From Macrostomum lignano (Eukaryota): a stretch of 64,000 nt of DNA. Both the position numbers and the translations under genes were made by a program. The stretch is from NCBI GenBank assembly GCA_002269645.1, contig NIVC01000126.1, forward strand, positions 124,001 through 188,000, written 5' to 3'. Within the stretch, counting starts at the first letter, position 1, and the number at the start of each line of letters is the position of its first letter. Below, piece by piece: positions 1 through 64,000 of this stretch. The notes below the pieces were generated by a model. That model saw only the letters and a list, made by a program, of their open reading frames with translations. It was not told where the DNA came from and did no database searches.

Positions 1-2
1 AA

Positions 3-820
3 GACATTACAGCAGCGATTAACGAGCTCATGGTGTCTATGCCTGTGCTGATGAGTCAGCCCGACTTGCCTGAGCGATCTTGGCTGAGTAGTGCTGCTCC
101 AGACACAACGTCCGACCGGGATCAAGAGCCGTCTAATCCGCAGCCAACCCAGCCATTGATGTCGTCCCAAAATGTCGGGCCTGAAGCGTCTGCTGCTAGC
201 GGTGACTTCTGTGGCATTGATGGCGCCGTGGAAAACTCTGCCGAGTCAATGAGTAAGGATTCTTTGACGAGTCTCTCAAACTATTTCAAAAATTTTTCTG
301 GATGCTTTCGTCTAATTCAGTGTGGACATGACGGGCCGTTTCTAACAAGAGTTCTCATAGGCTTGTGTTGCAGGACAATCGAATACAACTGATAGCAATT
401 ACGACTCAATCATGCTGCACCCGCTCTCCCGCAGCCGCTGAGCAGCCCTATGCAACTGACAGCTTTGGCGGCAGCGCTATGAGTCGTCGGCAATTAAACG
501 AAGCTCGCCCCCTGACACTGGAGGTTGACGTCGAGAACAGCTCGTCGGGCTTGCTGCCATTTTTTCCTGGCAGCTGCGATCGCCGCGGTGCGGTAGTCTC
601 CGCCCGCAGCGGCTGTAGCATAGAGATAACCGACCGCATCAGGCGCCGTCCGAATGGCGAGGAGAGGCGCGTCATCCGAGTCCAGGCGCCAAACATGTCG
701 GCATTGGAGAAGTGCGCTCAGCTTCTAGACTTGCACTTTCCTAGCATGGGCGCTAGAGCTCGGTTCCGGGAATGGCGAGAGCGAACTGACTTGCAGGCAA
801 AACAGCTTAGGTTTGGATGA
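3..820 (+). CDS. 3' part of a gene of unknown function (two open frames, 3-392 and 365-820, probably joined by a short intron or a frameshift)
   Basis: GC-rich coding-like sequence is open from the window edge, has a GTAAGG donor-like site at 253, and ends at TGA 818-820 before AT-rich sequence. No family was recognised with confidence. Confidence 0.35.
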
Positions 821-1598
821 AATTTATAGATTATTTTTGTTTCCAAATGGTTTAAACAAACTGTCTGTTAGAGATACTTTCTGCCTAAAAAGTTATGATT
901 AGCTATAGCCTTGATACCTTTGAGAGTGTGTCAAGCTGCTTTCCAGCTTATAGTTAGTATCGTAATATACATGTACATGTATTCTGGATAGAATAAATAT
1001 ATATAGAAGGTATCCGTCTCGCACATTATCAGCACTGATCAGCAGGGTGCAGCTGCAGTTTCGATTATTGTTTTCTGTGATAGCTGTGTAGTTTTTTGCA
1101 AAATTTTGTATTTTAGAAACCACATCAACACTACCAATTAACTTGGTCATTTCGATTCACAGATAGAGCCGTAAAGCTTTATTTCACAGGCTTTTCTGAA
1201 ATTTTTTAGTATAGTACATGTAAATATAGGCTTCCAGAAGATTTTGATGTAAAAGAATTTTATTTTAAATATACTAGTAGCTATGTAATAAAGGTAAAAT
1301 TTCATTACTAAACTAAGAAAACTTACTAAAATGCAGCAAAAGTGTATGTTGTTTAGTTTCTTGACTCCGCGACAATTAATAATGAATTTCAGCAAAGAAT
1401 AGAAAGTCATGCATTGATGTATTATAAGAACCTGTATTATTCCATGAATAGCATGTGCAGTTTTGCATGATGTCAAAGCCGGTCCGTTGGGATCCGCTTT
1501 CTCGGCCGCTATAGCCAGCTTTTTCGCTATACCGCTTTGACTTTTATGGCTCCTAGCTGCGTTCAATTAATCGGTCTGGCAAGAATAGCTCGTACATG

Positions 1599-4500
1599 AC
1601 TACGTAATGTGCAGATTGTTGTCGATTTTCAGAATTCTGACGCAAAAAACGCAAATTATACTACTATCTGAAAATGAAGTAAGTAGTATACAAAAACGCT
1701 ATCCTAAGCGTGATGTGGCAATATGTAGTCGTAATAATCCATGTGCTCATATATGTACATTAATTCCATGTTCAATAATCCCTATCTATCTCAAATTGGA
1801 TATGTACATTAATTCCATGTACATTAATCCATATCTCAAATTGTCTATCCCCAATTCTATATGTACACTCACATTAATCTACAGTGTCATCCCCAGACGG
1901 TCTGAGCGCGCACCAAAATTACATGTACAATACTACATGTACGCAGAGGCGAGAATTACTAATCTCATCTACTACCAAATGAGTCAACTAACAGTGTAGC
2001 TCACAACGTAAATGTATATTTCCAATGTACATTTCTCAGACAGATTTGAATAATACTGATCGGAGTCTATATGTACATCGATAGCCTCTATACTCATATC
2101 CGCTACATACTCCAAAAATTAGGTATGTACATTTTCACCCTCGGAGACTGTAGGTTTGAATATGCTGATAATTTATTCAAAATCACTTATAAAATACACA
2201 TACTTTCATATAGAGGCGGGCCTGTACAAACTCGCCAAGCGATGGGGTGGAGGTTGCGTCATCCAAGCCTCTCCCCAAGTCAGACCCCAAATGCAGGACT
2301 GTGTTGAAGCAGTGCTTTATATTTCTATATTGACAGTGTGGATGATACAATACCTTTAATTGGTAATTATCAACTGCTACTGCTTTACGGTATATCCTCA
2401 CCCCTCGAAGCTCCTATACTGAATGTTGAATCACCCTTTAACTCGGACCATAGTCAAATTCAACCCTGTTCGAAAACAGCCACCCCTCCGATGTTTACCA
2501 GACACAGCGCAGACCCCATAACAAATCGAGCTAAATTTTAACACTCGCCCCTGTTTTCTCTGTCCCCCTTCTAAATGCCAAGGAATTTCGACCCTCTCTC
2601 CATTTTCAGTGTACAGACAGATCTTTCCACAGCACAGACCATATATTAAACTTCAAAACCCCTCTCTTCTCCGATTACGTCATCCATGCCGCCCCAGTTA
2701 GCAAGAAACCAACTTTTAATGCACACATCAACCCCGCGAGCAAATCCGAGTCCGCCAACCTCTACCTGCATTGACAAACCCCAGCTGCATTTGTAAATGT
2801 ACACAGCCTATGAATCAGTGTCTCTACGCATGCAATTCTGATTTACTTGATTCTAAACTTTGTAAATTGTATAAGTCACCCTTGCGTTATACTAGAAGTA
2901 GTGAAGTCCACATATTTAAATACGTGAGGCTATTCAATTCTGCCTCTCCGCCTCCCCTACCTTCTCACTTCAAGCTTTCAGACTTGGTCTTTGAGACGGT
3001 CGGTTTAATCTGTTAGAAGCAGGAATGAATCATGCACTGACCTCTCCATACAAAGTAAAATTGGAATTTCAGACAAGAAATTTGGTTATTTTAAAAGCTA
3101 AATGACTAGAAATGCACATTTTTTCATTAAAATGCAGCTTTTTACAGTTTTTTTTACGATTTTAACCTTAAAATGCAGACTTTGTTGATCAAAATCAGTA
3201 GTTTCATCACTAGAAACCATACTTTCAACAGCTAATTTGTCCAAATGTCGCTTTCAACTTGACCTTAGACTGCTTTTAAGCAGGAATGAACCCCACACAA
3301 ACATCCACAAGCCAGCCCAAAATCATCCAAAGACATGGCTATTGAAGCCTAAATTGCTAGAAATGCGCATTTTTTCATAAGAAAACACAAATTTTCACAG
3401 TTTTTATGCATTTTTACGTTAAAATGCAGACTTTATTGATCAAAATCAGTAGTTTCATCACTAGAAACCATACTTTCAGCAACTAATTTGTCCAAATATC
3501 GCTTTCAACTTGACCTTAGACAGCTTTTAAGCAGGAATGAACCCCCCCCCCCCCCACGAACATACACAAGCTAGCCCAAAATCATCTAAAGACGGCTGTT
3601 GAAGACTAAATTGCTAGAAATGAGCATTTTTTCATAAGAAAACACAAATTTTCACAGTTTTTACGCATTTTTTTCGTTAAAATGCAGACTTTATTGATCA
3701 AAATCAGTAATTCATCACTAAAAACCACAATTTTAACACAAAATTATCACAAATGCTACTTCTGGAACTCTGAGACAGCTTTGAGCAGGAATTATAATAG
3801 CACACGGATTACCCGAGCCAGTCCAATATTCCACTGAAGCCAGGGTTTTTTAAAGCTGAATTTTTAGAATTGCTCATTCTTTCGTTTAATAAATGACAAT
3901 TTTCACAGTTTTATTATTTTCTAACGTTAAAATGCGAAATGTATTGGTCAAACTTAGTAGTTTCATCCCAAAAGCCATAATTTCAACCGCTAATTTGTCC
4001 AAATGCTGATTTCAAAGTTGGCAAGAGACAGCTTTCGAGCAGGAATGAGTCACACACTGATCTCCATATGCACACCCCGGCCCAAGTTGGAATTCCACCC
4101 AAGACATTTTCATTGAAAGCTAAATTACTAGAAATTGCACATTTTCGTTTTAAAAAGGTCAATTTTCACAGTTTTACTCTTTTTAACGTTAAAATGCTGA
4201 CTTTATTGAACAAAATTAATCACTTCATCAGCAGAAACCATAATTTTTACAACTTAATCGTCAAAAATGCTGTTTCATCATTCAAATGTATGTATTTGGT
4301 ACGTGTAATACCCCTCAAGAAGTCAGGGAAGGGATTATTCTTGAATATTGGGTTAAAACGCACAGTTTGCTATAAACCTAGCTATAATAATTTTAACATA
4401 TACAGTCGGCGAAGCGGCCCGTTGATTTCGATTGACATTTAAACTGTCCCTCCCAGACCTCTCTCTCTCCTTCTGCACCCACCGAGAAAAGTGACTCATG

Positions 4501-5016
4501 CGGCAAACAGCTGGACAGGTTTAGTGTATTACTGAATTGGCAAAACAACCAACACCCAATGGTCATATTAGACTCGTCTTCACAGCACAGACCCATGTAG
4601 AACAGAACCACTCGTCCCTGTCTCTCTGACCTTACCATTTCTAACTGTCAAAGAATTCCGACCCTCCCTCTCCAATTTCAGTGTACAAACAGATATTTTC
4701 ACAGCACAGCCTCATATATTGAGCCTCCTCCAACCAAAACCCTATCTTGATTCCGTCATCCACCTCCCCATAGGAGCAGTTAGCAAGAAACAAAATTTTT
4801 CGATGCACATATGAACACTGTGAACCATGCAAAATCGCACATCTACGGGTCGATTTTGATTGACAATTTAATACCTTTTGTTGATGCTGCTGTGTACAGT
4901 AGTCTTATTTCCGAAGCTCCTAGCAGTCATCTTTTAGATGTGGTGAATCAGTGTTGTTTTTGCCAACTTTACCTCTTGATTCATCCCCCAAATTCTTCAA
5001 CTCTGACCATATTCAA
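1599..5016 (+). repeat. Left inverted arm (3418 bp)
   Basis: Matches the reverse complement of 12614-16028. Identity stops after ...CTCTGACCATATTCAA at 5016. Confidence 0.95.
3020..4260 (+). repeat. Five diverged ~255-bp tandem units inside the left arm (mirrored in the right arm)
   Basis: CAGGAAT(G/T)A recurs near 3020, 3280, 3532, 3786 and 4040. Each unit also carries TAGAAAT, TTTTCACAGTTT, TTAAAATGC and ATCAAAATCAGTAG-like blocks. Confidence 0.8.
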
Positions 5017-6073
5017 ATGCAGCACAGTCCCTGTCTCTACTGCCGCCTCCGCCCGCGCCGCCGCCTCTCAATGAATGTAAAATAGGAGTGTTAGTTCATG
5101 TATTAATGCTCCTTGACCTGCAAAAATTATACGGTTGCTAGGCAGTGTCGTAACACAGGACAAATTTACAAAATGTCTCTATGAAAACTCATCTTCCTAC
5201 TGACAGTAGAGTTTGCAAAAATCAGTTCTTGGAATAATGCGACATTTTCGTGAAAATATTTAAACTGCTATATTGGGCCTATGACAGATTTTTATTGAGA
5301 AACTATCGTCATTTCCACAGAGAAAGATAAACATGTGAAGCTTTCGTGAAGATTAGAATCGTGAAGATTCGCTTGCATATGTACATCACATGTAAATGAA
5401 CATGTGATAAATCTGATGAGGAACTATGCACACATGCGCGAGTTGCCCCGGAAAGAGGTGAGATTGATAGATAATGAAAAATCAGTAGGAAAGAGAGAAT
5501 GAGGCTGCGTGACCACACTGTGAATCAAAAAGGTCCAACGGAGGTCCAAATTTATAATTTGGACTTTTGTCATCTAGAGGTCCATTTTTATAAAAATGAA
5601 AAAAGGCTTTCCATTCCATTAAAAAGCCATGTTTAACTACAATTTGTGTAGCAATTGTTGTATGATCAAATTCACGTAATGTTATCAGCAGTAACTGCAT
5701 CTACAACTGGAATTTGTTTAGGGGACAATTGGCTTTCGTTTTTGAAAATAACGAAAGGAAATGTTAGTGCTAATAACGTCGTGCAAAAACATTTACTGCT
5801 ATTGATAATATAGTATCTAAGAGTTAGGAGTCTTGGTTAATTAATAATTATGTAATTGTTCTGCATTAATATTTTGCCACTGTTATAATGCCTGCATTCA
5901 AAAGCAATACATACAGACTGGACAAACCGTCCATTTTTTCCAGCTTTTTTAAACTGATTTGCCCTCCCTGACGGTAGTGAAGTCAAAGCTTACGTTCACA
6001 CTTACTTCAGGCCTCTTTAATTAATGTAAAGTCGAATAGATATTAGATATTTTGTCTTAGAAATAGGATTTTC

Positions 6074-8621
6074 ATGGAACAGGATGTGGATAGGCATCTT
6101 GCTTCTAAATCTAACCATAAGAATAGTGAAATAAGTATAAAATGTACATTTTGTTCATTTTCATGTCAAAGTATTTTTAAGGTTATATCTCATATTAAGT
6201 TTACACATTCATTTGGATGTCACTGTTTTACCTGCCCTATCTTAGATTGTTTTTATAGTAGTGGTTCAATAGAAGCTTTAAGAGCTCATGCTTATCGTAT
6301 GCATAGTCAACTTACTAATGTTGATTCTTATGTTATGTCTAATTTAGAAAATGTTCTGAAAACTGAGGATGAAAAAAATGAAACAGTTGAAGTCTGTCCT
6401 GATCATTGTCAACCTAGTCTTAGTGGTACCAATGAGCCTAATAATGGCTTAAATGAAGAAAATGAAAGTATTCCAACAATAAATCCAGAAAAAATAACAT
6501 GTGATACCCTTCGAGACAATATAAGAAAAAACCTTGCTAAAAACTTTGTATACTATTATTTCAAATGTAAAAATGTATTTTTTATTTCTAAAGAAAAGTC
6601 TAATCAGTTATGTGAATTGGTAAAAGAAATGGTTTCACAATTTGCTCATGATTATCTTTGCCTATTTGAACAGTTTTTAAAGGAGGAATATCCATCTTTT
6701 AGTAAAAACTTAATTAATAATCAGTTTAATATGCAAGAAATGATTGATATCTCATTAGAATTTTTATTAACTGATTCAAAGGTCTTTGATATTCTAAAAC
6801 ATCAATATAACTTAGTTCAGCCAATAGAAATTGTCCACCCAGAGACGGGTTCTAAAATCCAATATATCCCAATAGCTGAAATGCTTGCTTCAATAATAAA
6901 AAATGAACATTTGATGAAATTTTTTGTTGAGCCATGTATCAATAATTGTAACTTTTTTACATCAACCTATTTTAAAGAATGTATATCATCATTGGTAACT
7001 AGTGACAGTGGGATTTTTTTGAAACTGTACTCAGACGAAATTGAAGTTTGTAATCCAATTGGATCAGCCAAGACAAAGCATAAGCTATGTGTTATTTATT
7101 ATAGTATTCTTAATTTTCCTGAATACTTGAATTCATCATTAGAATTATCTTTCTTGTCAACTATTTTTTCTGAGTCTACAATAAAGAAAGCAGGCTTACA
7201 ATTTTGCTTGTCTCCATTAATTGCTGAGCTTAATGATCTATATTATAAGGAATTTGAAATAAATACTTCTTTAACACTGCCTGTTGTGGCTTGCTTTATG
7301 ACTGGGGATAATCTATCTATGCATCAAATGTTAGGTTTACAGAAATGCTTTTCTAGTGGGTATGTATGCAGGTTTTGTTATAAGGAATATAGACAGCTTT
7401 GTAGTATAGATATTCAATGTTTAGATAAGCTCTTTCAATTTAATTATAGGACCCATTTATCAAATATCAATGATTCACAACAATTAAACAATGGCTTTGT
7501 TAGAAATTCAGCTTTTGAGGGTTTGTCTTATATTGATTTGCAATATTTTTTCCCACCTGATATTATGCATGATGATTTGGAAGGATTTTCACATCTGGTT
7601 GTGTGTCTTGTACTATTAAATGCTATGGAAAAAAATCATATAAGCATGGAATTTATAAATGAACAATTTAGCAAAATTTATGATGTATCACTTCCTAAGC
7701 TAAGCAAATATAACATAAAAAACTTTCATTTGCCATGCACTGCTAGTCAAATGATAGTCATCTTACAATATTTTGGTTTACTTTTTGGGGATTTATTTGA
7801 TTATGATGATGACATTTGGATATTATTCTGCAACCATAAGCTTTTTCTTAATATTATATTATCACCATATTATGATAAGGATGTTGATATTGATTATTTT
7901 AAGTTTTTAGTAGCAGCACAACTTGAAACTATATATAAATACACTGACTTTAACCCAAAATACAAATGTAAACTACATTACATCTGCCATTATCCAGAAT
8001 TATACCATTATTTTAGTGGTCTAAGGTATCTTTGGTGCATGCGAAGTGAGGCCCAACATCAGGTAATAAAGAATATAAGTAGACAATGTAAAAACTATAA
8101 TAATGTTGCCTTTACATGTGCAAAAAACTTTCAAATTCAGAAGGCTTTAGTTGTTACACATTTTATGCCCCATGATCTAAAAGAAGCAAAGTGTAGTAGT
8201 ATAATTAAAATCAGTTCAATTTTAACAACTCCTGAGAAAATCAAACTAAGTAATATACTCAATGTCAAATTTGATTCATTAGGCCAGATTTGCTTCTCAA
8301 CCACAGTTCTAAATTTTAGAGGATTTCATTATAAAACTTGGCTTGGCTATATTTAAAGATAGCTATATTGATTTAATAATGATTTCTTGCATCATTAAGG
8401 TCACAAACAAATGGGTTCTCATTTGCAAAAAGATTAAAGCTACATTTTCAACCCATTATAATTGTTATTTATGTACTATTTTAAATGATGACACTATATT
8501 TTGTATGCCTAGCCAGCATATTGTTCACCAGCAAGTTCCTCTTATGCTTTATCGTGGCCAACTTTATGCTTCATTAAAATACCATCCATATGTTGATATG
8601 CTGAATGAAAAGTCAGTTTAA
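6074..8621 (+). CDS. EnSpm-type DDE transposase with N-terminal C2H2-like zinc fingers; +1 frameshift at ~8338
   Basis: The 760-aa ORF has CTFC..H..H and CPILDC..H..H fingers and motifs typical of animal EnSpm transposases (LYSDEIEVCNPIG..KHKL, GDNL..H....CRFC, PPDIMHDDLEG, WCMRSEAQH). The C-terminal domain continues in frame 8343..8621. Confidence 0.85.
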
Positions 8622-9166
8622 AAAAATAATAGCAATAAAAGTAGTCTAATATGTTCCAACTTGTAGCTCAATGATATATACTTTTTAGTAAACTTATCAA
8701 CAAACTTTTTCTGTTATGCCCCAGCAGTTGAATAGTTGTTTTGTCTGAACTAATTGTGACTTAAATACTTAATAATGTCAGTGCCAAGGCTGCGTGTGGC
8801 ACCTTGAGGCATGGCAAAGAGTTTAGCACTGGTATGTGCTCTCTGGCTCTAGCTAAAAACTGGTCTATAGGCATTTGTCCTTTTTATGATGGATGGGCTT
8901 GCCCGTCCTGACTAGGCTAAGCTTAGCAAGTGTTGGATGCCGGTTTTGCCATTTCTCGGCCCAAAATGTGCAGTTATACATATTGTATATATTTTCTGCA
9001 TGCACAAATCATGCAACCAATAGAAAATAGGCGAAAACAAAACAAAAAAGCTTTGGTAAAACCACACGACATCACTACATTCTTACAGCTTAACAACAAT
9101 TTTGGACGTAATGTGTCTTACATACCAGATTAACTCTGATGTCCTTAACATAATTTTTCACTTCAG

Positions 9167-10777
9167 CTTCGAATCTGCACTGGTGACAAGTCAAGAAAGA
9201 AGCTTGTTTGTGCTTCTTCGCTTGACCAGTTGCGATTAAAAGGATGCGAGAAGCTCGGCATTGCTGATGCGGATAATGTCCGGATTGTTACCAAAGATGG
9301 CTTCGAAATCGATGACGACGATTTAATACCAGAAATTGCAAAGGAAGCAAAGTTTGTTTACTTTTTGCTTCAAGGCGAGCTTTTGGACTGTGTATCAAAG
9401 CCATCAAATGAGACGCCTTTCATGCCCAGCACTCCTGCCAGACAGCAAGACAGTAGCTCCGAACTTGTAGGATCTACTGGAGTGAGCATGCCAGGTGGAG
9501 CAGCTGCTGGTAGCTTACCGTGGCCTGAGGTCTATACCCTGCCTCGGATGGGCGAATTGAGTGACGCTCTTCGCGAACTTCGGCTCAATCCAGAAAAGGG
9601 TGCAGAGTTCAAAGTTAACCCAACATTTGTAAACCGGTTTCTAAAGTTCATTATTGAGGACGTCTTTCAACAGTTCAAGTCTGAAGACAATCCATATTTG
9701 TCTGGTGTTGAAATTCGCGATATCTGCTGTGCCATAATTGCAACCTATTCTGGCCTCCGGGACGATTCGCCTGAAGGGTTCCGTTTTTGGCGAATTAAGA
9801 TTTGCCGTCGCTTGAAGGACCTACGCAGCAGAAAGCTTACGTCATTCACAAGCCCAATCGTTCTGCAAATGCGTGGCAAGCATGGGAGGAAGCGCAAAGT
9901 AACTGCTGCTGCTGCTGCATGTGCTCCCACTGGCGACACTTCAGCTGATGAATTGGGTGATGATGGTGTCGACGAACCCATTGACGACTCTGGTGATGAT
10001 GAGCAACCACCATTTGAGCATCGACCAGTCGAGCCCGACTGTCGAAGTGTCATGAATAAAAGTGTAGATTTTGAAAATGATGGCACCGTACCCCCCAGCC
10101 ATGAACAGCGACGAGAGCGACTGAATTCTGATTTTGGCAGAGTCAGTATTTCGGAAGTGCTGGATGAAATGCGTGTGCTATTTCCTGTGCGAATTTCACG
10201 ATGCCAGGATAAAACTGTTGCCGAGGAAGTTGAACTTTACCGACCGCTAACTTTATTGCCTGTCATTCTTCAAGAGACTCATCTGATGATTGAGGAGTAC
10301 AATAAAAGCAAGACAGACTATATTTGTGCATCAGGTCCAAATGAGATTCGGACTAACATTACGGCAGCGCTGATGAAAATATACAACAATAGAAAACACC
10401 TAAAAAACTACAAGTTCTGCAAAAAATATGTGGATGCCGTCGACTCTGATGACGAAAAATTGTGTGCTGCAGTCTGTCTTCTTCTTGGTCGGCTGAAGAT
10501 TGATGCCGAGAAGATTTTTTGCGATGGTCTTCCCGTAAGAATTGTTCGAGACGAGAACAGCAAGTGGTCCGGCGTTTCTGTCAATGGCGCTACCCTGGTG
10601 TTTGATAATGCAGCGGATACCGTCATTGTCTTCATCATCGTGTATGTTGCTTTCAACCTACAGCATGTCCCCTTCCTGGAACCATTCCTCGAGACGATTG
10701 AGGTTCTGGCCAAGCTGCGCAGCCGGTCTGCTGTTTCACGTAGCTCCGCCAAGACTGTTATTGCATCTTTTCTGTAG
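9167..10777 (+). CDS. EnSpm accessory ORF2 (putative TnpA equivalent) with a CIDE-N-like N-terminal domain
   Basis: The frame is open from the acceptor TTCAG at 9166 (in-frame TAA upstream at 9146-9148): LRICTGDKSRKKLVCASSLDQLRLKGCEKLG..VRIVTKDGFEIDDDD. The central helical block resembles the SAMD3-like ORF2 of animal EnSpm elements. The first exon was not located. Confidence 0.7.
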   Translation, partial: LRICTGDKSRKKLVCASSLDQLRLKGCEKLGIADADNVRIVTKDGFEIDDDDLIPEIAKEAKFVYFLLQGELLDCVSKPSNETPFMPSTPARQQDSSSELVGSTGVSMPGGAAAGSLPWPEVYTLPRMGELSDALRELRLNPEKGAEFKVNPTFVNRFLKFIIEDVFQQFKSEDNPYLSGVEIRDICCAIIATYSGLRDDSPEGFRFWRIKICRRLKDLRSRKLTSFTSPIVLQMRGKHGRKRKVTAAAAACAPTGDTSADELGDDGVDEPIDDSGDDEQPPFEHRPVEPDCRSVMNKSVDFENDGTVPPSHEQRRERLNSDFGRVSISEVLDEMRVLFPVRISRCQDKTVAEEVELYRPLTLLPVILQETHLMIEEYNKSKTDYICASGPNEIRTNITAALMKIYNNRKHLKNYKFCKKYVDAVDSDDEKLCAAVCLLLGRLKIDAEKIFCDGLPVRIVRDENSKWSGVSVNGATLVFDNAADTVIVFIIVYVAFNLQHVPFLEPFLETIEVLAKLRSRSAVSRSSAKTVIASFL

Positions 10778-11499
10778 TTGCTGTTTCATTGCATTGCCTT
10801 CATTTTCAAAAACCAATTAGTTGAGCTATCTGACTTTCTTGTGCTCGAGTAGTTTTATCCCTAGATATAAGATATTCCTACAGGATAGATAATGGAATAA
10901 TGGAAATGGCATAATGGAATTATGGAAATGGTGTATTTTTGCAGACACAATATCATAGTTTATTTAGTCCATTTTGCGTTCCAAATGTTGGATTTGCATT
11001 TTTAGAAATGAGAATGCATTTTTGCACTTTGCAGTTTTTCTGTCTGTGGGATAATAAAAATGAAGGGTGCACAAAACAAACATTTAATTCAATGGGTATC
11101 CATTTGCCACATTATAAAGTCTGTTTAAATCCTTGTTGGAATGTTGTCAAATCGCAGCCGGGGTGTTCGTGCACTTTTACTTTTTGTGTGTTCTATAATG
11201 TGGCTTTCTGTGGACTTTTGTCCAGTCTTCTATGCTATACAAGGTGTGTTTTGTTAACTTTTTTGCACATCAAAATGGAAACTGTATGCCTCTGCTTTTC
11301 ATGTGTGCATGCTAGAGCTTTTTACTTTACTGTTGCTGGTGTAAAGACGTTTATAATGTGTACATTATATTTTATATGCAACTCATTACTTGCAAGTGAT
11401 GAGTTGTTAATATTACAGAAAACATTCTTGGCCTTCAGTGACTTCCTTTATTAATTCATGAAATCGACCCTCCAAAAGGGCATGCAATGATTGCAATCC

Positions 11500-11870
11500 T
11501 TAAAGCTCGGACCCCTCTAAAATAGACCTTTTAATTTGGATCTAAAAATGCATATTTTTTAGAGAGAAATAGTCTTTCAGAGGTCCAAAAATCGACGCTT
11601 TGGGCCCTTTAATTTGGACATTTTTCTAACAATTTGGACCTTAAAAAGCGGACCTCAAAAATTGGACCTTTTTTAAAAATGGACCTTCAGAGGTCCAAAA
11701 ATATCGACGCTGCGGACCTTGCAATTTGGACCTTATTCTAACAATTTGGACCTCAAAAATGGACCTCAAAAATTGGACCTTTTTAAAAATGGACCTTCAG
11801 AGGTCCAAAAATATCGACGCTGCGGACCTTACAATTTGGACCTTGTGTGGACCTTTTTTTGGACCTTTTT
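11500..11870 (+). repeat. Subterminal GGACCT/AGGTCC repeat field of the EnSpm right end
   Basis: Dense AATTTGGACC and AAATGGACC motifs, including a duplicated block (about 11650-11720 repeated at 11761-11830). Confidence 0.85.
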
Positions 11871-12613
11871 GCACCGCAGTGCACCCACCCCATTATCCTG
11901 TCTTTCCGTTGCATGGCAGCACGTAATTAAATGTGTCAAGTGTACAATTGATTCAATCGATTACTCGTTTATACGCAAAGCATCGAGAGAGTTTTTAATT
12001 GCATCCAAACTTTCTGACTAATGCCTTCGTGTGTTCCAAAGAAGGAGACACTGATTCATAGGGTGTGTACATTGACAAATGCAATTACAGCACGCAGGGT
12101 AGGGTTGGCTTTGGTAGACGCGCGGATTTGCTTGGTTCGCATTGTTCATATATGTGCATCGAAATTTTTTTCTTGCTAACTGCTTCTATGGAGATGTATA
12201 GATGACGTAATCAGAGATAGGGCTTTGGTTGGGGGAGGCTGGGTCCGTGCTGTGAAAAGATCTGCTTGCTTCGTCAAAATGTACATTGGGATTGAGAGAG
12301 AGGCCGGTCGAATTTCGTTGACAACTAGAAATGGAAAGGTTTGGTCAGAGAATAGGGGTGTATGTGTGTTTTGGCTTTATTCAAAATGGTCTGTGCTGCG
12401 AAGACGAGTCCATTGACCATTGGGTGTTTGCTGTTTTGCCAATTCAGTATACTGAACCTGTTAAACTGATTGCCTCATGAGTCACTTTTCTGGGGTATGT
12501 GTAGGAGAGAGAGGCCTGAGAGAGACAAGGGCTCGATTTGGGTGGGGTCCTCTGGCCCCATTCGTATTGGCTAATTTGGCGAATTGGCAAATCTACTTGC
12601 ATGGGTTAAATTA

Positions 12614-15600
12614 TTGAATATGGTCAGAGTTGAAGAATTTGGGGGATGAATCAAGAGGTAAAGTTGGCAAAAACAACACTGATTCACCACATCTAAAAGA
12701 TGACTGCTAGGAGCTTCGGAAATAAGACTACTGTACACAGCAGCATCAACAAAAGGTATTAAATTGTCAATCAAAATCGACCCGTAGATGTGCGATTTTG
12801 CATGGTTCACAGTGTTCATATGTGCATCGAAAAATTTTGTTTCTTGCTAACTGCTCCTATGGGAGGTGGATGACGGAATCAAGATAGGGTTTTGGTTGGA
12901 GGAGGCTCAATATATGAGGCTGTGCTGTGAAAATATCTGTTTGTACACTGAAATTGGAGAGGGAGGGTCGGAATTCTTTGACAGTTAGAAATGGTAAGGT
13001 CAGAGAGACAGGGACGAGTGGTTCTGTTCTACATGGGTCTGTGCTGTGAAGACGAGTCTAATATGACCATTGGGTGTTGGTTGTTTTGCCAATTCAGTAA
13101 TACACTAAACCTGTCCAGCTGTTTGCCGCATGAGTCACTTTTCTCGGTGGGTGCAGAAGGAGAGAGAGAGGTCTGGGAGGGACAGTTTAAATGTCAATCG
13201 AAATCAACGGGCCGCTTCGCCGACTGTATATGTTAAAATTATTATAGCTAGGTTTATAGCAAACTGTGCGTTTTAACCCAATATTCAAGAATAATCCCTT
13301 CCCTGACTTCTTGAGGGGTATTGCACGTACCAAATACATACATTTGAATGATGAAACAGCATTTTTGACGATTAAGTTGTAAAAATTATGGTTTCTGCTG
13401 ATGAAGTGATTAATTTTGTTCAATAAAGTCAGCATTTTAACGTTAAAAAGAGTAAAAACTGTGAAAATTGACCTTTTTAAAACGAAAATGTGCAATTTCT
13501 AGTAATTTAGCTTTCAATGAAAATGTCTTGGGTGGAATTCCAACTTGGGCCGGGGTGTGCATATGGAGATCAGTGTGTGACTCATTCCTGCTCGAAAGCT
13601 GTCTCTTGCCAACTTTGAAATCAGCATTTGGACAAATTAGCGGTTGAAATTATGGCTTTTGGGATGAAACTACTAAGTTTGACCAATACATTTCGCATTT
13701 TAACGTTAGAAAATAATAAAACTGTGAAAATTGTCATTTATTAAACGAAAGAATGAGCAATTCTAAAAATTCAGCTTTAAAAAACCCTGGCTTCAGTGGA
13801 ATATTGGACTGGCTGGGGTAATCCGTGTGCTATTATAATTCCTGCTCAAAGCTGTCTCAGAGTTCCAGAAGTAGCATTTGTGATAATTTTGTGTTAAAAT
13901 TGTGGTTTTTAGTGATGAATTACTGATTTTGATCAATAAAGTCTGCATTTTAACGAAAAAAATGCGTAAAAACTGTGAAAATTTGTGTTTTCTTATGAAA
14001 AAATGCTCATTTCTAGCAATTTAGTCTTCAACAGCCGTCTTTAGATGATTTTGGGCTAGCTTGTGTATGTTCGTGGGGGGGGGGGTTCATTCCTGCTTAA
14101 AAGCTGTCTAAGGTCAAGTTGAAAGCGATATTTGGACAAATTAGTTGCTGAAAGTATGGTTTCTAGTGATGAAACTACTGATTTTGATCAATAAAGTCTG
14201 CATTTTAACGTAAAAATGCATAAAAACTGTGAAAATTTGTATTTTCTTATGAAAAAATGCGCATTTCTAGCAATTTAGGCTTCAATAGCCATGTCTTTGG
14301 ATGATTTTGGGCTGGCTTGTGGATGTTTGTGTGGGGTTCATTCCTGCTTAAAAGCAGTCTAAGGTCAAGTTGAAAGCGACATTTGGACAAATTAGCTGTT
14401 GAAAGTATGGTTTCTAGTGATGAAACTACTGATTTTGATCAACAAAGTCTGCATTTTAAGGTTAAAATCGTAAAAAAAACTGTAAAAAGCTGCATTTTAA
14501 TGAAAAAATGTGCATTTCTAGTCATTTAGCTTTTAAAATAACCAAATTTCTTGTCTGAAATTCCAATTTTACTTTGTATGGAGAGGTCAGTGCATGATTC
14601 ATTCCTGCTTCTAACAGATTAAACCGACCGTCTCAAAGACCAAGTCTGAAAGCTTGAAGTGAGAAGGTAGGGGAGGCGGAGAGGCAGAATTGAATAGCCT
14701 CACGTATTTAAATATGTGGACTTCACTACTTCTAGTATAACGCAAGGGTGACTTATACAATTTACAAAGTTTAGAATCAAGTAAATCAGAATTGCATGCG
14801 TAGAGACACTGATTCATAGGCTGTGTACATTTACAAATGCAGCTGGGGTTTGTCAATGCAGGTAGAGGTTGGCGGACTCGGATTTGCTCGCGGGGTTGAT
14901 GTGTGCATTAAAAGTTGGTTTCTTGCTAACTGGGGCGGCATGGATGACGTAATCGGAGAAGAGAGGGGTTTTGAAGTTTAATATATGGTCTGTGCTGTGG
15001 AAAGATCTGTCTGTACACTGAAAATGGAGAGAGGGTCGAAATTCCTTGGCATTTAGAAGGGGGACAGAGAAAACAGGGGCGAGTGTTAAAATTTAGCTCG
15101 ATTTGTTATGGGGTCTGCGCTGTGTCTGGTAAACATCGGAGGGGTGGCTGTTTTCGAACAGGGTTGAATTTGACTATGGTCCGAGTTAAAGGGTGATTCA
15201 ACATTCAGTATAGGAGCTTCGAGGGGTGAGGATATACCGTAAAGCAGTAGCAGTTGATAATTACCAATTAAAGGTATTGTATCATCCACACTGTCAATAT
15301 AGAAATATAAAGCACTGCTTCAACACAGTCCTGCATTTGGGGTCTGACTTGGGGAGAGGCTTGGATGACGCAACCTCCACCCCATCGCTTGGCGAGTTTG
15401 TACAGGCCCGCCTCTATATGAAAGTATGTGTATTTTATAAGTGATTTTGAATAAATTATCAGCATATTCAAACCTACAGTCTCCGAGGGTGAAAATGTAC
15501 ATACCTAATTTTTGGAGTATGTAGCGGATATGAGTATAGAGGCTATCGATGTACATATAGACTCCGATCAGTATTATTCAAATCTGTCTGAGAAATGTAC

Positions 15601-16028
15601 ATTGGAAATATACATTTACGTTGTGAGCTACACTGTTAGTTGACTCATTTGGTAGTAGATGAGATTAGTAATTCTCGCCTCTGCGTACATGTAGTATTGT
15701 ACATGTAATTTTGGTGCGCGCTCAGACCGTCTGGGGATGACACTGTAGATTAATGTGAGTGTACATATAGAATTGGGGATAGACAATTTGAGATATGGAT
15801 TAATGTACATGGAATTAATGTACATATCCAATTTGAGATAGATAGGGATTATTGAACATGGAATTAATGTACATATATGAGCACATGGATTATTACGACT
15901 ACATATTGCCACATCACGCTTAGGATAGCGTTTTTGTATACTACTTACTTCATTTTCAGATAGTAGTATAATTTGCGTTTTTTGCGTCAGAATTCTGAAA
16001 ATCGACAACAATCTGCACATTACGTAGT
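12614..16028 (-). repeat. Right inverted arm (3415 bp)
   Basis: Spot comparison with the left arm found three homopolymer-length differences (C14 vs C11, T4 vs T5, C4 vs C3) and a few substitutions. Confidence 0.95.
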
Positions 16029-16120
16029 TACATGGCACATATAGAGGCCCTTATTGTTCCAAAATCAGCTTGGTACGTGTGGACAGTGAAAGAATCGTGA
16101 GCTCAACCAGGCTGGGATGA

Positions 16121-17182
16121 TTAAACCATGGATTGCTCCTCTGCTTTAAATTTGGGGGTGCAATTTTGCCCCGCGAAGCCCCCGCGTTCGCACCGATTGG
16201 CTACTGAAGATTCCTTAGTTGTCTATGGCAAAAACGTACTGTAAGATACAGTTCTTATGTACGGAAGTCTCCTAAATATGAATACATGTAACAATTTTAT
16301 AGCTAGCTGATTAACTAAATAGATTTTCTTTGAAACTTTCGTATTCAGTTTTCCACGCACATGCACTTCTCCTCAGTTGTCTGAATTACTACTCCAGAGG
16401 CAAATGCCTTTTACACTTGGCCTTTAGAAATCTTTCGACCCGATGGCGTCGCTTTCTAGATAGAATAAGGCTTCGATCTTTTGTTTGAATCAGCTGCTTT
16501 AAGCTTCGTTTGGCAAATGGATGCAAATCTCCGCGGTGTTATTGTCCAACTGCATGAGTCTTCAGCATCAAAGCGCTGCAGGACTGGTGGAGAATCGGGC
16601 CATTTCGTACTTCTGAACCGCTCCCGGTCTCAATATTTTTCTACTCTTACTGTACATTCATGTACCAGCTGAGCTTGGCTACCCTGTGCCAAAGTAAGAA
16701 AATTTTCGTTCTTGAATGGAGCTAGCTCACACAGGTGTACCTTTTTTGATATGTCGGTGCGAATTCTCGATCTGTTTTATAATAATTTCAACGTTGTCGA
16801 GCCAAATAGCCAGCCCTTGTGCATCTTTGACAGGATAAGCAAATAAAGACACGCCATCGCAGTTGTTTACATATTACAAATTTGATGTGCACGATTTTGG
16901 CCTGCATGCCCCAACGTACATGTACTTACAGCTTTTTTTAAATCATTGTAGCCATCTGCAGGACACTGCATGACCGACGAAATGCGGACTCAATTTGACA
17001 GCTCTCAGGGAAGGGTTTACTATGTATGAAACAACCCATTGCAGCAATTACACACAACTTTTTTTATAACCATATAGACAACTAATTAAGGAATCTTCAG
17101 TAGCCAATCGATGCGAACGGGGGCCTCGCGGGGCAAAATTGCAAACTTTGAATTTAATGCAGACGAGCAATCCATGGCTTTA
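16121..17182. mobile_element. ~1.06-kb non-coding element with ~110-bp imperfect inverted ends (MITE-like)
   Basis: 16123-16228 aligns with the reverse complement of 17070-17181 (CCATGGATTGCTC...GCAATTTTGCCCCGCGA...GATTGGCTACTGAAGATTCCTTA). No clear TSD. Confidence 0.6.
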
Positions 17183-17397
17183 TTCAGAAAAGGTAGTTAA
17201 ATATTATTTTGTCAATGTAACAAATATCTAGTATAATTGAGGATTGTTCTCCATAATAGGCGATTTTTGTAAAAAGATATAGTATTTTTGAAAGCGCGTG
17301 ATATTTTAAAGCGTGAAAAACAAGCATTAACACACTTCGAACGAACTTAACGTCTAGCGATTAACGACGAATTAAATAGGAAATTAAAAAGACAGTA

Positions 17398-17503
17398 AAT
17401 GAATAAACAACTGAAAAGCGGATTTATTACACTGCTGATATATCTGTTTCAATGAATAAACAACTGAAAAGCGGATTTATTACACTGCTGATATATCTGT
17501 TTC
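17398..17503 (+). repeat. Exact 53-bp tandem duplication
   Basis: AATGAATAAACAACTGAAAAGCGGATTTATTACACTGCTGATATATCTGTTTC occurs twice, starting at 17398 and 17451. Confidence 0.9.
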
Positions 17504-17989
17504 AGTTTGCATAACTGTTTTAGCTATTCATGACTTCATATATTTTAGCTACACCAGTGAGCTCTTTTCTGACTCTTTTTTCATTTGTAGCATATCCTAT
17601 CTTGTGTACTTGCTTGTCAAAATACTTTTTGTTACAAGTTTTTTTAAATTTTATTGTTTACAATTTAAACAAAGGAAAGTAGATTTTTAATAAATCGGCG
17701 AGATAAGATTTAAAATCCAACCATACGAAATTGTAAAAACGTCTTTAAGAACAGCGTTTTGAACCCTGGCTTTCTTAATGTTTTTGACAGTATTACGTAT
17801 TTTTTTCTTTTTGAGTGCTGACAGATATATGTTAGTCAGATCAGGTCAATCATTGATACTGTGTACCGTATGCAGTTTAGTAGGCCTACTTTTTATTATA
17901 GTAGCACTACCAGTAGGGGCCAATACAATATAAGCCTGCGTGCTGTGTATGGCTAGTCATAGGCTCATTTTATTTATTATAGGGGCCTA

Positions 17990-20479
17990 GAACTAGAAAC
18001 CATCGCGCAGCGAGACACTCTGGTGGTGCTTGGCGATCTGAATGCGGTGATGCGTCGATCCGCTAGCGCCCCTTATGTGACTTCACGCGAGAATCCAAAC
18101 ACTGATGCGCTGGTGAGTCTGACAGAGCAGCACGATCTGGTGTCCGCAAATACCACCTTCCGCAAACCTGCCAGCCGGCTCGCGACCTTTACCGGCTGTA
18201 AACGGAGAAGGCGAAATGCAACCGGCCGTAACGCGACTTGCAGGCTAGCGCAGTTAGACCACGTGCTACTGCGCACTCGCGAACGCCGCCGAGCATTGAA
18301 TTGCGACACCGTCAGACCACTGGCCGTGGGGTCAGACCATAAGTTGCTGTTCTGTGACTTGCGTCTCCGTGACCCCCTGTACCGACCACCGAAGAAAAGA
18401 CCGAGGCGTTTCTTTAGAGCACTGCGGAACCCAGCAACTAGGAACCGCTTCTCTCGCGCCTTCTCCACCGCGCTGGGCGACACCCACAACGCTCAGTATG
18501 GTGACATATGCGACGCAATCCACACCGCGGCGGAAAGCACGCTACCACTCGTGCGTCCACCGCAGCGCTCACAACCAGTGTGGATGAGCGACCCAGCGAT
18601 CAGAGAGGCCCAAGATCGAGTGCAGCGACTCAGGAGGAGCAGGCACACAACAGACGAGGCGGAAAAGGCCCTCGCCATTGTCTACAAAGAGCAGCAGCTG
18701 GCTGCCGTGAGCGAGGCCATCCGCGCCGTCACCTCCGCCGCCCCGGACAGGAAAAGCGGCACCGTGTGGACTGCCATCAACACCCTCACTGGCAGGAAGC
18801 AACGCACGGCGCTCAACCTGGTTGGGGACACGCCGGATGAGCGCAAGAACAGCCTGCGGGACTTTTTCGCTAGCATAGTGAATGCGCCACCACCTGCGCT
18901 CCCTGATGTGCTGGCGCTGCCCCCTGACACGCCACTGCCGCCTCCGCATCATTTCTGTACCGGCCATGTGACCGCAATCGATGTTTGTCAGCTCGCCAAG
19001 AAGATCCCAGGCGGCAAGGCAACGGGTCCCGACGAAGTTCCCAACGAGGTGCTCAGACTGCCCAAGGTCGCCCAGGAGATCGCCAGGGTGATCAACAACG
19101 TTCTCGATACTGGCGTCGCACCTCCGGAGTGGACCCGAGCACATATCGTCGGAATCCCCAAGAAGCCGGGCACCAACAAGATTGAAGAACATCGGGGCAT
19201 CTCCCTGATGTCCTGTGCCGCCAAGCTGCACAACAAGCTGCTACTGTCGCGCTTGCAGCCAGTGCTGGACCCTTACCTGCGGTACGAGCAGAATGGGTTC
19301 CGGCCACGACGTGGTACAGTCACGCAAATTCTGGCGCTCCGGAGAATTATCGAGGAATCGCGCATTCGCCAGTCGGACCTTTTCTGTCTGTTCATCGACT
19401 TCCTGAAGGCTTTCGACTCGGTGGCTCGAGGCGTGATTCCACTAGTTCTCCGAGCCTACAACGTGCCAGAGAAACTGATTGCAGCAGTGATGGCGCTCTA
19501 CCACGACACGCACGCTGCTGTGATCACACCTGACGGCCTTTCCGACTTCTTCACCACCTCATCCGGAGTCCTGCAAGGAGACACCCTCGCTCCCTTCCTG
19601 TTCATCCTCATCTTGGACTGGGTGCTGCGGACAGGACTACCGGACAACTCGGACGGCTACATCCTATGCAGGCGAACGAGCAGCCGGCACCCGGAGAAGC
19701 GGCTGGCAGTCCTCGGATATGCTGATGACCTCGCCCTGCTGGCATCCACTGCTGCTGGTGCTCAACGCCTCCTCGACGGCCTAGCTGCTGCCGCTGCGAA
19801 GGTTGGCCTTAAGATCAACGCCAAGAAGACGGAGGTCCTGACTGTGCCAGCCGATCTGCCAGCGGTCATCCGCCTTCCCAGCATGGACAGCGCAACGGCA
19901 GCACCGCTCCCCCGATGTGAGCAGTTCCGGTACCTTGGTGGTCTCGTGCCCAGCGTCCAGGAGGACCTGCGGCGTCGCAGAGGGCTTGCGTGGGCGGCTT
20001 TCCGCTCAGTGCGCATCGTGCTCCAAAGCGACGCCCTGCCAGACCAGCTGAGAACCAGACTGTTCCAGGCGGTGGTGGAAACGGTGCTCTTCTACAACGC
20101 CGAGACCTGGACCATGACGGATGTGCTGGAGCGCCAGCTGGACGCGGCGCACTCCAGCCTGCTGCGCGCTGCCTTCAGCGTGCACCGTCACGCCGAACAC
20201 GTCACCAACCAGGCTCTCTACCAGCGGGCCAAGCTGAGCCCTCCCAGCGTGACCCTGCGACAGCGCCGCCTGAAGCTGGCGGGCCACGTCATTCGCGCCG
20301 AGTCCTACTGCCCGGAGCCGCTGCAGGAGGTCTTGCTGTACACGCAGCAGGGCCCGTTCCGGCGGGGGCAGGCGCGGACCCGGAGGTTCGTCGACTGTCT
20401 GACAGAAGACGCCAGGGCGCCTGATCAGATCAATGGCGCTACCTTCATCAGAGACTGCGCAGCTAAGCGTGCTTTTTGA
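17990..20479 (+). CDS. APE endonuclease (C-terminal part) plus reverse transcriptase ORF of the LINE
   Basis: APE motifs LGDLNA, QLDHVL and SDH. RT motifs RGISL, QNGFR, FIDF.KAFDSV, GVLQGD and YADD. No internal stop. Confidence 0.92.
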   Translation, partial: ELETIAQRDTLVVLGDLNAVMRRSASAPYVTSRENPNTDALVSLTEQHDLVSANTTFRKPASRLATFTGCKRRRRNATGRNATCRLAQLDHVLLRTRERRRALNCDTVRPLAVGSDHKLLFCDLRLRDPLYRPPKKRPRRFFRALRNPATRNRFSRAFSTALGDTHNAQYGDICDAIHTAAESTLPLVRPPQRSQPVWMSDPAIREAQDRVQRLRRSRHTTDEAEKALAIVYKEQQLAAVSEAIRAVTSAAPDRKSGTVWTAINTLTGRKQRTALNLVGDTPDERKNSLRDFFASIVNAPPPALPDVLALPPDTPLPPPHHFCTGHVTAIDVCQLAKKIPGGKATGPDEVPNEVLRLPKVAQEIARVINNVLDTGVAPPEWTRAHIVGIPKKPGTNKIEEHRGISLMSCAAKLHNKLLLSRLQPVLDPYLRYEQNGFRPRRGTVTQILALRRIIEESRIRQSDLFCLFIDFLKAFDSVARGVIPLVLRAYNVPEKLIAAVMALYHDTHAAVITPDGLSDFFTTSSGVLQGDTLAPFLFILILDWVLRTGLPDNSDGYILCRRTSSRHPEKRLAVLGYADDLALLASTAAGAQRLLDGLAAAAAKVGLKINAKKTEVLTVPADLPAVIRLPSMDSATAAPLPRCEQFRYLGGLVPSVQEDLRRRRGLAWAAFRSVRIVLQSDALPDQLRTRLFQAVVETVLFYNAETWTMTDVLERQLDAAHSSLLRAAFSVHRHAEHVTNQALYQRAKLSPPSVTLRQRRLKLAGHVIRAESYCPEPLQEVLLYTQQGPFRRGQARTRRFVDCLTEDARAPDQINGATFIRDCAAKRAF

Positions 20480-20549
20480 CAATGTCCCCCCCTTTCCTGA
20501 CCACTTGTGGCCGGTGGCCATTGTATTTTATTGTATTATTGTATTATTG
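17990..20549 (+). mobile_element. 5'-truncated RTE-clade non-LTR retrotransposon
   Basis: 10-bp TSD TAGGGGCCTA (17980-17989 and 20550-20559). Short TATTG(TAT) tandem tail. The ORF is open from the first base of the element. Confidence 0.9.
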
Positions 20550-21209
20550 TAGGGGCCTAATAAAATAGCCAATAGGCTTACTAGTAGGCTAGGCCTAATT
20601 TTAAATAAAGACCTTGTGGCCTAGGGTGACAGTTTGTCTGCTGCATCCTATGAAGACAATACTTAGCAATGAAGCATGTATTGGGGTAAAGAACAGTATT
20701 TGCTGCTAAAAAATAGGCATCTATTTTAACCATTTAGTGCTACTTTTGTTTGTTTAAATAAATATGGACAGTCAACAGTTAGAAGTTTTGAATATATTTG
20801 AATATATGTTTGGTAAAAATTTCATACAAAGTTTGAAGTTCATATAGTTTTAAGAGGCACTAGAAAATATGGGTCAAATAAAAATTCATAGCAAAAAATA
20901 GGAGATAGAAAGACTGCAATAAAAATTTGGCATTCTTTTGTTTTATGATCCCCTTACATTATACAATCTCCTATGTAAAAGATAGGAGTCTTGTTTGCAT
21001 ATCAGTGTGAAAGTATATTTGAAGCGCAATTACCCTAATTAATTGTAAGCCACAATTCTTAGCAAGACTCCAAGAGTAGGGATTTATCTATATTCACTTT
21101 TGTTAGGCCCTATACAATTATTCAAATGGAGGAAATGATGAAATGTATAGAAAGGGATTGAATAACAAAACTTGGGCTTTTCATCAATTTTATAATATGA
21201 TCTGCCAAG

Positions 21210-21614
21210 TAGAGGTCAGACGGGATTGAAATCTTCGGGCGGGATCGGGATCGGGAATAATTTTTTTCTCGGGATCGGGATCGGGATCGGGATCGGGATT
21301 CGGGAATTGGGATCAGGTCTTTTAGTGTATTGTCCATGTAAAGTTAAACAAAATTGAGAAAAGATTGTCAAGATCAAGAAGTAAAACATAACAAAATTGA
21401 TATGAAGTTTTGTAACCAACAAAGTAAATAATGTAACAAGTATAAGTTAAAGCAAAATACTTTCAAGTAATCACTAATTCTATAAATTATTAATTGAAAG
21501 ACCTGTTCCCGAATCTCAAGTTTTTTAGGGTTGGGATTCTGGTCCCGCGGGAATTCAATTTTCCTTGGGATCCCAAGATTTTGGGATTGGGATTGGGATC
21601 CCGTCTGACCTCTA
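21210..21614. mobile_element. hAT-type MITE, 405 bp
   Basis: 17-bp TIR TAGAGGTCAGACGGGAT / ATCCCGTCTGACCTCTA. 8-bp TSD CTGCCAAG (21202-21209) / TTGCCAAG (21615-21622), one mismatch. Subterminal (CGGGAT)n hexamers. Confidence 0.85.
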
Positions 21615-21869
21615 TTGCCAAGTTAAAAATTTGTTTACAGGGGATAGGAGGATCGTATACCTTGTATAATCCCTTGTCTAGACTCTAGGCTACCTAATAG
21701 AGATTCCACAAAAGTAAGTCGTGATTTTTTGGTATCTCTCCTTTCTCTTTTTTTAAAGCCCCCTCACTTTCATTATACAATCCCCAACAGTGTGAAACAA
21801 TGTTGTCTATACTATAAAGAGATTGTAAAATGAAAGAATCTTTCCACCATATCATTGTAAATGTTGAAC

Positions 21870-22130
21870 ATTAAAGAGCCACCATGTCAAACATATATGC
21901 GACTCTATGTCAAACATAGAAGAGCCACCATGTCAACATTAAAGAGCTACCATGTCAACAATAGAAAAGCCACCATGTCAAACATTAAAGAGCTATCATG
22001 TCAAACACAAAAGAGCCATCATGTCCAACATAGAAAAGACACCATGTCAAATATTAAAGAGCCACCAATTCAACATAACAGAGACACCGTTCCACACATA
22101 AAAAGAAGTGTCATGCCAAACAAAATAGAG
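21870..22130 (+). repeat. Degenerate ~22-bp minisatellite (AAAGAGCCACCATGTCAAACAT)
   Basis: Repeated GAGCCACCATGTCAA core. Confidence 0.75.
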
Positions 22131-22179
22131 CCACTATAAAGCTAAAGAAATTGTTGCACTAGCTTCTTGTTCTTTGGTA

Positions 22180-22560
22180 GATGCTTGCTATTTAAGGATA
22201 GATACTTGCTATCAGGGGTATGCTTGCTATCTAAGGGATGCTTGCTATTAGAAGAATGCTTGCTATTGGGAGATGCTTGCTCTTGGGGGGGGGGTGGAGG
22301 GTACTTGCTATATGAGAGGGGGTTGCTAGATATCTATAAGGTCTCTTTGTATCCAGGTTATGCTTGCTATCTAGGATTGCTTGCAGTCTGGGAGATGCTT
22401 GCTATCTAGGGGATGCTTGCTATCTAGGGTCTGGGGGATGCTTGCTATCTGGGGGATGCTTGCTATCTGGGGTTGCTTGCTATCTGGGGAATGCTTGCAG
22501 TCTTGGGGATGCTTGCTATTTGAAGATTGATACTTGAATGCTGTCTAGGGATGCTTGCTG
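22180..22560 (+). repeat. Degenerate ~17-20-bp minisatellite (GGGGATGCTTGCTATCT)
   Basis: Repeated ATGCTTGCTA core. Confidence 0.8.
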
Positions 22561-24635
22561 TCTTGGGATATTTTGTTTTTAGAGGGAATGTCTGTTGTTT
22601 TCTTATGAAAGCGTTTTTTGTTGTCTATTTGTTATTTGTAAAGAACAAGGATTCTATCCAGATGTCCCCCATTGGGGTTGGGAGATGAAGATTGCTAGTA
22701 TATTACTATTAATTATATATGTATTGCATGCATATCTCTTCTAGTCATCCATAGTCAAGGAGAAAACATATACGCTAGAAATTTCTGGGGTTGGCTCAAG
22801 AAATTTGGTGTATATGTTAGTGTAAAAAAGTGATTTTGGGCTTTTGGTGCACACTTTTAATTTTTTGATATGTGATAATGCATTGAAAATTTAAAAAGTT
22901 ATGTTATAAAAATCACAGTCACAATAGTTGTCCATGCATTTTAATTGTAAAATTTGATAACTATTTAATGCAAAACTGCTTTCTGGGTTTTTCTACAAGG
23001 TGACAATTGGAAGTTGTAACAAAAATGCACAAACTTTATTTTTGTTATTTATAGATAGAAAAAAGAATATATAAATATAGTTATTTTTTCTCTTTCTCAT
23101 TATCATCTAATCTAATTGAAATTGAATATAAAAATCACTAGTCTAGTTATGTTTTAAATTTTTTAATATGAAGCTTTGCATAAGGTAATGTATTTGGCAT
23201 ACACAGGTATACACCAAAAAATTTGGTAATTTTCCTAGGATATATATAGTGTTCCAAACTATGGCTAAGCAAAGACATTTCCAAGATTAGAAAGTCATGG
23301 CCTTTGTTACTATTCTATAAGTATGCTTTGAGATGTATCAATACTTTGTCTCCTTTCTTGTCTTGGTATTCTATTTATCAGTAGTATATATGGTATATAT
23401 TTCTGCTTCACTTAAAAAAATTAACAAAGTTTGAATCACTTCTCTATACACTCTTATTTATTCAGAACTCACTGAATAGATTTTTTTCAATTAGCTTGTA
23501 AAGTTTAAAGGCAAATTGAAAAAAACAACTCTAACCTATCTTATTTATACTATTTTTTAGGATCATTTTAAGCAAAAAGTAATAAAACTATTTTAGCAAA
23601 TGTCTATTAAAACTAAATGTTTTTCGTGGAAATGTGTAGATTTGAAATTTCATAGGAAATTTTTGTGTAAAAAAGGCTTCCACATTAATATACTTGGTTC
23701 TGTTAAATTAATTGATTTTTATAAGTTAAAATAAACATGTAGGGCTTGAACAATAATTAATTATAGGCATAAATCTTATGTTATACAGACTATATTCTAG
23801 CCTTAGTTCTTAAAATCCTTTTCATCCTATCATAAGAGATATGACTTTTTGTAGCATTTATCTATATAATCATTACACTTATATAGTAGGCTAATTCCAC
23901 AAAAATGAACACTTTAAGAAATGAAAATCTCTAGATTATAGTTGAAGTTGAACTAATAGCTATCTGCCAAAAATTTACAAAAATATTATATAACTTTGAC
24001 TGACTGTTACTATTCATTACTCTTAGACTTTGCCCTGAAACAAAAACAATAAAGATCTTTTCTATTGAATTGAATGCATTAAAGATAAAGCTAAAACTAT
24101 TGAACTGTATTTTTAAATTTCAATTTTTGAAAAATTGGAGACAAATCAACTATGACCAGAATATTGAGTGGGATATTACAAGTAAAAAAATCATAGTAGC
24201 CATAGACTTAAAATACTTGATCTGCCTCTTTGAAACAATTTAATTGATTATCTACTACAAATTTACTAGCTTTTTACTAATATACTTGATATATTTAGTA
24301 ATGTGAATTGCTGATAAATATTTTATACTATCTTAAAAACCTATACAACCCACCTCTAACATTTTCCCAAGCTGAAGCTACTAATAGTAGGGCAAAAACA
24401 ATGCTTAGCCAATAATTCTTTAAAAGAGCCTTATTACATTGCATTCATTATTTTTTATCTTTGATTTCGACTATTAATTATTTAAACTGCCTATAGTTTT
24501 CTGACATTGCAATTCAATTCAATAAACTTTATATTTTTTGCTTTCATGTTGGCATTTTTTGCTTGTTTTGGTAATAAAAGCTGAAATAAATTAAGCGAGC
24601 CTTCAGCTCTATCAGCGTGGCTGTCAGCAGCAATA

Positions 24636-27600
24636 ATGGCTACATTTCCGCAGTCTCCGCCTCTGACAACGGAGACCAGCATTATAGAGGAAGAAGGTGA
24701 CGTTTTTGAAATCACGGATTTCACCAGCGCATCAGACTGGGAGCAGTTCATGTCCGAGTTAGAAGAGGTATTCAACGAATGGAAAGTGGATGGCGGCGGT
24801 CGGTTCTCCGTGAAGTCCGGTGGCACGGGCTTAGAATCGGTGCCTGAGGCTGAGAGAATGGCCGACTCGCGTCACGCCACGGCCGCCGCAGGCAGCAACG
24901 CCACTAGACGATTCGGCACCGATAGGCACTTGGATCGGCAGCAGCACACTTGGAAAGATCAGTCTTGTAGTGTACGGTACATGGACTGCGAGTTTAGATT
25001 GACGCATCATTGTCAAGTAGGTGATTTAGTTAAGTTCCAATTCCATCCAGTAAAGTTTAAATCGCATTCAGTTGAGTTCAAATCCCATCCAGTAAAGTTC
25101 AAACACGCAGTTAAGTTCAAATCCTATTAAGTGTTCAACTTCCACCCACTTCTGTTAAAATCCCATTCAGTTAGGTTCAAATCCCGTCCAGTTGAGTTCA
25201 AATCCCATCCAGTTGTGTTTAAATCCCATCCAGTTGAATTCAAATCCCATCCAATTAAGTTCAAATCCCATCCAGTCCAGTTAAGTTCAAATCCCATTTA
25301 GTTGAGTTCAAATCCCATCTAGTTAAGTTCAAATCCCATCCAGTTGAGTTCAAATCATATTTATTTGAGTTAAATCCCATCCAGTAAAGTTCAAATCCAG
25401 TCCATAAAAATTAAAATCCCATCCAGTATAGTTCAAATCCCATCCAGTATAGTTCAAATCCCATCCAGTATAGTTCAAATCCCATCCAGTATAGTTCAAA
25501 TCTCACCCAGTATAGTTCAAATCCCATACAGTCCAGTTAAGTTCAAATCCCATTTAGTTGAGTTCAAATCCCATCCAGTTGAGTTCAACTCCCATTTATT
25601 TGAGTTCAAATCCCATTCAGTAAAGTTCAAATCCCGTCCATAAAAATTAAAATCCCATCCAGTATAGTTCAAATCCCATCCAGTATAGTTCAAATCTCAC
25701 CCAGTATAGTTCAAATCCCATCCAGTCCAGTTAAGTTCAAATCCCATTTAGTTGAGTTCAAATCCCATCCAGTTGAGTTCAAATCCCATCCAGTTGAGTT
25801 CAACTCCCATTTATTTGAGTTCAAATCCCATCCAGTTGAGTTCAACTCCCATTTATTTGAGTTCAAATCCCATCCAGTAAAGTTCAAATCCCGTCCATAA
25901 AAATTAAAATCCCATCCAGTATAGTTCAAATCCCATCCAGTTGAGTTCAAATCCCATCCAGTATAGTTCAAATCCCATCCAGTTGAGTCCATATTTTAAA
26001 TGTTCCAATTCAAAGACAGCTTATACTTGAAATCCCGACTAAACAGGTTCAGCCTCCAAAGCCTAGCGAAGAAGATCAACCCGATCTAGCTGGGACAGAT
26101 GAAGCTGGGAAAGCAGCTGAGCAGCCTCCGGCCAGCGACAGCAAGACCTTTTGGCCGCCAGTGCTGCATCAGATTGCCTCATCCGATAACGATTTCCCCA
26201 GCGTTGCTCATTGTTTAACACGCTGGTTCGGCCTACGCGAGCTGATTGTAGTGAAGCCGAGCCAAGACCAGACAGTGTGCAATGAGAGTCGATTGCGACT
26301 GTTGCTAAGCAGCCTGTGTATCACTGCGCACAATTCCGGCTGCCACCTGCCGATCTTTCTGCAGGTTGGCCGGCCCGATCGGAGGCTGTACTTTGGCCAG
26401 GTAAGCATTTTTACTTGTAGGTCCTAGGCTCGAATCTTGCGTTCTATTATATGCTGTGTTCAGTAGAAATATTTAAATTTAAATCATACTGCTATTTGTA
26501 TCATCTGAAATTCAATAGAGATTTCCTAGATCCTTAGTTATTAGGCCGCCCTCCAGACCTCCAGTTAATAGGAAGCCCTCTCAGATCCTTAGTAGCTGGG
26601 CCAGCCTCCCAGATCCTCAGTTGCTGGGCCAGCCTATTAAAGTGTCAGTTTCTAGGCCAGCCTTCTAGATCCTCAGTTGCTGGGCCAGCCTCCTAAAGTG
26701 TCAGTTTCTAGGCCAGCCTCCCAAATCCTCAGTTGCTGGGCAACCCTTCCAGATCCTCAGTTGCTGGGCCAGCCTCCTAAAGTGTCAGTTTCTGGGCCAG
26801 TCTCCCAGATCCTCAGTTGCTGGGCCAGCCTCCTAAAGTGTCAGTTTCTGGGCCAGCCTCCTAAAGTGTCAGTTTCTAGGCCAGCATCCCAGATCCTCAG
26901 TTGCTGGGCCAGCCTCCTAAAGTGTCAGTTTCTGGGCCAGCCTCCCAGATCCTCAGTTGCTGGGCTAGCCTCTTAAAGTGTCAGTTTCTAGGCCAGCCTT
27001 CTAGATCCTCAGTTGCTGGGCCAACCTCCCAGATCCTCAGTTGCTGGGCCAGCCTCCCAGATCCTCAGTTGCTGGGCCAGCCTCCCAGATCCTCAGTTGC
27101 TGGGCCAGCCTCCCAGATCCTCAGTTGCTGGGCCAGCCTTGCAAAGTGTCAGTTGTTGGGCCATCCTCATAAAGTGTCGAGTTGGGCCAGCCTCCCAGCT
27201 TCATCCTCAGTTGCTAGCTAGATCTCAGGTTTTCAGCCTCCAACTCTATTACAGATCATACACTGCTTGATACTGAAAGCGCATCCATTATCTGCATCTG
27301 CACAATAGCGCATTAGCATAACTAATTACTCCAGCCAATTTGAAATCCTCGCCGCAGGCCCTCGGCTCCGGGCTCCGCACCCGATTCGAAATAGCCCAGC
27401 TGTGCAAAATCCCCAGGCACTACAGGCACCTGCAAGGCGCTATCGATATGTTTAGACAGCGAATGGCCTGTCCCGCAGTGCAGTCCGGCAGCCAATTCTC
27501 GTCCTCTAACGGGCCATCAATTAGCGCAGCTATTCGACTGAGCTACAGCCTAAGCCAGTTCTCCGACCGCCTGTTAGCCTGTCTGAGTCCCCTGCCCGAC

Positions 27601-30600
27601 ACGCTTCGTCATCGGCGCAATCAGCAGCAACGCGAATTGGACCTGCCAGCTCGGCTTCCTATTGGTCCGTGCGAGGAGCCAATCAGCGAATTGCAATTAG
27701 CCGCCGTTTGGCCTCGCCTAGCCGAAGAGATGGTAGTGGATACGGAGTCCTACACTGATTTGGATCCGTTGCACGCGCCAGTTTGGACTTTGAGGGCGAG
27801 ATTTCTTGACGACGCGCTGTGCAGATTGACCGACTGTTTAGGCCGCCTGCTGAGACTGTGCTCTCGACGAGAGACTGTTCACGACCTGCTAGCTGCGCTC
27901 TTTACTTCGTCGCCGACTGCCGCTGGTGTTGGCGGCACCTCTACCGGGTCTGGTGGCGCTGCCGACGGCGGCGGCGGCGGCGGCAAAAGCAGCGATGGAG
28001 CCGCGTTGGAGTCGGCTACTGCTTCTAGGTAGGTTTGTGATTGTCTTGATAGTTCTGCGCGATGGTTTGTGTTGTCTTGATAGTTCTGCGCGATGGTTTG
28101 TGTTGTCTTGATAGTTCTGCGCGATGGTTTGTGTTGTCTTGATAGTTCTGCGCGATGGTTTGTGTTGTCTTGATAGTTCTGCGCGATGGTCTTGGATTAT
28201 GGGCAATCATCCTTTCAGATCCTCAGTTGCTGGACCAGTCTCCCTGCTACATCCTCAGTTACTGGGCCAGCCTCCCAGCTCCATCCTCAGTTGCTGGGCC
28301 AGCCTCCACAACTCCATGCTCAGTTGCTGGGCCAGCCTCCACAGCTCCATGCTCAGTTGCTGGGCCAGCCTCCACAGCTCCATGCTCAGTTGCTGGGCCA
28401 GCCTCCACAGCTCCATGCTCAGTTGCTCGATCAGTCTCTCAGCTCCATTCTCAGTTGCTCGATCAGTCTCTCAGCTCTATCCTCAGTTGCTCGATCAGTC
28501 TCTCAGCTCCATCCTCAGTTGCTCGATCAGTCTCTCAGCTCCATCCTCAGTTGCTCGATCAGTCTCTCAGCTCCATTCTCAGTTGCTCGATCAGTCTCTC
28601 AGCTCCATCCTCAGTTGCTCGATCAGTCTCTCAGCTCCATCCTCAGTTGCTCGATCAGTCTCTCAGCTCCATCCTCAGTTGCTCGATCAGTCTCTCAGCT
28701 CCATCCTCAGTTGCTCGATCAGTCTCTCAGCTCCATCTTCAGTTGATCGATCAGCCTCTCAGCTCCATCTTCAGTTGCTCGATAAGTCTCTCAGCTCCAT
28801 CCTCAGTTGCTCGATCAGTCTCTCAGCTCCATCCTCAGTTGCTCGATCAGTCTCTCAGCTCCATCCTCAGTTGCTCGATCAGTCTCTCAGCTCCATTCTC
28901 AGTTGCTCGATCAGTCTCTCAGCTCCATCCTCAGTTGCTCGATCAGTCTCTCAGCTCCATCCTCAGTTGCTCGATCAGTCTCTCAGCTCCATCCTCAGTT
29001 GCTCGATCAGTCTCTCAGCTCCATCCTCAGTTGCTCGATCAGTCTCTCAGCTCCATCTTCAGTTGATCGATCAGCCTCTCAGCTCCATCTTCAGTTGCTC
29101 GATAAGTCTCTCAGCTCCATCCTCAGTTGCTCGATCAGTCTCTCAGCTCCATCCTCAGTTGCTCGATCAGTCTCTCAGCTCCATCCTCATTTGCTGAACC
29201 AGCCTCTCAGATCTACCCTCAGTTGCTCGATCAGTTTCTCAGCTCCATCCTCAGTTGCTGGGCAAACCTGTTATTTCCGTTCTCAGTTGCTGAACCAGCC
29301 TGTCAGCTCCATCCTCATTTGCTGAACCAGCCTCTCAGATCCACCCTCAGTTGCTCGATCAGTTTCTCAGCTCCATCCTCAGTTGCTGGGCAAACCTGTT
29401 ATTTCCGTTCTCAGTTGCTGAACCAGCCTGTCAGCTCCATCCTCATTTGCTGAACCAGCCTCTCAGATCCACCCTCAGTTGCTCGATCAGTTTCTCAGCT
29501 CCATCCTCAGTTGCTGGGCAAACCTGTTATTTCCGTTCTCAGTTGCTGTGCCAGCCTCTCAGCTCTATCCCTAGTTGCTTGACCACATCTTGCTACCCTA
29601 TTTCCATATTATAAATCTCTGTATACAAGATACAAATGTACCATTAAAAATTGCCATACAAAACTTCCACTCTGCAGAGCTCTGGACCGTCTGACTGGCA
29701 GCCGAGTGCCCAGCATGACCGACGCTGCCACCGGTGTGGTTCGCCGGGCCACTTCCAAGCTGTCTGTCCGAAGCGACCAATCGGCTCCGTTGAGCGAAGC
29801 CCAGCTGAACAGCTTGCTGCACTTTTTGTTCCCCGATGCGGCAGGAGTGTCGAGTAGGTTTGTTTTGGAGTTTATGATGGAGAACGTTATGTGCGAGATT
29901 TTCAACATTCAAGCTGGTAGCCAATGTCCACTAGAACATCAGGGATGTGGTAGCCAATGACCACTAAAGCATCAGGGATGTGGTAGCCAATGACCACTAA
30001 AGCATCAGGGGATGTGGTAGCCGATGTCCACTAAGGCATCCGGGATGTGGTAACCAGTGTTCACTAAAGCATCAGGGATGTGGTAGCCAATGACTACTAA
30101 AGCATCAGGGATGTGGTAGCCAATGACCACTAAAGCATCAGGGATGTGGTAGCCAATGACCACTAAAGCATCAGGGGATGTGGTAGCCGATGTCCACTAA
30201 GGCATCCGGGATTTGGTAGCCAGTGTTCACTAAAGCATCCGGTATGTGATAGACTATGAAACGTGCTTCCCCCCCCCCTCAGATGCGACTCAGCAGCAGC
30301 CTCAGCAGTACTCCGAGCGAGCTCAGAAGTTGGCTCGCGATCTGAAATGCGCCCCACTGGGCTCCCTTGCCCACCGTCTGGCCCTGGCCGTGGCCACACT
30401 GAATCACACTCACTCCAGCGGTATTCACGCTGTTGCTCACCTGTGGCAAGAGGTGGTGCTGGAATTGCGCTATCGCTGGGAGAACTCCTGTCCGTTGCCA
30501 GCGGCTGCCACGGCGTCGCCTTCTGCCGAGACGGAAGACAGCCAGTGTCAAGAGAACATTGTTGAGACGCCGCCAGACTTGGGCACCTCGCTGTTGCACC

Positions 30601-33600
30601 AAAAATTGCAGATGTTGCAATTGTGTATCGGGCGAAAACTGGCTAGGTTTGTTACTTATAGTAGGCATTGAATGGTTTTTTTAAAATGTAAAAGAAGTAC
30701 ATTCAAAGTTGTCATTAATGTTTAGCATGCTCGGGTGCCATTGTTTAAGTATCTACTTGCCATCTTCGAGTAACTACTCCTGCCATCTTCGAGTATCTAC
30801 TCTCGCCATCTTCGAGTATCTACTCTCGCCATCTTCGAGTATCTACTCTTGCCATCTTCGAGTATCTACTCTTGCCATCTACTCTTGCTATCTTCGATTA
30901 TCTACTCTTGCCATCTACTCTTGCCATCTTCGAGTATCTACTCTTGCCATCTTCGAGTATCCACTCTTGCCATCTACTCTTGCTATCTTCGATTATCTAC
31001 TCTTGCGCCATCTTCGAGTATCTACTCTTGCCATCTTCGAGTATCTACTCTTGTCATCTTCGAGTATCTACTCTTGCCATCTTCGAGTATCTACTCTTGT
31101 CATTTTCGAGTATCCACTCTTGCCATCTTCGAGTATCCACTCTTGCCATCTACTCTTGCTATCTTCGATTATCTACTCTTGCGCCATCTTCGAGTATCTA
31201 CTCTTGCCATCTTCGAGTATCTACTCTTGCCATCTTCGAGTATCTACTCTTGCCATCTTCGAGTATCCACTCTTGCCATCTACTCTTGCTATCTTCGATT
31301 ATCTACTCTTGCGCCATCTTCGAGTATCTACTCTTGCGCCATCTTCGATTATCTACTCTTGCGCCATCTTCGAGTATCTACTCTTGCCATCTTCGAGTAT
31401 CTACTCTTGCCATCTTCGAGTATCTACTCTTGCCATCTTCGAGTATCCACTCTTGCCATCTACTCTTGCTATCTTCGATTATCTACTCTTGCGCCATCTT
31501 CGAGTATCTACTCTTGCCATCTTCGAGTATCTACTCTTGTCATCTTCGAGTATCTACTCCTGCCATCTTCGAGTATCTACTCCTGCCATCTTCGAGTATC
31601 TACTCTTGTGCCATCTTCGAGTATCTACTCTTGTGCCATCTTCGAGTATCTACTCTTGTGCCATCTTCGAGTATCTACTCTTGCCATATCTTCGAGTATC
31701 TACTCCTGCCATCTTCGAGTATCTACTCCTGCCATCTTCGAGTATCTACTCTTGCCATCTTCGAGTATCTACTCCTGCCATCTTCGAGTATCTACTCTTG
31801 CCATCTTCGAGTATCTACTCCTGCCATCTTCGAGTATCTACTCCTGCCATCTTCGAGTATCTACTCAAGTATGCACTAAGGCATGCCTATGCCTATTTGG
31901 TACCGCTAAGAGTCGATCTGCGTATTTCTAGGGAGAAAACCTCCTCCATGGCAACTGTACAGCAACGCGAAGAGTCGGAGTCCGTCACAGCTTCGAGTGA
32001 ACAACAAGCCAACAATGACGTCAACATGGAAGGTGACGTCAGCGTTGACGGAGAGGATGAAGAGGACGAATTCTTCGAATGCGAAGAGGAGCCGCTGCAG
32101 CCCGATCATCAGCCAGACGGTCGGCTTCGACAATTCGTCGTCGCCTCGACATCTTCGTCGGCTTCGGCTGCTGAACCTGCTCGACTGTTGAAACGGCCCG
32201 ACCGAGTGCTGTGGGTTCCGGCTACGCAACAGGCGCCGCCAATGACTGAGGACAGTCTGGAGGAGCACACCGAATTGCTGGCTAAATTGGGCACCGATTC
32301 TCAGGCCGCCGCGCTGCGGGCTCGAATGCAGAGCAGCTCACTGCTCAGCGATATGCAGGCCTTTAAGGTTGGTCTGGGGTTCGATCCCGCGCTGGGAATC
32401 GCTGTTTGATCCCCACACTGGGAATCGCTGTTTGATCCCCACACTGGGAATCGCTGTTTGATCCCTTATTGGGAATCGCTGTTTGATCCCCACACTGGGA
32501 ATCGCTGTTTGATCCCCACACTGGGAATCGCTGTTTGATCCCCACACTGGGAATCGCTGTTTGATCCCCACACTGGGAATCGCTGTTTGATCCCTTATTG
32601 GGAATCGCTGTTTGATCCCCACACTGGGAATCGCTGTTTGATCCCCACACTGGGAATCGCTGTTTGATCCCCACACTGGGAATCGCTGTTTGATCCCCAC
32701 ACTGGGAATCGCTGTTTGATCCCTTATTTGGAATCGCTGTTTGATTCCCACACTGGGAATCGCTGTTTGATCCCCATTGGGAATCGCTATTTACCAACCC
32801 CAATAATCTTAATCAGACCCCGATAATCTTCTCCAACCAACAGTTCGATTTAACCTCCCCTATCAACCTCCGAAAATTTCCCCTACCAATCCCCGATAAT
32901 CTCCCCTACCAACCCCCGATAATCTCCCCTATCAACCTCCGAAAATCTCCCCTATCAACGTCCGAAAATCTCCCCTACCAATCCCCGATAATCTCCCCTA
33001 TTAACCCCCGATAATCTCCCCTACCAATCCCCGATAATCTCCCCTACCAATCCCCGATAATCTCCCACCCACCCTCTCGCCCAGGCTGCCAACCCGGGCT
33101 GCTGCCTGGAAGACTTTGTACGCTGGCATTCGCCCCGAGATTTCTCCAACGGCCAATTGTCAGCAAGAATGCAACTGCCGGGCAATATCTGGCTAGAAAC
33201 CTGGCAGCTTGCCAAGCCCATACCGGCTAGACTGCAACGCCGTCTGTTTGACGATACTAAAGAAGTAGAAAAGATACTCCAACAATTAAGCGGCTTAACG
33301 CCGGCCGAGGTTGCTAAGCTGTTGCTACCCAATGCTGTGCTGGACGGTCTGGCTAGCTTAGTGGATCTGCCAGCCGAAGAGGCAGCTATGCTGTCAGAAT
33401 CAGCGCCCAAGTTTCTGCGCACTCTGGAGGCCGCTTGCGAGAAAGCCTGCGACGCTACGAGAGAGCGGACGGCTAATCCTGATCGATACGAAAGCTTAGT
33501 TAATGATATTGCTTACCTGGAATTGCAGGTAATTTGTTATGATATTGTGAGTCTGAGTATGAGATAAGTTGTAGCCATCTAATTTGATTGGTTTGTTATT

Positions 33601-34775
33601 CATTCAGTCAGTCAGCCAGTCAGCCAGTCAGTCAGCCAGTCAGTCAGTCAGTCAGTCAGCCAGTCAGTCAGTCAGTCAGCCAGTCAGTCAGTCAGTCAGT
33701 CAGCCAGTCAGTCAGTCAGTCAGCCAGTCGGCCAGTCAGCCAGTCAGTCAGCCAGTCAGCCAGTCAGTCAGCCAGTCAGTCAGTCAGTCAGCCAGTCAGT
33801 CAGTCAGTCAGTCAGCCAGCCAGCCAGTCAGTCAGTCAGCCAGTCAGTCAGTCAGCCAGTCAGTCAGTCAGCCAGTCAGTCAGTCAGTCAGTCAGTCAGT
33901 CAGCCAGTCAGTCAGTCAGTCAGTCAGTCAGTCAGTCAGTTAGTTAGTCAGTTAGTACTTTACCACAGAGTTAGTTAACCAGTTAGTTTTTTAGTTTGTT
34001 AGTTCGTCAGTTAGCTAGCTAGTTAATCAGTTAGTTAGTAAGTTAGTCAGTTAGTTAGTAAGTTAGTCAGTTAGTTAGTCAGTTAGTTAGTTAGTTAGTT
34101 ACCGTGCTCCATCCCATCATAACAGCGAACCAGAGGGCGAGTGTAAAGAAATGTGTAAAAATAGCATACGGTAATTATTTATCATAACTATTAATAGCGC
34201 TAAGTGGGCATTGCACATTTATATAGCATTTATATTTTTAGAGATTCAACCTGCCAAAATAAAAAAATTCCCTGTGTTTTGTTTTGTCACCTTGTACCGT
34301 ATTTGCACATCTCATACTGCTTCAGGTGGTTCGACTGCGCTCCCTACTTTTCAAGTTCAACTCCTGCTGTACCGGCGTTGCCAAGGACTCATCTTACTCG
34401 ACTGACCCAGTTATTAGGCAATTCCTTCTAGATCTGCTCAGGCAACCGGAGGTGCCGGTTGTTGGCGCATCTCGAGGCCCTATTGGCAGCGCTTTGCAAC
34501 GAATGTTTGTTGAAAGTCACGCTGCCTCGGCCGCTGCCGCTGCTGCCGCCGCTGCCGCCAATTCTGCAACATCTGCAACATTGGCGGAATCATCTTCTGC
34601 TACTAATAGCGGAGGCAACTTCCCGCCATTCACAGCCAAGGAGATGCTGCTACGATGCGTGGCGCCTCGACCCGGGCCGGGTTCGCGACCGACACCTCAG
34701 CGATTGTACTGCGTATTGGCCAGGGATGACTATCGATTTGCTGGGGCTTTTACTGAGGATACAACGTTTTTGTAG
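24636..34775 (+). CDS. RAB3GAP1: Rab3 GTPase-activating protein catalytic subunit, 8 exons
   Basis: Exons 24636-25016, 26047-26400, 27358-28028, 29678-29853, 30283-30646, 31932-32367, 33085-33528 and 34326-34775, all GT-AG and phase-consistent. Motifs include VFEITDFTSASDWEQF, NDFPSVAHCLTRWFGLRE, HLWQEVVLELRYRWEN, LLSDMQAFKAANPGCCLEDFVRWHSPRD and QRLYCVL..DDYRFAGAF. Confidence 0.95.
25040..25990 (+). repeat. 21-bp minisatellite in RAB3GAP1 intron 1
   Basis: (AAATCCCATCCAGTTGAGTTC)n with variants. Confidence 0.9.
26570..27210 (+). repeat. 28-bp minisatellite in RAB3GAP1 intron 2
   Basis: CCTCAGTTGCTGGGCCAGCCTCCCAGAT alternates with GTGTCAGTTTCTGGGCCAGCCTCCTAAA. Confidence 0.9.
28034..28190 (+). 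repeat. 31-bp minisatellite at the start of RAB3GAP1 intron 3
   Basis: About five copies of GTTCTGCGCGATGGTTTGTGTTGTCTTGATA (28052, 28083, 28114, 28145, 28176). Confidence 0.9.
28215..29570 (+). repeat. 33/32-bp minisatellite in RAB3GAP1 intron 3
   Basis: 33-bp CTCAGTTGCTGGGCCAGCC units grade into 32-bp CTCAGTTGCTCGATCAGTCTCTCAGCTCCATC units. Confidence 0.9.
29915..30240 (+). repeat. 33-bp minisatellite in RAB3GAP1 intron 4
   Basis: (CATCAGGGATGTGGTAGCCAATGACCACTAAAG)n. Confidence 0.9.
30755..31866 (+). repeat. 23-bp minisatellite in RAB3GAP1 intron 5
   Basis: (GCCATCTTCGAGTATCTACTCTT)n with higher-order blocks. Confidence 0.9.
32392..32790 (+). repeat. 26-bp minisatellite in RAB3GAP1 intron 6 (5' part)
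   Basis: (GGGAATCGCTGTTTGATCCCCACACT)n. Confidence 0.9.
32795..33070 (+). repeat. 23-bp C-rich minisatellite in RAB3GAP1 intron 6 (3' part)
   Basis: (AATCTCCCCTACCAATCCCCGAT)n. Confidence 0.85.
33602..34100 (+). repeat. (CAGT)n / (TAGT)n microsatellite in RAB3GAP1 intron 7
   Basis: Tetranucleotide array visible directly. Confidence 0.95.
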
Positions 34776-34784
34776 TTGCGGCCT

Positions 34785-35180
34785 GTTGGCATAGCAACCG
34801 TTAGTTACTATGCACTCGATTGAATACTAGTTGCTTTGCAGTCTATGACTATGCGCGATTTAATTTGTCACCATAGCAACCGCAGCTTTAGTTGCTATGC
34901 AGCTATTTGCTATTATTACCATAGCAACCGCAGCTTTGGTTGCTTTGCAGTCTATGACTTTATGCGCGATTCAATTTATCGCCATAGCAACCGCAGATTT
35001 AGTTGCTATGCAGTTGTGCGTTATTATCATCATAGCAACAGCAGATTTAGTTGCTATGCAGTTGTGCGTTATTATTATCATAGCAACCGCAGCTTTAGTT
35101 GCTACGCAGTTATTTGCTACTATCACCATAGCAACCACAGCTTTAGTTGCATATTTGTTTTATTGCCATAGCAACGGCAT
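34785..35180 (+). repeat. 48-bp tandem repeat with an internal 9-bp inverted repeat, just after the RAB3GAP1 stop
   Basis: CATAGCAAC at 34790, 34872, 34920, 34983, 35031, 35079, 35127 and 35167. Most are followed after ~10 nt by GTTGCTATG or a variant. Confidence 0.85.
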
Positions 35181-35892
35181 AGTAAGTTTTATATGATACT
35201 TTTTGAGTCATAGTTTATGGTAAATAGGTTTAAAATTCTGTAGGAATTGAAATTTTCGCCTTAAATCATAGGAGTAGTTTTAATTTGAGACGCTTAGACT
35301 GCATTGTTATTTTTCGCTTTTAGTTATCGCTGTTGGTTATAGTAGGTTTTTGGTACATTTTAATCTGAATGTCTTTTAAAAAATCTTTCCTACACTAATT
35401 TTCGAGTCTTGGAATAATTGTTTTTGTTAGTTAAATTATCTGCTTAAATTCTTATTCATAATGTACTGCAATGTACATATGAATTTCATGTCTCTTCATA
35501 CTACTAGCTAACTACTCTTCTTCCTGGTTGTGTCGTTTACATGTCCAATTATACTACTGTAAGGCACAATGACATTTGCGCCATTTTTGTGATATCAACA
35601 TGTAGTTGTCGTGTTAAATAAGATTTATTTATAATTCGTTTGAAAATATTGATTTCTTGTTAATCTGCTAAGTAAATAAAGACAGTGTCCAGTATTTGTG
35701 TTCTTGATTGTGTGTGTAACTTATTTGATTTCAATTTATTTTGCTTTTATTACTGTTTTAAAATTTAATAATAGTTTTGATGTAATAAAATTTCATAGTA
35801 GATAGGTGTAAAGTATTTACAGTTATGCTTTATGAATATATGCTTTTTCATTGATAATTTGCATGATTTTATTCAAACAAGAGTGATTTAGT

Positions 35893-36894
<1,002 letters not shown>

Positions 36895-37439
36895 ACAGCG
36901 TTGCAACTGGCATTTGTAAATAGTTTCATCAAGACACCCTGCTTGGAGGGTTCCTATCTTTCTTGCTTAATAACGCTTAGAACTACGTTACCTTATTTAA
37001 CAGAAAAATTCCTTGATGTGAGCTGCAGGCATCATTTATTATCCGGTCGATTGTTAATACATCTATTCGATTTAGTACATTAGAAATGATACAGATACAG
37101 GGTAAAGATACTAATTAACTGACAAAGAAAATTCAACCTTTCAAACTCGGTTTTATGAGTATGCGTCAGAGAAAAATCGTATTGTAATTTGGCATTCGAA
37201 AACCAGGATGCCAACCGGAATCAGTCCAAATCATATACATACTTATATATCTACCTTTGGACACTTTAAACCACTGAGACTCCGGCATCCGGGGTCTAAA
37301 TTCAGGAAGACACACAATCATATGGATGTTGTCCCTTGACCCCTAGCTTGACGTCCTTAAATCTGTTCAATGTTAAATTACTCAAAAAAACTTACAGAAG
37401 ACCACTTGCACTGAGTACCTTTCAAAAGGTTGAAATTTA

Positions 37440-37745
37440 GGGTTTGTAGCCTAGTGGTTAGAGCGTCTAACTCACAAGTGAAAGGTCGGGGGTTCGATTC
37501 TCGACCCATTCAGAACTATTTTTGTCTTTGAGCAAGACACTTAACTCTGCATTGCTTCAGTTCACCCAGCTGTAAAATGGGTGCCTGCATTGGCTGGGGT
37601 ATTTGAGGCTGTGTGTGGCGACCCTTGTAGCTGAAGTTCTTAGACTGAACAGCCGTATGCAGCCTTCAGATGCTCTGCGCAATAGCTGCGGCTGAGCTGT
37701 CGGTTGCACATCTGCGCATCAGAACAGGTGTATTCAATTAATTAA
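37440..37745 (+). mobile_element. tRNA-derived SINE with a CORE-like central domain
   Basis: tRNA-like head with A box (TAGCCTAGTGG) and B box (GGTTCGATTC). Then TTTGAGCAAGACACTTAAC...CTTCAGTTCACCCAGCTGTAAAATGGG, which resembles the MIR CORE (CTTGGGCAAGTCACTTAAC...CTCAGTTTCCTCATCTGTAAAATGGG). The 3' end is approximate. Confidence 0.75.
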
Positions 37746-38595
37746 TCAATTCAGCACAGAATCGCTCATAACATCGCTTTATAGTACATTCTGAAGAATT
37801 CTTACAAGCACGAAAACGGGTAGCATTCAACTTGACGATTCGGTGTTAACAGTTGTGTTAGTAACAAAAATTATACGTTGCTATCGATCAATTTTGTTGC
37901 TACATTTATACTAATTCTAGTAATCCTTGGTTTTGCTTGGTAATTTACTGCTTTTTGTACTCATTGTAATGATGCATATGCAACCCAGATGCATAATTAC
38001 ACAGTAATACTTGTTCATCGTGTTAAACTAATTATATGATCGACTAAATTCCTTCGATTTTTCAATCAGATTGTCCACATATTTTACCCTACTATACACA
38101 CTAGTTATTATTGTACAATACTTTATATTGTCCTATTACTACTGGATTCAAAAAATTCACTGTAAGATATCAATCAGTCTGTTTAATAGTTACTCTCATT
38201 GTATCTTCTTACTTATTGAATGTTGTGCAAATTTTCTATGGTGTGTCTATATATTTGGTAATAATAGTTATAATTATAAACAATTAAAACTTGTCATAAC
38301 GTATTAGATTGATTTTTTGATTGTTACAAATTGTAAATATTTGTTTGTTTTTTCGCTGGCATTGTAATTGTTTAGTTGATAAATTAAATTTGAACTGAAT
38401 TTACGAGTTAAAGTACGCCTTATGTCTTCGCGTTTTTTTAATTGTTATTGTTTAGCTAGCTTTGTATCCAAATTTAAAATCGTAAACTCTGACTGACACA
38501 ATATTTTGAATGTTTTATGATACCATTCTTCACGAGTTGATCAGCAGTTATATAAATATTTGTTTGAACGATCAATTTTCTTCAAAGAGAAAAAA

Positions 38596-40458
38596 ATGAA
38601 CCAACGAGCAAGTTGGTTGTCGCTGGTAGTTCTGCTGGTTCTCCTACTCGAAGTCGGAACAGCGAGAGCCTTGAATTCAAATATCAATGGTATTGCTTAT
38701 CTTCGCGTTGGCACCACGGATTCTCACTATGAGAACTATTGCGCCTACGGCGATCCGTCGTTAACCTTTAATCTGAGCAATACTTTCCACTCGTCTGATA
38801 GCAAGCCAATTATCGATGCTTATCCAAACAACGGATGTAATAGAAACAATGCCAGTTATGCTAATCGCATTGTCATACTGACTAAGGGCGGTTGCACCTA
38901 TGTAGATCAGGCTGTTAACGCATTCGCTCAAGGTGCCATTGGTCTCATTGTGGTATCGTCAGAAAGGTATCCGACTTATTTAACGGCCGAGTCACATCTT
39001 CTACCTAAGAGCTTTCAAACTGTCGTTATATCGAAGGTAGCTTACCAATCCTTTAAGTCGCAGTTCATGTCGGATTCAAACGTCAAAGCGACTCTCTATA
39101 GGCCATACGACGACAATTCCGGTTCTAAGCAGTACATGTTTCTCATTTTGTCTGCTATCGCATTGGTCACTATGGTGCTGTCTTGTATTACAGCCGCTAC
39201 AGCATTGAAAGAATACTTGATAACACGCTCAAGGTTGGCCTCTAATGTGAATACGAACTCCGAGCATGAGCCAGACGTAAATGCTAGCGCGCCTTGGTGG
39301 CACACAGCGATATTCACTATTATTCTGCTTGCCATTCCCATCACTATACTGTTGCTATTGAACTTTGCTTACGACTATTTCGTTTGGGTAATGCTAGTGC
39401 TCTACGGCTATTCCGTGTCTAGCAGTCTCGTCTATTATATCAATAGAATCTATCTGGCCTGCGTGAAAGCCAAACTAGAGACTGGTCCAAGGCCTTGGCT
39501 AGCAACTACTGTAGAATTCGATCTTGGCAAATGTTGCGGAAAAATATCTTGCACTTATTTAGAGTTTATCGTTTATCCATTTTGTCTGGCAATTGCCGTA
39601 ATCTGGTTTGTATTTCGCAATGCTCATTGGGCCTTCATCTTGACTAATATTCTTAACGTTGTAGTCGTGTTGCGCGTCATCGAATCCTTGGCTATGGCTC
39701 TGCGCATCAAGATTGCTACAATTATCATGATATGCTTCCTAGTGTACGACGTGTTCTTTGTCTTTATTACGCCGCTATTCTCTGGCGGCGGCGGCGGCGG
39801 CAGCGGCCCGAGTCCAACGAACCCGCCGTCAACGGAGGCTTCAACTTTGAATAGAGTTAGGCGTGACACCGTTATGGATTATTACGTCGAACGTGGTGGC
39901 TCTTTTATGGAACGCGTAGCTTTGGGAACAGCCGGTCTATCCGGGGAGATTATTCCCATTGTGTTTAAGGTCATGCCCTATCCTCCGGCTGAGTCTATAT
40001 TCACCTGCCTGCTGCCCTACTCAATTCTCGGTCTCGGCGATGTCATAATGCCGGCTATCCTAATCAGTCTGAATTTGTTCTTCGATTTGGCTTGGAAAAA
40101 TCGTTTCTATCCTTATTTTGTCTCGTCAATGATTGGCTACCTGCTTGGACTTGGCGCCTGTGCCGGCGTTCTCTTTGCTACAGGCAGCGGCCAACCAGCT
40201 TTGCTTTACATTGTCCCTCTAATCCTACTTACATCTTACCTGTGCGCGGCTATTAAAAGAGAATTGAAATTATACTTTCATACATCGCTTCCGGATGAGT
40301 ATCGCGAGGACAATCGTTTCGATGTTGAGTCATCAGATCAACAGGCTGTCTTAAGTGATCAGCAGAATGAGGCGGCAGTTGCGGATTCTTCAGCCAATCA
40401 AAATGATCCGAGCAGTGCCAAGACGCCATCGGCTTCTAATAGCGCTAGTGCTCTGTGA
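38596..40458 (+). CDS. SPPL2: Signal peptide peptidase-like 2-type intramembrane aspartyl protease (PA domain + peptidase A22B), intronless
   Basis: N-terminal signal peptide, PA-like domain (VILTKGGCTYVDQAVNA..QGA.GLIVVS), multiple TM segments, catalytic YD (LVYDVFFVFITP) and GLGD, and QPALLYIVP. Confidence 0.9.
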   Translation: MNQRASWLSLVVLLVLLLEVGTARALNSNINGIAYLRVGTTDSHYENYCAYGDPSLTFNLSNTFHSSDSKPIIDAYPNNGCNRNNASYANRIVILTKGGCTYVDQAVNAFAQGAIGLIVVSSERYPTYLTAESHLLPKSFQTVVISKVAYQSFKSQFMSDSNVKATLYRPYDDNSGSKQYMFLILSAIALVTMVLSCITAATALKEYLITRSRLASNVNTNSEHEPDVNASAPWWHTAIFTIILLAIPITILLLLNFAYDYFVWVMLVLYGYSVSSSLVYYINRIYLACVKAKLETGPRPWLATTVEFDLGKCCGKISCTYLEFIVYPFCLAIAVIWFVFRNAHWAFILTNILNVVVVLRVIESLAMALRIKIATIIMICFLVYDVFFVFITPLFSGGGGGGSGPSPTNPPSTEASTLNRVRRDTVMDYYVERGGSFMERVALGTAGLSGEIIPIVFKVMPYPPAESIFTCLLPYSILGLGDVIMPAILISLNLFFDLAWKNRFYPYFVSSMIGYLLGLGACAGVLFATGSGQPALLYIVPLILLTSYLCAAIKRELKLYFHTSLPDEYREDNRFDVESSDQQAVLSDQQNEAAVADSSANQNDPSSAKTPSASNSASAL

Positions 40459-40596
40459 TTGAAATTCCAACTGAAGAATTGAAAGATATTTCCAAGAAAG
40501 GTTGACTGTCTGTTTTCGTAACTGTGGTCACAAATTCTGCTTTAAAAGCAAAATCTTAGATGTATTGTTCCTTTACAAGCTAATGCACTGATTCTG

Positions 40597-40925
40597 TAAG
40601 CTTCTGTGAACTGTAAGCTTCTGTAAACTCTAAGCTCTGTAAACGGTAAGCTTCTGTAAACTCTAAGCTCTGTAAACTGTAAGCTTCTGTAAACTTTAAG
40701 CTTCTGTGAACTGTAAGCTTCTGTGAACTGTAAGCTTCTGTGAACTGTAAGCTTCTGTGAACTGTAAGCTTCTGTGAACTGTAAGCTTCTGTAAACTGTG
40801 AGCTGCTGTAAACTGTGAGCTGCTGTAAACTGTGAGCTTCTTTAAACTGTGAGCTTCTTTAAACTGTGAGCTGCTGTAAACTGTAAGCTGCTGTAAACTG
40901 TGAGCTTCTGTAAACTGTAAGCTTC
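40597..40925 (+). repeat. 17-bp minisatellite (AAGCTTCTGTAAACTGT)
   Basis: Direct reading. Confidence 0.9.
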
Positions 40926-41919
40926 TTATCTAGGTTACAGAATAACGATTATACGAGCTAAACTCATTAAATATCCATAATGCAATAGTTTACATTTTTG
41001 GGAGCTGTTCCTCTGACTAGATAGTTAGATAGATGGTTATATTATACCTTTTTAAGGCTACGCTGAATTGAGTTGAAAATGTTTTATTTTTTACGTCCAA
41101 TTGTTATTGCCATCTTTTCATTTTTATTAATTGTTTATTATCCCGTATTAAAAAGGGTGCATGACTATTTATGAATATTCAGATACTCAGATATATATAT
41201 TCAGATATATATATAGCTCCTTTACAAGTACCTCCTATTTGTTATACTCGTGCATCAAGGTATATCAGATTTTTATGCTAGAATGACATTAAATTAATAA
41301 CCCCACTTAAAAGTATATATAAAGTGAGACATGCTAAAATGTCTCAATTGAATAAGACACTAAACAGTTCGTAACATTGGTAATTTTCCTGATATCTCAG
41401 TTATAATTATAATTCATTAATTGAGACATTCAGGCTTCCTTTATCAATACTTTGAAGATTACACTGCTGGACTTCATGTCCAATCTGATGTAAATATCTT
41501 GCACAATTTTTTATAAAAGTAATTTATGAAATTTTCACTTATAATAACTTTTTTTATTAAATTAATTTTTATTCCATGTTATTAGGGTAACTTCCCAGTT
41601 GTTTTATTGCGCTGATTTATCCTCATCTCGTATGCGGTATTAAATTTAGATCTCTACTATATTATAAAATTGCTAAAACGATTCTGTTTTTATATTTGGT
41701 TCTGGAGCTTTAAATATATTGATATGTTGGGTTGATAGTTCACTCCTGTCTTGTGATTTTTTGTGTCCTATTTGCAACTAAATTATAATCAATGTCAATT
41801 TCGTTGACTAACTAGAAATATATCATAACACTACTTCGTTATACGTATTATACCTCGTCTTTGATGCATATTTATTTTCAATCGACTGATTTAAACATAA
41901 AATCGAGAATAGCCGCCCC

Positions 41920-42496
41920 ATACACAGCTACAGTCAACAAAGACTGGCCACCACCCAACACACAGCTACAGTCAACAAAGACTGGCCACCACCCAACACA
42001 CAGCTACAGTCAACAAAGACTGGCCACCACCCAACACACAGCTACAGTCAACAAAGACTGGCCACCACCCAACACACAGCTACAGTCAACAAAGACTAGC
42101 CACTACTCCACACACAGCTACAGTCAACAAAGACTAGCCACTACTCCACACACAGCTACAGTCAACAAAGACTAGCCACTACTCCACACGCAGCTACAGT
42201 CAACAAAGACTAGCCACTACTCCACACGCAGCTACAGTCAACAAAGACTAGCCACTACTCCACACGCAGCTACAGTCAAAAAAAGACTAGCCACCACCCA
42301 ACACGCAGCTACAGTCAACAAAGACTGGCCACCACCCAACACGCAGCTACAGTCAACAAAGACTAGCCACTACTCCACACGCAGCTACAGTCAAAAAAGA
42401 CTAGCCACCACCCAACACGCAGCTACAGTCAACAAAGACTGGCCACCACCCAACACACAGCTACAGTCAACAAAGACTAGTCACTACTCCACACGC
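41920..42496 (+). repeat. 38-bp minisatellite ending just before the ZDHHC6 ATG
   Basis: About 15 copies of CACACAGCTACAGTCAACAAAGACTGGCCACCACCCAA. Confidence 0.92.
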
Positions 42497-42508
42497 ATAA
42501 CTCTTTGC

Positions 42509-44700
42509 ATGGACTCTTCCTGTCGCACAGCTAAGCAGAGACTTCGCCGGGTCCTGCACTGGGGCCCCTTAATCGCCCTATTTATCATATTCTATATAGC
42601 TATCTATACTAGTCGACTGCTGCTAATATGGTGGCCGCCATTGAAATCGCACAGCAATTTGCTGCACGTAGCCGTATACGCGCTTGAATACTACCTGGTG
42701 ATGTCCACCTATTTGAAGGCCATGTTCTGGGGTCCCGGTTTTGTGCCTATTGGCTGGAGACCGATCGATTTGACAGACGATCAACAACTGAAATCTTTGT
42801 TGCAATGGTGCTCTATCTGTAAGGGATACAAAGCTCCTAGGTGAGTGGCCTTCGTTGGTTAATTGACTAACTTACAAGCTGAGTACTTTTCTTTTGAAAT
42901 TATTTTAAGGCATGAGTATTATAGTTATGAAAATTATTATTAATACTATGATTGTGATGATGGTGGTGGTGATGATGATGAAGATGGTGGGGTGATGATT
43001 TTAATGATGATAAGTGTGATGATAATGATGATTTCGATGATGATGATACTGGTAATGACAGTGATAGTGATGGTGTTGCCAATGATAATGTTGATGATCA
43101 ATGGTGTAAGAGTCGAGTATATGGGACCAGCCAGACGATAATAATTATAAATGATCGAAATGATCAGGATTAAAATATAATGTACGAGATTATTGCAATA
43201 TAATTCATCTCGAGAGAATATATAAAATAATAACAATTGCAACCTATGCTGATAAAAAAGCGACACTAGAATACCTGTAATTATAAAATTTGCAGATCGC
43301 ATCACTGCAGCAGGTGCGGCCGCTGCGTCACCAAGATGGATCATCACTGTCCATGGATCAACGCCTGCGTCGGTCACCGGAATCACGCTCAGTTCACCTA
43401 TTTTCTATTGTTCGCCCCGTTAGGCTGCCTGCACTCGGCTGTCATTGTGTCCTACTGCGTCTATTATACTCTGTTCTATCCGTTCTATCATCAGGACTCT
43501 GAGTTCCCGACCGAGGACTACGCTATGATGAACCTGTGGGAGGTATTGTTAGCATTCTTCTGTCTGGGCCTCGCTTTAGGCACCACCATAGCAGTTGGCG
43601 CTCTGTTCTTTGTTCAGCTAAAATCGATATTACGCAATCGAACTGGTATCGAGTTTTGGATCTGCGATAAAGCCGATTATCGATTAGAATGCCGGCACGA
43701 CTCCATGACTGCTCACTTGTCCATTGATGAGGCTGGACAGCCGCCGAAGTTTCAATATCCCTACGATTTGGGTAGGATGAGAAACTTTAAGCAGGTAATT
43801 AAGTTGCATGTTGGACTTTTCTGGATTGTTAACGTTAACACGCAAAATAACACACACACACAAACCAGACGCGTGTTATGCTCAAAGTGTGTTAGTTGTT
43901 AGACACCTGTTGGATACCAATGTATCTGTTAGACACCTTTTAGATACCAATGTATCTGTTAGACACCTGTCAGATACCAATGTATCTGTTAGACACCTGT
44001 CAGATACCAATGTATCTATTAGACACCTGTCAGATACCAATGTACCTGTTAGACACCTGTTAGATACCAATGTACCTGTTAGACACCTGTTAGATACCAA
44101 TGTATCTGTTAGACACGTGTTAGATACCAATGTATCTGTTAGACACCTGTTACCCTGTTAGACCCCAGTTATATGTAAATGTACCTGTTAGGCACAATCG
44201 CCTATGAGAATAGATGCCATCTCCCTCCTACCCGGCAGGTGATAAACTGGTCCGGCCGACCAGTTGGCAACGGCCTGGACGATTGGCCGTTGGCACCCGA
44301 TTGCGGCAAATACGATTTAACAAAGGAGCAGGTGCTGCAAAAGGCGCATAAAGCCAGTACGGCTGTATTAGCGAGCGTTATTCGAGCTTACACTGGTACC
44401 AGATTTCCTATTAGCTTCGGCTTGAGAACCGCCTGTTGCCAGCCGTGCTCAATCTGGATCGAAGAGAAACGATTGTCATTGTCGCCTGGTCAGCGACTGA
44501 TTGTAACTCGAGCTCACGGCGAATGGCTCTACGGTCAGCTATTACTAGCTGATGAGCAGTCTCAGTCTGCGAGAGACGCTTCCGCTTCTAGGGGCTGGTT
44601 TCCAAAGAAATGCGCCATGGAGCATTGGATAGACTCGGCCGCAGCAACCGCTGGCGATAACGGCGGAAATGGCCTTGTTAAGGATAAGAAAGTTCAATAA
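42509..44700 (+). CDS. ZDHHC6: DHHC palmitoyltransferase with a C-terminal SH3-like domain, 3 exons
   Basis: Exons 42509-42840, 43296-43794 and 44239-44700. [58 protein letters not shown] and an SH3-like WLYG...RGWFP. Confidence 0.93.
42945..43100 (+). repeat. (GAT)n-rich low-complexity tract in ZDHHC6 intron 1
   Basis: Direct reading. Confidence 0.75.
43893..44160 (+). repeat. 30-bp minisatellite in ZDHHC6 intron 2
   Basis: (TGTTAGACACCTGTTAGATACCAATGTATC)n. Confidence 0.9.
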
Positions 44701-45536
44701 GTTTTCTGCTATATATTGGGTTATCAATATAATTGAATTAAAAATTGAATTCGTAATGACTACGTACTTTAATGGCCTAATCGTTTTGATAGCTCTTTCT
44801 TATCCTGGTTGATAATAAAAGTATTCACTCAGACACAAATGGCAATTAGTTTTGGTCATTATTCTTCATTTCCTCCCCAATGTACACTTAATCCATATAC
44901 AAACTTCATCACGTGACTGCTTTCCATCGTTTATTATCTATCTACCCCTTTATGCTAGATTATTTAGTATGTGAATACTTAAGTTGAATAATAGCCAATT
45001 ACGATCGCGCGTGGTCATTAAACATTTAACACTTATTTCTCGCTAGTGCAAAGATAAGTAATAAGTAGACTATAAAACAGTCACGTGATGAAATGCTTAC
45101 ATGGGGTAATTAATGGACAAAACGTGGCAAATTTTGAAGTTACTCACTACGGACAGGCAAATAGTCGTGGCCCCCCAACGAAATATAAAATAGGGCTTGT
45201 TCAATTAATACAAACTGTTGACATATTGAATTTAGTTTTCTAAATTTTGCGTGTAAATGCTTATGATATGTATTCATACATGTTTATTTTGTACTCTGCA
45301 TCTATGCCACAGGATATAACTAGACTAACGAAATATCTCACTCGCAGTTATTGTTGTGAAAAAAGAGTACATTTACTCATTATTCAGTAGTTTGTCTGCG
45401 CAGTGTCGCTTAAAGTTAAAGTGGAAGCTAAAATTTCCTTTCCTTGCTCTGGGTTTGCGGCCTTAGGGTCATATAAGTTCAGAATGAACAATAAGGATTT
45501 GATTTAACTCGATGTACACAAGTGAACGCAGTATAG

Positions 45537-45860
45537 ACGAAACTCAGTCTAGGGGCAGGCCCAATCTAGCTCAGCCAGTGAGAGGGCAGTAAGGAGAGAA
45601 GTCAAAGTTGGACGGACGAAACCCAGCCTAGGGGACAGGCCCAATTTAGCTCAGCCAATGAGAGAGCAGTGAGGAGAGAGGTCAAAATCAGACGGACAAA
45701 GCACAGTCTGGCTAGAGGGCAGGCCCAATTTAGCTCAGCCAATGAGAGAGCAGTGAGGAGAGAGGTCAAAATCAGACGGACAAAGCACAGTCTGGCTAGA
45801 GGGCAGGCCCAATTTAGCTCAGCCAATGAGAGAGCAGTAAGGAGAGAGGTCAAAGTTAGA
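45537..45860 (+). repeat. 84-bp tandem repeat (family shared with 58958-59385)
   Basis: GGCAGGCCCAAT(T/C)TAGCTCAGCCAATGAGAGAGCAGTGAGGAGAGAGGTCAAA; period 84 (45721, 45805). Confidence 0.9.
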
Positions 45861-46829
45861 CACCATCGGGCAAGAGGAAAGCCAAACTGTTTATCGGTCT
45901 GGTATCCCTTGTCTCTCTTGCTTGGTCGTAAAATTTTCGATCTTGCAAAATCTAAGAATTTTTTATTATAAAATTATAAAAGCGAAAACAGCCAATTTTG
46001 CTACAGAAAAAAACTCAATAAACGCATATTTTGCGGGTGACGTATCTTGTTATTCCGGTATCTGTGACCTATGCTCAGCATATTTAATTTGAATCTTTGT
46101 TTAATATATATATACTCATACATTGCTTCCAGTAGTGAGTACGCTCTGCGATTGTTTTGTAAGCTGTTCCTAACAATATATAATAATATATCATTTTTCT
46201 GTCATTTTTAGTGCTATTGTTTTTGCCTTCTCTGTGTTGCACAGAAATACAATACTCCAAGTGAAGACATTTAATTCATTGATTGTTTTGATACGAGTAT
46301 AATAAGACTCTGATGATATTTACTCATTTTATATATCACTCATGCGCTAGGAATTAATTTTTAACATACCTCTCAGTCAAACGCACACAAATACTATTAT
46401 AGTTCCATTGTAGGTCATTGTGCCTTTTTGTGCAAGTGTTTTTTCAATGGCTAAACCTTCAGTTGCCCCACGATAATAGTTCATGCAATTGTTGTTCATC
46501 AAAGCTTAGATTTCTTGTAAAAGTGTTGATGTGTATGAAGTTGATATCCGCAGATACTGTGCTGTTTTTTATGTTCAATTTGCTTTAAATAATACAAAAA
46601 TTGGCCAGTTTAGTATGCGTAGTATGTGTAGTACGAAATTTACTCTTCTGTTTTAATTTTTTATATCATATATGCTAAACCTAAAGTCAGAAATACATTG
46701 TTAATATTGTTCATTTTGAGTTCTAATAGTTAATATATGGCTTTTCCGATTTTTATTTTTTCTTATCATTTAGTCTATTCACAGATGTACCTCCAGACAC
46801 AGCTAGATTAAAGCCCGTAGACACTAGGG

Positions 46830-47155
46830 TTAGTCTAGCGGCATTCTGTAAGTCCATGGTCTAGCGGCACTCTATAGTCTATAGTCTTGCGGCTATAGTA
46901 CGCTATAGTCTACGGTATAGCGGAACACTATAGTCTATGGTATTAGCGGCACTCTATTGTCTATGTATAGTATTAGCGGCACACTAGAGTCAATGGTCTA
47001 GCGGCACTCTATAGTCTATGGTTGAGCGGCACCGGCACTCTATAGTCTATGGTCTAGCAGCACTATAGTTTACGGTATAGTGGCGCACTTAGTCTATGGT
47101 ATATTAGTGACACTATAGTCTATGGTCTAGTCTAATCTAGCGGTAATCTATAGTC
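46830..47155 (+). repeat. Degenerate ~24-bp minisatellite (GCGGCACTCTATAGTCTATGGTCTA)
   Basis: Direct reading. Confidence 0.8.
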
Positions 47156-47280
47156 AAAATCAAGCTTGTAAAGTTTTATAAAACTCTTCTTAATTAAATC
47201 TGTACATTAAATTCAGTGATTATTAAAAACCATCGCCACCCGACCAATTCCAGTCAACCAAAACTCTTTAAAAAGCAAAT

Positions 47281-47631
47281 ATGAATCGAATCCTTAAGCT
47301 GGCCAGCCTTGTAGCCACCAGGCAGAGCCGTCGGGCTCTGTGTCATCACGGCCATCACGAGAAGCACGTCGGCATTTATCATTCTTACACCGAGGCCGCC
47401 CGGTCAATCTCTATGAATGAGATTATCCAACCCACTATGAAATATAGCGAAGGCTACGCTCATTTCAACGCCAAGTATAACAAAGTATTTGGCGCCGGTT
47501 TAATTGTGGCGGCTACAACCGTGATTATAATGCTTGGTAGCGGCTATTTTAGGGTGCCGACGCATAAGCCGATGAAGAACACGGAGGAGGGTTTGAAATT
47601 TTTGGATTATCCGCACGAAGGCTACCATTGA
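47281..47631 (+). CDS. Small mitochondrial single-TM protein, Deltameth_res / invertebrate COX7B-like
   Basis: Basic presequence-like N-terminus, His-rich linker, SMNEI.QP..KY.E.YA.FNAKYNKVFGAGL followed by one TM helix. Resembles the recalled PF16020-type pattern. Confidence 0.6.
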   Translation: MNRILKLASLVATRQSRRALCHHGHHEKHVGIYHSYTEAARSISMNEIIQPTMKYSEGYAHFNAKYNKVFGAGLIVAATTVIIMLGSGYFRVPTHKPMKNTEEGLKFLDYPHEGYH

Positions 47632-48174
47632 GTTGGCGAGAGTCGCCCTCGTCTATTCGAACTAACTGACAACTATACTGTTTCTAATAAAAACTATACG
47701 CTAGATAATAGCCATATAATTTATCATCAAATACTTAATAAAAGTCGCCATTTGATGATTGCTTTAGTTAATTCTCACAATTCTACCCTGTCTCTTCTGT
47801 CTGTCTATCTTAAGTATAACTGACTCCTTTAGCTTTTATAGAAAACAATATATCTCTATTAATGACTCTGATTTCAGAAACCCCCGCTGTGTAGCCGCAG
47901 TGTTTGCGTACAAGTAACTATATAGTAATTAAAATCAATTAATAAGTCTGCAACTTAAAAAAAAACTCGAAAAGGGAACCGCGATAATAAAACAAATAAA
48001 CAGCCAGACAATATTGTCCATCTGAGTTTTTTGTTCGGAAGACAAGCAGTTTGATGCTTTCTTGTTTACCTTGATGCTTTTTTGGCTTTTTAGTCTGTCG
48101 GAATTCCGGAGAGTGCTACATGTAGTATATTATGGAGATAAAGAGGAATAAAGATGGGTGGATATATAGTTGGA

Positions 48175-48240
48175 TAAATAGATAGATAGATAGATAGATA
48201 GATAGAGATAGATACGTAGTTAGACAAATAGATAGATAAA
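48175..48240 (+). repeat. (GATA)n microsatellite
   Basis: Direct reading. Confidence 0.85.
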
Positions 48241-48343
48241 TCAATAAAAAAGATCATAGCACTAAACCTTGTTTTTTTTCTCCTTGTTTAATCTTGCTTA
48301 TTTAAATTTAAATTTATTTACACATATTTCTGTGTACACAGCA

Positions 48344-48883
48344 ATGTACAGCGATTCCAACGCTCAGCCAACAGGCATTTACAATAATCGTAGCAGCGGT
48401 GTTAACCCAGCCAATCCTGACGGCAGCCAATCGGATCAATTAGCCAATCAGCGCCAGGCAGGGGGCAGGCAGTTAGAATATCGGGGCAGCTACAGCGTAC
48501 TGCCAGCCAATAGTGAGCGGCGACAATTAAATCAACAAATAGCTGAACGGGAGAGCCAACAGTTAGCCGCCTATGTAGAAGCTAATAGACCGGCGCCTTT
48601 CACTCAACAATTAGGCGGCGGCGGCGGTGAAACATCAAGCGGCAGTCTTCGTCGGTCTTTTATTGAGCAGCAAGAGGCCGAGATGAAGCGTAGGAAGCTG
48701 GCTAAATACGAGAGAGCAACGAAAAATATTAAATCTATGTCCGGCGGTAGGCCGCTGTCTGGCGAAGCTGATAAGACATCAAAGGAGCCGCCAAAGCAGC
48801 AATCATCGACTGAACAACGGCGTGATCAAATGCGTCAGGCAAATGCCGCCTTTTTGGATCGGGTTGCTTCGTCTAGAAAATAG
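48344..48883 (+). CDS. EPSTI1: EPSTI1-like coiled-coil protein
   Basis: YRGSYSVLPANSERRQLNQQIAERESQQLAAYVEANRP..QQLGG resembles the EPSTI1 core as recalled. The ATG at 48344 follows an AG acceptor-like site. Confidence 0.55.
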   Translation: MYSDSNAQPTGIYNNRSSGVNPANPDGSQSDQLANQRQAGGRQLEYRGSYSVLPANSERRQLNQQIAERESQQLAAYVEANRPAPFTQQLGGGGGETSSGSLRRSFIEQQEAEMKRRKLAKYERATKNIKSMSGGRPLSGEADKTSKEPPKQQSSTEQRRDQMRQANAAFLDRVASSRK

Positions 48884-48959
48884 GATGCTTACTTTTTTTC
48901 AGTGTTACTTCAAAATTGTAAAAACTGTTTTGAAATGACTACCTAATGTAAAATTGGCC

Positions 48960-49460
48960 TGTGTGGTCTTTGTCACTGACAATAACTGGCCTCTCAATCT
49001 CTGTAGTCTTTGTCACCCTGACAATAACCGGTCTCTCTCTGTAGTCTTTGTCACCCTGACAATAACCGGCCTCTCTCTGTAGTCTTTGTCACCCTGACAA
49101 TAACCGGCCTCTCTCTGTAGTCTTTGTCACCCTGACAATAACCGGCCTCTCAATCTGTGTAGTCTTTGTCACCCTGACAATAACCGGCCTCTCAATCTGT
49201 GTAGTCTTTGTCACCCTGACAATAACCGGTCTCTCTCTGTAGTCTTTGTCACCCTGACAATAACCGGCCTCTCTCTGTAGTCTTTGTCACCCTGACAATA
49301 ACCGGCCTCTCTCTGTAGTCTTTGTCACACTAACAATAACCGGCCTATCAGTATTTGTAGTATTTGTCACCCTGACAATAACCGGCGTCTTAATCTCTGG
49401 TACTCTTTTCCACCCTGACAATAACTGGCCTCTCAATCTCTGTAGTCTTTGTCACCCTGA
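48960..49460 (+). repeat. 38-41-bp minisatellite (GTAGTCTTTGTCACCCTGACAATAACCGGCCTCTCTCT)
   Basis: Direct reading. Confidence 0.9.
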
Positions 49461-50162
49461 AAGTCAAAATCTGTAAATCTAGTAATTTTATCTGTTTTTT
49501 CGATTTGCAAATTTCTCTTACAATAAATCCTAGTATTTAGGTCTGTTTGATCTAATTAAAGTTATCTTTTAGTTTGTATTTTCTGTTCAGTCATCCCAGT
49601 AGTCCTGCATAACTTGATTTTATAATTCGATCATAGTTTGCAACCAATAAGCGGTAAAAAGCATTGCCAAAATTCCTATTGTGCCCAGTATGATACGGTC
49701 TGGATAAACAATTTTATTACGCATTTTCTTTATCGCCTACTCAAAGTTGAACACTGTCTTTAATAAGCACATTTTAAAAAGAAAATATTTTTTCTCTATA
49801 AACATTTTATTTGCAGATTTGCCTAATTTGATATAATAATCTGATAGATCGTGTCAGTGTATGTACGCTCGTATTTTCAGTCTATTTTTGTCCTGCTAAA
49901 ACTGAAAAGATCACCCTGTAAACATTTTATCAAAAATCACCATGCTGCTATTTTTATATAAAACAAGTTTAAAATTAAAAGTTCAGTTTCAACAGAATAG
50001 AATTAACCCGTAGCTTCTTGTTTTTTGTATTTTTTTCTAAATTTCTTTACTTTTTCAGTTAGTTTTATACTACTGACTTAAGCGATCATAGTAAGTAGTA
50101 TCGATAAAAACAATTTCTTTATTTTTTGCATGCTCAGTGCAAACTCTATCGGACACGCAATC

Positions 50163-51424
50163 ATGCCTCTGTTTGGAAAGGAACCCGATCTAACAGAAAC
50201 ATTGTTTAATCTTCGCATGACTAATAAACAGTTGTCTCGACTGGCTGCCAAAGCTGAGAAGGAGCAGGCTAAAGAACAGGTGAGAATTTTTATTTTCTTC
50301 ACTTGACCAGCATATATTTTTTCATTTTTGCCGCTATTAACGAAGGATACCATTAAACGCTAATTATTGTACTTACTTGCGGTGCAAATATTGACAGTAG
50401 TATATGCTATTAACCAAAAATTGTGAAATAATTCCCTATTTTAAACAGGCCAAAGTTAAGAAAGCGTTACAGCAGCGCAACGTCGAAGGCGCTCGAATCT
50501 ATGCCGAGAATGCCATCAGAAAGAAGAACGAATCGCTTAATTATCTCCGGTTTGCTGCCCGCATTGACGCTGTAGCTGCTAGAGTGCAAACTGCCCAAAC
50601 TATGAAGGGCGTTACTAAAAATATTGGACAGGTACGATTGATGTTTATACATTTCTATCTTCATAAGAGTAAAGGAAAATATATTAAACAAACGAATTAT
50701 CTTTATTTTAACAGAATACTGTTAAATGTATTTAACAGTATTTAACAGTTAATTATACTGTTAAAAAAGCCGATATGTATCGAAAAATGCTTTGTAGGGC
50801 AATTTTTAATTGAAATTATATTATATAACTTATGTTTAATCTAACAGTAGTTTATCTGTATCTGTGCCCGAAATGTAGCGTAAATTATTTTGTAGGGAAC
50901 AATTATATAATCTTACTGTAGCTTCTATTCCATCTTCTACACTTAGTTTGTGTTTTAAGTTGCCACGTAAGATGGCCGATATGTAGGGTAAATAACTTAA
51001 GTAAGCGAATTTTATATCAAATTAGTATTTTGATTACCAGTATGTAGCATAATTTAAGACCATAGCAACCGTTGCTGTTCCTTTAATCTAGGTAACCAAA
51101 GACCTAGAGCGAGCCATGTCCAGCATGAACCTGGAGGAGGTCGAAAAGGTGATGGGCAAATTCGAGAAAACATTCGAAGATTTAGACGTTCGCACGCAGA
51201 CTGTAGAATCGTCTATGGGCAATGCGATGACGCTAAGCGCCCCGGAGGATCAGGTGAGCTCCCTGATTCAACAGGTGGCCGACGAGAACGGGCTGGAGGT
51301 GGCCGACCAATTGGCCGGGCTCGAACCGGCCGCCGGAGCCACCCCGGGGGCCGCGTCAGCCCAGTCCGAGGAGCGGAAGCGCGAGGACGCGCTCAACAAG
51401 CGACTGGCTCAGTTGCGCCAGTGA
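50163..51424 (+). CDS. CHMP1A: ESCRT-III subunit CHMP1 (closest to CHMP1A), 3 exons
   Basis: Exons 50163-50279, 50449-50631 and 51092-51424, all phase 0. [51 protein letters not shown] and a MIM1-like [10 protein letters not shown]. Confidence 0.92.
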
Positions 51425-51634
51425 GGAGGCCTTCGCGGCGATCTGTGATGTGCCATTGTTCTCTAATCTGGCCTCAGTCACGCTTGTGAATAAGAGATTT
51501 CTGCTTCTATACATATTGACTATAAATGAATCTGCTTATATGTAATATCTACATGGAACAATATTAAACTGATGTATCATTATTTTCTTGTTATTCAGTT
51601 TTTTGTAAATTTGGGAGCTGCAGCTGTGATGGGG

Positions 51635-51666
51635 AGACAGACAGACAGACAGACAGACAGGCAGAC

Positions 51667-51714
<48 letters not shown>

Positions 51715-51925
51715 GCAGACAGACAGACAGACAGACAGGCAGACAGACAGACAGACAGACAGACAGGCAGACAGACAGACAGACAGACAGGTAGACAGGT
51801 AGACAGGTAGACAGACAGGTAGACAGACAGACAGACAGACAGGTAGACAGGTAGACAGGTAGACAGGTAGACAGACAGGTAGACAGACAGACAGACAGAC
51901 AGACAGACCGACAGACAGACAGACC

Positions 51926-51977
<52 letters not shown>

Positions 51978-52008
51978 CAAAGACAGACAGACAGACACAA
52001 AGACAGAC
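51635..52008 (+). repeat. (GACA)n microsatellite
   Basis: Direct reading. Confidence 0.95.
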
Positions 52009-52704
52009 TATCCGAGTCCTTAATTAAAGTAATTTAATAGTACATCAACTTCTGTTTTAATATACAAAACATCAAAAACTAGACAAAAATAATTTTTGGT
52101 TGTGACTTTTTATGTTTCCAAATAGCAGAAAACAGTCTGCTTATAATTTTTATAAATTTTGAGAAAAAAAATAATGTTTTTTTTTAACTTAAACTGCTTT
52201 CAATGTGTTTAAATGCACACACTTCATTTCGATTCTTAAATTAATAAGTGCATGCAGAAATTCTAAGTAGATGCTATAATATTTATCTCTGTATTTTGCT
52301 ATTTATATGCCTAACTTACTACTACAGTTTTGTGATTTTTTCATCTAACCAGTAATTTTCTCTTATTGGTATTGACATGTGCTTTTCTTGTAGGTGTTCC
52401 TGTGCCGTTGGATAAATTGAACTGTATAATTTTATTATTATTATTAATATTATTATTACTGCCATCTAGTTGTGTGTGTGCATCATCTACACAGGCAACT
52501 CCCCTATATATTTCAATCAGTTTTTGGCTACCTGCGCGCTGCAAAAACTTAAAGTATAGCTACGTGCGTAAATAATTTTTCAACAGAGTTGAACATAATT
52601 TTATTTTATAAACTAACTGTCTTTACGCTTTCATTGCCGAAACATAATGAGAATGTGCTGTATACTCTCTGAAGAAAGTCTGAAGAAAGAGTGGGAAAGT
52701 CATT

Positions 52705-54555
52705 GTGGGTGCCCCTGTCTTTTTGGTGGGCGCCCCTGTCTCCTATAGGTGGGCGCCCCTGTCTCCTATAGGTGGGCGCCCCTGTCTCCTAGGTGGGCGC
52801 CCCTGTCTCCTAGGTGGGCGCCCTGTCTCCTGGTGGGCGCCCCTGTCTCCTATAGGTGAGCGCCCCTGTCTCTTTGGTGGGTGCCCCTGTCTCCTTGGTG
52901 GGCGCCCCTGTCTCCTTGGTGGGCGCCCCTGTCTCCTAGGTGGGGCCCTCGTCTTCTTGGTGGGCGCCCCTGTCTCCTATAGGTGGACGCCCCTGTCTCC
53001 TAGATGGGCGCCCCTGTCTCCTGGTGGGCGCCCCTGTCTTCTATAGGTGAGCGCCCCTGTCTCTTTGGTGGGTGCCCCTGTCTCCTTGGTGGGCGCCCCT
53101 GTCTCCTAGGTGGGGCCCTCGTCTCCTTGGTGGGCGCCCCTGTCTCCTATAGGTGGGCGCCCCTGTCTCTTTGGTGGGTGCCCCTGTCTCCTAGGTGGGC
53201 GCCCCTGTCTCCTATAGGTGGGCGCCCCTGTCTTCTAGGTGGGCGCCCCTGTCTCCTAGGTGGGTGCCTTTGTCTCCTGGTGGGCGCCCCTGTCTCTTTG
53301 GTGGGTGCCCCTGTCTCCTTGGTGGGCGCCCCTGTCTCCTTGGTGGGCGCCCCTGTCTCCTTGGTGGGCGCCCCTGTCTCCTTGGTGGGCGCCCCTGTCT
53401 CCTGGTGAGCGCCCCTGTCTCTTTGTGGGCGCCCCTGTCTCCTATAGGTGGGCGCCCCTGTCTCCTATAGGTGGGCGCCCCTGTCTCCTAGGTGGGCGCC
53501 CCTGTCTCCTTGGTGGGCGCCCCTGTCTCCTAAAGGTGGGCGCCCCTGTCTCCTGGTGAGCGCCCCTGTCTCTTTGTGGGCGCCCCTGTCTCCTATAGGT
53601 GGGCGCCCCTGTCTCCTATAGGTGGGCGCCCCTGTCTCCTAGGTGGGTGCCCCTGTCTCCTTGGTGGGCGCCCCTGTCTCCTAGGTGGGGCCCTTGTCTC
53701 CTTGGTGGGCGCCCCTGTCTCCTATAGGTGGGCGCCCCTGTCTCCTAGGTGGGGCCCTCGTCTCCTTGGTGGGCGCCCCTGTCTCCTATAGGTGGGCGCC
53801 CCTGTCTCCTAGGTGGGGCCCTCGTCTCCTTGGTGGGCGCCCCTGTCTCCTATAGGTGGGCGCCCCTGTCTCCTAGGTGGGCGCCCCTGTCTCCTATAGG
53901 TGGGCGCCCCTGTCTCCTGGTGAGCGCCCCTGTCTCTTTGTGGGCGCCCCTGTCTCCTATAGGTGGGCGCCCCTGTCTCCTATAGTTGGGCGCCCCTGTC
54001 TCCTAGGTGGGCGCCCCTGTCTCCTTAGTGGGCGCCCCTGTCTCCTATAGGTGGGCGCCCCTGTCTCCTGGTGAGCGCCCCTGTCTCTTTGGTGGGTGCC
54101 CCTGTCTTCTTGGTGGGCGCCCCTGTCTCCTATAGGTGGGCGCCCCTGTCTCCTGGTGAGCGCCCCTGTCTCTTTGGTGGGTGCCCCTGTCTCCTTGGTG
54201 GGCGCCCCTGTCTCCTTGGTGGGTGCCCCTGTCTCCTTGGTGGGCGCCCCTGTCTCCTTGGTGGGCGCCCCTGTCTCCTTGGTGGGCGCCCCTGTCTCCT
54301 ATAGGTGGGCGCCCCTGTCTCCTGGTGAGCGCCCCTGTCTCCTTGGTGGGTGCCCCTGTCTCCTTGGTGGGTGCCCCTGTCTCCTTGGTGGGCGCCCCTG
54401 TCTCCTTGGTGGGCGCCCCTGTCTCCTATAGGTGGGCGCCCCTGTCTCCTGGTGAGCGCCCCTGTCTCTTTGGTGGGCGCCCCTGTCTCCTTGGTGGGCG
54501 CCCCTGTCTCCTGGTGAGCGCCCCTGTCTCTTTGGTGGGCGCCCCTGTCTCTGGT
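52705..54555 (+). repeat. GC-rich 21-23-bp minisatellite (GGTGGGCGCCCCTGTCTCCT[A/T]), ~1.85 kb
   Basis: Direct reading. Confidence 0.95.
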
Positions 54556-54968
54556 GGCCCATTCCGCTGACATGCTATCACAGGCTGTGCAGGGAGAAGA
54601 GAACGGAGAAAAGAAAAAAGAGACGAGAGAAGAGAGCTGAGAAGAGACACAAACCTTGAGCGGGCCGGATTGCTATTGTGAAGTTTCAAAGGACCCGAGG
54701 GCGGGATGGAGAGGCTTCGTGGGCCGAAATTGGCCGACCCCCAGATTAAAGGTTTAGATTAGGGTTTAAGATTCGGTTTAGTTTAGTTTTATGATATAGT
54801 TTAGACACAGGATAGGTTTTATTCAATAAGTTAGAGTTTAGGTTAAGCGTTAGTTTAGGCAGTCAAATTTTCGATAGTTAAGCTGCGCACTAACCGCGGC
54901 CAGCTCTGCTTAACTTGAAGCGCTAGACCAACTTGGCTGGCCTAATAAAGCAATCAACTCATTTATTG

Positions 54969-55441
54969 ATGAAAATGCCAGAAGAAGCTGCAGCTGAGAA
55001 AAGTTCATCTCAGGCAACAGCAGAGGCAGCAGAGTCTTCTATGACAGCTGTTGAGCAGTCAACCGCAGCAGCCGCAGCTCCGCCATCCGGCGGTCTCAGC
55101 GTCCTCCAATTAGAGATGAAATTCCAGCACCGGTTCACCGAGCAGGATCCGGACTTTCAGGCCTGTTGGAATCGCGAGAAATCGCCAACACCCCCGTGGT
55201 GACCCGCTGGTACCGGAATCCCCGGCGGCAGTACGACTGGACTAGCGAGGGTCGGCGGCATCAGCAGCGCCAGCGTTACCATGGCAACCACAGAGGCGAC
55301 AGTCGAGACGGCGATTATTATCAACGCAACGAACCGTCGAGAAATATTGCCGCCGGTGTTAAACGAGACAGTCGTCATTTCGATAGGAATAACGGAGACA
55401 ATTCCAGTGGATCCGCTAGCAAGTCCTATCGACGCTACTAA
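54969..55441 (+). CDS. RAMAC: RNMT-activating mini protein (RAM/FAM103A1)-like gene interrupted by a 1-nt frameshift at C5 (55191-55195)
   Basis: Frame A gives LEMKFQHRFTEQDPDFQACWNREKSPTPP. Frame B continues VVTRW followed by an R/N/G/Y-rich tail. Together they resemble human [33 protein letters not shown] plus its NR-rich tail. Confidence 0.75.
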
Positions 55442-55579
55442 TAGTAATAATGTGGATTAATCTTTGTAATTTAATATATCTAAGGAGAATTTATCACGCA
55501 TTCGAAACTTTGAAAGCCCTATTTGCTCTGCGTTAAATATTTATATACTCATATAGAAATATACTCATACTCTCTTCAC

Positions 55580-56600
55580 AAAATGTGGCTCCCTACGATT
55601 TCTTAGCGCGTGTCCTCTTACAGATGTGGCTCCCTACGATTTTTAGCGCGTGTCCTCTTACAGATGTGGCTCCCTACGATTTTTAGCGCGTGTCCTCTTA
55701 CAGATGTGGCTCCCTACGATTTTTAGCGCGTGTCCTCTTACAGATGTGGCTCCCTACGATTTTTAGCGCGTGTCCTCTTACAGATGTGGCTCCCTACGAT
55801 TTCTTAGCGCGTGTCCTCTTACAGATGTGGCTCCCTACGATTTCTTAGCGCGTGTCCTCTTACAGATGTGGCTCCCTACGATTTTTAGCGCGTGTCCTCT
55901 TACAGATGTGGCTCCCTACGATTTTTAGCGCGTGTCCTCTTACAGATGTGGCTCCCTACGATTTTTAGCGCGTGTCCTCTTACAGATGTGGCTCCCTACG
56001 ATTTTTAGCGCGTGTCCTCTTACAGATGTGGCTCCCTACGATTTCTTAGCGCGTGTCCTCTTACAGATGTGACTCCCTACGATTTCTTAGCGCGTGTCCT
56101 CTTACAGATGTGGCTCCCTACGATTTCTTAGCGCGTGCCCTCTTACAGATGTGGCTCCCTACGATTTTTAGCGCGTGTCCTCTTACAGATGTGGCTCCCT
56201 ACGATTTTTAGCGCGTGTCCTCTTACAGATGTGGCTCCCTACGATTTCTTAGCGCGTGTCCTCTTACAGATGTGGCTCCCTACGATTTCTTAGCGCGTGT
56301 CGTCTTAAAGATGTGGCTCCCTACGATTTCTTAGAACATGTCCTCTTTCCGAAAATGTGGCTCTCTACGCTCTCTCTTAGAATATATTCTCTTCCACAGA
56401 TGTGCTTTTCTTCGATTTTTAGCACAAATAATCTTTTACAGATGTGGCTCCCTACAATTTCTTGAAACATGTCATCTTCCGAAAATTTGGCTCTCTACAG
56501 TCTCTTAAATGTACTCTCTTCCACAAATTTGACTCCCTTATAAGGATATACGATTTTTTCAGCACATATTCTATTTTACAGATGTAGCTCCTTACGATCT
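55580..56600 (+). repeat. 40/41-bp minisatellite (CAGATGTGGCTCCCTACGATTTTTAGCGCGTGTCCTCTTA)
   Basis: Homogeneous centre with degenerate edges. Confidence 0.95.
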
Positions 56601-57044
56601 AAAAGCTACTTCTTCCTTAAATGTGCCTGTGTCATCTTCCATAAATGTGGCTCTCTACGAACTCTTAGAACTCTCAACAATCTGCGAAGCTCCTATGATT
56701 AAGAGTATGTAAATTTTCTACATGCAATCATTATTGTATTTAAACATCGTATTTGCCTGTCCATATGAATCGTGCTTCGCAAATGCATTTCCTGTACTTT
56801 ACTTGAGGATAATGATTTGCTTATGAAAAATTGCTAACTTGAAAAATCGCATAAAAGGTACATTAATAAATTAAATTCTTATCAAAAGTGGCTGCTAAAA
56901 CTTGTGTTTGAGTATGATGTTCTAAATATACTACTTAATTACTGTATTATTGAAATGTTTGTTTGAAATCAATTTAACAAAATTTCGATAGAGAATCAAC
57001 TGTCTTTTTGATTTTAAAAATCAAAACTCGTCTTGCCAGATATC

Positions 57045-57640
57045 TTCTCACTTTCAGATCTCTTCTCACCAAATCTCTCATCTCAGTCTCTGATCTATTC
57101 TCACCAAATCTCTTATCTTAGTTTCAGATCTCTTCTCATCAAATCTCTCATCTGAGTTTCAGATCTCTTCTCATCAAATCTCTCATCTGAGTTTCATTTC
57201 CTCTTATCAAATCTCTCATCTGAGTTTCAGATCTCTTCTCGCCAAGTCTCACGTCTCAGATCTCATCTCACCAAATCTCTCATCTCAATCTCAGATCTCA
57301 TCTCACCAAATCTCTCATCTCAATCTCAGATCTCTTCTCGCCAAGTCTCTCATCTCAGTTTCAGATCTCTTCTCACCAATTCTCACATCTCTCACTAAAT
57401 CTCTCATCTAAATCTCAGATCTCCTCTCACTAAATCTCTCGTCTCAGTTTCAGATGTCTTCTCGCCAAGTCTCACATCTCATTCTCAAATCTCTTCTCAC
57501 CAAATCTCACATTTGAGTTTCAGATGTCCTCTCACTAAATCTCTCATCTCAGTTTTAGATCTCTTTTCGCCAAGTCTCTCATATCAGTCTCAGCCTCAGA
57601 TCTCCTCTCACTAAATCACTCCCCAGTCTCGCATCTCGTC
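57045..57640 (+). repeat. Degenerate pyrimidine-rich ~30-bp minisatellite (TCTCAGATCTCTTCTCACCAAATCTCTCA)
   Basis: Direct reading. Confidence 0.85.
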
Positions 57641-57696
57641 TCAGCAATAATGTTTCTAATTAACCTAGATTATCTTAAAACTTGTCGGCTCGCTGC

Positions 57697-58512
57697 ATGG
57701 CCCCTGTACAGCCTCTGGTTCGCAATCGGAAACAGTTAGAATCGCTGCTGCAACAGGTGCCAACATTTGCTAATCCTCAATCGCGTTGGGAGCAATACGC
57801 CACGCCTGGCGAGGTGGCTGCCAGCTGGCTGTACGATGCCAAGATGCGCTGGAATTGCTTCACTGCCGAGCAGTCCGTATTGGATCTGGGCTGCGGTCCC
57901 GGCGCCCTCATGACCGGCTGTCTGGCTTTGGGCTCCGGTTACGTGTGCGGAGTCGATATTGACAGCGACTCGCTTGATCTCTGCCGCTCCAACTTGATGG
58001 AGCTGTTTTCACCTGGCAATGATGATGATGATAATGACGTATCAGCGAACTGGGATCTGCTGCAGGCGGATGTGACTCGCCTGTCGGCTGGACTGGTTCA
58101 TCAAAGACAGTTCGATGTGGTTGTGACCAATCCACCGTTTGGCACTTACAGCGACGCGAAACTCAGTCACAAAAGCAATAGTAATAGGAGGAACAGGAAA
58201 GCAGGACAATCAACATCATCGAAAGGAATTGATATTGCTTTTTTAGAAGCCGGTATTGCCGCTTCTTGTGGGTTAGTGTTCTCGTTGCACAAAACTGCCA
58301 CAATGCCATTTGTGATGCATCGCGCGAGGCAGGCCTGCGCTCGGAAGCTGATGAGCAGCGATGACGTTGCTAGCGCTATGGTGGAAGGTCGCGACTATAG
58401 CGTCAGTCAGGTTGCTAATCTGCGATATAATCTAAACAGATCGTACAACCATCATCTTAAGGAGTCCAAAGATATTGAGGTCAGCATCTTGGAGGTTGCC
58501 TTCCTCAGATGA
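57697..58512 (+). CDS. METTL5: rRNA N6-adenosine methyltransferase METTL5, intronless
   Basis: KQLESLLQQV..F..P....EQYATP.EVAA, VLDLGCGPG, GVDID, VVTNPPF, SLHK and LRYNL.RSYNHH.K.SKDIEV. Confidence 0.92.
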   Translation: MAPVQPLVRNRKQLESLLQQVPTFANPQSRWEQYATPGEVAASWLYDAKMRWNCFTAEQSVLDLGCGPGALMTGCLALGSGYVCGVDIDSDSLDLCRSNLMELFSPGNDDDDNDVSANWDLLQADVTRLSAGLVHQRQFDVVVTNPPFGTYSDAKLSHKSNSNRRNRKAGQSTSSKGIDIAFLEAGIAASCGLVFSLHKTATMPFVMHRARQACARKLMSSDDVASAMVEGRDYSVSQVANLRYNLNRSYNHHLKESKDIEVSILEVAFLR

Positions 58513-58957
58513 CTATTCAATTTTAGCACGAAGGACTACTGGAAGTTACTGTTTTATCAGGATTTATTTGAACGCTCAGATAAAGAATGTATCTTAGCTC
58601 ACTGTGGAAGATTCAATTTAGACTACTGAGAAAAGTAGACGAATAAAGATTTGAATCGTAAAATCCCTCACGTAGCCCTGAAAAAGTTGCTACGAAAGAA
58701 ACGTCTGTGCACACCACGGATAGTAAAATAACTAGTAGTTATTTTAGTATCTCTGATTCTGATTAAATAGTAACTTTAGCGATTCTTGGTTATTCCTCGG
58801 TGGTCTACTGAATGTTTTTGAATCTTATATATGATTGCGCATTTAAATAAACAAATTTACATCCGCTAATAATTGCTCGCGGTTTGAATTTTACTTCCGA
58901 CTGGAATTAATAAAGAAACCTGTCTTGATTTTACTGTTTTAAATTTTACCGGTTTGA

Positions 58958-59385
58958 GCTCAGCCAATAAAAGAGCAGTAAAGAGAAAGGTCGGATGTTA
59001 CACGGACGAAACTCAAGCAGGCCCAATCTAGCTCACCCAATGAGAGAGCAGTTAGGAGAGAGGTCAAAGTTAGAAGGACGAAACTCAGTCCAGAGGGGCA
59101 GGCCCAATCTAGCTCAGCCAATGAGAGAGCAGTTAGGAGAGAGGTCAAAGTTAGAAGGACGAAACTCAGTCCAGGAGGGCAGGCCCAATCTAGCTCAGCC
59201 AATGAGAGAGCAGTGAGGAGAGAGGTCAAAGTTAGAAGGACGAAACTCAGTCCAGGAGGGCAGGCCCAATCTAGCTCAGCCAATGAGAGAGCAGTTAGGA
59301 GAGAGGTCAAAGTTAGAAGGACGAAACTCAGTCCAGAGGGGCAGGCCCAATCTAGCTCAGCCAATGAAAGAGCAGTAAGGAGAGC
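58958..59385 (+). repeat. 81-bp tandem repeat (family shared with 45537-45860)
   Basis: GGCAGGCCCAATCTAGCTCAGCCAATGAGAGAGCAG..GGAGAGAGGTCAAAGTTAGAAGGACGAAACTCAG; period 81 (59100, 59181). Confidence 0.9.
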
Positions 59386-59817
59386 GGTCTGGAGTAGTCG
59401 GATGATTTTATTTCATAATTGATGGCGATGATGCTACATGTACTTAGGTACTGCTTGGGAAGCAAGGAGACAAGCTGAATATTCTCTGTTGCACTGAATG
59501 AATTGTGGCTGTGTGCGAAATCAAATATTGACTTTATGGCCTAACAGATCATAAAAAGACTTTAGTACGTTAATGATGCAGAACTTCCATGTCTATGGTA
59601 CACTTTCGTTAGAATTGTGCTCAGAAGCTGTGTATTAATGATTAAATAAGATAAAACTAGAATTAGAAACAGAGCTCATTGAAATTTAACATTCTTTTTT
59701 ATATTACGTGTATATGAAAACATATGGTTTGCGCCTATCAGCGTCCACTTTACAAATTTAATTGGTGTTGAATATGCTGATAAACAAATCATAGTTTTTC
59801 AACCGCGCCTCAATACA

Positions 59818-62133
59818 ATGAAAAGCATCGTTGGTTCCGCTTGTCTGCTTCATCATGTACGCGGCAACACGGGGAAGCGCCGTTTCGGATTCATCAGGTC
59901 AAAACAACGCCATCAGTTAACCCTGAATCGGCGCCAACTATTGCCTCATCTGTGCGACTCTGTGTCGCAGCAGCTGTGCTCAGGACATGTCGTCAATGCT
60001 GCTATGGTGGCATCAACAACGGCAGGTCAGTCGCTGTCGAGTCAGCTGACCTACCACAGTTTGCAGGAGTTCACCAGCAGCTGGGACGAGCGAGCACCTC
60101 TGTCGCCAGTCAGGCATTTCGGCTTCCCCGTTGCTGCCTGCCGAGTGGATCTGGCCAATCAGGAGAGTCGGATGTTGAGCTACTCAACTCAGCGAGTGTT
60201 TGTGGATGACAATCTAGCAGAGTTGGCTACATCATCGGATGAGCTAACGGAAAAGGACATTGTGTCCGCGATAAGCTACAGCGTCTGTTGCTACTGTAGA
60301 GCAGAAGCGACAATCCTGGCTGCTAAGCGGGCGGTGCCGATGGTTCTGTCGACGAAGAGCGCGGCCAAGACTGACCTGGATTCGCCCAGTCGAAGGCCTC
60401 AACTGTTGCTGCATCATCAAGCTCAAAAGCGCGCCTGTGGCAAGGCCAGCAGTAGGAAACCGGCCCGACTTCAGCAGCAGCGACCACTGCATCGGCGTCG
60501 GTTGAATCAGTCGGTGCAACAGCAGCAGCTGGAGGAGACAACAGCTACTGAGACTTGGGATTTGCGTGAGTCAGCTGGGGGAAGACCCTTCATTTGAATG
60601 GGCTATGATATGTACAATGGAAACTGCATGGCAAGCACTTAGGGGTGCCAAAGCTTCTGCAGTAAGGATCGGTACATGACATACATATCCAAGGATGTCG
60701 CAATCGATTTTATGGTGCGGGACGAAGCCGAGAATTTTACGAGCGCATTACACGACTAAATTTCTACATATTATTTTTGGGAATCGGTGGTGTTTGCCCT
60801 CATTTTGGCACCGCAGGCACTCGTTTTGGCGCCACTGGCACTCGATCATTTTAGCGCCGCAGGCACTGGATCATTTTGGCGCCACTGGCACTTTTTTCAA
60901 CGCCGCAGGCACTCGATCGTTTTGGCGCCACAGGCACTCGATCGTTTTGGCGTCACAGGCACTCGATCGTTTTGGCGTCACAGGCACTCGATCGTTTTGG
61001 CACCGCAGGCACTCGATCGTTTTGGCACCGCAGGCACTCGATCGTTTTGGCGTCACAGGCACTGGATCAGTTTGGCGCCACAGGCACTCGATCGTTTTGG
61101 CGCCGCAGGCACTCGATCATTTTAACGCCGCAGGCACTCGATCATTTTAGCGCCGCAGGTACTGGATCATTTTGGCGCCACTGGCACTTACATGTATTTC
61201 AACGCCGCAGGCACTAGATCAGTTTGGCGCCACAGGCACTGGATCATTTTGGCGCCACAGACACTCGATTTTAACGCCGCCGGCACTGGATCGTTTTGGC
61301 GCCCGCGGAAGCAAAATTATTGATTTCCATAACAGGCCTCAAGGTGGGGCGGGGGATCAAGCGCATGGCAATTGTCGTTTATGCCTGCCTAAGCCATAGG
61401 GTTTTTAATTTTAAGGTGCACCATCACTTGCTCCGCTCCTTATGGCTACGCCCCTAAAGGACAACTTGGTTCTATCGTTGGTAACTCATTACTCCCATAT
61501 CCGCCCCATCCCTAAGCAGCCTCATCAACAGACGCCTCCCTAGCCTGGCAGTTGCTGCTTGACCAACAGGCGAACTCGAACCAGCAAGCAGCAATCATTG
61601 ATCAGTCTCCGGATCTCTCCAACAGCACAATGGAAACTCAATCCAACTGCAAGGACACGGCAGCCTCAATGGACTCGGCATTTTTCACCTGCAGCGGAGT
61701 TGCCCCTCTGTCTCCTTTGACACTTGAGGATCAGCCAGGTGACGATTTGATTGAAATTCGACAAATCCAACAGAGCTGCCTGACTCAACTCGACCGGATT
61801 CGATCGATTCTAACAACCTCGGAGCTGGCCAACCTGACTGTTGCTAGGATTCGAACTTGCGACCAACTGCTAGGCCAAATTGACTCCAGCCTGCGACAGA
61901 GCCTGCCGGATATAAGCGAGGCCGATTGCGACACTTCAAATCCGTCCATGGCCACTCTGACTTGCGTCGATCTGGCGGCAGCCGACAATTTGAGCGCCGC
62001 CACAAGCAGAAAGCGGCAGCAGCAGCAGCAGCAGCAAAAACAGCAGCAGGGTCACCGGCGCCAGAGAAGCCACCTATTCAAGCTGATGGGCCTGACAAGA
62101 CGCCGAAGACTAGAGGTGGACTCGACCGACTGA
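59818..62133 (+). CDS. Putative two-exon gene of unknown function (59818-60565 + 61520-62133)
   Basis: Two long GC-rich ORFs. The donor GTGAGT at 60566 (phase 1) is phase-compatible with the acceptor CTAAGCAG ending at 61519. The intervening sequence holds a minisatellite, as other introns here do. Q-rich tracts; no family recognised. Confidence 0.45.
60800..61305 (+). repeat. 25-bp minisatellite (ACTCGATCGTTTTGGCGTCACAGGC)
   Basis: Direct reading. Confidence 0.9.
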
Positions 62134-62974
62134 CAGCATAGCAACAGCATTGTTTAATAATAATTTTTCTCATGCCTATACTCCGACTCGTTGGGTCATC
62201 TGTTGCTTGAATTATTATTTTTAAGAATCAACGGGTTTGAGTTTATAACAAACAATTTGTAGTCTAATACGTGAGTATAACTTTTTCCTGTGCACCCGTC
62301 TCAAAGAAACCAAATAAACTGAATTTGCATTTAAAATAATAATTAATTTTGTTTATTTATTATAGGAGTTTTACAATTGAACAAAGATATTATATTTGGC
62401 TGAATATAAACACGATATCAGCAGATTGGTTATTAATAATTACTATAGAAAAAATTAAAACTGTTTAAGCTATTGAATCTACTAGAAGTAGTATACCTAT
62501 TTCTTAATTAATGGATAATAAGTCTGTAGTTTTTGCTTTTTCTTAATTTCAGCCAATTTTATATACTACTTGTGTCTACAATGCAACTCAGTAGCACTAA
62601 TTGAATTAAACACAAAAATATACAAATCCACAATCACAAGTTTTTTAATGAAATTAAGACAGAAAAATTACAAAACAAGACACAAAGTTGAATAAGAAAG
62701 ACTACTGTAAGTACTGGTAACGTTATAAATTTACAAAATCAGGTGTCTTTCTGTTAGTTTTACATCAGATAAAGCAGCTTCTATCTAGGATAAACATGAA
62801 TATCCAAGGCGTAAGTGAAAACTGAGCGGACAGGATACGATTTAAAAATAAAGAATTACATACTTAAAAAGTGAATTAAGTGAGTAATATATGAAAGGCT
62901 TTTAACAGGCTATAAACAGAATTTGCGATCTTCCAGATCCTCGTGGCCCTGAATTACTGGACTTCAGTGATAAG

Positions 62975-64000
62975 TGGGTCACAGCGATCTATTAATAACC
63001 CTACAGTGGGTCACAGCGATCTATTAGTAACCCTACAGTGGGTCACAGCGATCTATTAATAACCCTACAGTGGGTCACAGCGATCTATTAGTAACCCTAC
63101 AGTGGGTCACAGCGATCTATTAATAACCCTACAGTGGGTCACAGCGATCTATTAATAACCCTACAGTGGGTCACAGCGATCTATTAGTAACCCTACAGTG
63201 GGTCACAGCGATCTATTAGTAACCCTACAGTGGGTCACAGCGATCTATTAATAACCCTACAGTGGGTCACAGCGATCTATTAGTAACCCTACAGTGGGTC
63301 ACAGCGATCTATTAATAACCCTACAGTGGGTCATAGCAATCTTTTAATGATCATACAGAGGGTCATAGGAATCTTTCAATGATCCTACAGTGGGTCATAG
63401 CAATCTTTCAATGATCCTACAGTGGGTCATAGCAATCTTTCAATGACCCTACAGTGGGTCATAGCAATCTTTCAATGATCCTACAGTGGGTCATAGCAAT
63501 CTTTCAATGATCCTACAGTGGGTCATAGCAATCTTTCAATGATCCTACAGTGGGTCATAGCAATCTTTCAATGATCCTACAGTGGGTCATAGCAATCTTT
63601 CAATGATCCTACAGTGGGTCATAGCAATCTTTCAATGATCCTACAGTGGGTCATAGCAATCTTTCAATGACCCTACAGTGGGTCATAGCAATCTTTCAAT
63701 GATCCTACAGTGGGTCATTGCAATCTTTCAATGACCCTACAGTGGGTCATAGCAATCTTTCAATGATCCTACAGTGGGTCATAGCAATCTTTCAATGATC
63801 CTACAGTGGGTCACAGCAATCTTTCAATGATCCTACAGTGGGTCATAGCAATCTTTTAATGATCCTACAGTGGGTCATAGCAATCTTTCAATGATCCTAC
63901 AGTGGGTCATAGCAATCTTTCAATGACCCTACAGTGGGTCATAGCAATCTTTCAATGATCCTACAGTGGGTCATAGCAATCTTTCAATGACCCTACAGTG
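62975..64000 (+). repeat. 32-bp minisatellite with two variant domains, running off the window end
   Basis: CCCTACAGTGGGTCACAGCGATCTATTA(A/G)TAA switches at ~63330 to TCCTACAGTGGGTCATAGCAATCTTTCAATGA. Confidence 0.95.

What the first reader, a model, noticed from the sequence alone, without database searches (positions are those of the whole stretch)
1593..16034. 14.4-kb foldback element with 3.4-kb near-identical arms, a 6-bp TSD and ACTAC...GTAGT ends that fit no familiar family well
Seen: arms 1599-5016 and 12614-16028 are reverse complements. Spot checks found only about three substitutions and three homopolymer-length differences. TACATG sits exactly outside both ends. Without the nested EnSpm element, the unit is ~8.06 kb, about 85% of it TIR, and I see no credible ORF. 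Known: 6-bp TSDs with long TIRs typify Polinton/Maverick elements, but those usually end AG...CT and have much shorter TIRs; CACTA elements make 2-3-bp TSDs. Inference: this is a young non-autonomous giant-TIR element of an uncharacterised family, mobilised in trans or possibly moving as a composite with its cargo.
Basis: partly seen in the sequence, partly recalled or inferred. Interest (0 to 1): 0.9.

Follow-up and report, generated by a model that had tools for sequence, protein, structure and literature searches.

The report
Giant-armed foldback transposon in Macrostomum
A 14.4-kb stretch with two near-identical 3.4-kb inverted arms is a real, recent, non-coding transposon insertion in the flatworm Macrostomum lignano: two sister copies of the locus lack it exactly and keep a single TACATG. 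Its family stays unassigned because no second copy could be searched for.

Summary
Arms 1599-5016 and 12614-16028 are reverse complements that differ by 3 substitutions and 3 homopolymer-length changes. TACATG abuts both ends. The window is Macrostomum lignano assembly Mlig_3_7, contig NIVC01000126.1. Two other contigs of that assembly carry the same locus with the whole unit absent and one TACATG left. The arms and the two inner pieces have no coding signal. Each arm has a unique end with short repeated motifs, about five 251-bp tandem units, and an inner part. The cargo (5516-11881) is an independent nested CACTA-type (CMC) transposon with its own CACTG ends and 2-bp duplications, and it has two further copies elsewhere outside any foldback. 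It is neither part of the outer element nor its mobiliser. The ends (AC..GT) fail the published end motifs of Polinton/Maverick and IS3EU. Dada is excluded, and hAT6 cannot be tested. Copy number, an autonomous partner and read support could not be checked. Verdict: a real foldback-type non-autonomous DNA transposon of unassigned superfamily, of moderate interest.

The parts
1593..1598 (.). Left copy of the 6-bp target site duplication (TACATG)
   Evidence: It is single in the empty sites L002 and L003.
1599..5016 (+). Left arm (3418 bp), starting ACTACGTAATGTGCAG. The first ~1.4 kb is unique, and its end carries short repeated motifs: ACTAC/GTAGT 4 times in the first 150 bp, ATGTACA 7 times in the first 300 bp.
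3018..4277 (+). Array of about five tandem units of ~251-258 bp (72-88% alike) inside the left arm. It is mirrored at about 13352-14609 in the right arm.
5017..5515 (.). Left inner piece (499 bp). It is unique, non-coding, and unlike both the arms and the right inner piece.
5516..11881 (+). Nested, independent CMC/EnSpm-type transposon (6366 bp) with CACTG...CAGTG ends, flanked by CA on both sides. It is not part of the outer element.
   Evidence: Copies at 98.7% (L001) and 99.2% (L006) identity have the same ends at other loci, with 2-bp duplications CA, CA and TG.
6074..8356 (+). Open 760-aa ORF of the nested element, the putative transposase. Relatives carry PF02992 Transposase_21 or PF18759 Plavaka.
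9185..10777 (+). Second ORF of the nested element. The assembly annotates it as a 530-aa product with a CIDE-N hit. The ORF from the first listed start runs 9230-10777.
11884..12613 (.). Right inner piece (730 bp), non-coding. It holds old diverged arm-like stretches; 12114-12527 is 73% identical to arm segment 12784-13184, in the same orientation.
12614..16028 (-). Right arm (3415 bp), the reverse complement of the left arm, ending ...CATTACGTAGT
16029..16034 (.). Right copy of the 6-bp target site duplication (TACATG)

Best explanation
This is a non-autonomous class II (DNA) transposon of foldback architecture in Macrostomum lignano. Two 3.4-kb near-identical inverted arms make up about 85% of it. 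Each arm consists of a unique end with short repeated motifs, about five 251-bp tandem units, and an inner part. The arms enclose a small non-coding loop. The unit integrated as one piece into an intergenic site 773 bp downstream of a gene's stop codon. A 6-bp staggered cut was filled in to give the TACATG duplication. Shown: the inverted repeat, the exact 6-bp duplication, the precise empty site in two other copies of the locus, the lack of coding capacity, and the independence of the nested CMC element. Inferred: a transposase or integrase encoded elsewhere recognises the ACTAC... ends or the subterminal motifs and moves the element in trans. The arms are kept alike either because they descend from a recent parent copy or through conversion between arms. 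The insertion happened after the three locus copies (the subgenomes of this neopolyploid) diverged. The superfamily is unassigned. The 6-bp duplication narrows it to enzymes that cut 6 bp apart, but the ends match none of the end motifs published for such groups.
For: The inverted repeat is 3419 columns long at 99.77% identity, with 3 substitutions and 3 homopolymer indels. TACATG abuts both ends, and the repeat cannot be extended on either side. In L002 (NIVC01000814.1) and L003 (NIVC01004450.1) window 1-1598 and window 16029-17989 abut with a 6-base overlap, giving a single TACATG. The window is 100% identical to NIVC01000126.1 of the same assembly, and M. lignano has three subgenomes with about 2% SNP divergence. 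No Pfam family reaches threshold in 22 stop-to-stop segments of the arms and inner pieces. No protein homologue was found for the longest arm ORF. The terminal 20-mer, and the 11-mer with one mismatch, are absent from the inner arm ends, so the arms are not two complete elements. ACTAC occurs 4 times in the first 150 bp against 0.32 per 150 bp in the rest of the arm, and ATGTACA occurs 7 times in the first 300 bp. Tandem arrays lie inside the arms. The nested element has its own ends and 2-bp duplications at three loci.
Against: Only this one copy is known. No other copy of the arms or ends lies in the roughly 125 kb of M. lignano DNA I could fetch, and the genome could not be searched by DNA. 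Repetitiveness, constancy of the TSD length and an autonomous partner are therefore all untested. All three locus copies come from one PacBio/Canu assembly, so the internal structure (arm length and identity) has no independent support. With a single copy, part of the 6-bp repeat could in principle be a chance match of element ends to the target, which would make the real duplication shorter.
Confidence: 0.7

Rival explanations
1. It is a non-autonomous member of a known superfamily that makes 6-bp duplications and carries ordinary TIRs: hAT6 (a hAT subgroup) or IS3EU/GingerRoot. Its arms have simply grown unusually long.
For: The 6-bp TSD is shown. Papers state that IS3EU/GingerRoot usually make 6-bp TSDs, and that hAT6 is a hAT group with 6-bp TSDs placed among animal hAT lineages.
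Against: Complete IS3EU families are said always to end TA..TA, and GingerRoot TA..TA or TG..CA; fungal ones end TAYGG..CCRTA. This element ends AC..GT. No transposase remnant of any kind was found. The hAT6 end motifs were not available to me, so that half is untested.
Confidence: 0.15
2. It is a non-autonomous derivative of a Polinton/Maverick element.
For: The TSD is 6 bp, as in Polintons, and the TIRs are long.
Against: Published vertebrate Maverick ends are 5'-(AG)3//(CT)3-3' or 5'-(AGT)2//(ACT)2-3', and their TIRs are 46-1447 bp. Here the 5' end is ACTACG and the 3' end is CGTAGT, which has the opposite strand polarity, and the arms are 3.4 kb. No trace of polymerase, integrase, capsid, ATPase or protease genes was found. 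The end is absent from the viral contig collection.
Confidence: 0.06
3. A smaller element with short TIRs inserted and made the TSD. The 3.4-kb arms arose afterwards, in place, by inverted duplication or conversion of one side onto the other.
For: The arms differ by only 0.09% in substitutions. The loop keeps an older, 73%-identical layer of arm-like sequence on one side only. This shows that internal duplication has happened in this lineage.
Against: The arm identity runs to the very last base at both outer ends. Both inner arm ends join unique DNA cleanly. Long arms with internal tandem arrays are the normal inherited state of foldback-type transposons (my own knowledge, plus the titles listed). 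Nothing here distinguishes the two histories.
Confidence: 0.1
4. The arm length or identity is an assembly product of noisy PacBio reads, or the whole structure is a one-off rearrangement rather than a mobile element.
For: The assembly is Canu on PacBio CLR reads with Pilon polishing. The three indels between the arms are homopolymer-length differences typical of such data. Only one copy is known.
Against: A missing-adapter palindrome would have no 7.6-kb asymmetric spacer and would not join two different flanks. Both outer junctions match a precise empty site with a 6-bp duplication, which rearrangements do not give. The arms carry three real substitutions, so they were not copied from one consensus.
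Confidence: 0.06
5. The unit moves as a composite driven by the transposase of its nested CMC/EnSpm cargo.
For: The cargo has two open ORFs, one of them transposase-like.
Against: The cargo's family uses CACTG...CAGTG ends and makes 2-bp duplications at three of three loci. The outer unit ends ACTAC...GTAGT with a 6-bp duplication. The cargo also occurs without any arm sequence at L001 and L006.
Confidence: 0.02

Closest known systems
Foldback-type DNA transposons of insects (FB of Drosophila melanogaster, Galileo, Tetris)
   Same: Most of the length is taken by very long inverted arms. The arms contain tandem sub-repeats around a small loop. There is no coding capacity in most copies, other elements can sit in the loop, and the elements are flanked by a target duplication.
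   Different: The TSD here is 6 bp. From my own knowledge, not tested here, FB makes 9 bp and Galileo 7 bp. The ends are unrelated as far as I can tell. The host is a flatworm. The tandem units are much longer (about 251 bp). No autonomous relative is known.
Polinton/Maverick
   Same: A 6-bp TSD and long TIRs.
   Different: The end motif and its polarity differ. The arms are 2.4 times the longest TIR reported in vertebrates. None of the core genes is present.
IS3EU/GingerRoot
   Same: A 6-bp TSD and the presence of TIRs.
   Different: Their ends are TA..TA (rarely TG..CA); here they are AC..GT. No transposase is present.
hAT6 (hAT subgroup with 6-bp TSD)
   Same: A 6-bp TSD, and the group is found in animals.
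   Different: hAT TIRs are usually short (my own knowledge). No hAT transposase or dimerisation-domain remnant was found. The end motifs could not be compared.
Dada
   Same: A 6-7-bp TSD.
   Different: Dada elements lack TIRs and insert into small RNA genes. This element has 3.4-kb TIRs and sits in intergenic DNA with no Rfam or tRNA hit.

Membership tests
Polinton/Maverick | 6-bp target site duplication | tested here: met
   TACATG lies on both sides and is single in the empty sites.
Polinton/Maverick | End motifs 5'-(AG)3//(CT)3-3' or 5'-(AGT)2//(ACT)2-3' (vertebrate elements) | tested here: not met
   The ends are 5'-ACTACG...CGTAGT-3'. The published motifs are quoted.
Polinton/Maverick | Core genes (protein-primed polymerase, integrase, capsid proteins, ATPase, protease), or sequence identity to an element that has them | tested here: not met
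   No Pfam hit at threshold in 22 segments of the arms and inner pieces. Identity to an autonomous element could not be tested.
IS3EU/GingerRoot | 6-bp TSD | tested here: met
IS3EU/GingerRoot | TA..TA termini (occasionally TG..CA) | tested here: not met
   The ends are AC..GT. The rule is quoted.
hAT6 | 6-bp TSD | tested here: met
hAT6 | hAT transposase, or ends shared with a coding hAT6 element | not testable with these tools
   No coding remnant in the element. No hAT6 reference and no DNA search of the host genome were available.
Dada | Insertion into multicopy small RNA genes, and no TIRs | tested here: not met
   No Rfam or tRNA hit in the window. The TIRs are 3.4 kb. The family features are quoted.
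CACTA/EnSpm-Mirage-Chapaev (outer element) | CACTA/CACTG termini and a 2-4-bp TSD | tested here: not met
   The bases before ACTAC are G on the left and A on the right-end reverse complement, so there is no leading C. The TSD is 6 bp.
CACTA/EnSpm-Mirage-Chapaev (nested element 5516-11881) | CACTG...CAGTG termini with a 2-3-bp TSD | tested here: met
   Three copies have identical ends and flanks CA/CA, CA/CA and TG/TG.
CACTA/EnSpm-Mirage-Chapaev (nested element 5516-11881) | Transposase of the Transposase_21/Plavaka type | tested here: inconclusive
   The 760-aa ORF itself has no Pfam hit. Its homologues at E values from 1e-48 to 1e-22 carry PF02992 or PF18759.
Foldback (FB-type) transposons | Long inverted arms built partly of tandem repeats around a short loop | tested here: met
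Foldback (FB-type) transposons | Family-specific TSD length (9 bp for FB, from my own knowledge) and a related transposase | tested here: not met
   The TSD is 6 bp. No transposase is present. So this is a likeness in architecture only, not membership.

The most novel reading that the evidence does not exclude
The element is the first seen representative of a so far undescribed lineage (family or superfamily) of animal DNA transposons. That lineage would combine a 6-bp staggered cut, AC..GT ends and kilobase-scale foldback arms. Its autonomous partner in Macrostomum would encode a transposase or integrase not yet linked to these features.
Probability: 0.15. Interest if true: 0.6.

Novelty: new member of a known kind. 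Interest (0 to 1): 0.35.

Why it matters
It gives a clean, dated example of very recent DNA-transposon activity in Macrostomum lignano, a regeneration model and the flatworm with stable transgenesis. Within 20 kb, one of three subgenome copies has gained this 14.4-kb unit (an 8-kb foldback element with a 6.4-kb CMC element nested inside it) and a LINE. This illustrates how insertions drive the large structural divergence between the subgenomes reported for this species. A 3.4-kb perfect inverted repeat is also a potential source of hairpin RNA and of assembly and rearrangement trouble. If the family turns out to have an unknown partner enzyme, it would add to the catalogue of eukaryotic transposon superfamilies. 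As it stands it is one unclassified non-autonomous element.

Tried and rejected
1. Exact look-ups of window ORFs found nothing: arm ORF 1607-1999 and the signal-peptide-peptidase-like gene with two starts. Nine arm and cargo ORFs are not in the protein collection.

2. A homology search with the longest arm ORF gave no hit.

3. The terminal 26-mer is absent from viral contigs. The terminal 20-mer hit one soil-type metagenome contig (L004), but the match is 21 nt with no extension and 55% GC. That is the chance level for a collection of that size.

4. The arms and both inner pieces, each taken apart, matched nothing in the other M. lignano DNA held: L001-L003 and the rest of the window. The left arm also matched nothing in the upstream part of L005 or in L006.

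5. A composite of two complete elements is rejected, because the end motif is absent from the inner arm ends.

6. A weak Adeno_PIX hit (15 bits against a cut-off of 27) falls in an alanine-rich ORF, and a weak herpes-domain hit scores 13.6 bits. Both are below threshold among 20 queries and are taken as chance.

7. An alternative partition of the junction gives a 2-bp CA duplication with ends TGACTACG and TAACTACG. It is possible on one copy but needs four extra chance matches (about 0.4%), so it is rejected as the less likely reading.

8. The cluster of the left-flank protein has one member on two contigs, so no further locus copies could be reached.

9. Random sampling of more flatworm loci through multi-copy proteins was considered and dropped as too costly for the expected yield.

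Slip, stated as required: while reasoning I wrote from memory a short stretch of an ordinary host protein (the start of a vertebrate Rab3 GTPase-activating protein) and a few short terminal motifs of transposon families. The gene identification rests on the Pfam hits, and the end motifs in this report are those quoted by papers.
Full report
**1. Observation**

A scan for inverted repeats finds four abutting blocks of 100% complementarity that together make arms 1599-5016 and 12614-16028. Aligned end to end, the arms give 3419 columns at 99.77% identity. The differences are 3 substitutions and 3 gaps of 3, 1 and 1 bases, each inside a run of one base.

The left junction reads ...GCTCG TACATG ACTACGTAATGTGCAG... 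and the right junction reads ...CTGCACATTACGTAGT TACATG GCACA.... The direct repeat is exactly 6 bp, and the inverted repeat stops exactly at it. The 20-nt end occurs nowhere else in the window, against 0.01 expected by chance.

**2. Where the window comes from**

The 760-aa ORF in the middle is 99% identical to a Macrostomum lignano protein. A 573-aa member of that protein's cluster is 100% identical to the window's ORF. The contig that encodes it, NIVC01000126.1 of assembly GCA_002269645.1 (Mlig_3_7), is 100% identical to window 1-18356. The window is therefore about 124,001-188,000 of that contig. The assembly was built by Canu from PacBio reads and polished with Pilon.

**3. The empty site**

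The last exon of a gene ends at window 820. A representative search with that exon returned a 414-aa protein that is 98% identical. That protein is encoded on two other contigs of the same assembly, fetched as L002 (NIVC01000814.1) and L003 (NIVC01004450.1).

- In both contigs, window 1-1598 aligns at 96.8% and window 16029-17989 at 99.85%.
- The two alignments overlap by six bases. L002 reads ...GAATAGCTCGTACATGGCACATATAGAGG..., with one TACATG and no foreign base.
- L002 and L003 are 99.75% alike.

M. lignano is a neopolyploid with three subgenomes (S, L1, L2). They differ by about 2% in SNPs and far more through long insertions. So the element is present in one of three copies of the locus. 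The junctions, the duplication and the empty site together are the signature of a transposase- or integrase-type insertion. They are not the signature of an inverted duplication made by replication or repair.

**4. Anatomy**

Each arm has three parts:
- about 1.4 kb of unique sequence at the outer end;
- about five tandem units of 251-258 bp (roughly 3018-4277, mirrored at roughly 13352-14609), 72-88% alike;
- about 0.74 kb of inner sequence.

The outer end is rich in short motifs. ACTAC/GTAGT occurs four times in the first 150 bp, against 0.32 per 150 bp in the rest of the arm. ATGTACA occurs seven times in the first 300 bp. I take these as candidate protein-binding sites, which is inference. 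The second motif resembles the target sequence (cGTACATGg); I note this without building on it.

Between the arms lie a 499-bp left piece and a 730-bp right piece, on either side of the nested element.
- Compared apart, the two pieces are unlike each other.
- The left piece is unlike the arms.
- The right piece holds old arm-like stretches (73%, 95% and 68% identity) in the orientation of the right arm. Internal duplication therefore has a history in this lineage.

Twenty-two stop-to-stop segments of at least 55 aa from the left arm and both inner pieces gave no Pfam family at threshold. The longest arm ORF has no homologue among 5.8 billion clusters. The element cannot encode its own enzyme.

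**5. The cargo**

Window 5516-11881 begins CACTGTGAATC... and ends ...CACCGCAGTG. Copies at 98.7% (L001) and 99.2% (L006) identity have exactly the same ends at unrelated loci. Their flanks are CA/CA and TG/TG, and the window copy has CA/CA. None of these loci holds arm sequence.

Homologues of the 760-aa ORF carry Transposase_21 or Plavaka domains. The second ORF has a CIDE-N hit. So the cargo is an independent nested element of the CACTA/EnSpm-Mirage-Chapaev group. It has its own 2-bp cut and cannot explain the outer 6-bp duplication or the outer ends. Both of its ORFs are open, and I counted no breaks.

**6. Mechanism**

The best reading is a foldback-type non-autonomous DNA transposon, moved in trans by an enzyme that cuts the target 6 bp apart. 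It is recent: the right flank differs from the empty copies at 3 of 1961 positions, and the arms differ from each other at 3 of 3415.

Rivals:
- A known 6-bp-TSD superfamily with overgrown TIRs.
- A Polinton derivative.
- A short-TIR element whose arms grew in place after insertion.
- An assembly product.
- A composite driven by the cargo.

The last is contradicted by section 5. The assembly reading is weakened by the asymmetric 7.6-kb spacer, the two distinct flanks, the exact empty site and the real substitutions between the arms. It cannot be closed without reads.

**7. Comparison with known families**

| Family | Published features | This element |
|---|---|---|
| IS3EU/GingerRoot | 6-bp TSD, TA..TA ends | TSD met, ends not met |
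| Polinton/Maverick | 6-bp TSD; in vertebrates ends (AG)3//(CT)3 or (AGT)2//(ACT)2 and TIRs of 46-1447 bp | TSD met; end motif not met; polarity not met; arm length outside the range; no core genes |
| Dada | 6-7-bp TSD, no TIRs, sits in small RNA genes | excluded |
| hAT6 | hAT subgroup with 6-bp TSD | TSD met; untestable beyond that |
| Insect foldback elements | long arms with tandem repeats around a small loop | architecture alike; different TSD length; no shown relation |

I therefore file it as a new member of a known kind, a long-armed non-autonomous TIR transposon, with the superfamily open.

**8. Limits**

No tool could search the flatworm genome by DNA. Copy number, constancy of the TSD, an autonomous partner and read support all remain untested. 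The filled and empty sites come from one assembly.

Noticed in passing
window 17990-20537: A GC-rich (about 60%) non-LTR retrotransposon with an 818-aa reverse-transcriptase ORF (RVT_1) is also absent from both empty-site contigs. It is flanked by a duplication of about 10-12 bp (…TAGGGGCCTA) and has a TTGTA-like repeat at its 3' end. It is a second recent insertion in the same locus copy.
   Followed up: partly
window 16120-17183: A MITE-like unit of about 1.06 kb with interrupted terminal inverted repeats (33 nt at 88% and 40 nt at 93%) lies 90 bp to the right of the foldback element. It is present in the empty-site contigs too, so it is older.
   Followed up: partly
window 9185-10777; L001 12571-13506; L006 12573-14162: The second gene of the nested CACTA-type transposon carries an N-terminal CIDE-N domain hit at all three loci where a copy of the element was fetched. 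CIDE-N is normally a domain of cell-death/DNA-fragmentation-factor proteins, so it is an odd passenger for a transposon.
   Followed up: no
window 5516-11881 and L001, L006: The nested transposon family is itself very young. Three copies are 98.7-99.2% identical with open ORFs and 2-bp duplications (CA, CA, TG), rather than the 3 bp usual for CACTA elements.
   Followed up: yes
window 24636-34775: The right-hand neighbour is a Rab3 GTPase-activating protein catalytic-subunit gene (Pfam hits at 31900-32406 and 34284-34772). ORFs at about 28.1-29.3 kb and 30.7-31.9 kb, between its coding pieces, have highly repetitive translations, which suggests long tandem repeat arrays there.
   Followed up: no
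L005 1688-4186 versus L002 8951-10579: The left-flank gene is annotated with a 601-aa product on the contig that carries the insertion but a 414-aa product on the two contigs without it. The stop codon (window 818-820) is the same. The left flank is 3.2% diverged while the right flank is only 0.15% diverged.
   Followed up: no
L004 777-797: A 1.1-kb JGI metagenome contig shares a 21-nt exact match with the element's end and nothing more. That is a chance match at the size of the collection.
   Followed up: yes

Follow-up and report, generated by a model that had tools for sequence, protein, structure and literature searches.

A co-oriented ten-gene array of Macrostomum lignano and the spliced-leader imprints at the 5' ends of its genes

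Ten genes lying head-to-tail on one strand of a Macrostomum lignano scaffold raise the question of how they are transcribed: as one long operon, as several units or one by one. The locus lies on scaffold NIVC01000126.1 of the Mlig_3_7 assembly (NIVC; PMC5730564), within a stretch of 64,000 nt that was analysed as a whole and is referred to as the window. An initial annotation, made from the sequence alone, had presumed a flatworm with spliced-leader (SL) trans-splicing and operons, which the origin in M. lignano bears out. In this species trans-splicing affects 30% of the genes and operons contain 15%, while about 60% of the trans-spliced genes lie outside operons (PMC8629364), so that trans-splicing by itself is no proof of an operon. 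ATG forms the 3' end of the SL sequence, acceptors follow the motif [T/C]TNCAG, and the operon criteria comprise SL trans-splicing of the downstream gene and a repeat-subtracted distance of <1 kb; operon spacers are inflated by repeats and the largest reported operons have nine genes (PMC8629364). We consider the array, with a probability of about 0.8, to be an SL-processed chain of transcription units of known type, operon or operons included. It is an ordinary instance of a published genome feature and adds little as an operon candidate, because trans-splicing of the SL, repeat-filled spacers and operons with as many as nine genes have been described before in M. lignano; for part of the locus, the public annotation already has multi-gene transcriptional units.

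Gene content and orientation

The ten genes are real, lie on the plus strand and occupy positions 24636-62133 (~37.5 kb). Their common orientation, claimed earlier, is confirmed by Pfam domains (TRAPP, Peptidase_A22B with PA, DHHC, Snf7, RAM, methyltransferase and Rab3-GTPase_cat) and by GenBank proteins, with which the models built here for TRAPPC3, ZDHHC6, CHMP1, METTL5 and the orphan agree exactly. RAB3GAP1 (24636-34775; 1091-aa GenBank protein PAA90111, Mlig018442g1; Rab3-GTPase_cat), the first of the array, is a multi-exon gene with a genomic ATG and introns rich in minisatellites; signs of trans-splicing were not found at its 5' end. It is followed by TRAPPC3 (35893-36894; 178 aa; exons 35893-35934, 36017-36114 and 36498-36894; PAA90112, Mlig032831g1; TRAPP) and an SPPL2-like signal peptide peptidase (38596-40458), a single exon of 620 aa counted from the first genomic ATG, with paralogs Mlig015429g5/g11 and Mlig029636g2. 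The ZDHHC6 palmitoyltransferase (42512-44700; exons 42512-42840, 43296-43794 and 44239-44700; DHHC) corresponds to PAA90114. The next gene, a single exon with its own ATG (47281-47631), encodes a 116-aa protein; its previous label 'COX7B-like' found no support, the protein having a sub-threshold Deltameth_res match and no significant PDB match.

Downstream lie EPSTI1-like (EPSTI1L; 48336-48883, ATG 48344, stop 48883; paralogs Mlig015429g8 and Mlig029636g5) and CHMP1 (50133-51424; exons 50166-50279, 50449-50631 and 51092-51424 in the 209-aa GenBank paralog model; Snf7). The CHMP1 model is identical to PAA65824/PAA76552 (Mlig029636g6), and the gene is intact in the window, yet has no annotation on NIVC01000126.1. 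The RAMAC/RAM gene (54966-55441, ATG 54975; paralog Mlig024045g1) carries in the window copy a 1-nt deletion near 55191 that shifts the frame. The run ends with a single-exon METTL5-like methyltransferase (57700-58512; paralog Mlig024045g2) and an orphan (59818-62133; 453 aa; exons 59818-60565 and 61520-62133; PAA90119, Mlig026529g1), for which signs of trans-splicing were not found.

The absence of a minus-strand gene, also claimed earlier, was borne out: no minus-strand ORF of >=90 aa in the window carries a Pfam domain, and neither Rfam matches nor tRNAs were found between the array genes. The nine called proteins occupy PAA90111-PAA90119, hence there is seemingly no other annotated gene among the array members. 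The array thus shows the co-orientation without opposite-strand interruption that belongs to the operon criteria for M. lignano (PMC8629364). No annotated gene was found within 10 kb upstream of RAB3GAP1, and the next gene 3' of the array, outside the window, is a convergent ankyrin gene on the minus strand. The chance of 2 x 0.5^10 that had been put forward for such a run is arithmetically right, but carries little weight as evidence, being post hoc and based on independence, which is the wrong null because 15% of the genes are assigned to operons (PMC8629364). By our own arithmetic, ~140 ten-gene same-strand runs would be expected by chance under independence among the 72,846 annotated genes (PMC5730564).

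Transcription units and spacers

The grouping into units was read from the GenBank locus tags of paralogous copies, in which a common prefix denotes the same transcriptional-unit cluster (PMC5730564). On NIVC01001614, Mlig015429 g5, g6 and g8 are SPPL2, ZDHHC6 and EPSTI1L; on NIVC01000814, Mlig029636 g2 and g5 are SPPL2 and EPSTI1L, with g6, CHMP1, put there by the numbering. RAMAC and METTL5 have one common prefix (Mlig024045 g1 and g2). Judged by these paralog prefixes, at least one unit would be a multi-gene operon, made up of SPPL2, ZDHHC6, the 116-aa gene and EPSTI1L and probably continued by CHMP1, and RAMAC-METTL5 would be a second unit. RAB3GAP1, TRAPPC3 and the orphan have separate unit prefixes and, annotated as separate units, may or may not be co-transcribed with their neighbours; promoter positions in the array are putative. 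The single ten-gene operon that the initial annotation offered as a candidate is unsupported, given these separate prefixes and a published maximum of nine genes, and its fallback wording, a chain of operons, describes the array better, with SPPL2 to EPSTI1L (and CHMP1) and RAMAC-METTL5 as the prefix groups.

We propose that RNA polymerase II would read across several genes, and that the mRNAs of downstream genes would each be freed when the gene before forms its 3' end and the 35-nt SL is joined to a (T/C)TNCAG acceptor. Behind several array genes, canonical poly(A) signals have no clear position.

The spacers contain tandem arrays (34828-35150, 40594-40926, 41922-42484, 45549-45861, 46833-47130, 48962-49460, 51635-52008, 55583-56347, 57046-57593 and 59017-59389), the largest minisatellite being at 52705-54551 (21-bp unit, ~87 copies). 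The earlier description of minisatellite-filled intercistronic spacers thus holds, and is a published property of operons in this genome (PMC8629364); such repeats may be a fast-evolving filler tolerated by the system, and spacer lengths vary among paralogous copies. Measured from stop codon to acceptor minus in-window repeats, with 3' UTRs still counted and no transposon mask, the nine spacers are 765, 1653, 1134, 1947, 710, 747, 1312, 717 and 872 bp.

These lengths bear on the reading in which all ten genes are one ~37.5-kb polycistron with a single promoter upstream of RAB3GAP1, wholly resolved by SL trans-splicing. Against the published repeat-adjusted limit of 1 kb, five of the nine spacers fall below even when 3' UTRs are counted, but the other four are still at 1.1-1.9 kb. 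Ten co-oriented genes with nothing between them, 10 kb of upstream sequence free of annotated genes and a convergent downstream neighbour would agree with a single polycistron, and RNA-seq-derived units are known to break at repeat-rich operon spacers (PMC8629364), whereas the public annotation has at least five distinct unit prefixes across the array, the genome-wide maximum is nine genes, the orphan lacks trans-splice signs and TRAPPC3 is ambiguous in this respect. RAB3GAP1 is fused with TRAPPC3 in gene models of an older assembly, although such fusions may be ab initio merging of neighbours. We regard a single polycistron as unlikely. Were it nonetheless true, it would be the longest M. lignano operon by gene count, exceeding the published nine, and its kilobase spacers would consist mostly of minisatellites.

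A little less probable again is that the ten genes are each transcribed independently and point the same way by chance, and that trans-splicing merely trims outrons and donates AUGs. The ~140 runs expected genome-wide and the majority of trans-spliced M. lignano genes lying outside operons are compatible with independence; the spacers, of 0.7-3.5 kb, could house promoters, and two of them contain CCAAT-containing minisatellites. Against independence stands that non-homologous neighbours have common unit prefixes in paralogous copies, which under the naming rule requires RNA-seq-assembled transcripts spanning those neighbours.

Spliced-leader imprints and acceptor sites

Mlig_3_7 was polished by Pilon with STAR-mapped RNA-seq, and traces of this step were found at gene 5' ends. 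A scan of the window against paralogous copies for matches of >=6 nt to the SL 3' end (..TTGCATG) replacing other sequence returned exactly four sites, 42512, 47254, 50133 and 57700, each at the 5' end of a gene. At the corresponding junctions (42511/42512, 47253/47254, 50132/50133 and 57699/57700) some copies show the SL 3' end in place of a native ..CAG; the replaced stretch is 2-5 bases, never extends more than 5 nt back from the junction and varies in extent among near-identical copies. The 5'-partial CDSs in GenBank begin on the exact imprint base at 42512 and 57700.

The ZDHHC6 acceptor (42505-42511) reads TTGCATG in the window, the native form being TTTTCAG, and TTTTTCTG in paralogs; older-assembly proteins (UniProt models) have TLFQ/DSSC at the junction, Q being CAG or CAA. 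The acceptor of the 116-aa gene (47248-47253), TTCCAG, is intact in the window, fits the published [T/C]TNCAG motif (PMC8629364) and is TGCATG in 3/3 paralogous copies. For CHMP1 (50126-50132) the window has TTGCATG, the native form is ..TTCCAG and the paralogs have TTTCATG and ATTCATG, while an older-assembly protein (UniProt model) reads ILFQ/LSANS at the junction. For METTL5 (57694-57699) the window has TGCATG and a paralog retains TTCCAG. Since older-assembly models or paralogs retain CAG at ZDHHC6, CHMP1 and METTL5, the 'ATGs' at 42509, 50130 and 57697, respectively, are on sequence comparison SL-derived polishing artefacts without genomic reality. By the same comparison, at least four downstream genes out of nine (ZDHHC6, the 116-aa gene, CHMP1 and METTL5) are trans-spliced at mapped acceptors. 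That TTGCATG at three start codons is instead a true genomic relic, an SL copied by retroposition or cDNA-mediated gene conversion, is highly improbable: METTL5 and SPPL2 are intronless in the window and one protein-coding gene has been reported to carry a full genomic SL sequence at its 5' end (PMC8629364), but merely 2-5 bases are replaced, to unequal extents among near-identical copies, CAG stands at these places in older-assembly models, ZDHHC6 and CHMP1 have introns, and RNA-seq polishing directly accounts for the pattern.

ZDHHC6, CHMP1 (from 50133) and METTL5 lie in frame with the SL-AUG, as RAMAC would too; in the 116-aa gene the SL-AUG opens a 6-codon uORF. ZDHHC6 (429 aa plus an SL-donated Met; annotated CDS 5'-partial from 42512) and METTL5 (270 aa plus an SL-donated Met; annotated CDS 5'-partial from 57700) have no native genomic start codon, the native CAG adjoins codon 2 and the first internal Met is far downstream. 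Both genes thus appear to depend on the SL for the initiator AUG, and for these two and long-form CHMP1, where the acceptor adjoins codon 2, the in-frame SL-terminal AUG would be the sole start for a full-length protein.

For TRAPPC3, SPPL2, EPSTI1L and RAMAC the evidence for trans-splicing is suggestive. TRAPPC3 has two candidate acceptors, a TTGCATG at 35859-35865, found in 3/3 copies, which may be an SL-overwritten acceptor, and a TTTAG ending at 35891, which the fused RAB3GAP1-TRAPPC3 models take as acceptor. SPPL2 (candidates within 38513-38547) may be joined at 38519/38520, with TTTTATG in the window vs TTTCATG in paralogs, or at 38547/38548 (CAGCAG/TTA), where an SL-AUG would be in frame and directly after whose CAGCAG the annotated 5'-partial CDS of the copy on NIVC01004279 begins. 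A candidate ACACAG ends at 48341 in EPSTI1L, whose annotated 5' ends vary between copies, and a probable RAMAC junction at 54971/54972 has TTGATG in the window vs TTCATG in the NIVC01001614 copy. The weaker imprints of 3-4 nt (SPPL2, RAMAC and EPSTI1L) are indistinguishable from ordinary SNPs beside an ATG, of which the scan gave 17 background hits.

The initial annotation had named five acceptor-like motifs, all of them located exactly where it placed them. As real sites they fared unequally: TTCCAG at 47253 is exactly right, paralogs carrying the SL imprint there, and GATTTAG at 35891 (TRAPPC3) and ACACAG at 48341 (EPSTI1L) are plausible, but GCTCAG at 50137 (CHMP1) misses the real site by 5 nt, on the downstream side, and AACCTAG at 57668 (METTL5) by 31 nt, on the upstream side. 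An AG near an ATG is in any case uninformative, because an AG ends within 30 nt of 82% of the window's 1009 plus-strand ATGs (within 10 nt of 50%), and part of the evidence of this kind rests on artefactual ATGs.

Relation to known systems and to the assembly

The array differs in nothing of kind from the published M. lignano operons (Ustyantsev & Berezikov 2021, PMC8629364; Wudarski et al. 2017, PMC5730564), with which it has in common a single 35-nt SL, (T/C)TNCAG acceptors, co-oriented, conserved housekeeping-type genes and tandem-repeat-inflated spacers; it has ten genes vs a maximum of nine per operon, and not all of its spacers, as measured here, are within the distance limit. C. elegans operons are alike in clustering functionally unrelated genes and in having a polycistronic pre-mRNA resolved by SL trans-splicing that is coupled to 3' end formation of the gene before, but their downstream genes receive a dedicated leader, SL2, and their spacers are ~100 bp, whereas the array would use a single AUG-carrying SL and has raw spacers of 0.7-3.5 kb with minisatellites. 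The polycistrons of Schistosoma and Echinococcus and the operons of Ciona and Oikopleura resemble the array in using one SL type for monocistronic and operon genes; their intercistronic regions are short, unlike the repeat-filled kilobase spacers, which are a Macrostomum trait. The 3'-terminal AUG of the flatworm SL reportedly serves as initiator (Cheng, Cohen, Ndegwa & Davis 2006, J Biol Chem). Such a role is noted for Macrostomum too (PMC10468722). ZDHHC6 and METTL5 have the features of such mRNAs, namely an acceptor adjoining the ORF, an in-frame SL-AUG and no usable genomic AUG; long-form CHMP1 also appears to lack a native start at the acceptor and to lie in the SL-AUG frame.

The polishing of Mlig_3_7, which turned real ..CAG acceptors into SL ..GCATG, calls for a warning: it creates false start codons and loses acceptor motifs, and could mislead gene models, motif statistics and transgene or CRISPR-edit design close to 5' ends. 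The CAG motif is present at 9,551 of the 21,754 annotated trans-splice sites (PMC8629364), and the artefact could contribute to its absence from the others. Conversely, the position of a trans-splice site can be read to the base from such an SL imprint in the assembly.

Gene content and copies of the locus

The array comprises RAB3GAP1, TRAPPC3, SPPL2, ZDHHC6, a gene for a 116-aa protein, EPSTI1L, CHMP1, RAMAC, METTL5 and an orphan. That these ten genes are real and all on the + strand, as the initial annotation had it, was confirmed by Pfam domains (TRAPP, Peptidase_A22B+PA, DHHC, Snf7, RAM, methyltransferase) and by matches to GenBank proteins, which are exact for the spliced models of TRAPPC3, ZDHHC6, CHMP1 and the orphan, and for the METTL5 ORF. 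RAB3GAP1 (24636-34775, +) corresponds to a 1091-aa GenBank protein. On scaffold NIVC01000126.1 (assembly GCA_002269645.1; record coordinate = window coordinate + 124000), accessions PAA90111 (RAB3GAP1) to PAA90119 (orphan) are fully accounted for by nine called proteins, thus no other protein-coding gene seems to be annotated inside the array. The array was also rightly said to contain no minus-strand gene: minus-strand ORFs of at least 90 aa carry no Pfam domain and lie in tandem repeats or opposite + exons, and the next downstream gene, a minus-strand ankyrin gene, is outside the window. Searches for Rfam matches and tRNAs returned none, nor is there gene annotation within 10 kb upstream of RAB3GAP1.

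CHMP1 (50133-51424) is intact and encodes a protein identical to those of the annotated paralogs; GenBank has no gene there on NIVC01000126.1. Compared with its copies on NIVC01000814 and NIVC01001614, RAMAC has a 1-nt deletion at about 55191, resulting in a frameshift (75 aa annotated versus 155 aa), which is either a leftover assembly indel or the mark of a pseudogenised copy. Three long + strand ORFs lie upstream of the array (6074-8356, 9230-10777 and 18023-20479), among them a GC-rich (61%) reverse-transcriptase ORF (Pfam RVT_1); the two others match no Pfam family significantly, and the 760-aa one is located in a 29% GC stretch. None of the three is annotated as a GenBank gene within the range checked, and the 760-aa protein, looked up as an upstream neighbour, is not on record.

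NIVC01 corresponds to Mlig_3_7, the assembly described by Wudarski et al. (2017; PMC5730564), and three more copies of the locus are found in it (NIVC01000814, NIVC01001614 and NIVC01004279). The window and the NIVC01000814 copy share ~90-97% identity across long blocks, and their divergence is mosaic: identity is 98-100% around the 5' end of RAB3GAP1, 2 kb of upstream sequence included, and from the 116-aa gene to CHMP1, and 92-96% around TRAPPC3 and SPPL2, a pattern suggestive of gene conversion or mixed copy ancestry. Conservation between these two copies was dropped as a promoter detector, as the identity mosaic (92-100%) affects coding and non-coding sequence alike. A search with SPPL2 gave no match from any other Macrostomum species.

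Transcription units and spacers

The same-strand run had been put forward as operon evidence under independent orientation; by our own arithmetic, however, ~140 ten-gene runs are expected by chance among 72,846 independently oriented annotated genes. Independent orientation is, moreover, the wrong null, given that 15% of M. lignano genes are assigned to operons (PMC8629364). Of the genes of this species, 30% are trans-spliced (PMC8629364).

GenBank locus tags (MligNNNNNN.gN) encode the transcriptional-unit cluster, clustered units having a common prefix (PMC5730564). SPPL2, ZDHHC6 and EPSTI1L of NIVC01001614 are Mlig015429 g5, g6 and g8; SPPL2 and EPSTI1L of NIVC01000814 are Mlig029636 g2 and g5, with CHMP1 as g6, assigned there by numbering; RAMAC and METTL5 are Mlig024045 g1 and g2. 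Since a prefix common to non-homologous genes needs a spanning assembled transcript, one unit of 4-5 genes and one of two genes are already part of the public annotation, and by transfer from the paralogous copies both would be present in the window. The array is best described as a chain of spliced leader (SL)-trans-spliced transcription units, such as have been published before for M. lignano. We consider it probable (roughly 0.8) that it includes at least one true multi-gene operon, while a single ten-gene unit is not demonstrated. Of the two forms of the proposal, a long operon or a chain of operons, the second is the better description.

That all ten genes constitute one operon is improbable, as RAB3GAP1 (Mlig018442), TRAPPC3 (Mlig032831) and the orphan (Mlig026529) each have a prefix of their own. 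RNA-seq-derived transcriptional units are prone to break at repeat-rich spacers, and the largest M. lignano operons described comprise nine genes (n=2) (PMC8629364). Independent genes in purely coincidental co-orientation, for which the expected number of chance runs might be invoked, are likewise improbable, being at odds with the common prefixes of neighbours.

Repeat-filled spacers, which had been anticipated, are already described for M. lignano operons, these being defined by a repeat-adjusted gap of <1 kb (PMC8629364). Raw stop-to-acceptor spacers of the array measure 710-3547 bp. After subtraction of the repeats detectable within the window, they measure 765, 1653, 1134, 1947, 710, 747, 1312, 717 and 872 bp, 3' UTRs included; five of the nine are outright below 1 kb and four above as so measured. 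Spacer lengths are copy-variable (EPSTI1L-CHMP1: 1249, 1186 or 3152 bp, depending on the copy), which fits tolerated repeat turnover. In a scan for poly(A) signals, chance AATAAA/ATTAAA proved too frequent in AT-rich sequence to locate 3' ends.

One 81-84-bp minisatellite family occurs in the same orientation in two spacers (45549-45861 and 59017-59389), upstream of the 116-aa gene and of the orphan. It contains GCCAATGAG, which is CCAAT-box-like, and may represent a dispersed repeat or a promoter-like element. A 32-bp tandem array (62973-64000, 32 copies, 96% matches) lies downstream of the orphan and continues past the window end. RAB3GAP1 and TRAPPC3 are joined in two UniProt models, A0A1I8JC39 and A0A1I8GW07 (1267 and 1269 aa), which presumably stem from the earlier ML2 assembly. 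These models splice from just before the RAB3GAP1 stop (34775) to TTTAG (35891), 1 nt short of the ATG of TRAPPC3; the fusion is either evidence of read-through or a product of ab initio merging.

Spliced-leader imprints in the assembly

M. lignano has a single 35-nt SL, CGGTCTCTTACTGCGAAGACTCAATTTATTGCATG, and the trans-splice acceptor motif [T/C]TNCAG (PMC8629364); the terminal ATG of the SL has been noted (PMC10468722). In Mlig_3_7 the last 2-5 nt of the SL (..GCATG) stand where native ..CAG acceptors belong. Comparison of the window with all copies revealed exactly four sites (42512, 47254, 50133 and 57700) with an SL-suffix match of at least 6 nt in place of other sequence. The imprints occupy 42505-42511, 50126-50132 and 57694-57699 in the window and, in three paralogs, the equivalent of 47248-47253.

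At the ZDHHC6 acceptor (junctions are marked by a slash) the window reads TTTGCATG/GAC, the paralogs TTTTTCTG/GAC and the older-assembly model TLFQ/DSSC; at that of CHMP1 the window reads TTGCATG/CTC, the paralogs TTTCATG and ATTCATG, and the older model ILFQ/LSANS. For METTL5 (window gcTGCATG/GCC, NIVC01000814 gcTTCCAG/GCC) and the 116-aa gene (window aaTTCCAG/TCAACC, three paralogs aaTGCATG/TCAACC) there is no older-assembly model. The UniProt models, which we take to derive from the earlier ML2 assembly, have Q (CAG or CAA) where Mlig_3_7 shows M or L. The window ATGs of ZDHHC6, METTL5 and CHMP1 (50130) all follow (T)TGC, hence they reproduce the terminal 6-7 nt of the SL.

We propose that SL-starting reads overlaid the acceptor during Pilon polishing with RNA-seq, which would have "corrected" up to five bases into SL sequence, to an extent varying by copy. 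Copy comparison, the Q of the older models and the polishing together indicate that the ATGs at 42509, 50130 and 57697 are artefacts and, at the same time, base-resolution marks of trans-splicing. The polishing imprint creates spurious ATGs in the assembly, with GenBank CDSs that are 5'-partial and start one codon later: the ZDHHC6 and METTL5 proteins are 5'-partial, with first bases at 42512 and 57700, one codon past the window "ATG".

That TTGCATG at gene starts represents real genomic SL relics is scarcely credible, as the imprint varies from copy to copy, the older-assembly models read CAG and the polishing method speaks against it. Aligned locally to the window, the full 35-nt SL scored 22-25 at best, the same as with shuffled sequence, thus the window contains neither an SL RNA gene nor a long SL relic. 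TTGCATG is not enriched in the window (16 observed versus 14.6 expected), only its position being informative. The literature searched contains no mention of SL imprints in Mlig_3_7; that this assembly holds SL-derived false ATGs at genuine acceptors is a useful by-product of the analysis. Exact-protein look-ups and cluster listings for SL-bearing transcript contigs (Logan or other) returned only GenBank, UniProt and MetaClust entries, and neither the gene names nor a trans-splicing flag turned up in the Grudniewska supplementary tables (2016 and 2018).

Individual acceptors and start codons

Proximity of AG to an ATG, formerly read as a sign of trans-splicing, is uninformative: 50% of the 1009 + strand ATGs of the window have an AG ending at most 10 nt upstream and 82% at most 30 nt, and even the specific [TC]TNCAG motif lies within 30 nt of 10% of them. 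The five acceptor-like motifs listed initially are all exactly positioned, and TTCCAG at 47253 is precisely the acceptor, three paralogs reading TGCATG there. For CHMP1 the true junction (50132/50133) lies 5 nt upstream of GCTCAG at 50137, and AACCTAG at 57668 was mistaken, the METTL5 junction being 57699/57700. GATTTAG at 35891 is a possible TRAPPC3 acceptor, the same AG being used by the fused older-assembly models, and TTGCATG at 35859-35865, which the three copies have in common, is just as good a candidate. ACACAG at 48341 may likewise be an acceptor, but the annotated 5' ends disagree between copies.

Weaker imprints of 3-4 nt, with copies differing at position -4, are present at RAMAC (54971/54972) and SPPL2 (38519/38520), and are inseparable from ordinary SNPs because the same scan gave 17 background hits. 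In one copy the SPPL2 CDS begins instead after CAGCAG (38547/38548).

The flatworm SL can supply the initiator AUG, as Cheng et al. reportedly found in 2006. Here the AUG at the SL 3' end is in frame with the ORFs of ZDHHC6, CHMP1, RAMAC and METTL5, and also at the second SPPL2 candidate. Neither ZDHHC6 nor METTL5 has a native start codon. The first internal Met lies ~65 residues into ZDHHC6 and ~49 into METTL5, hence their full-length products are predicted to need the AUG of the SL.
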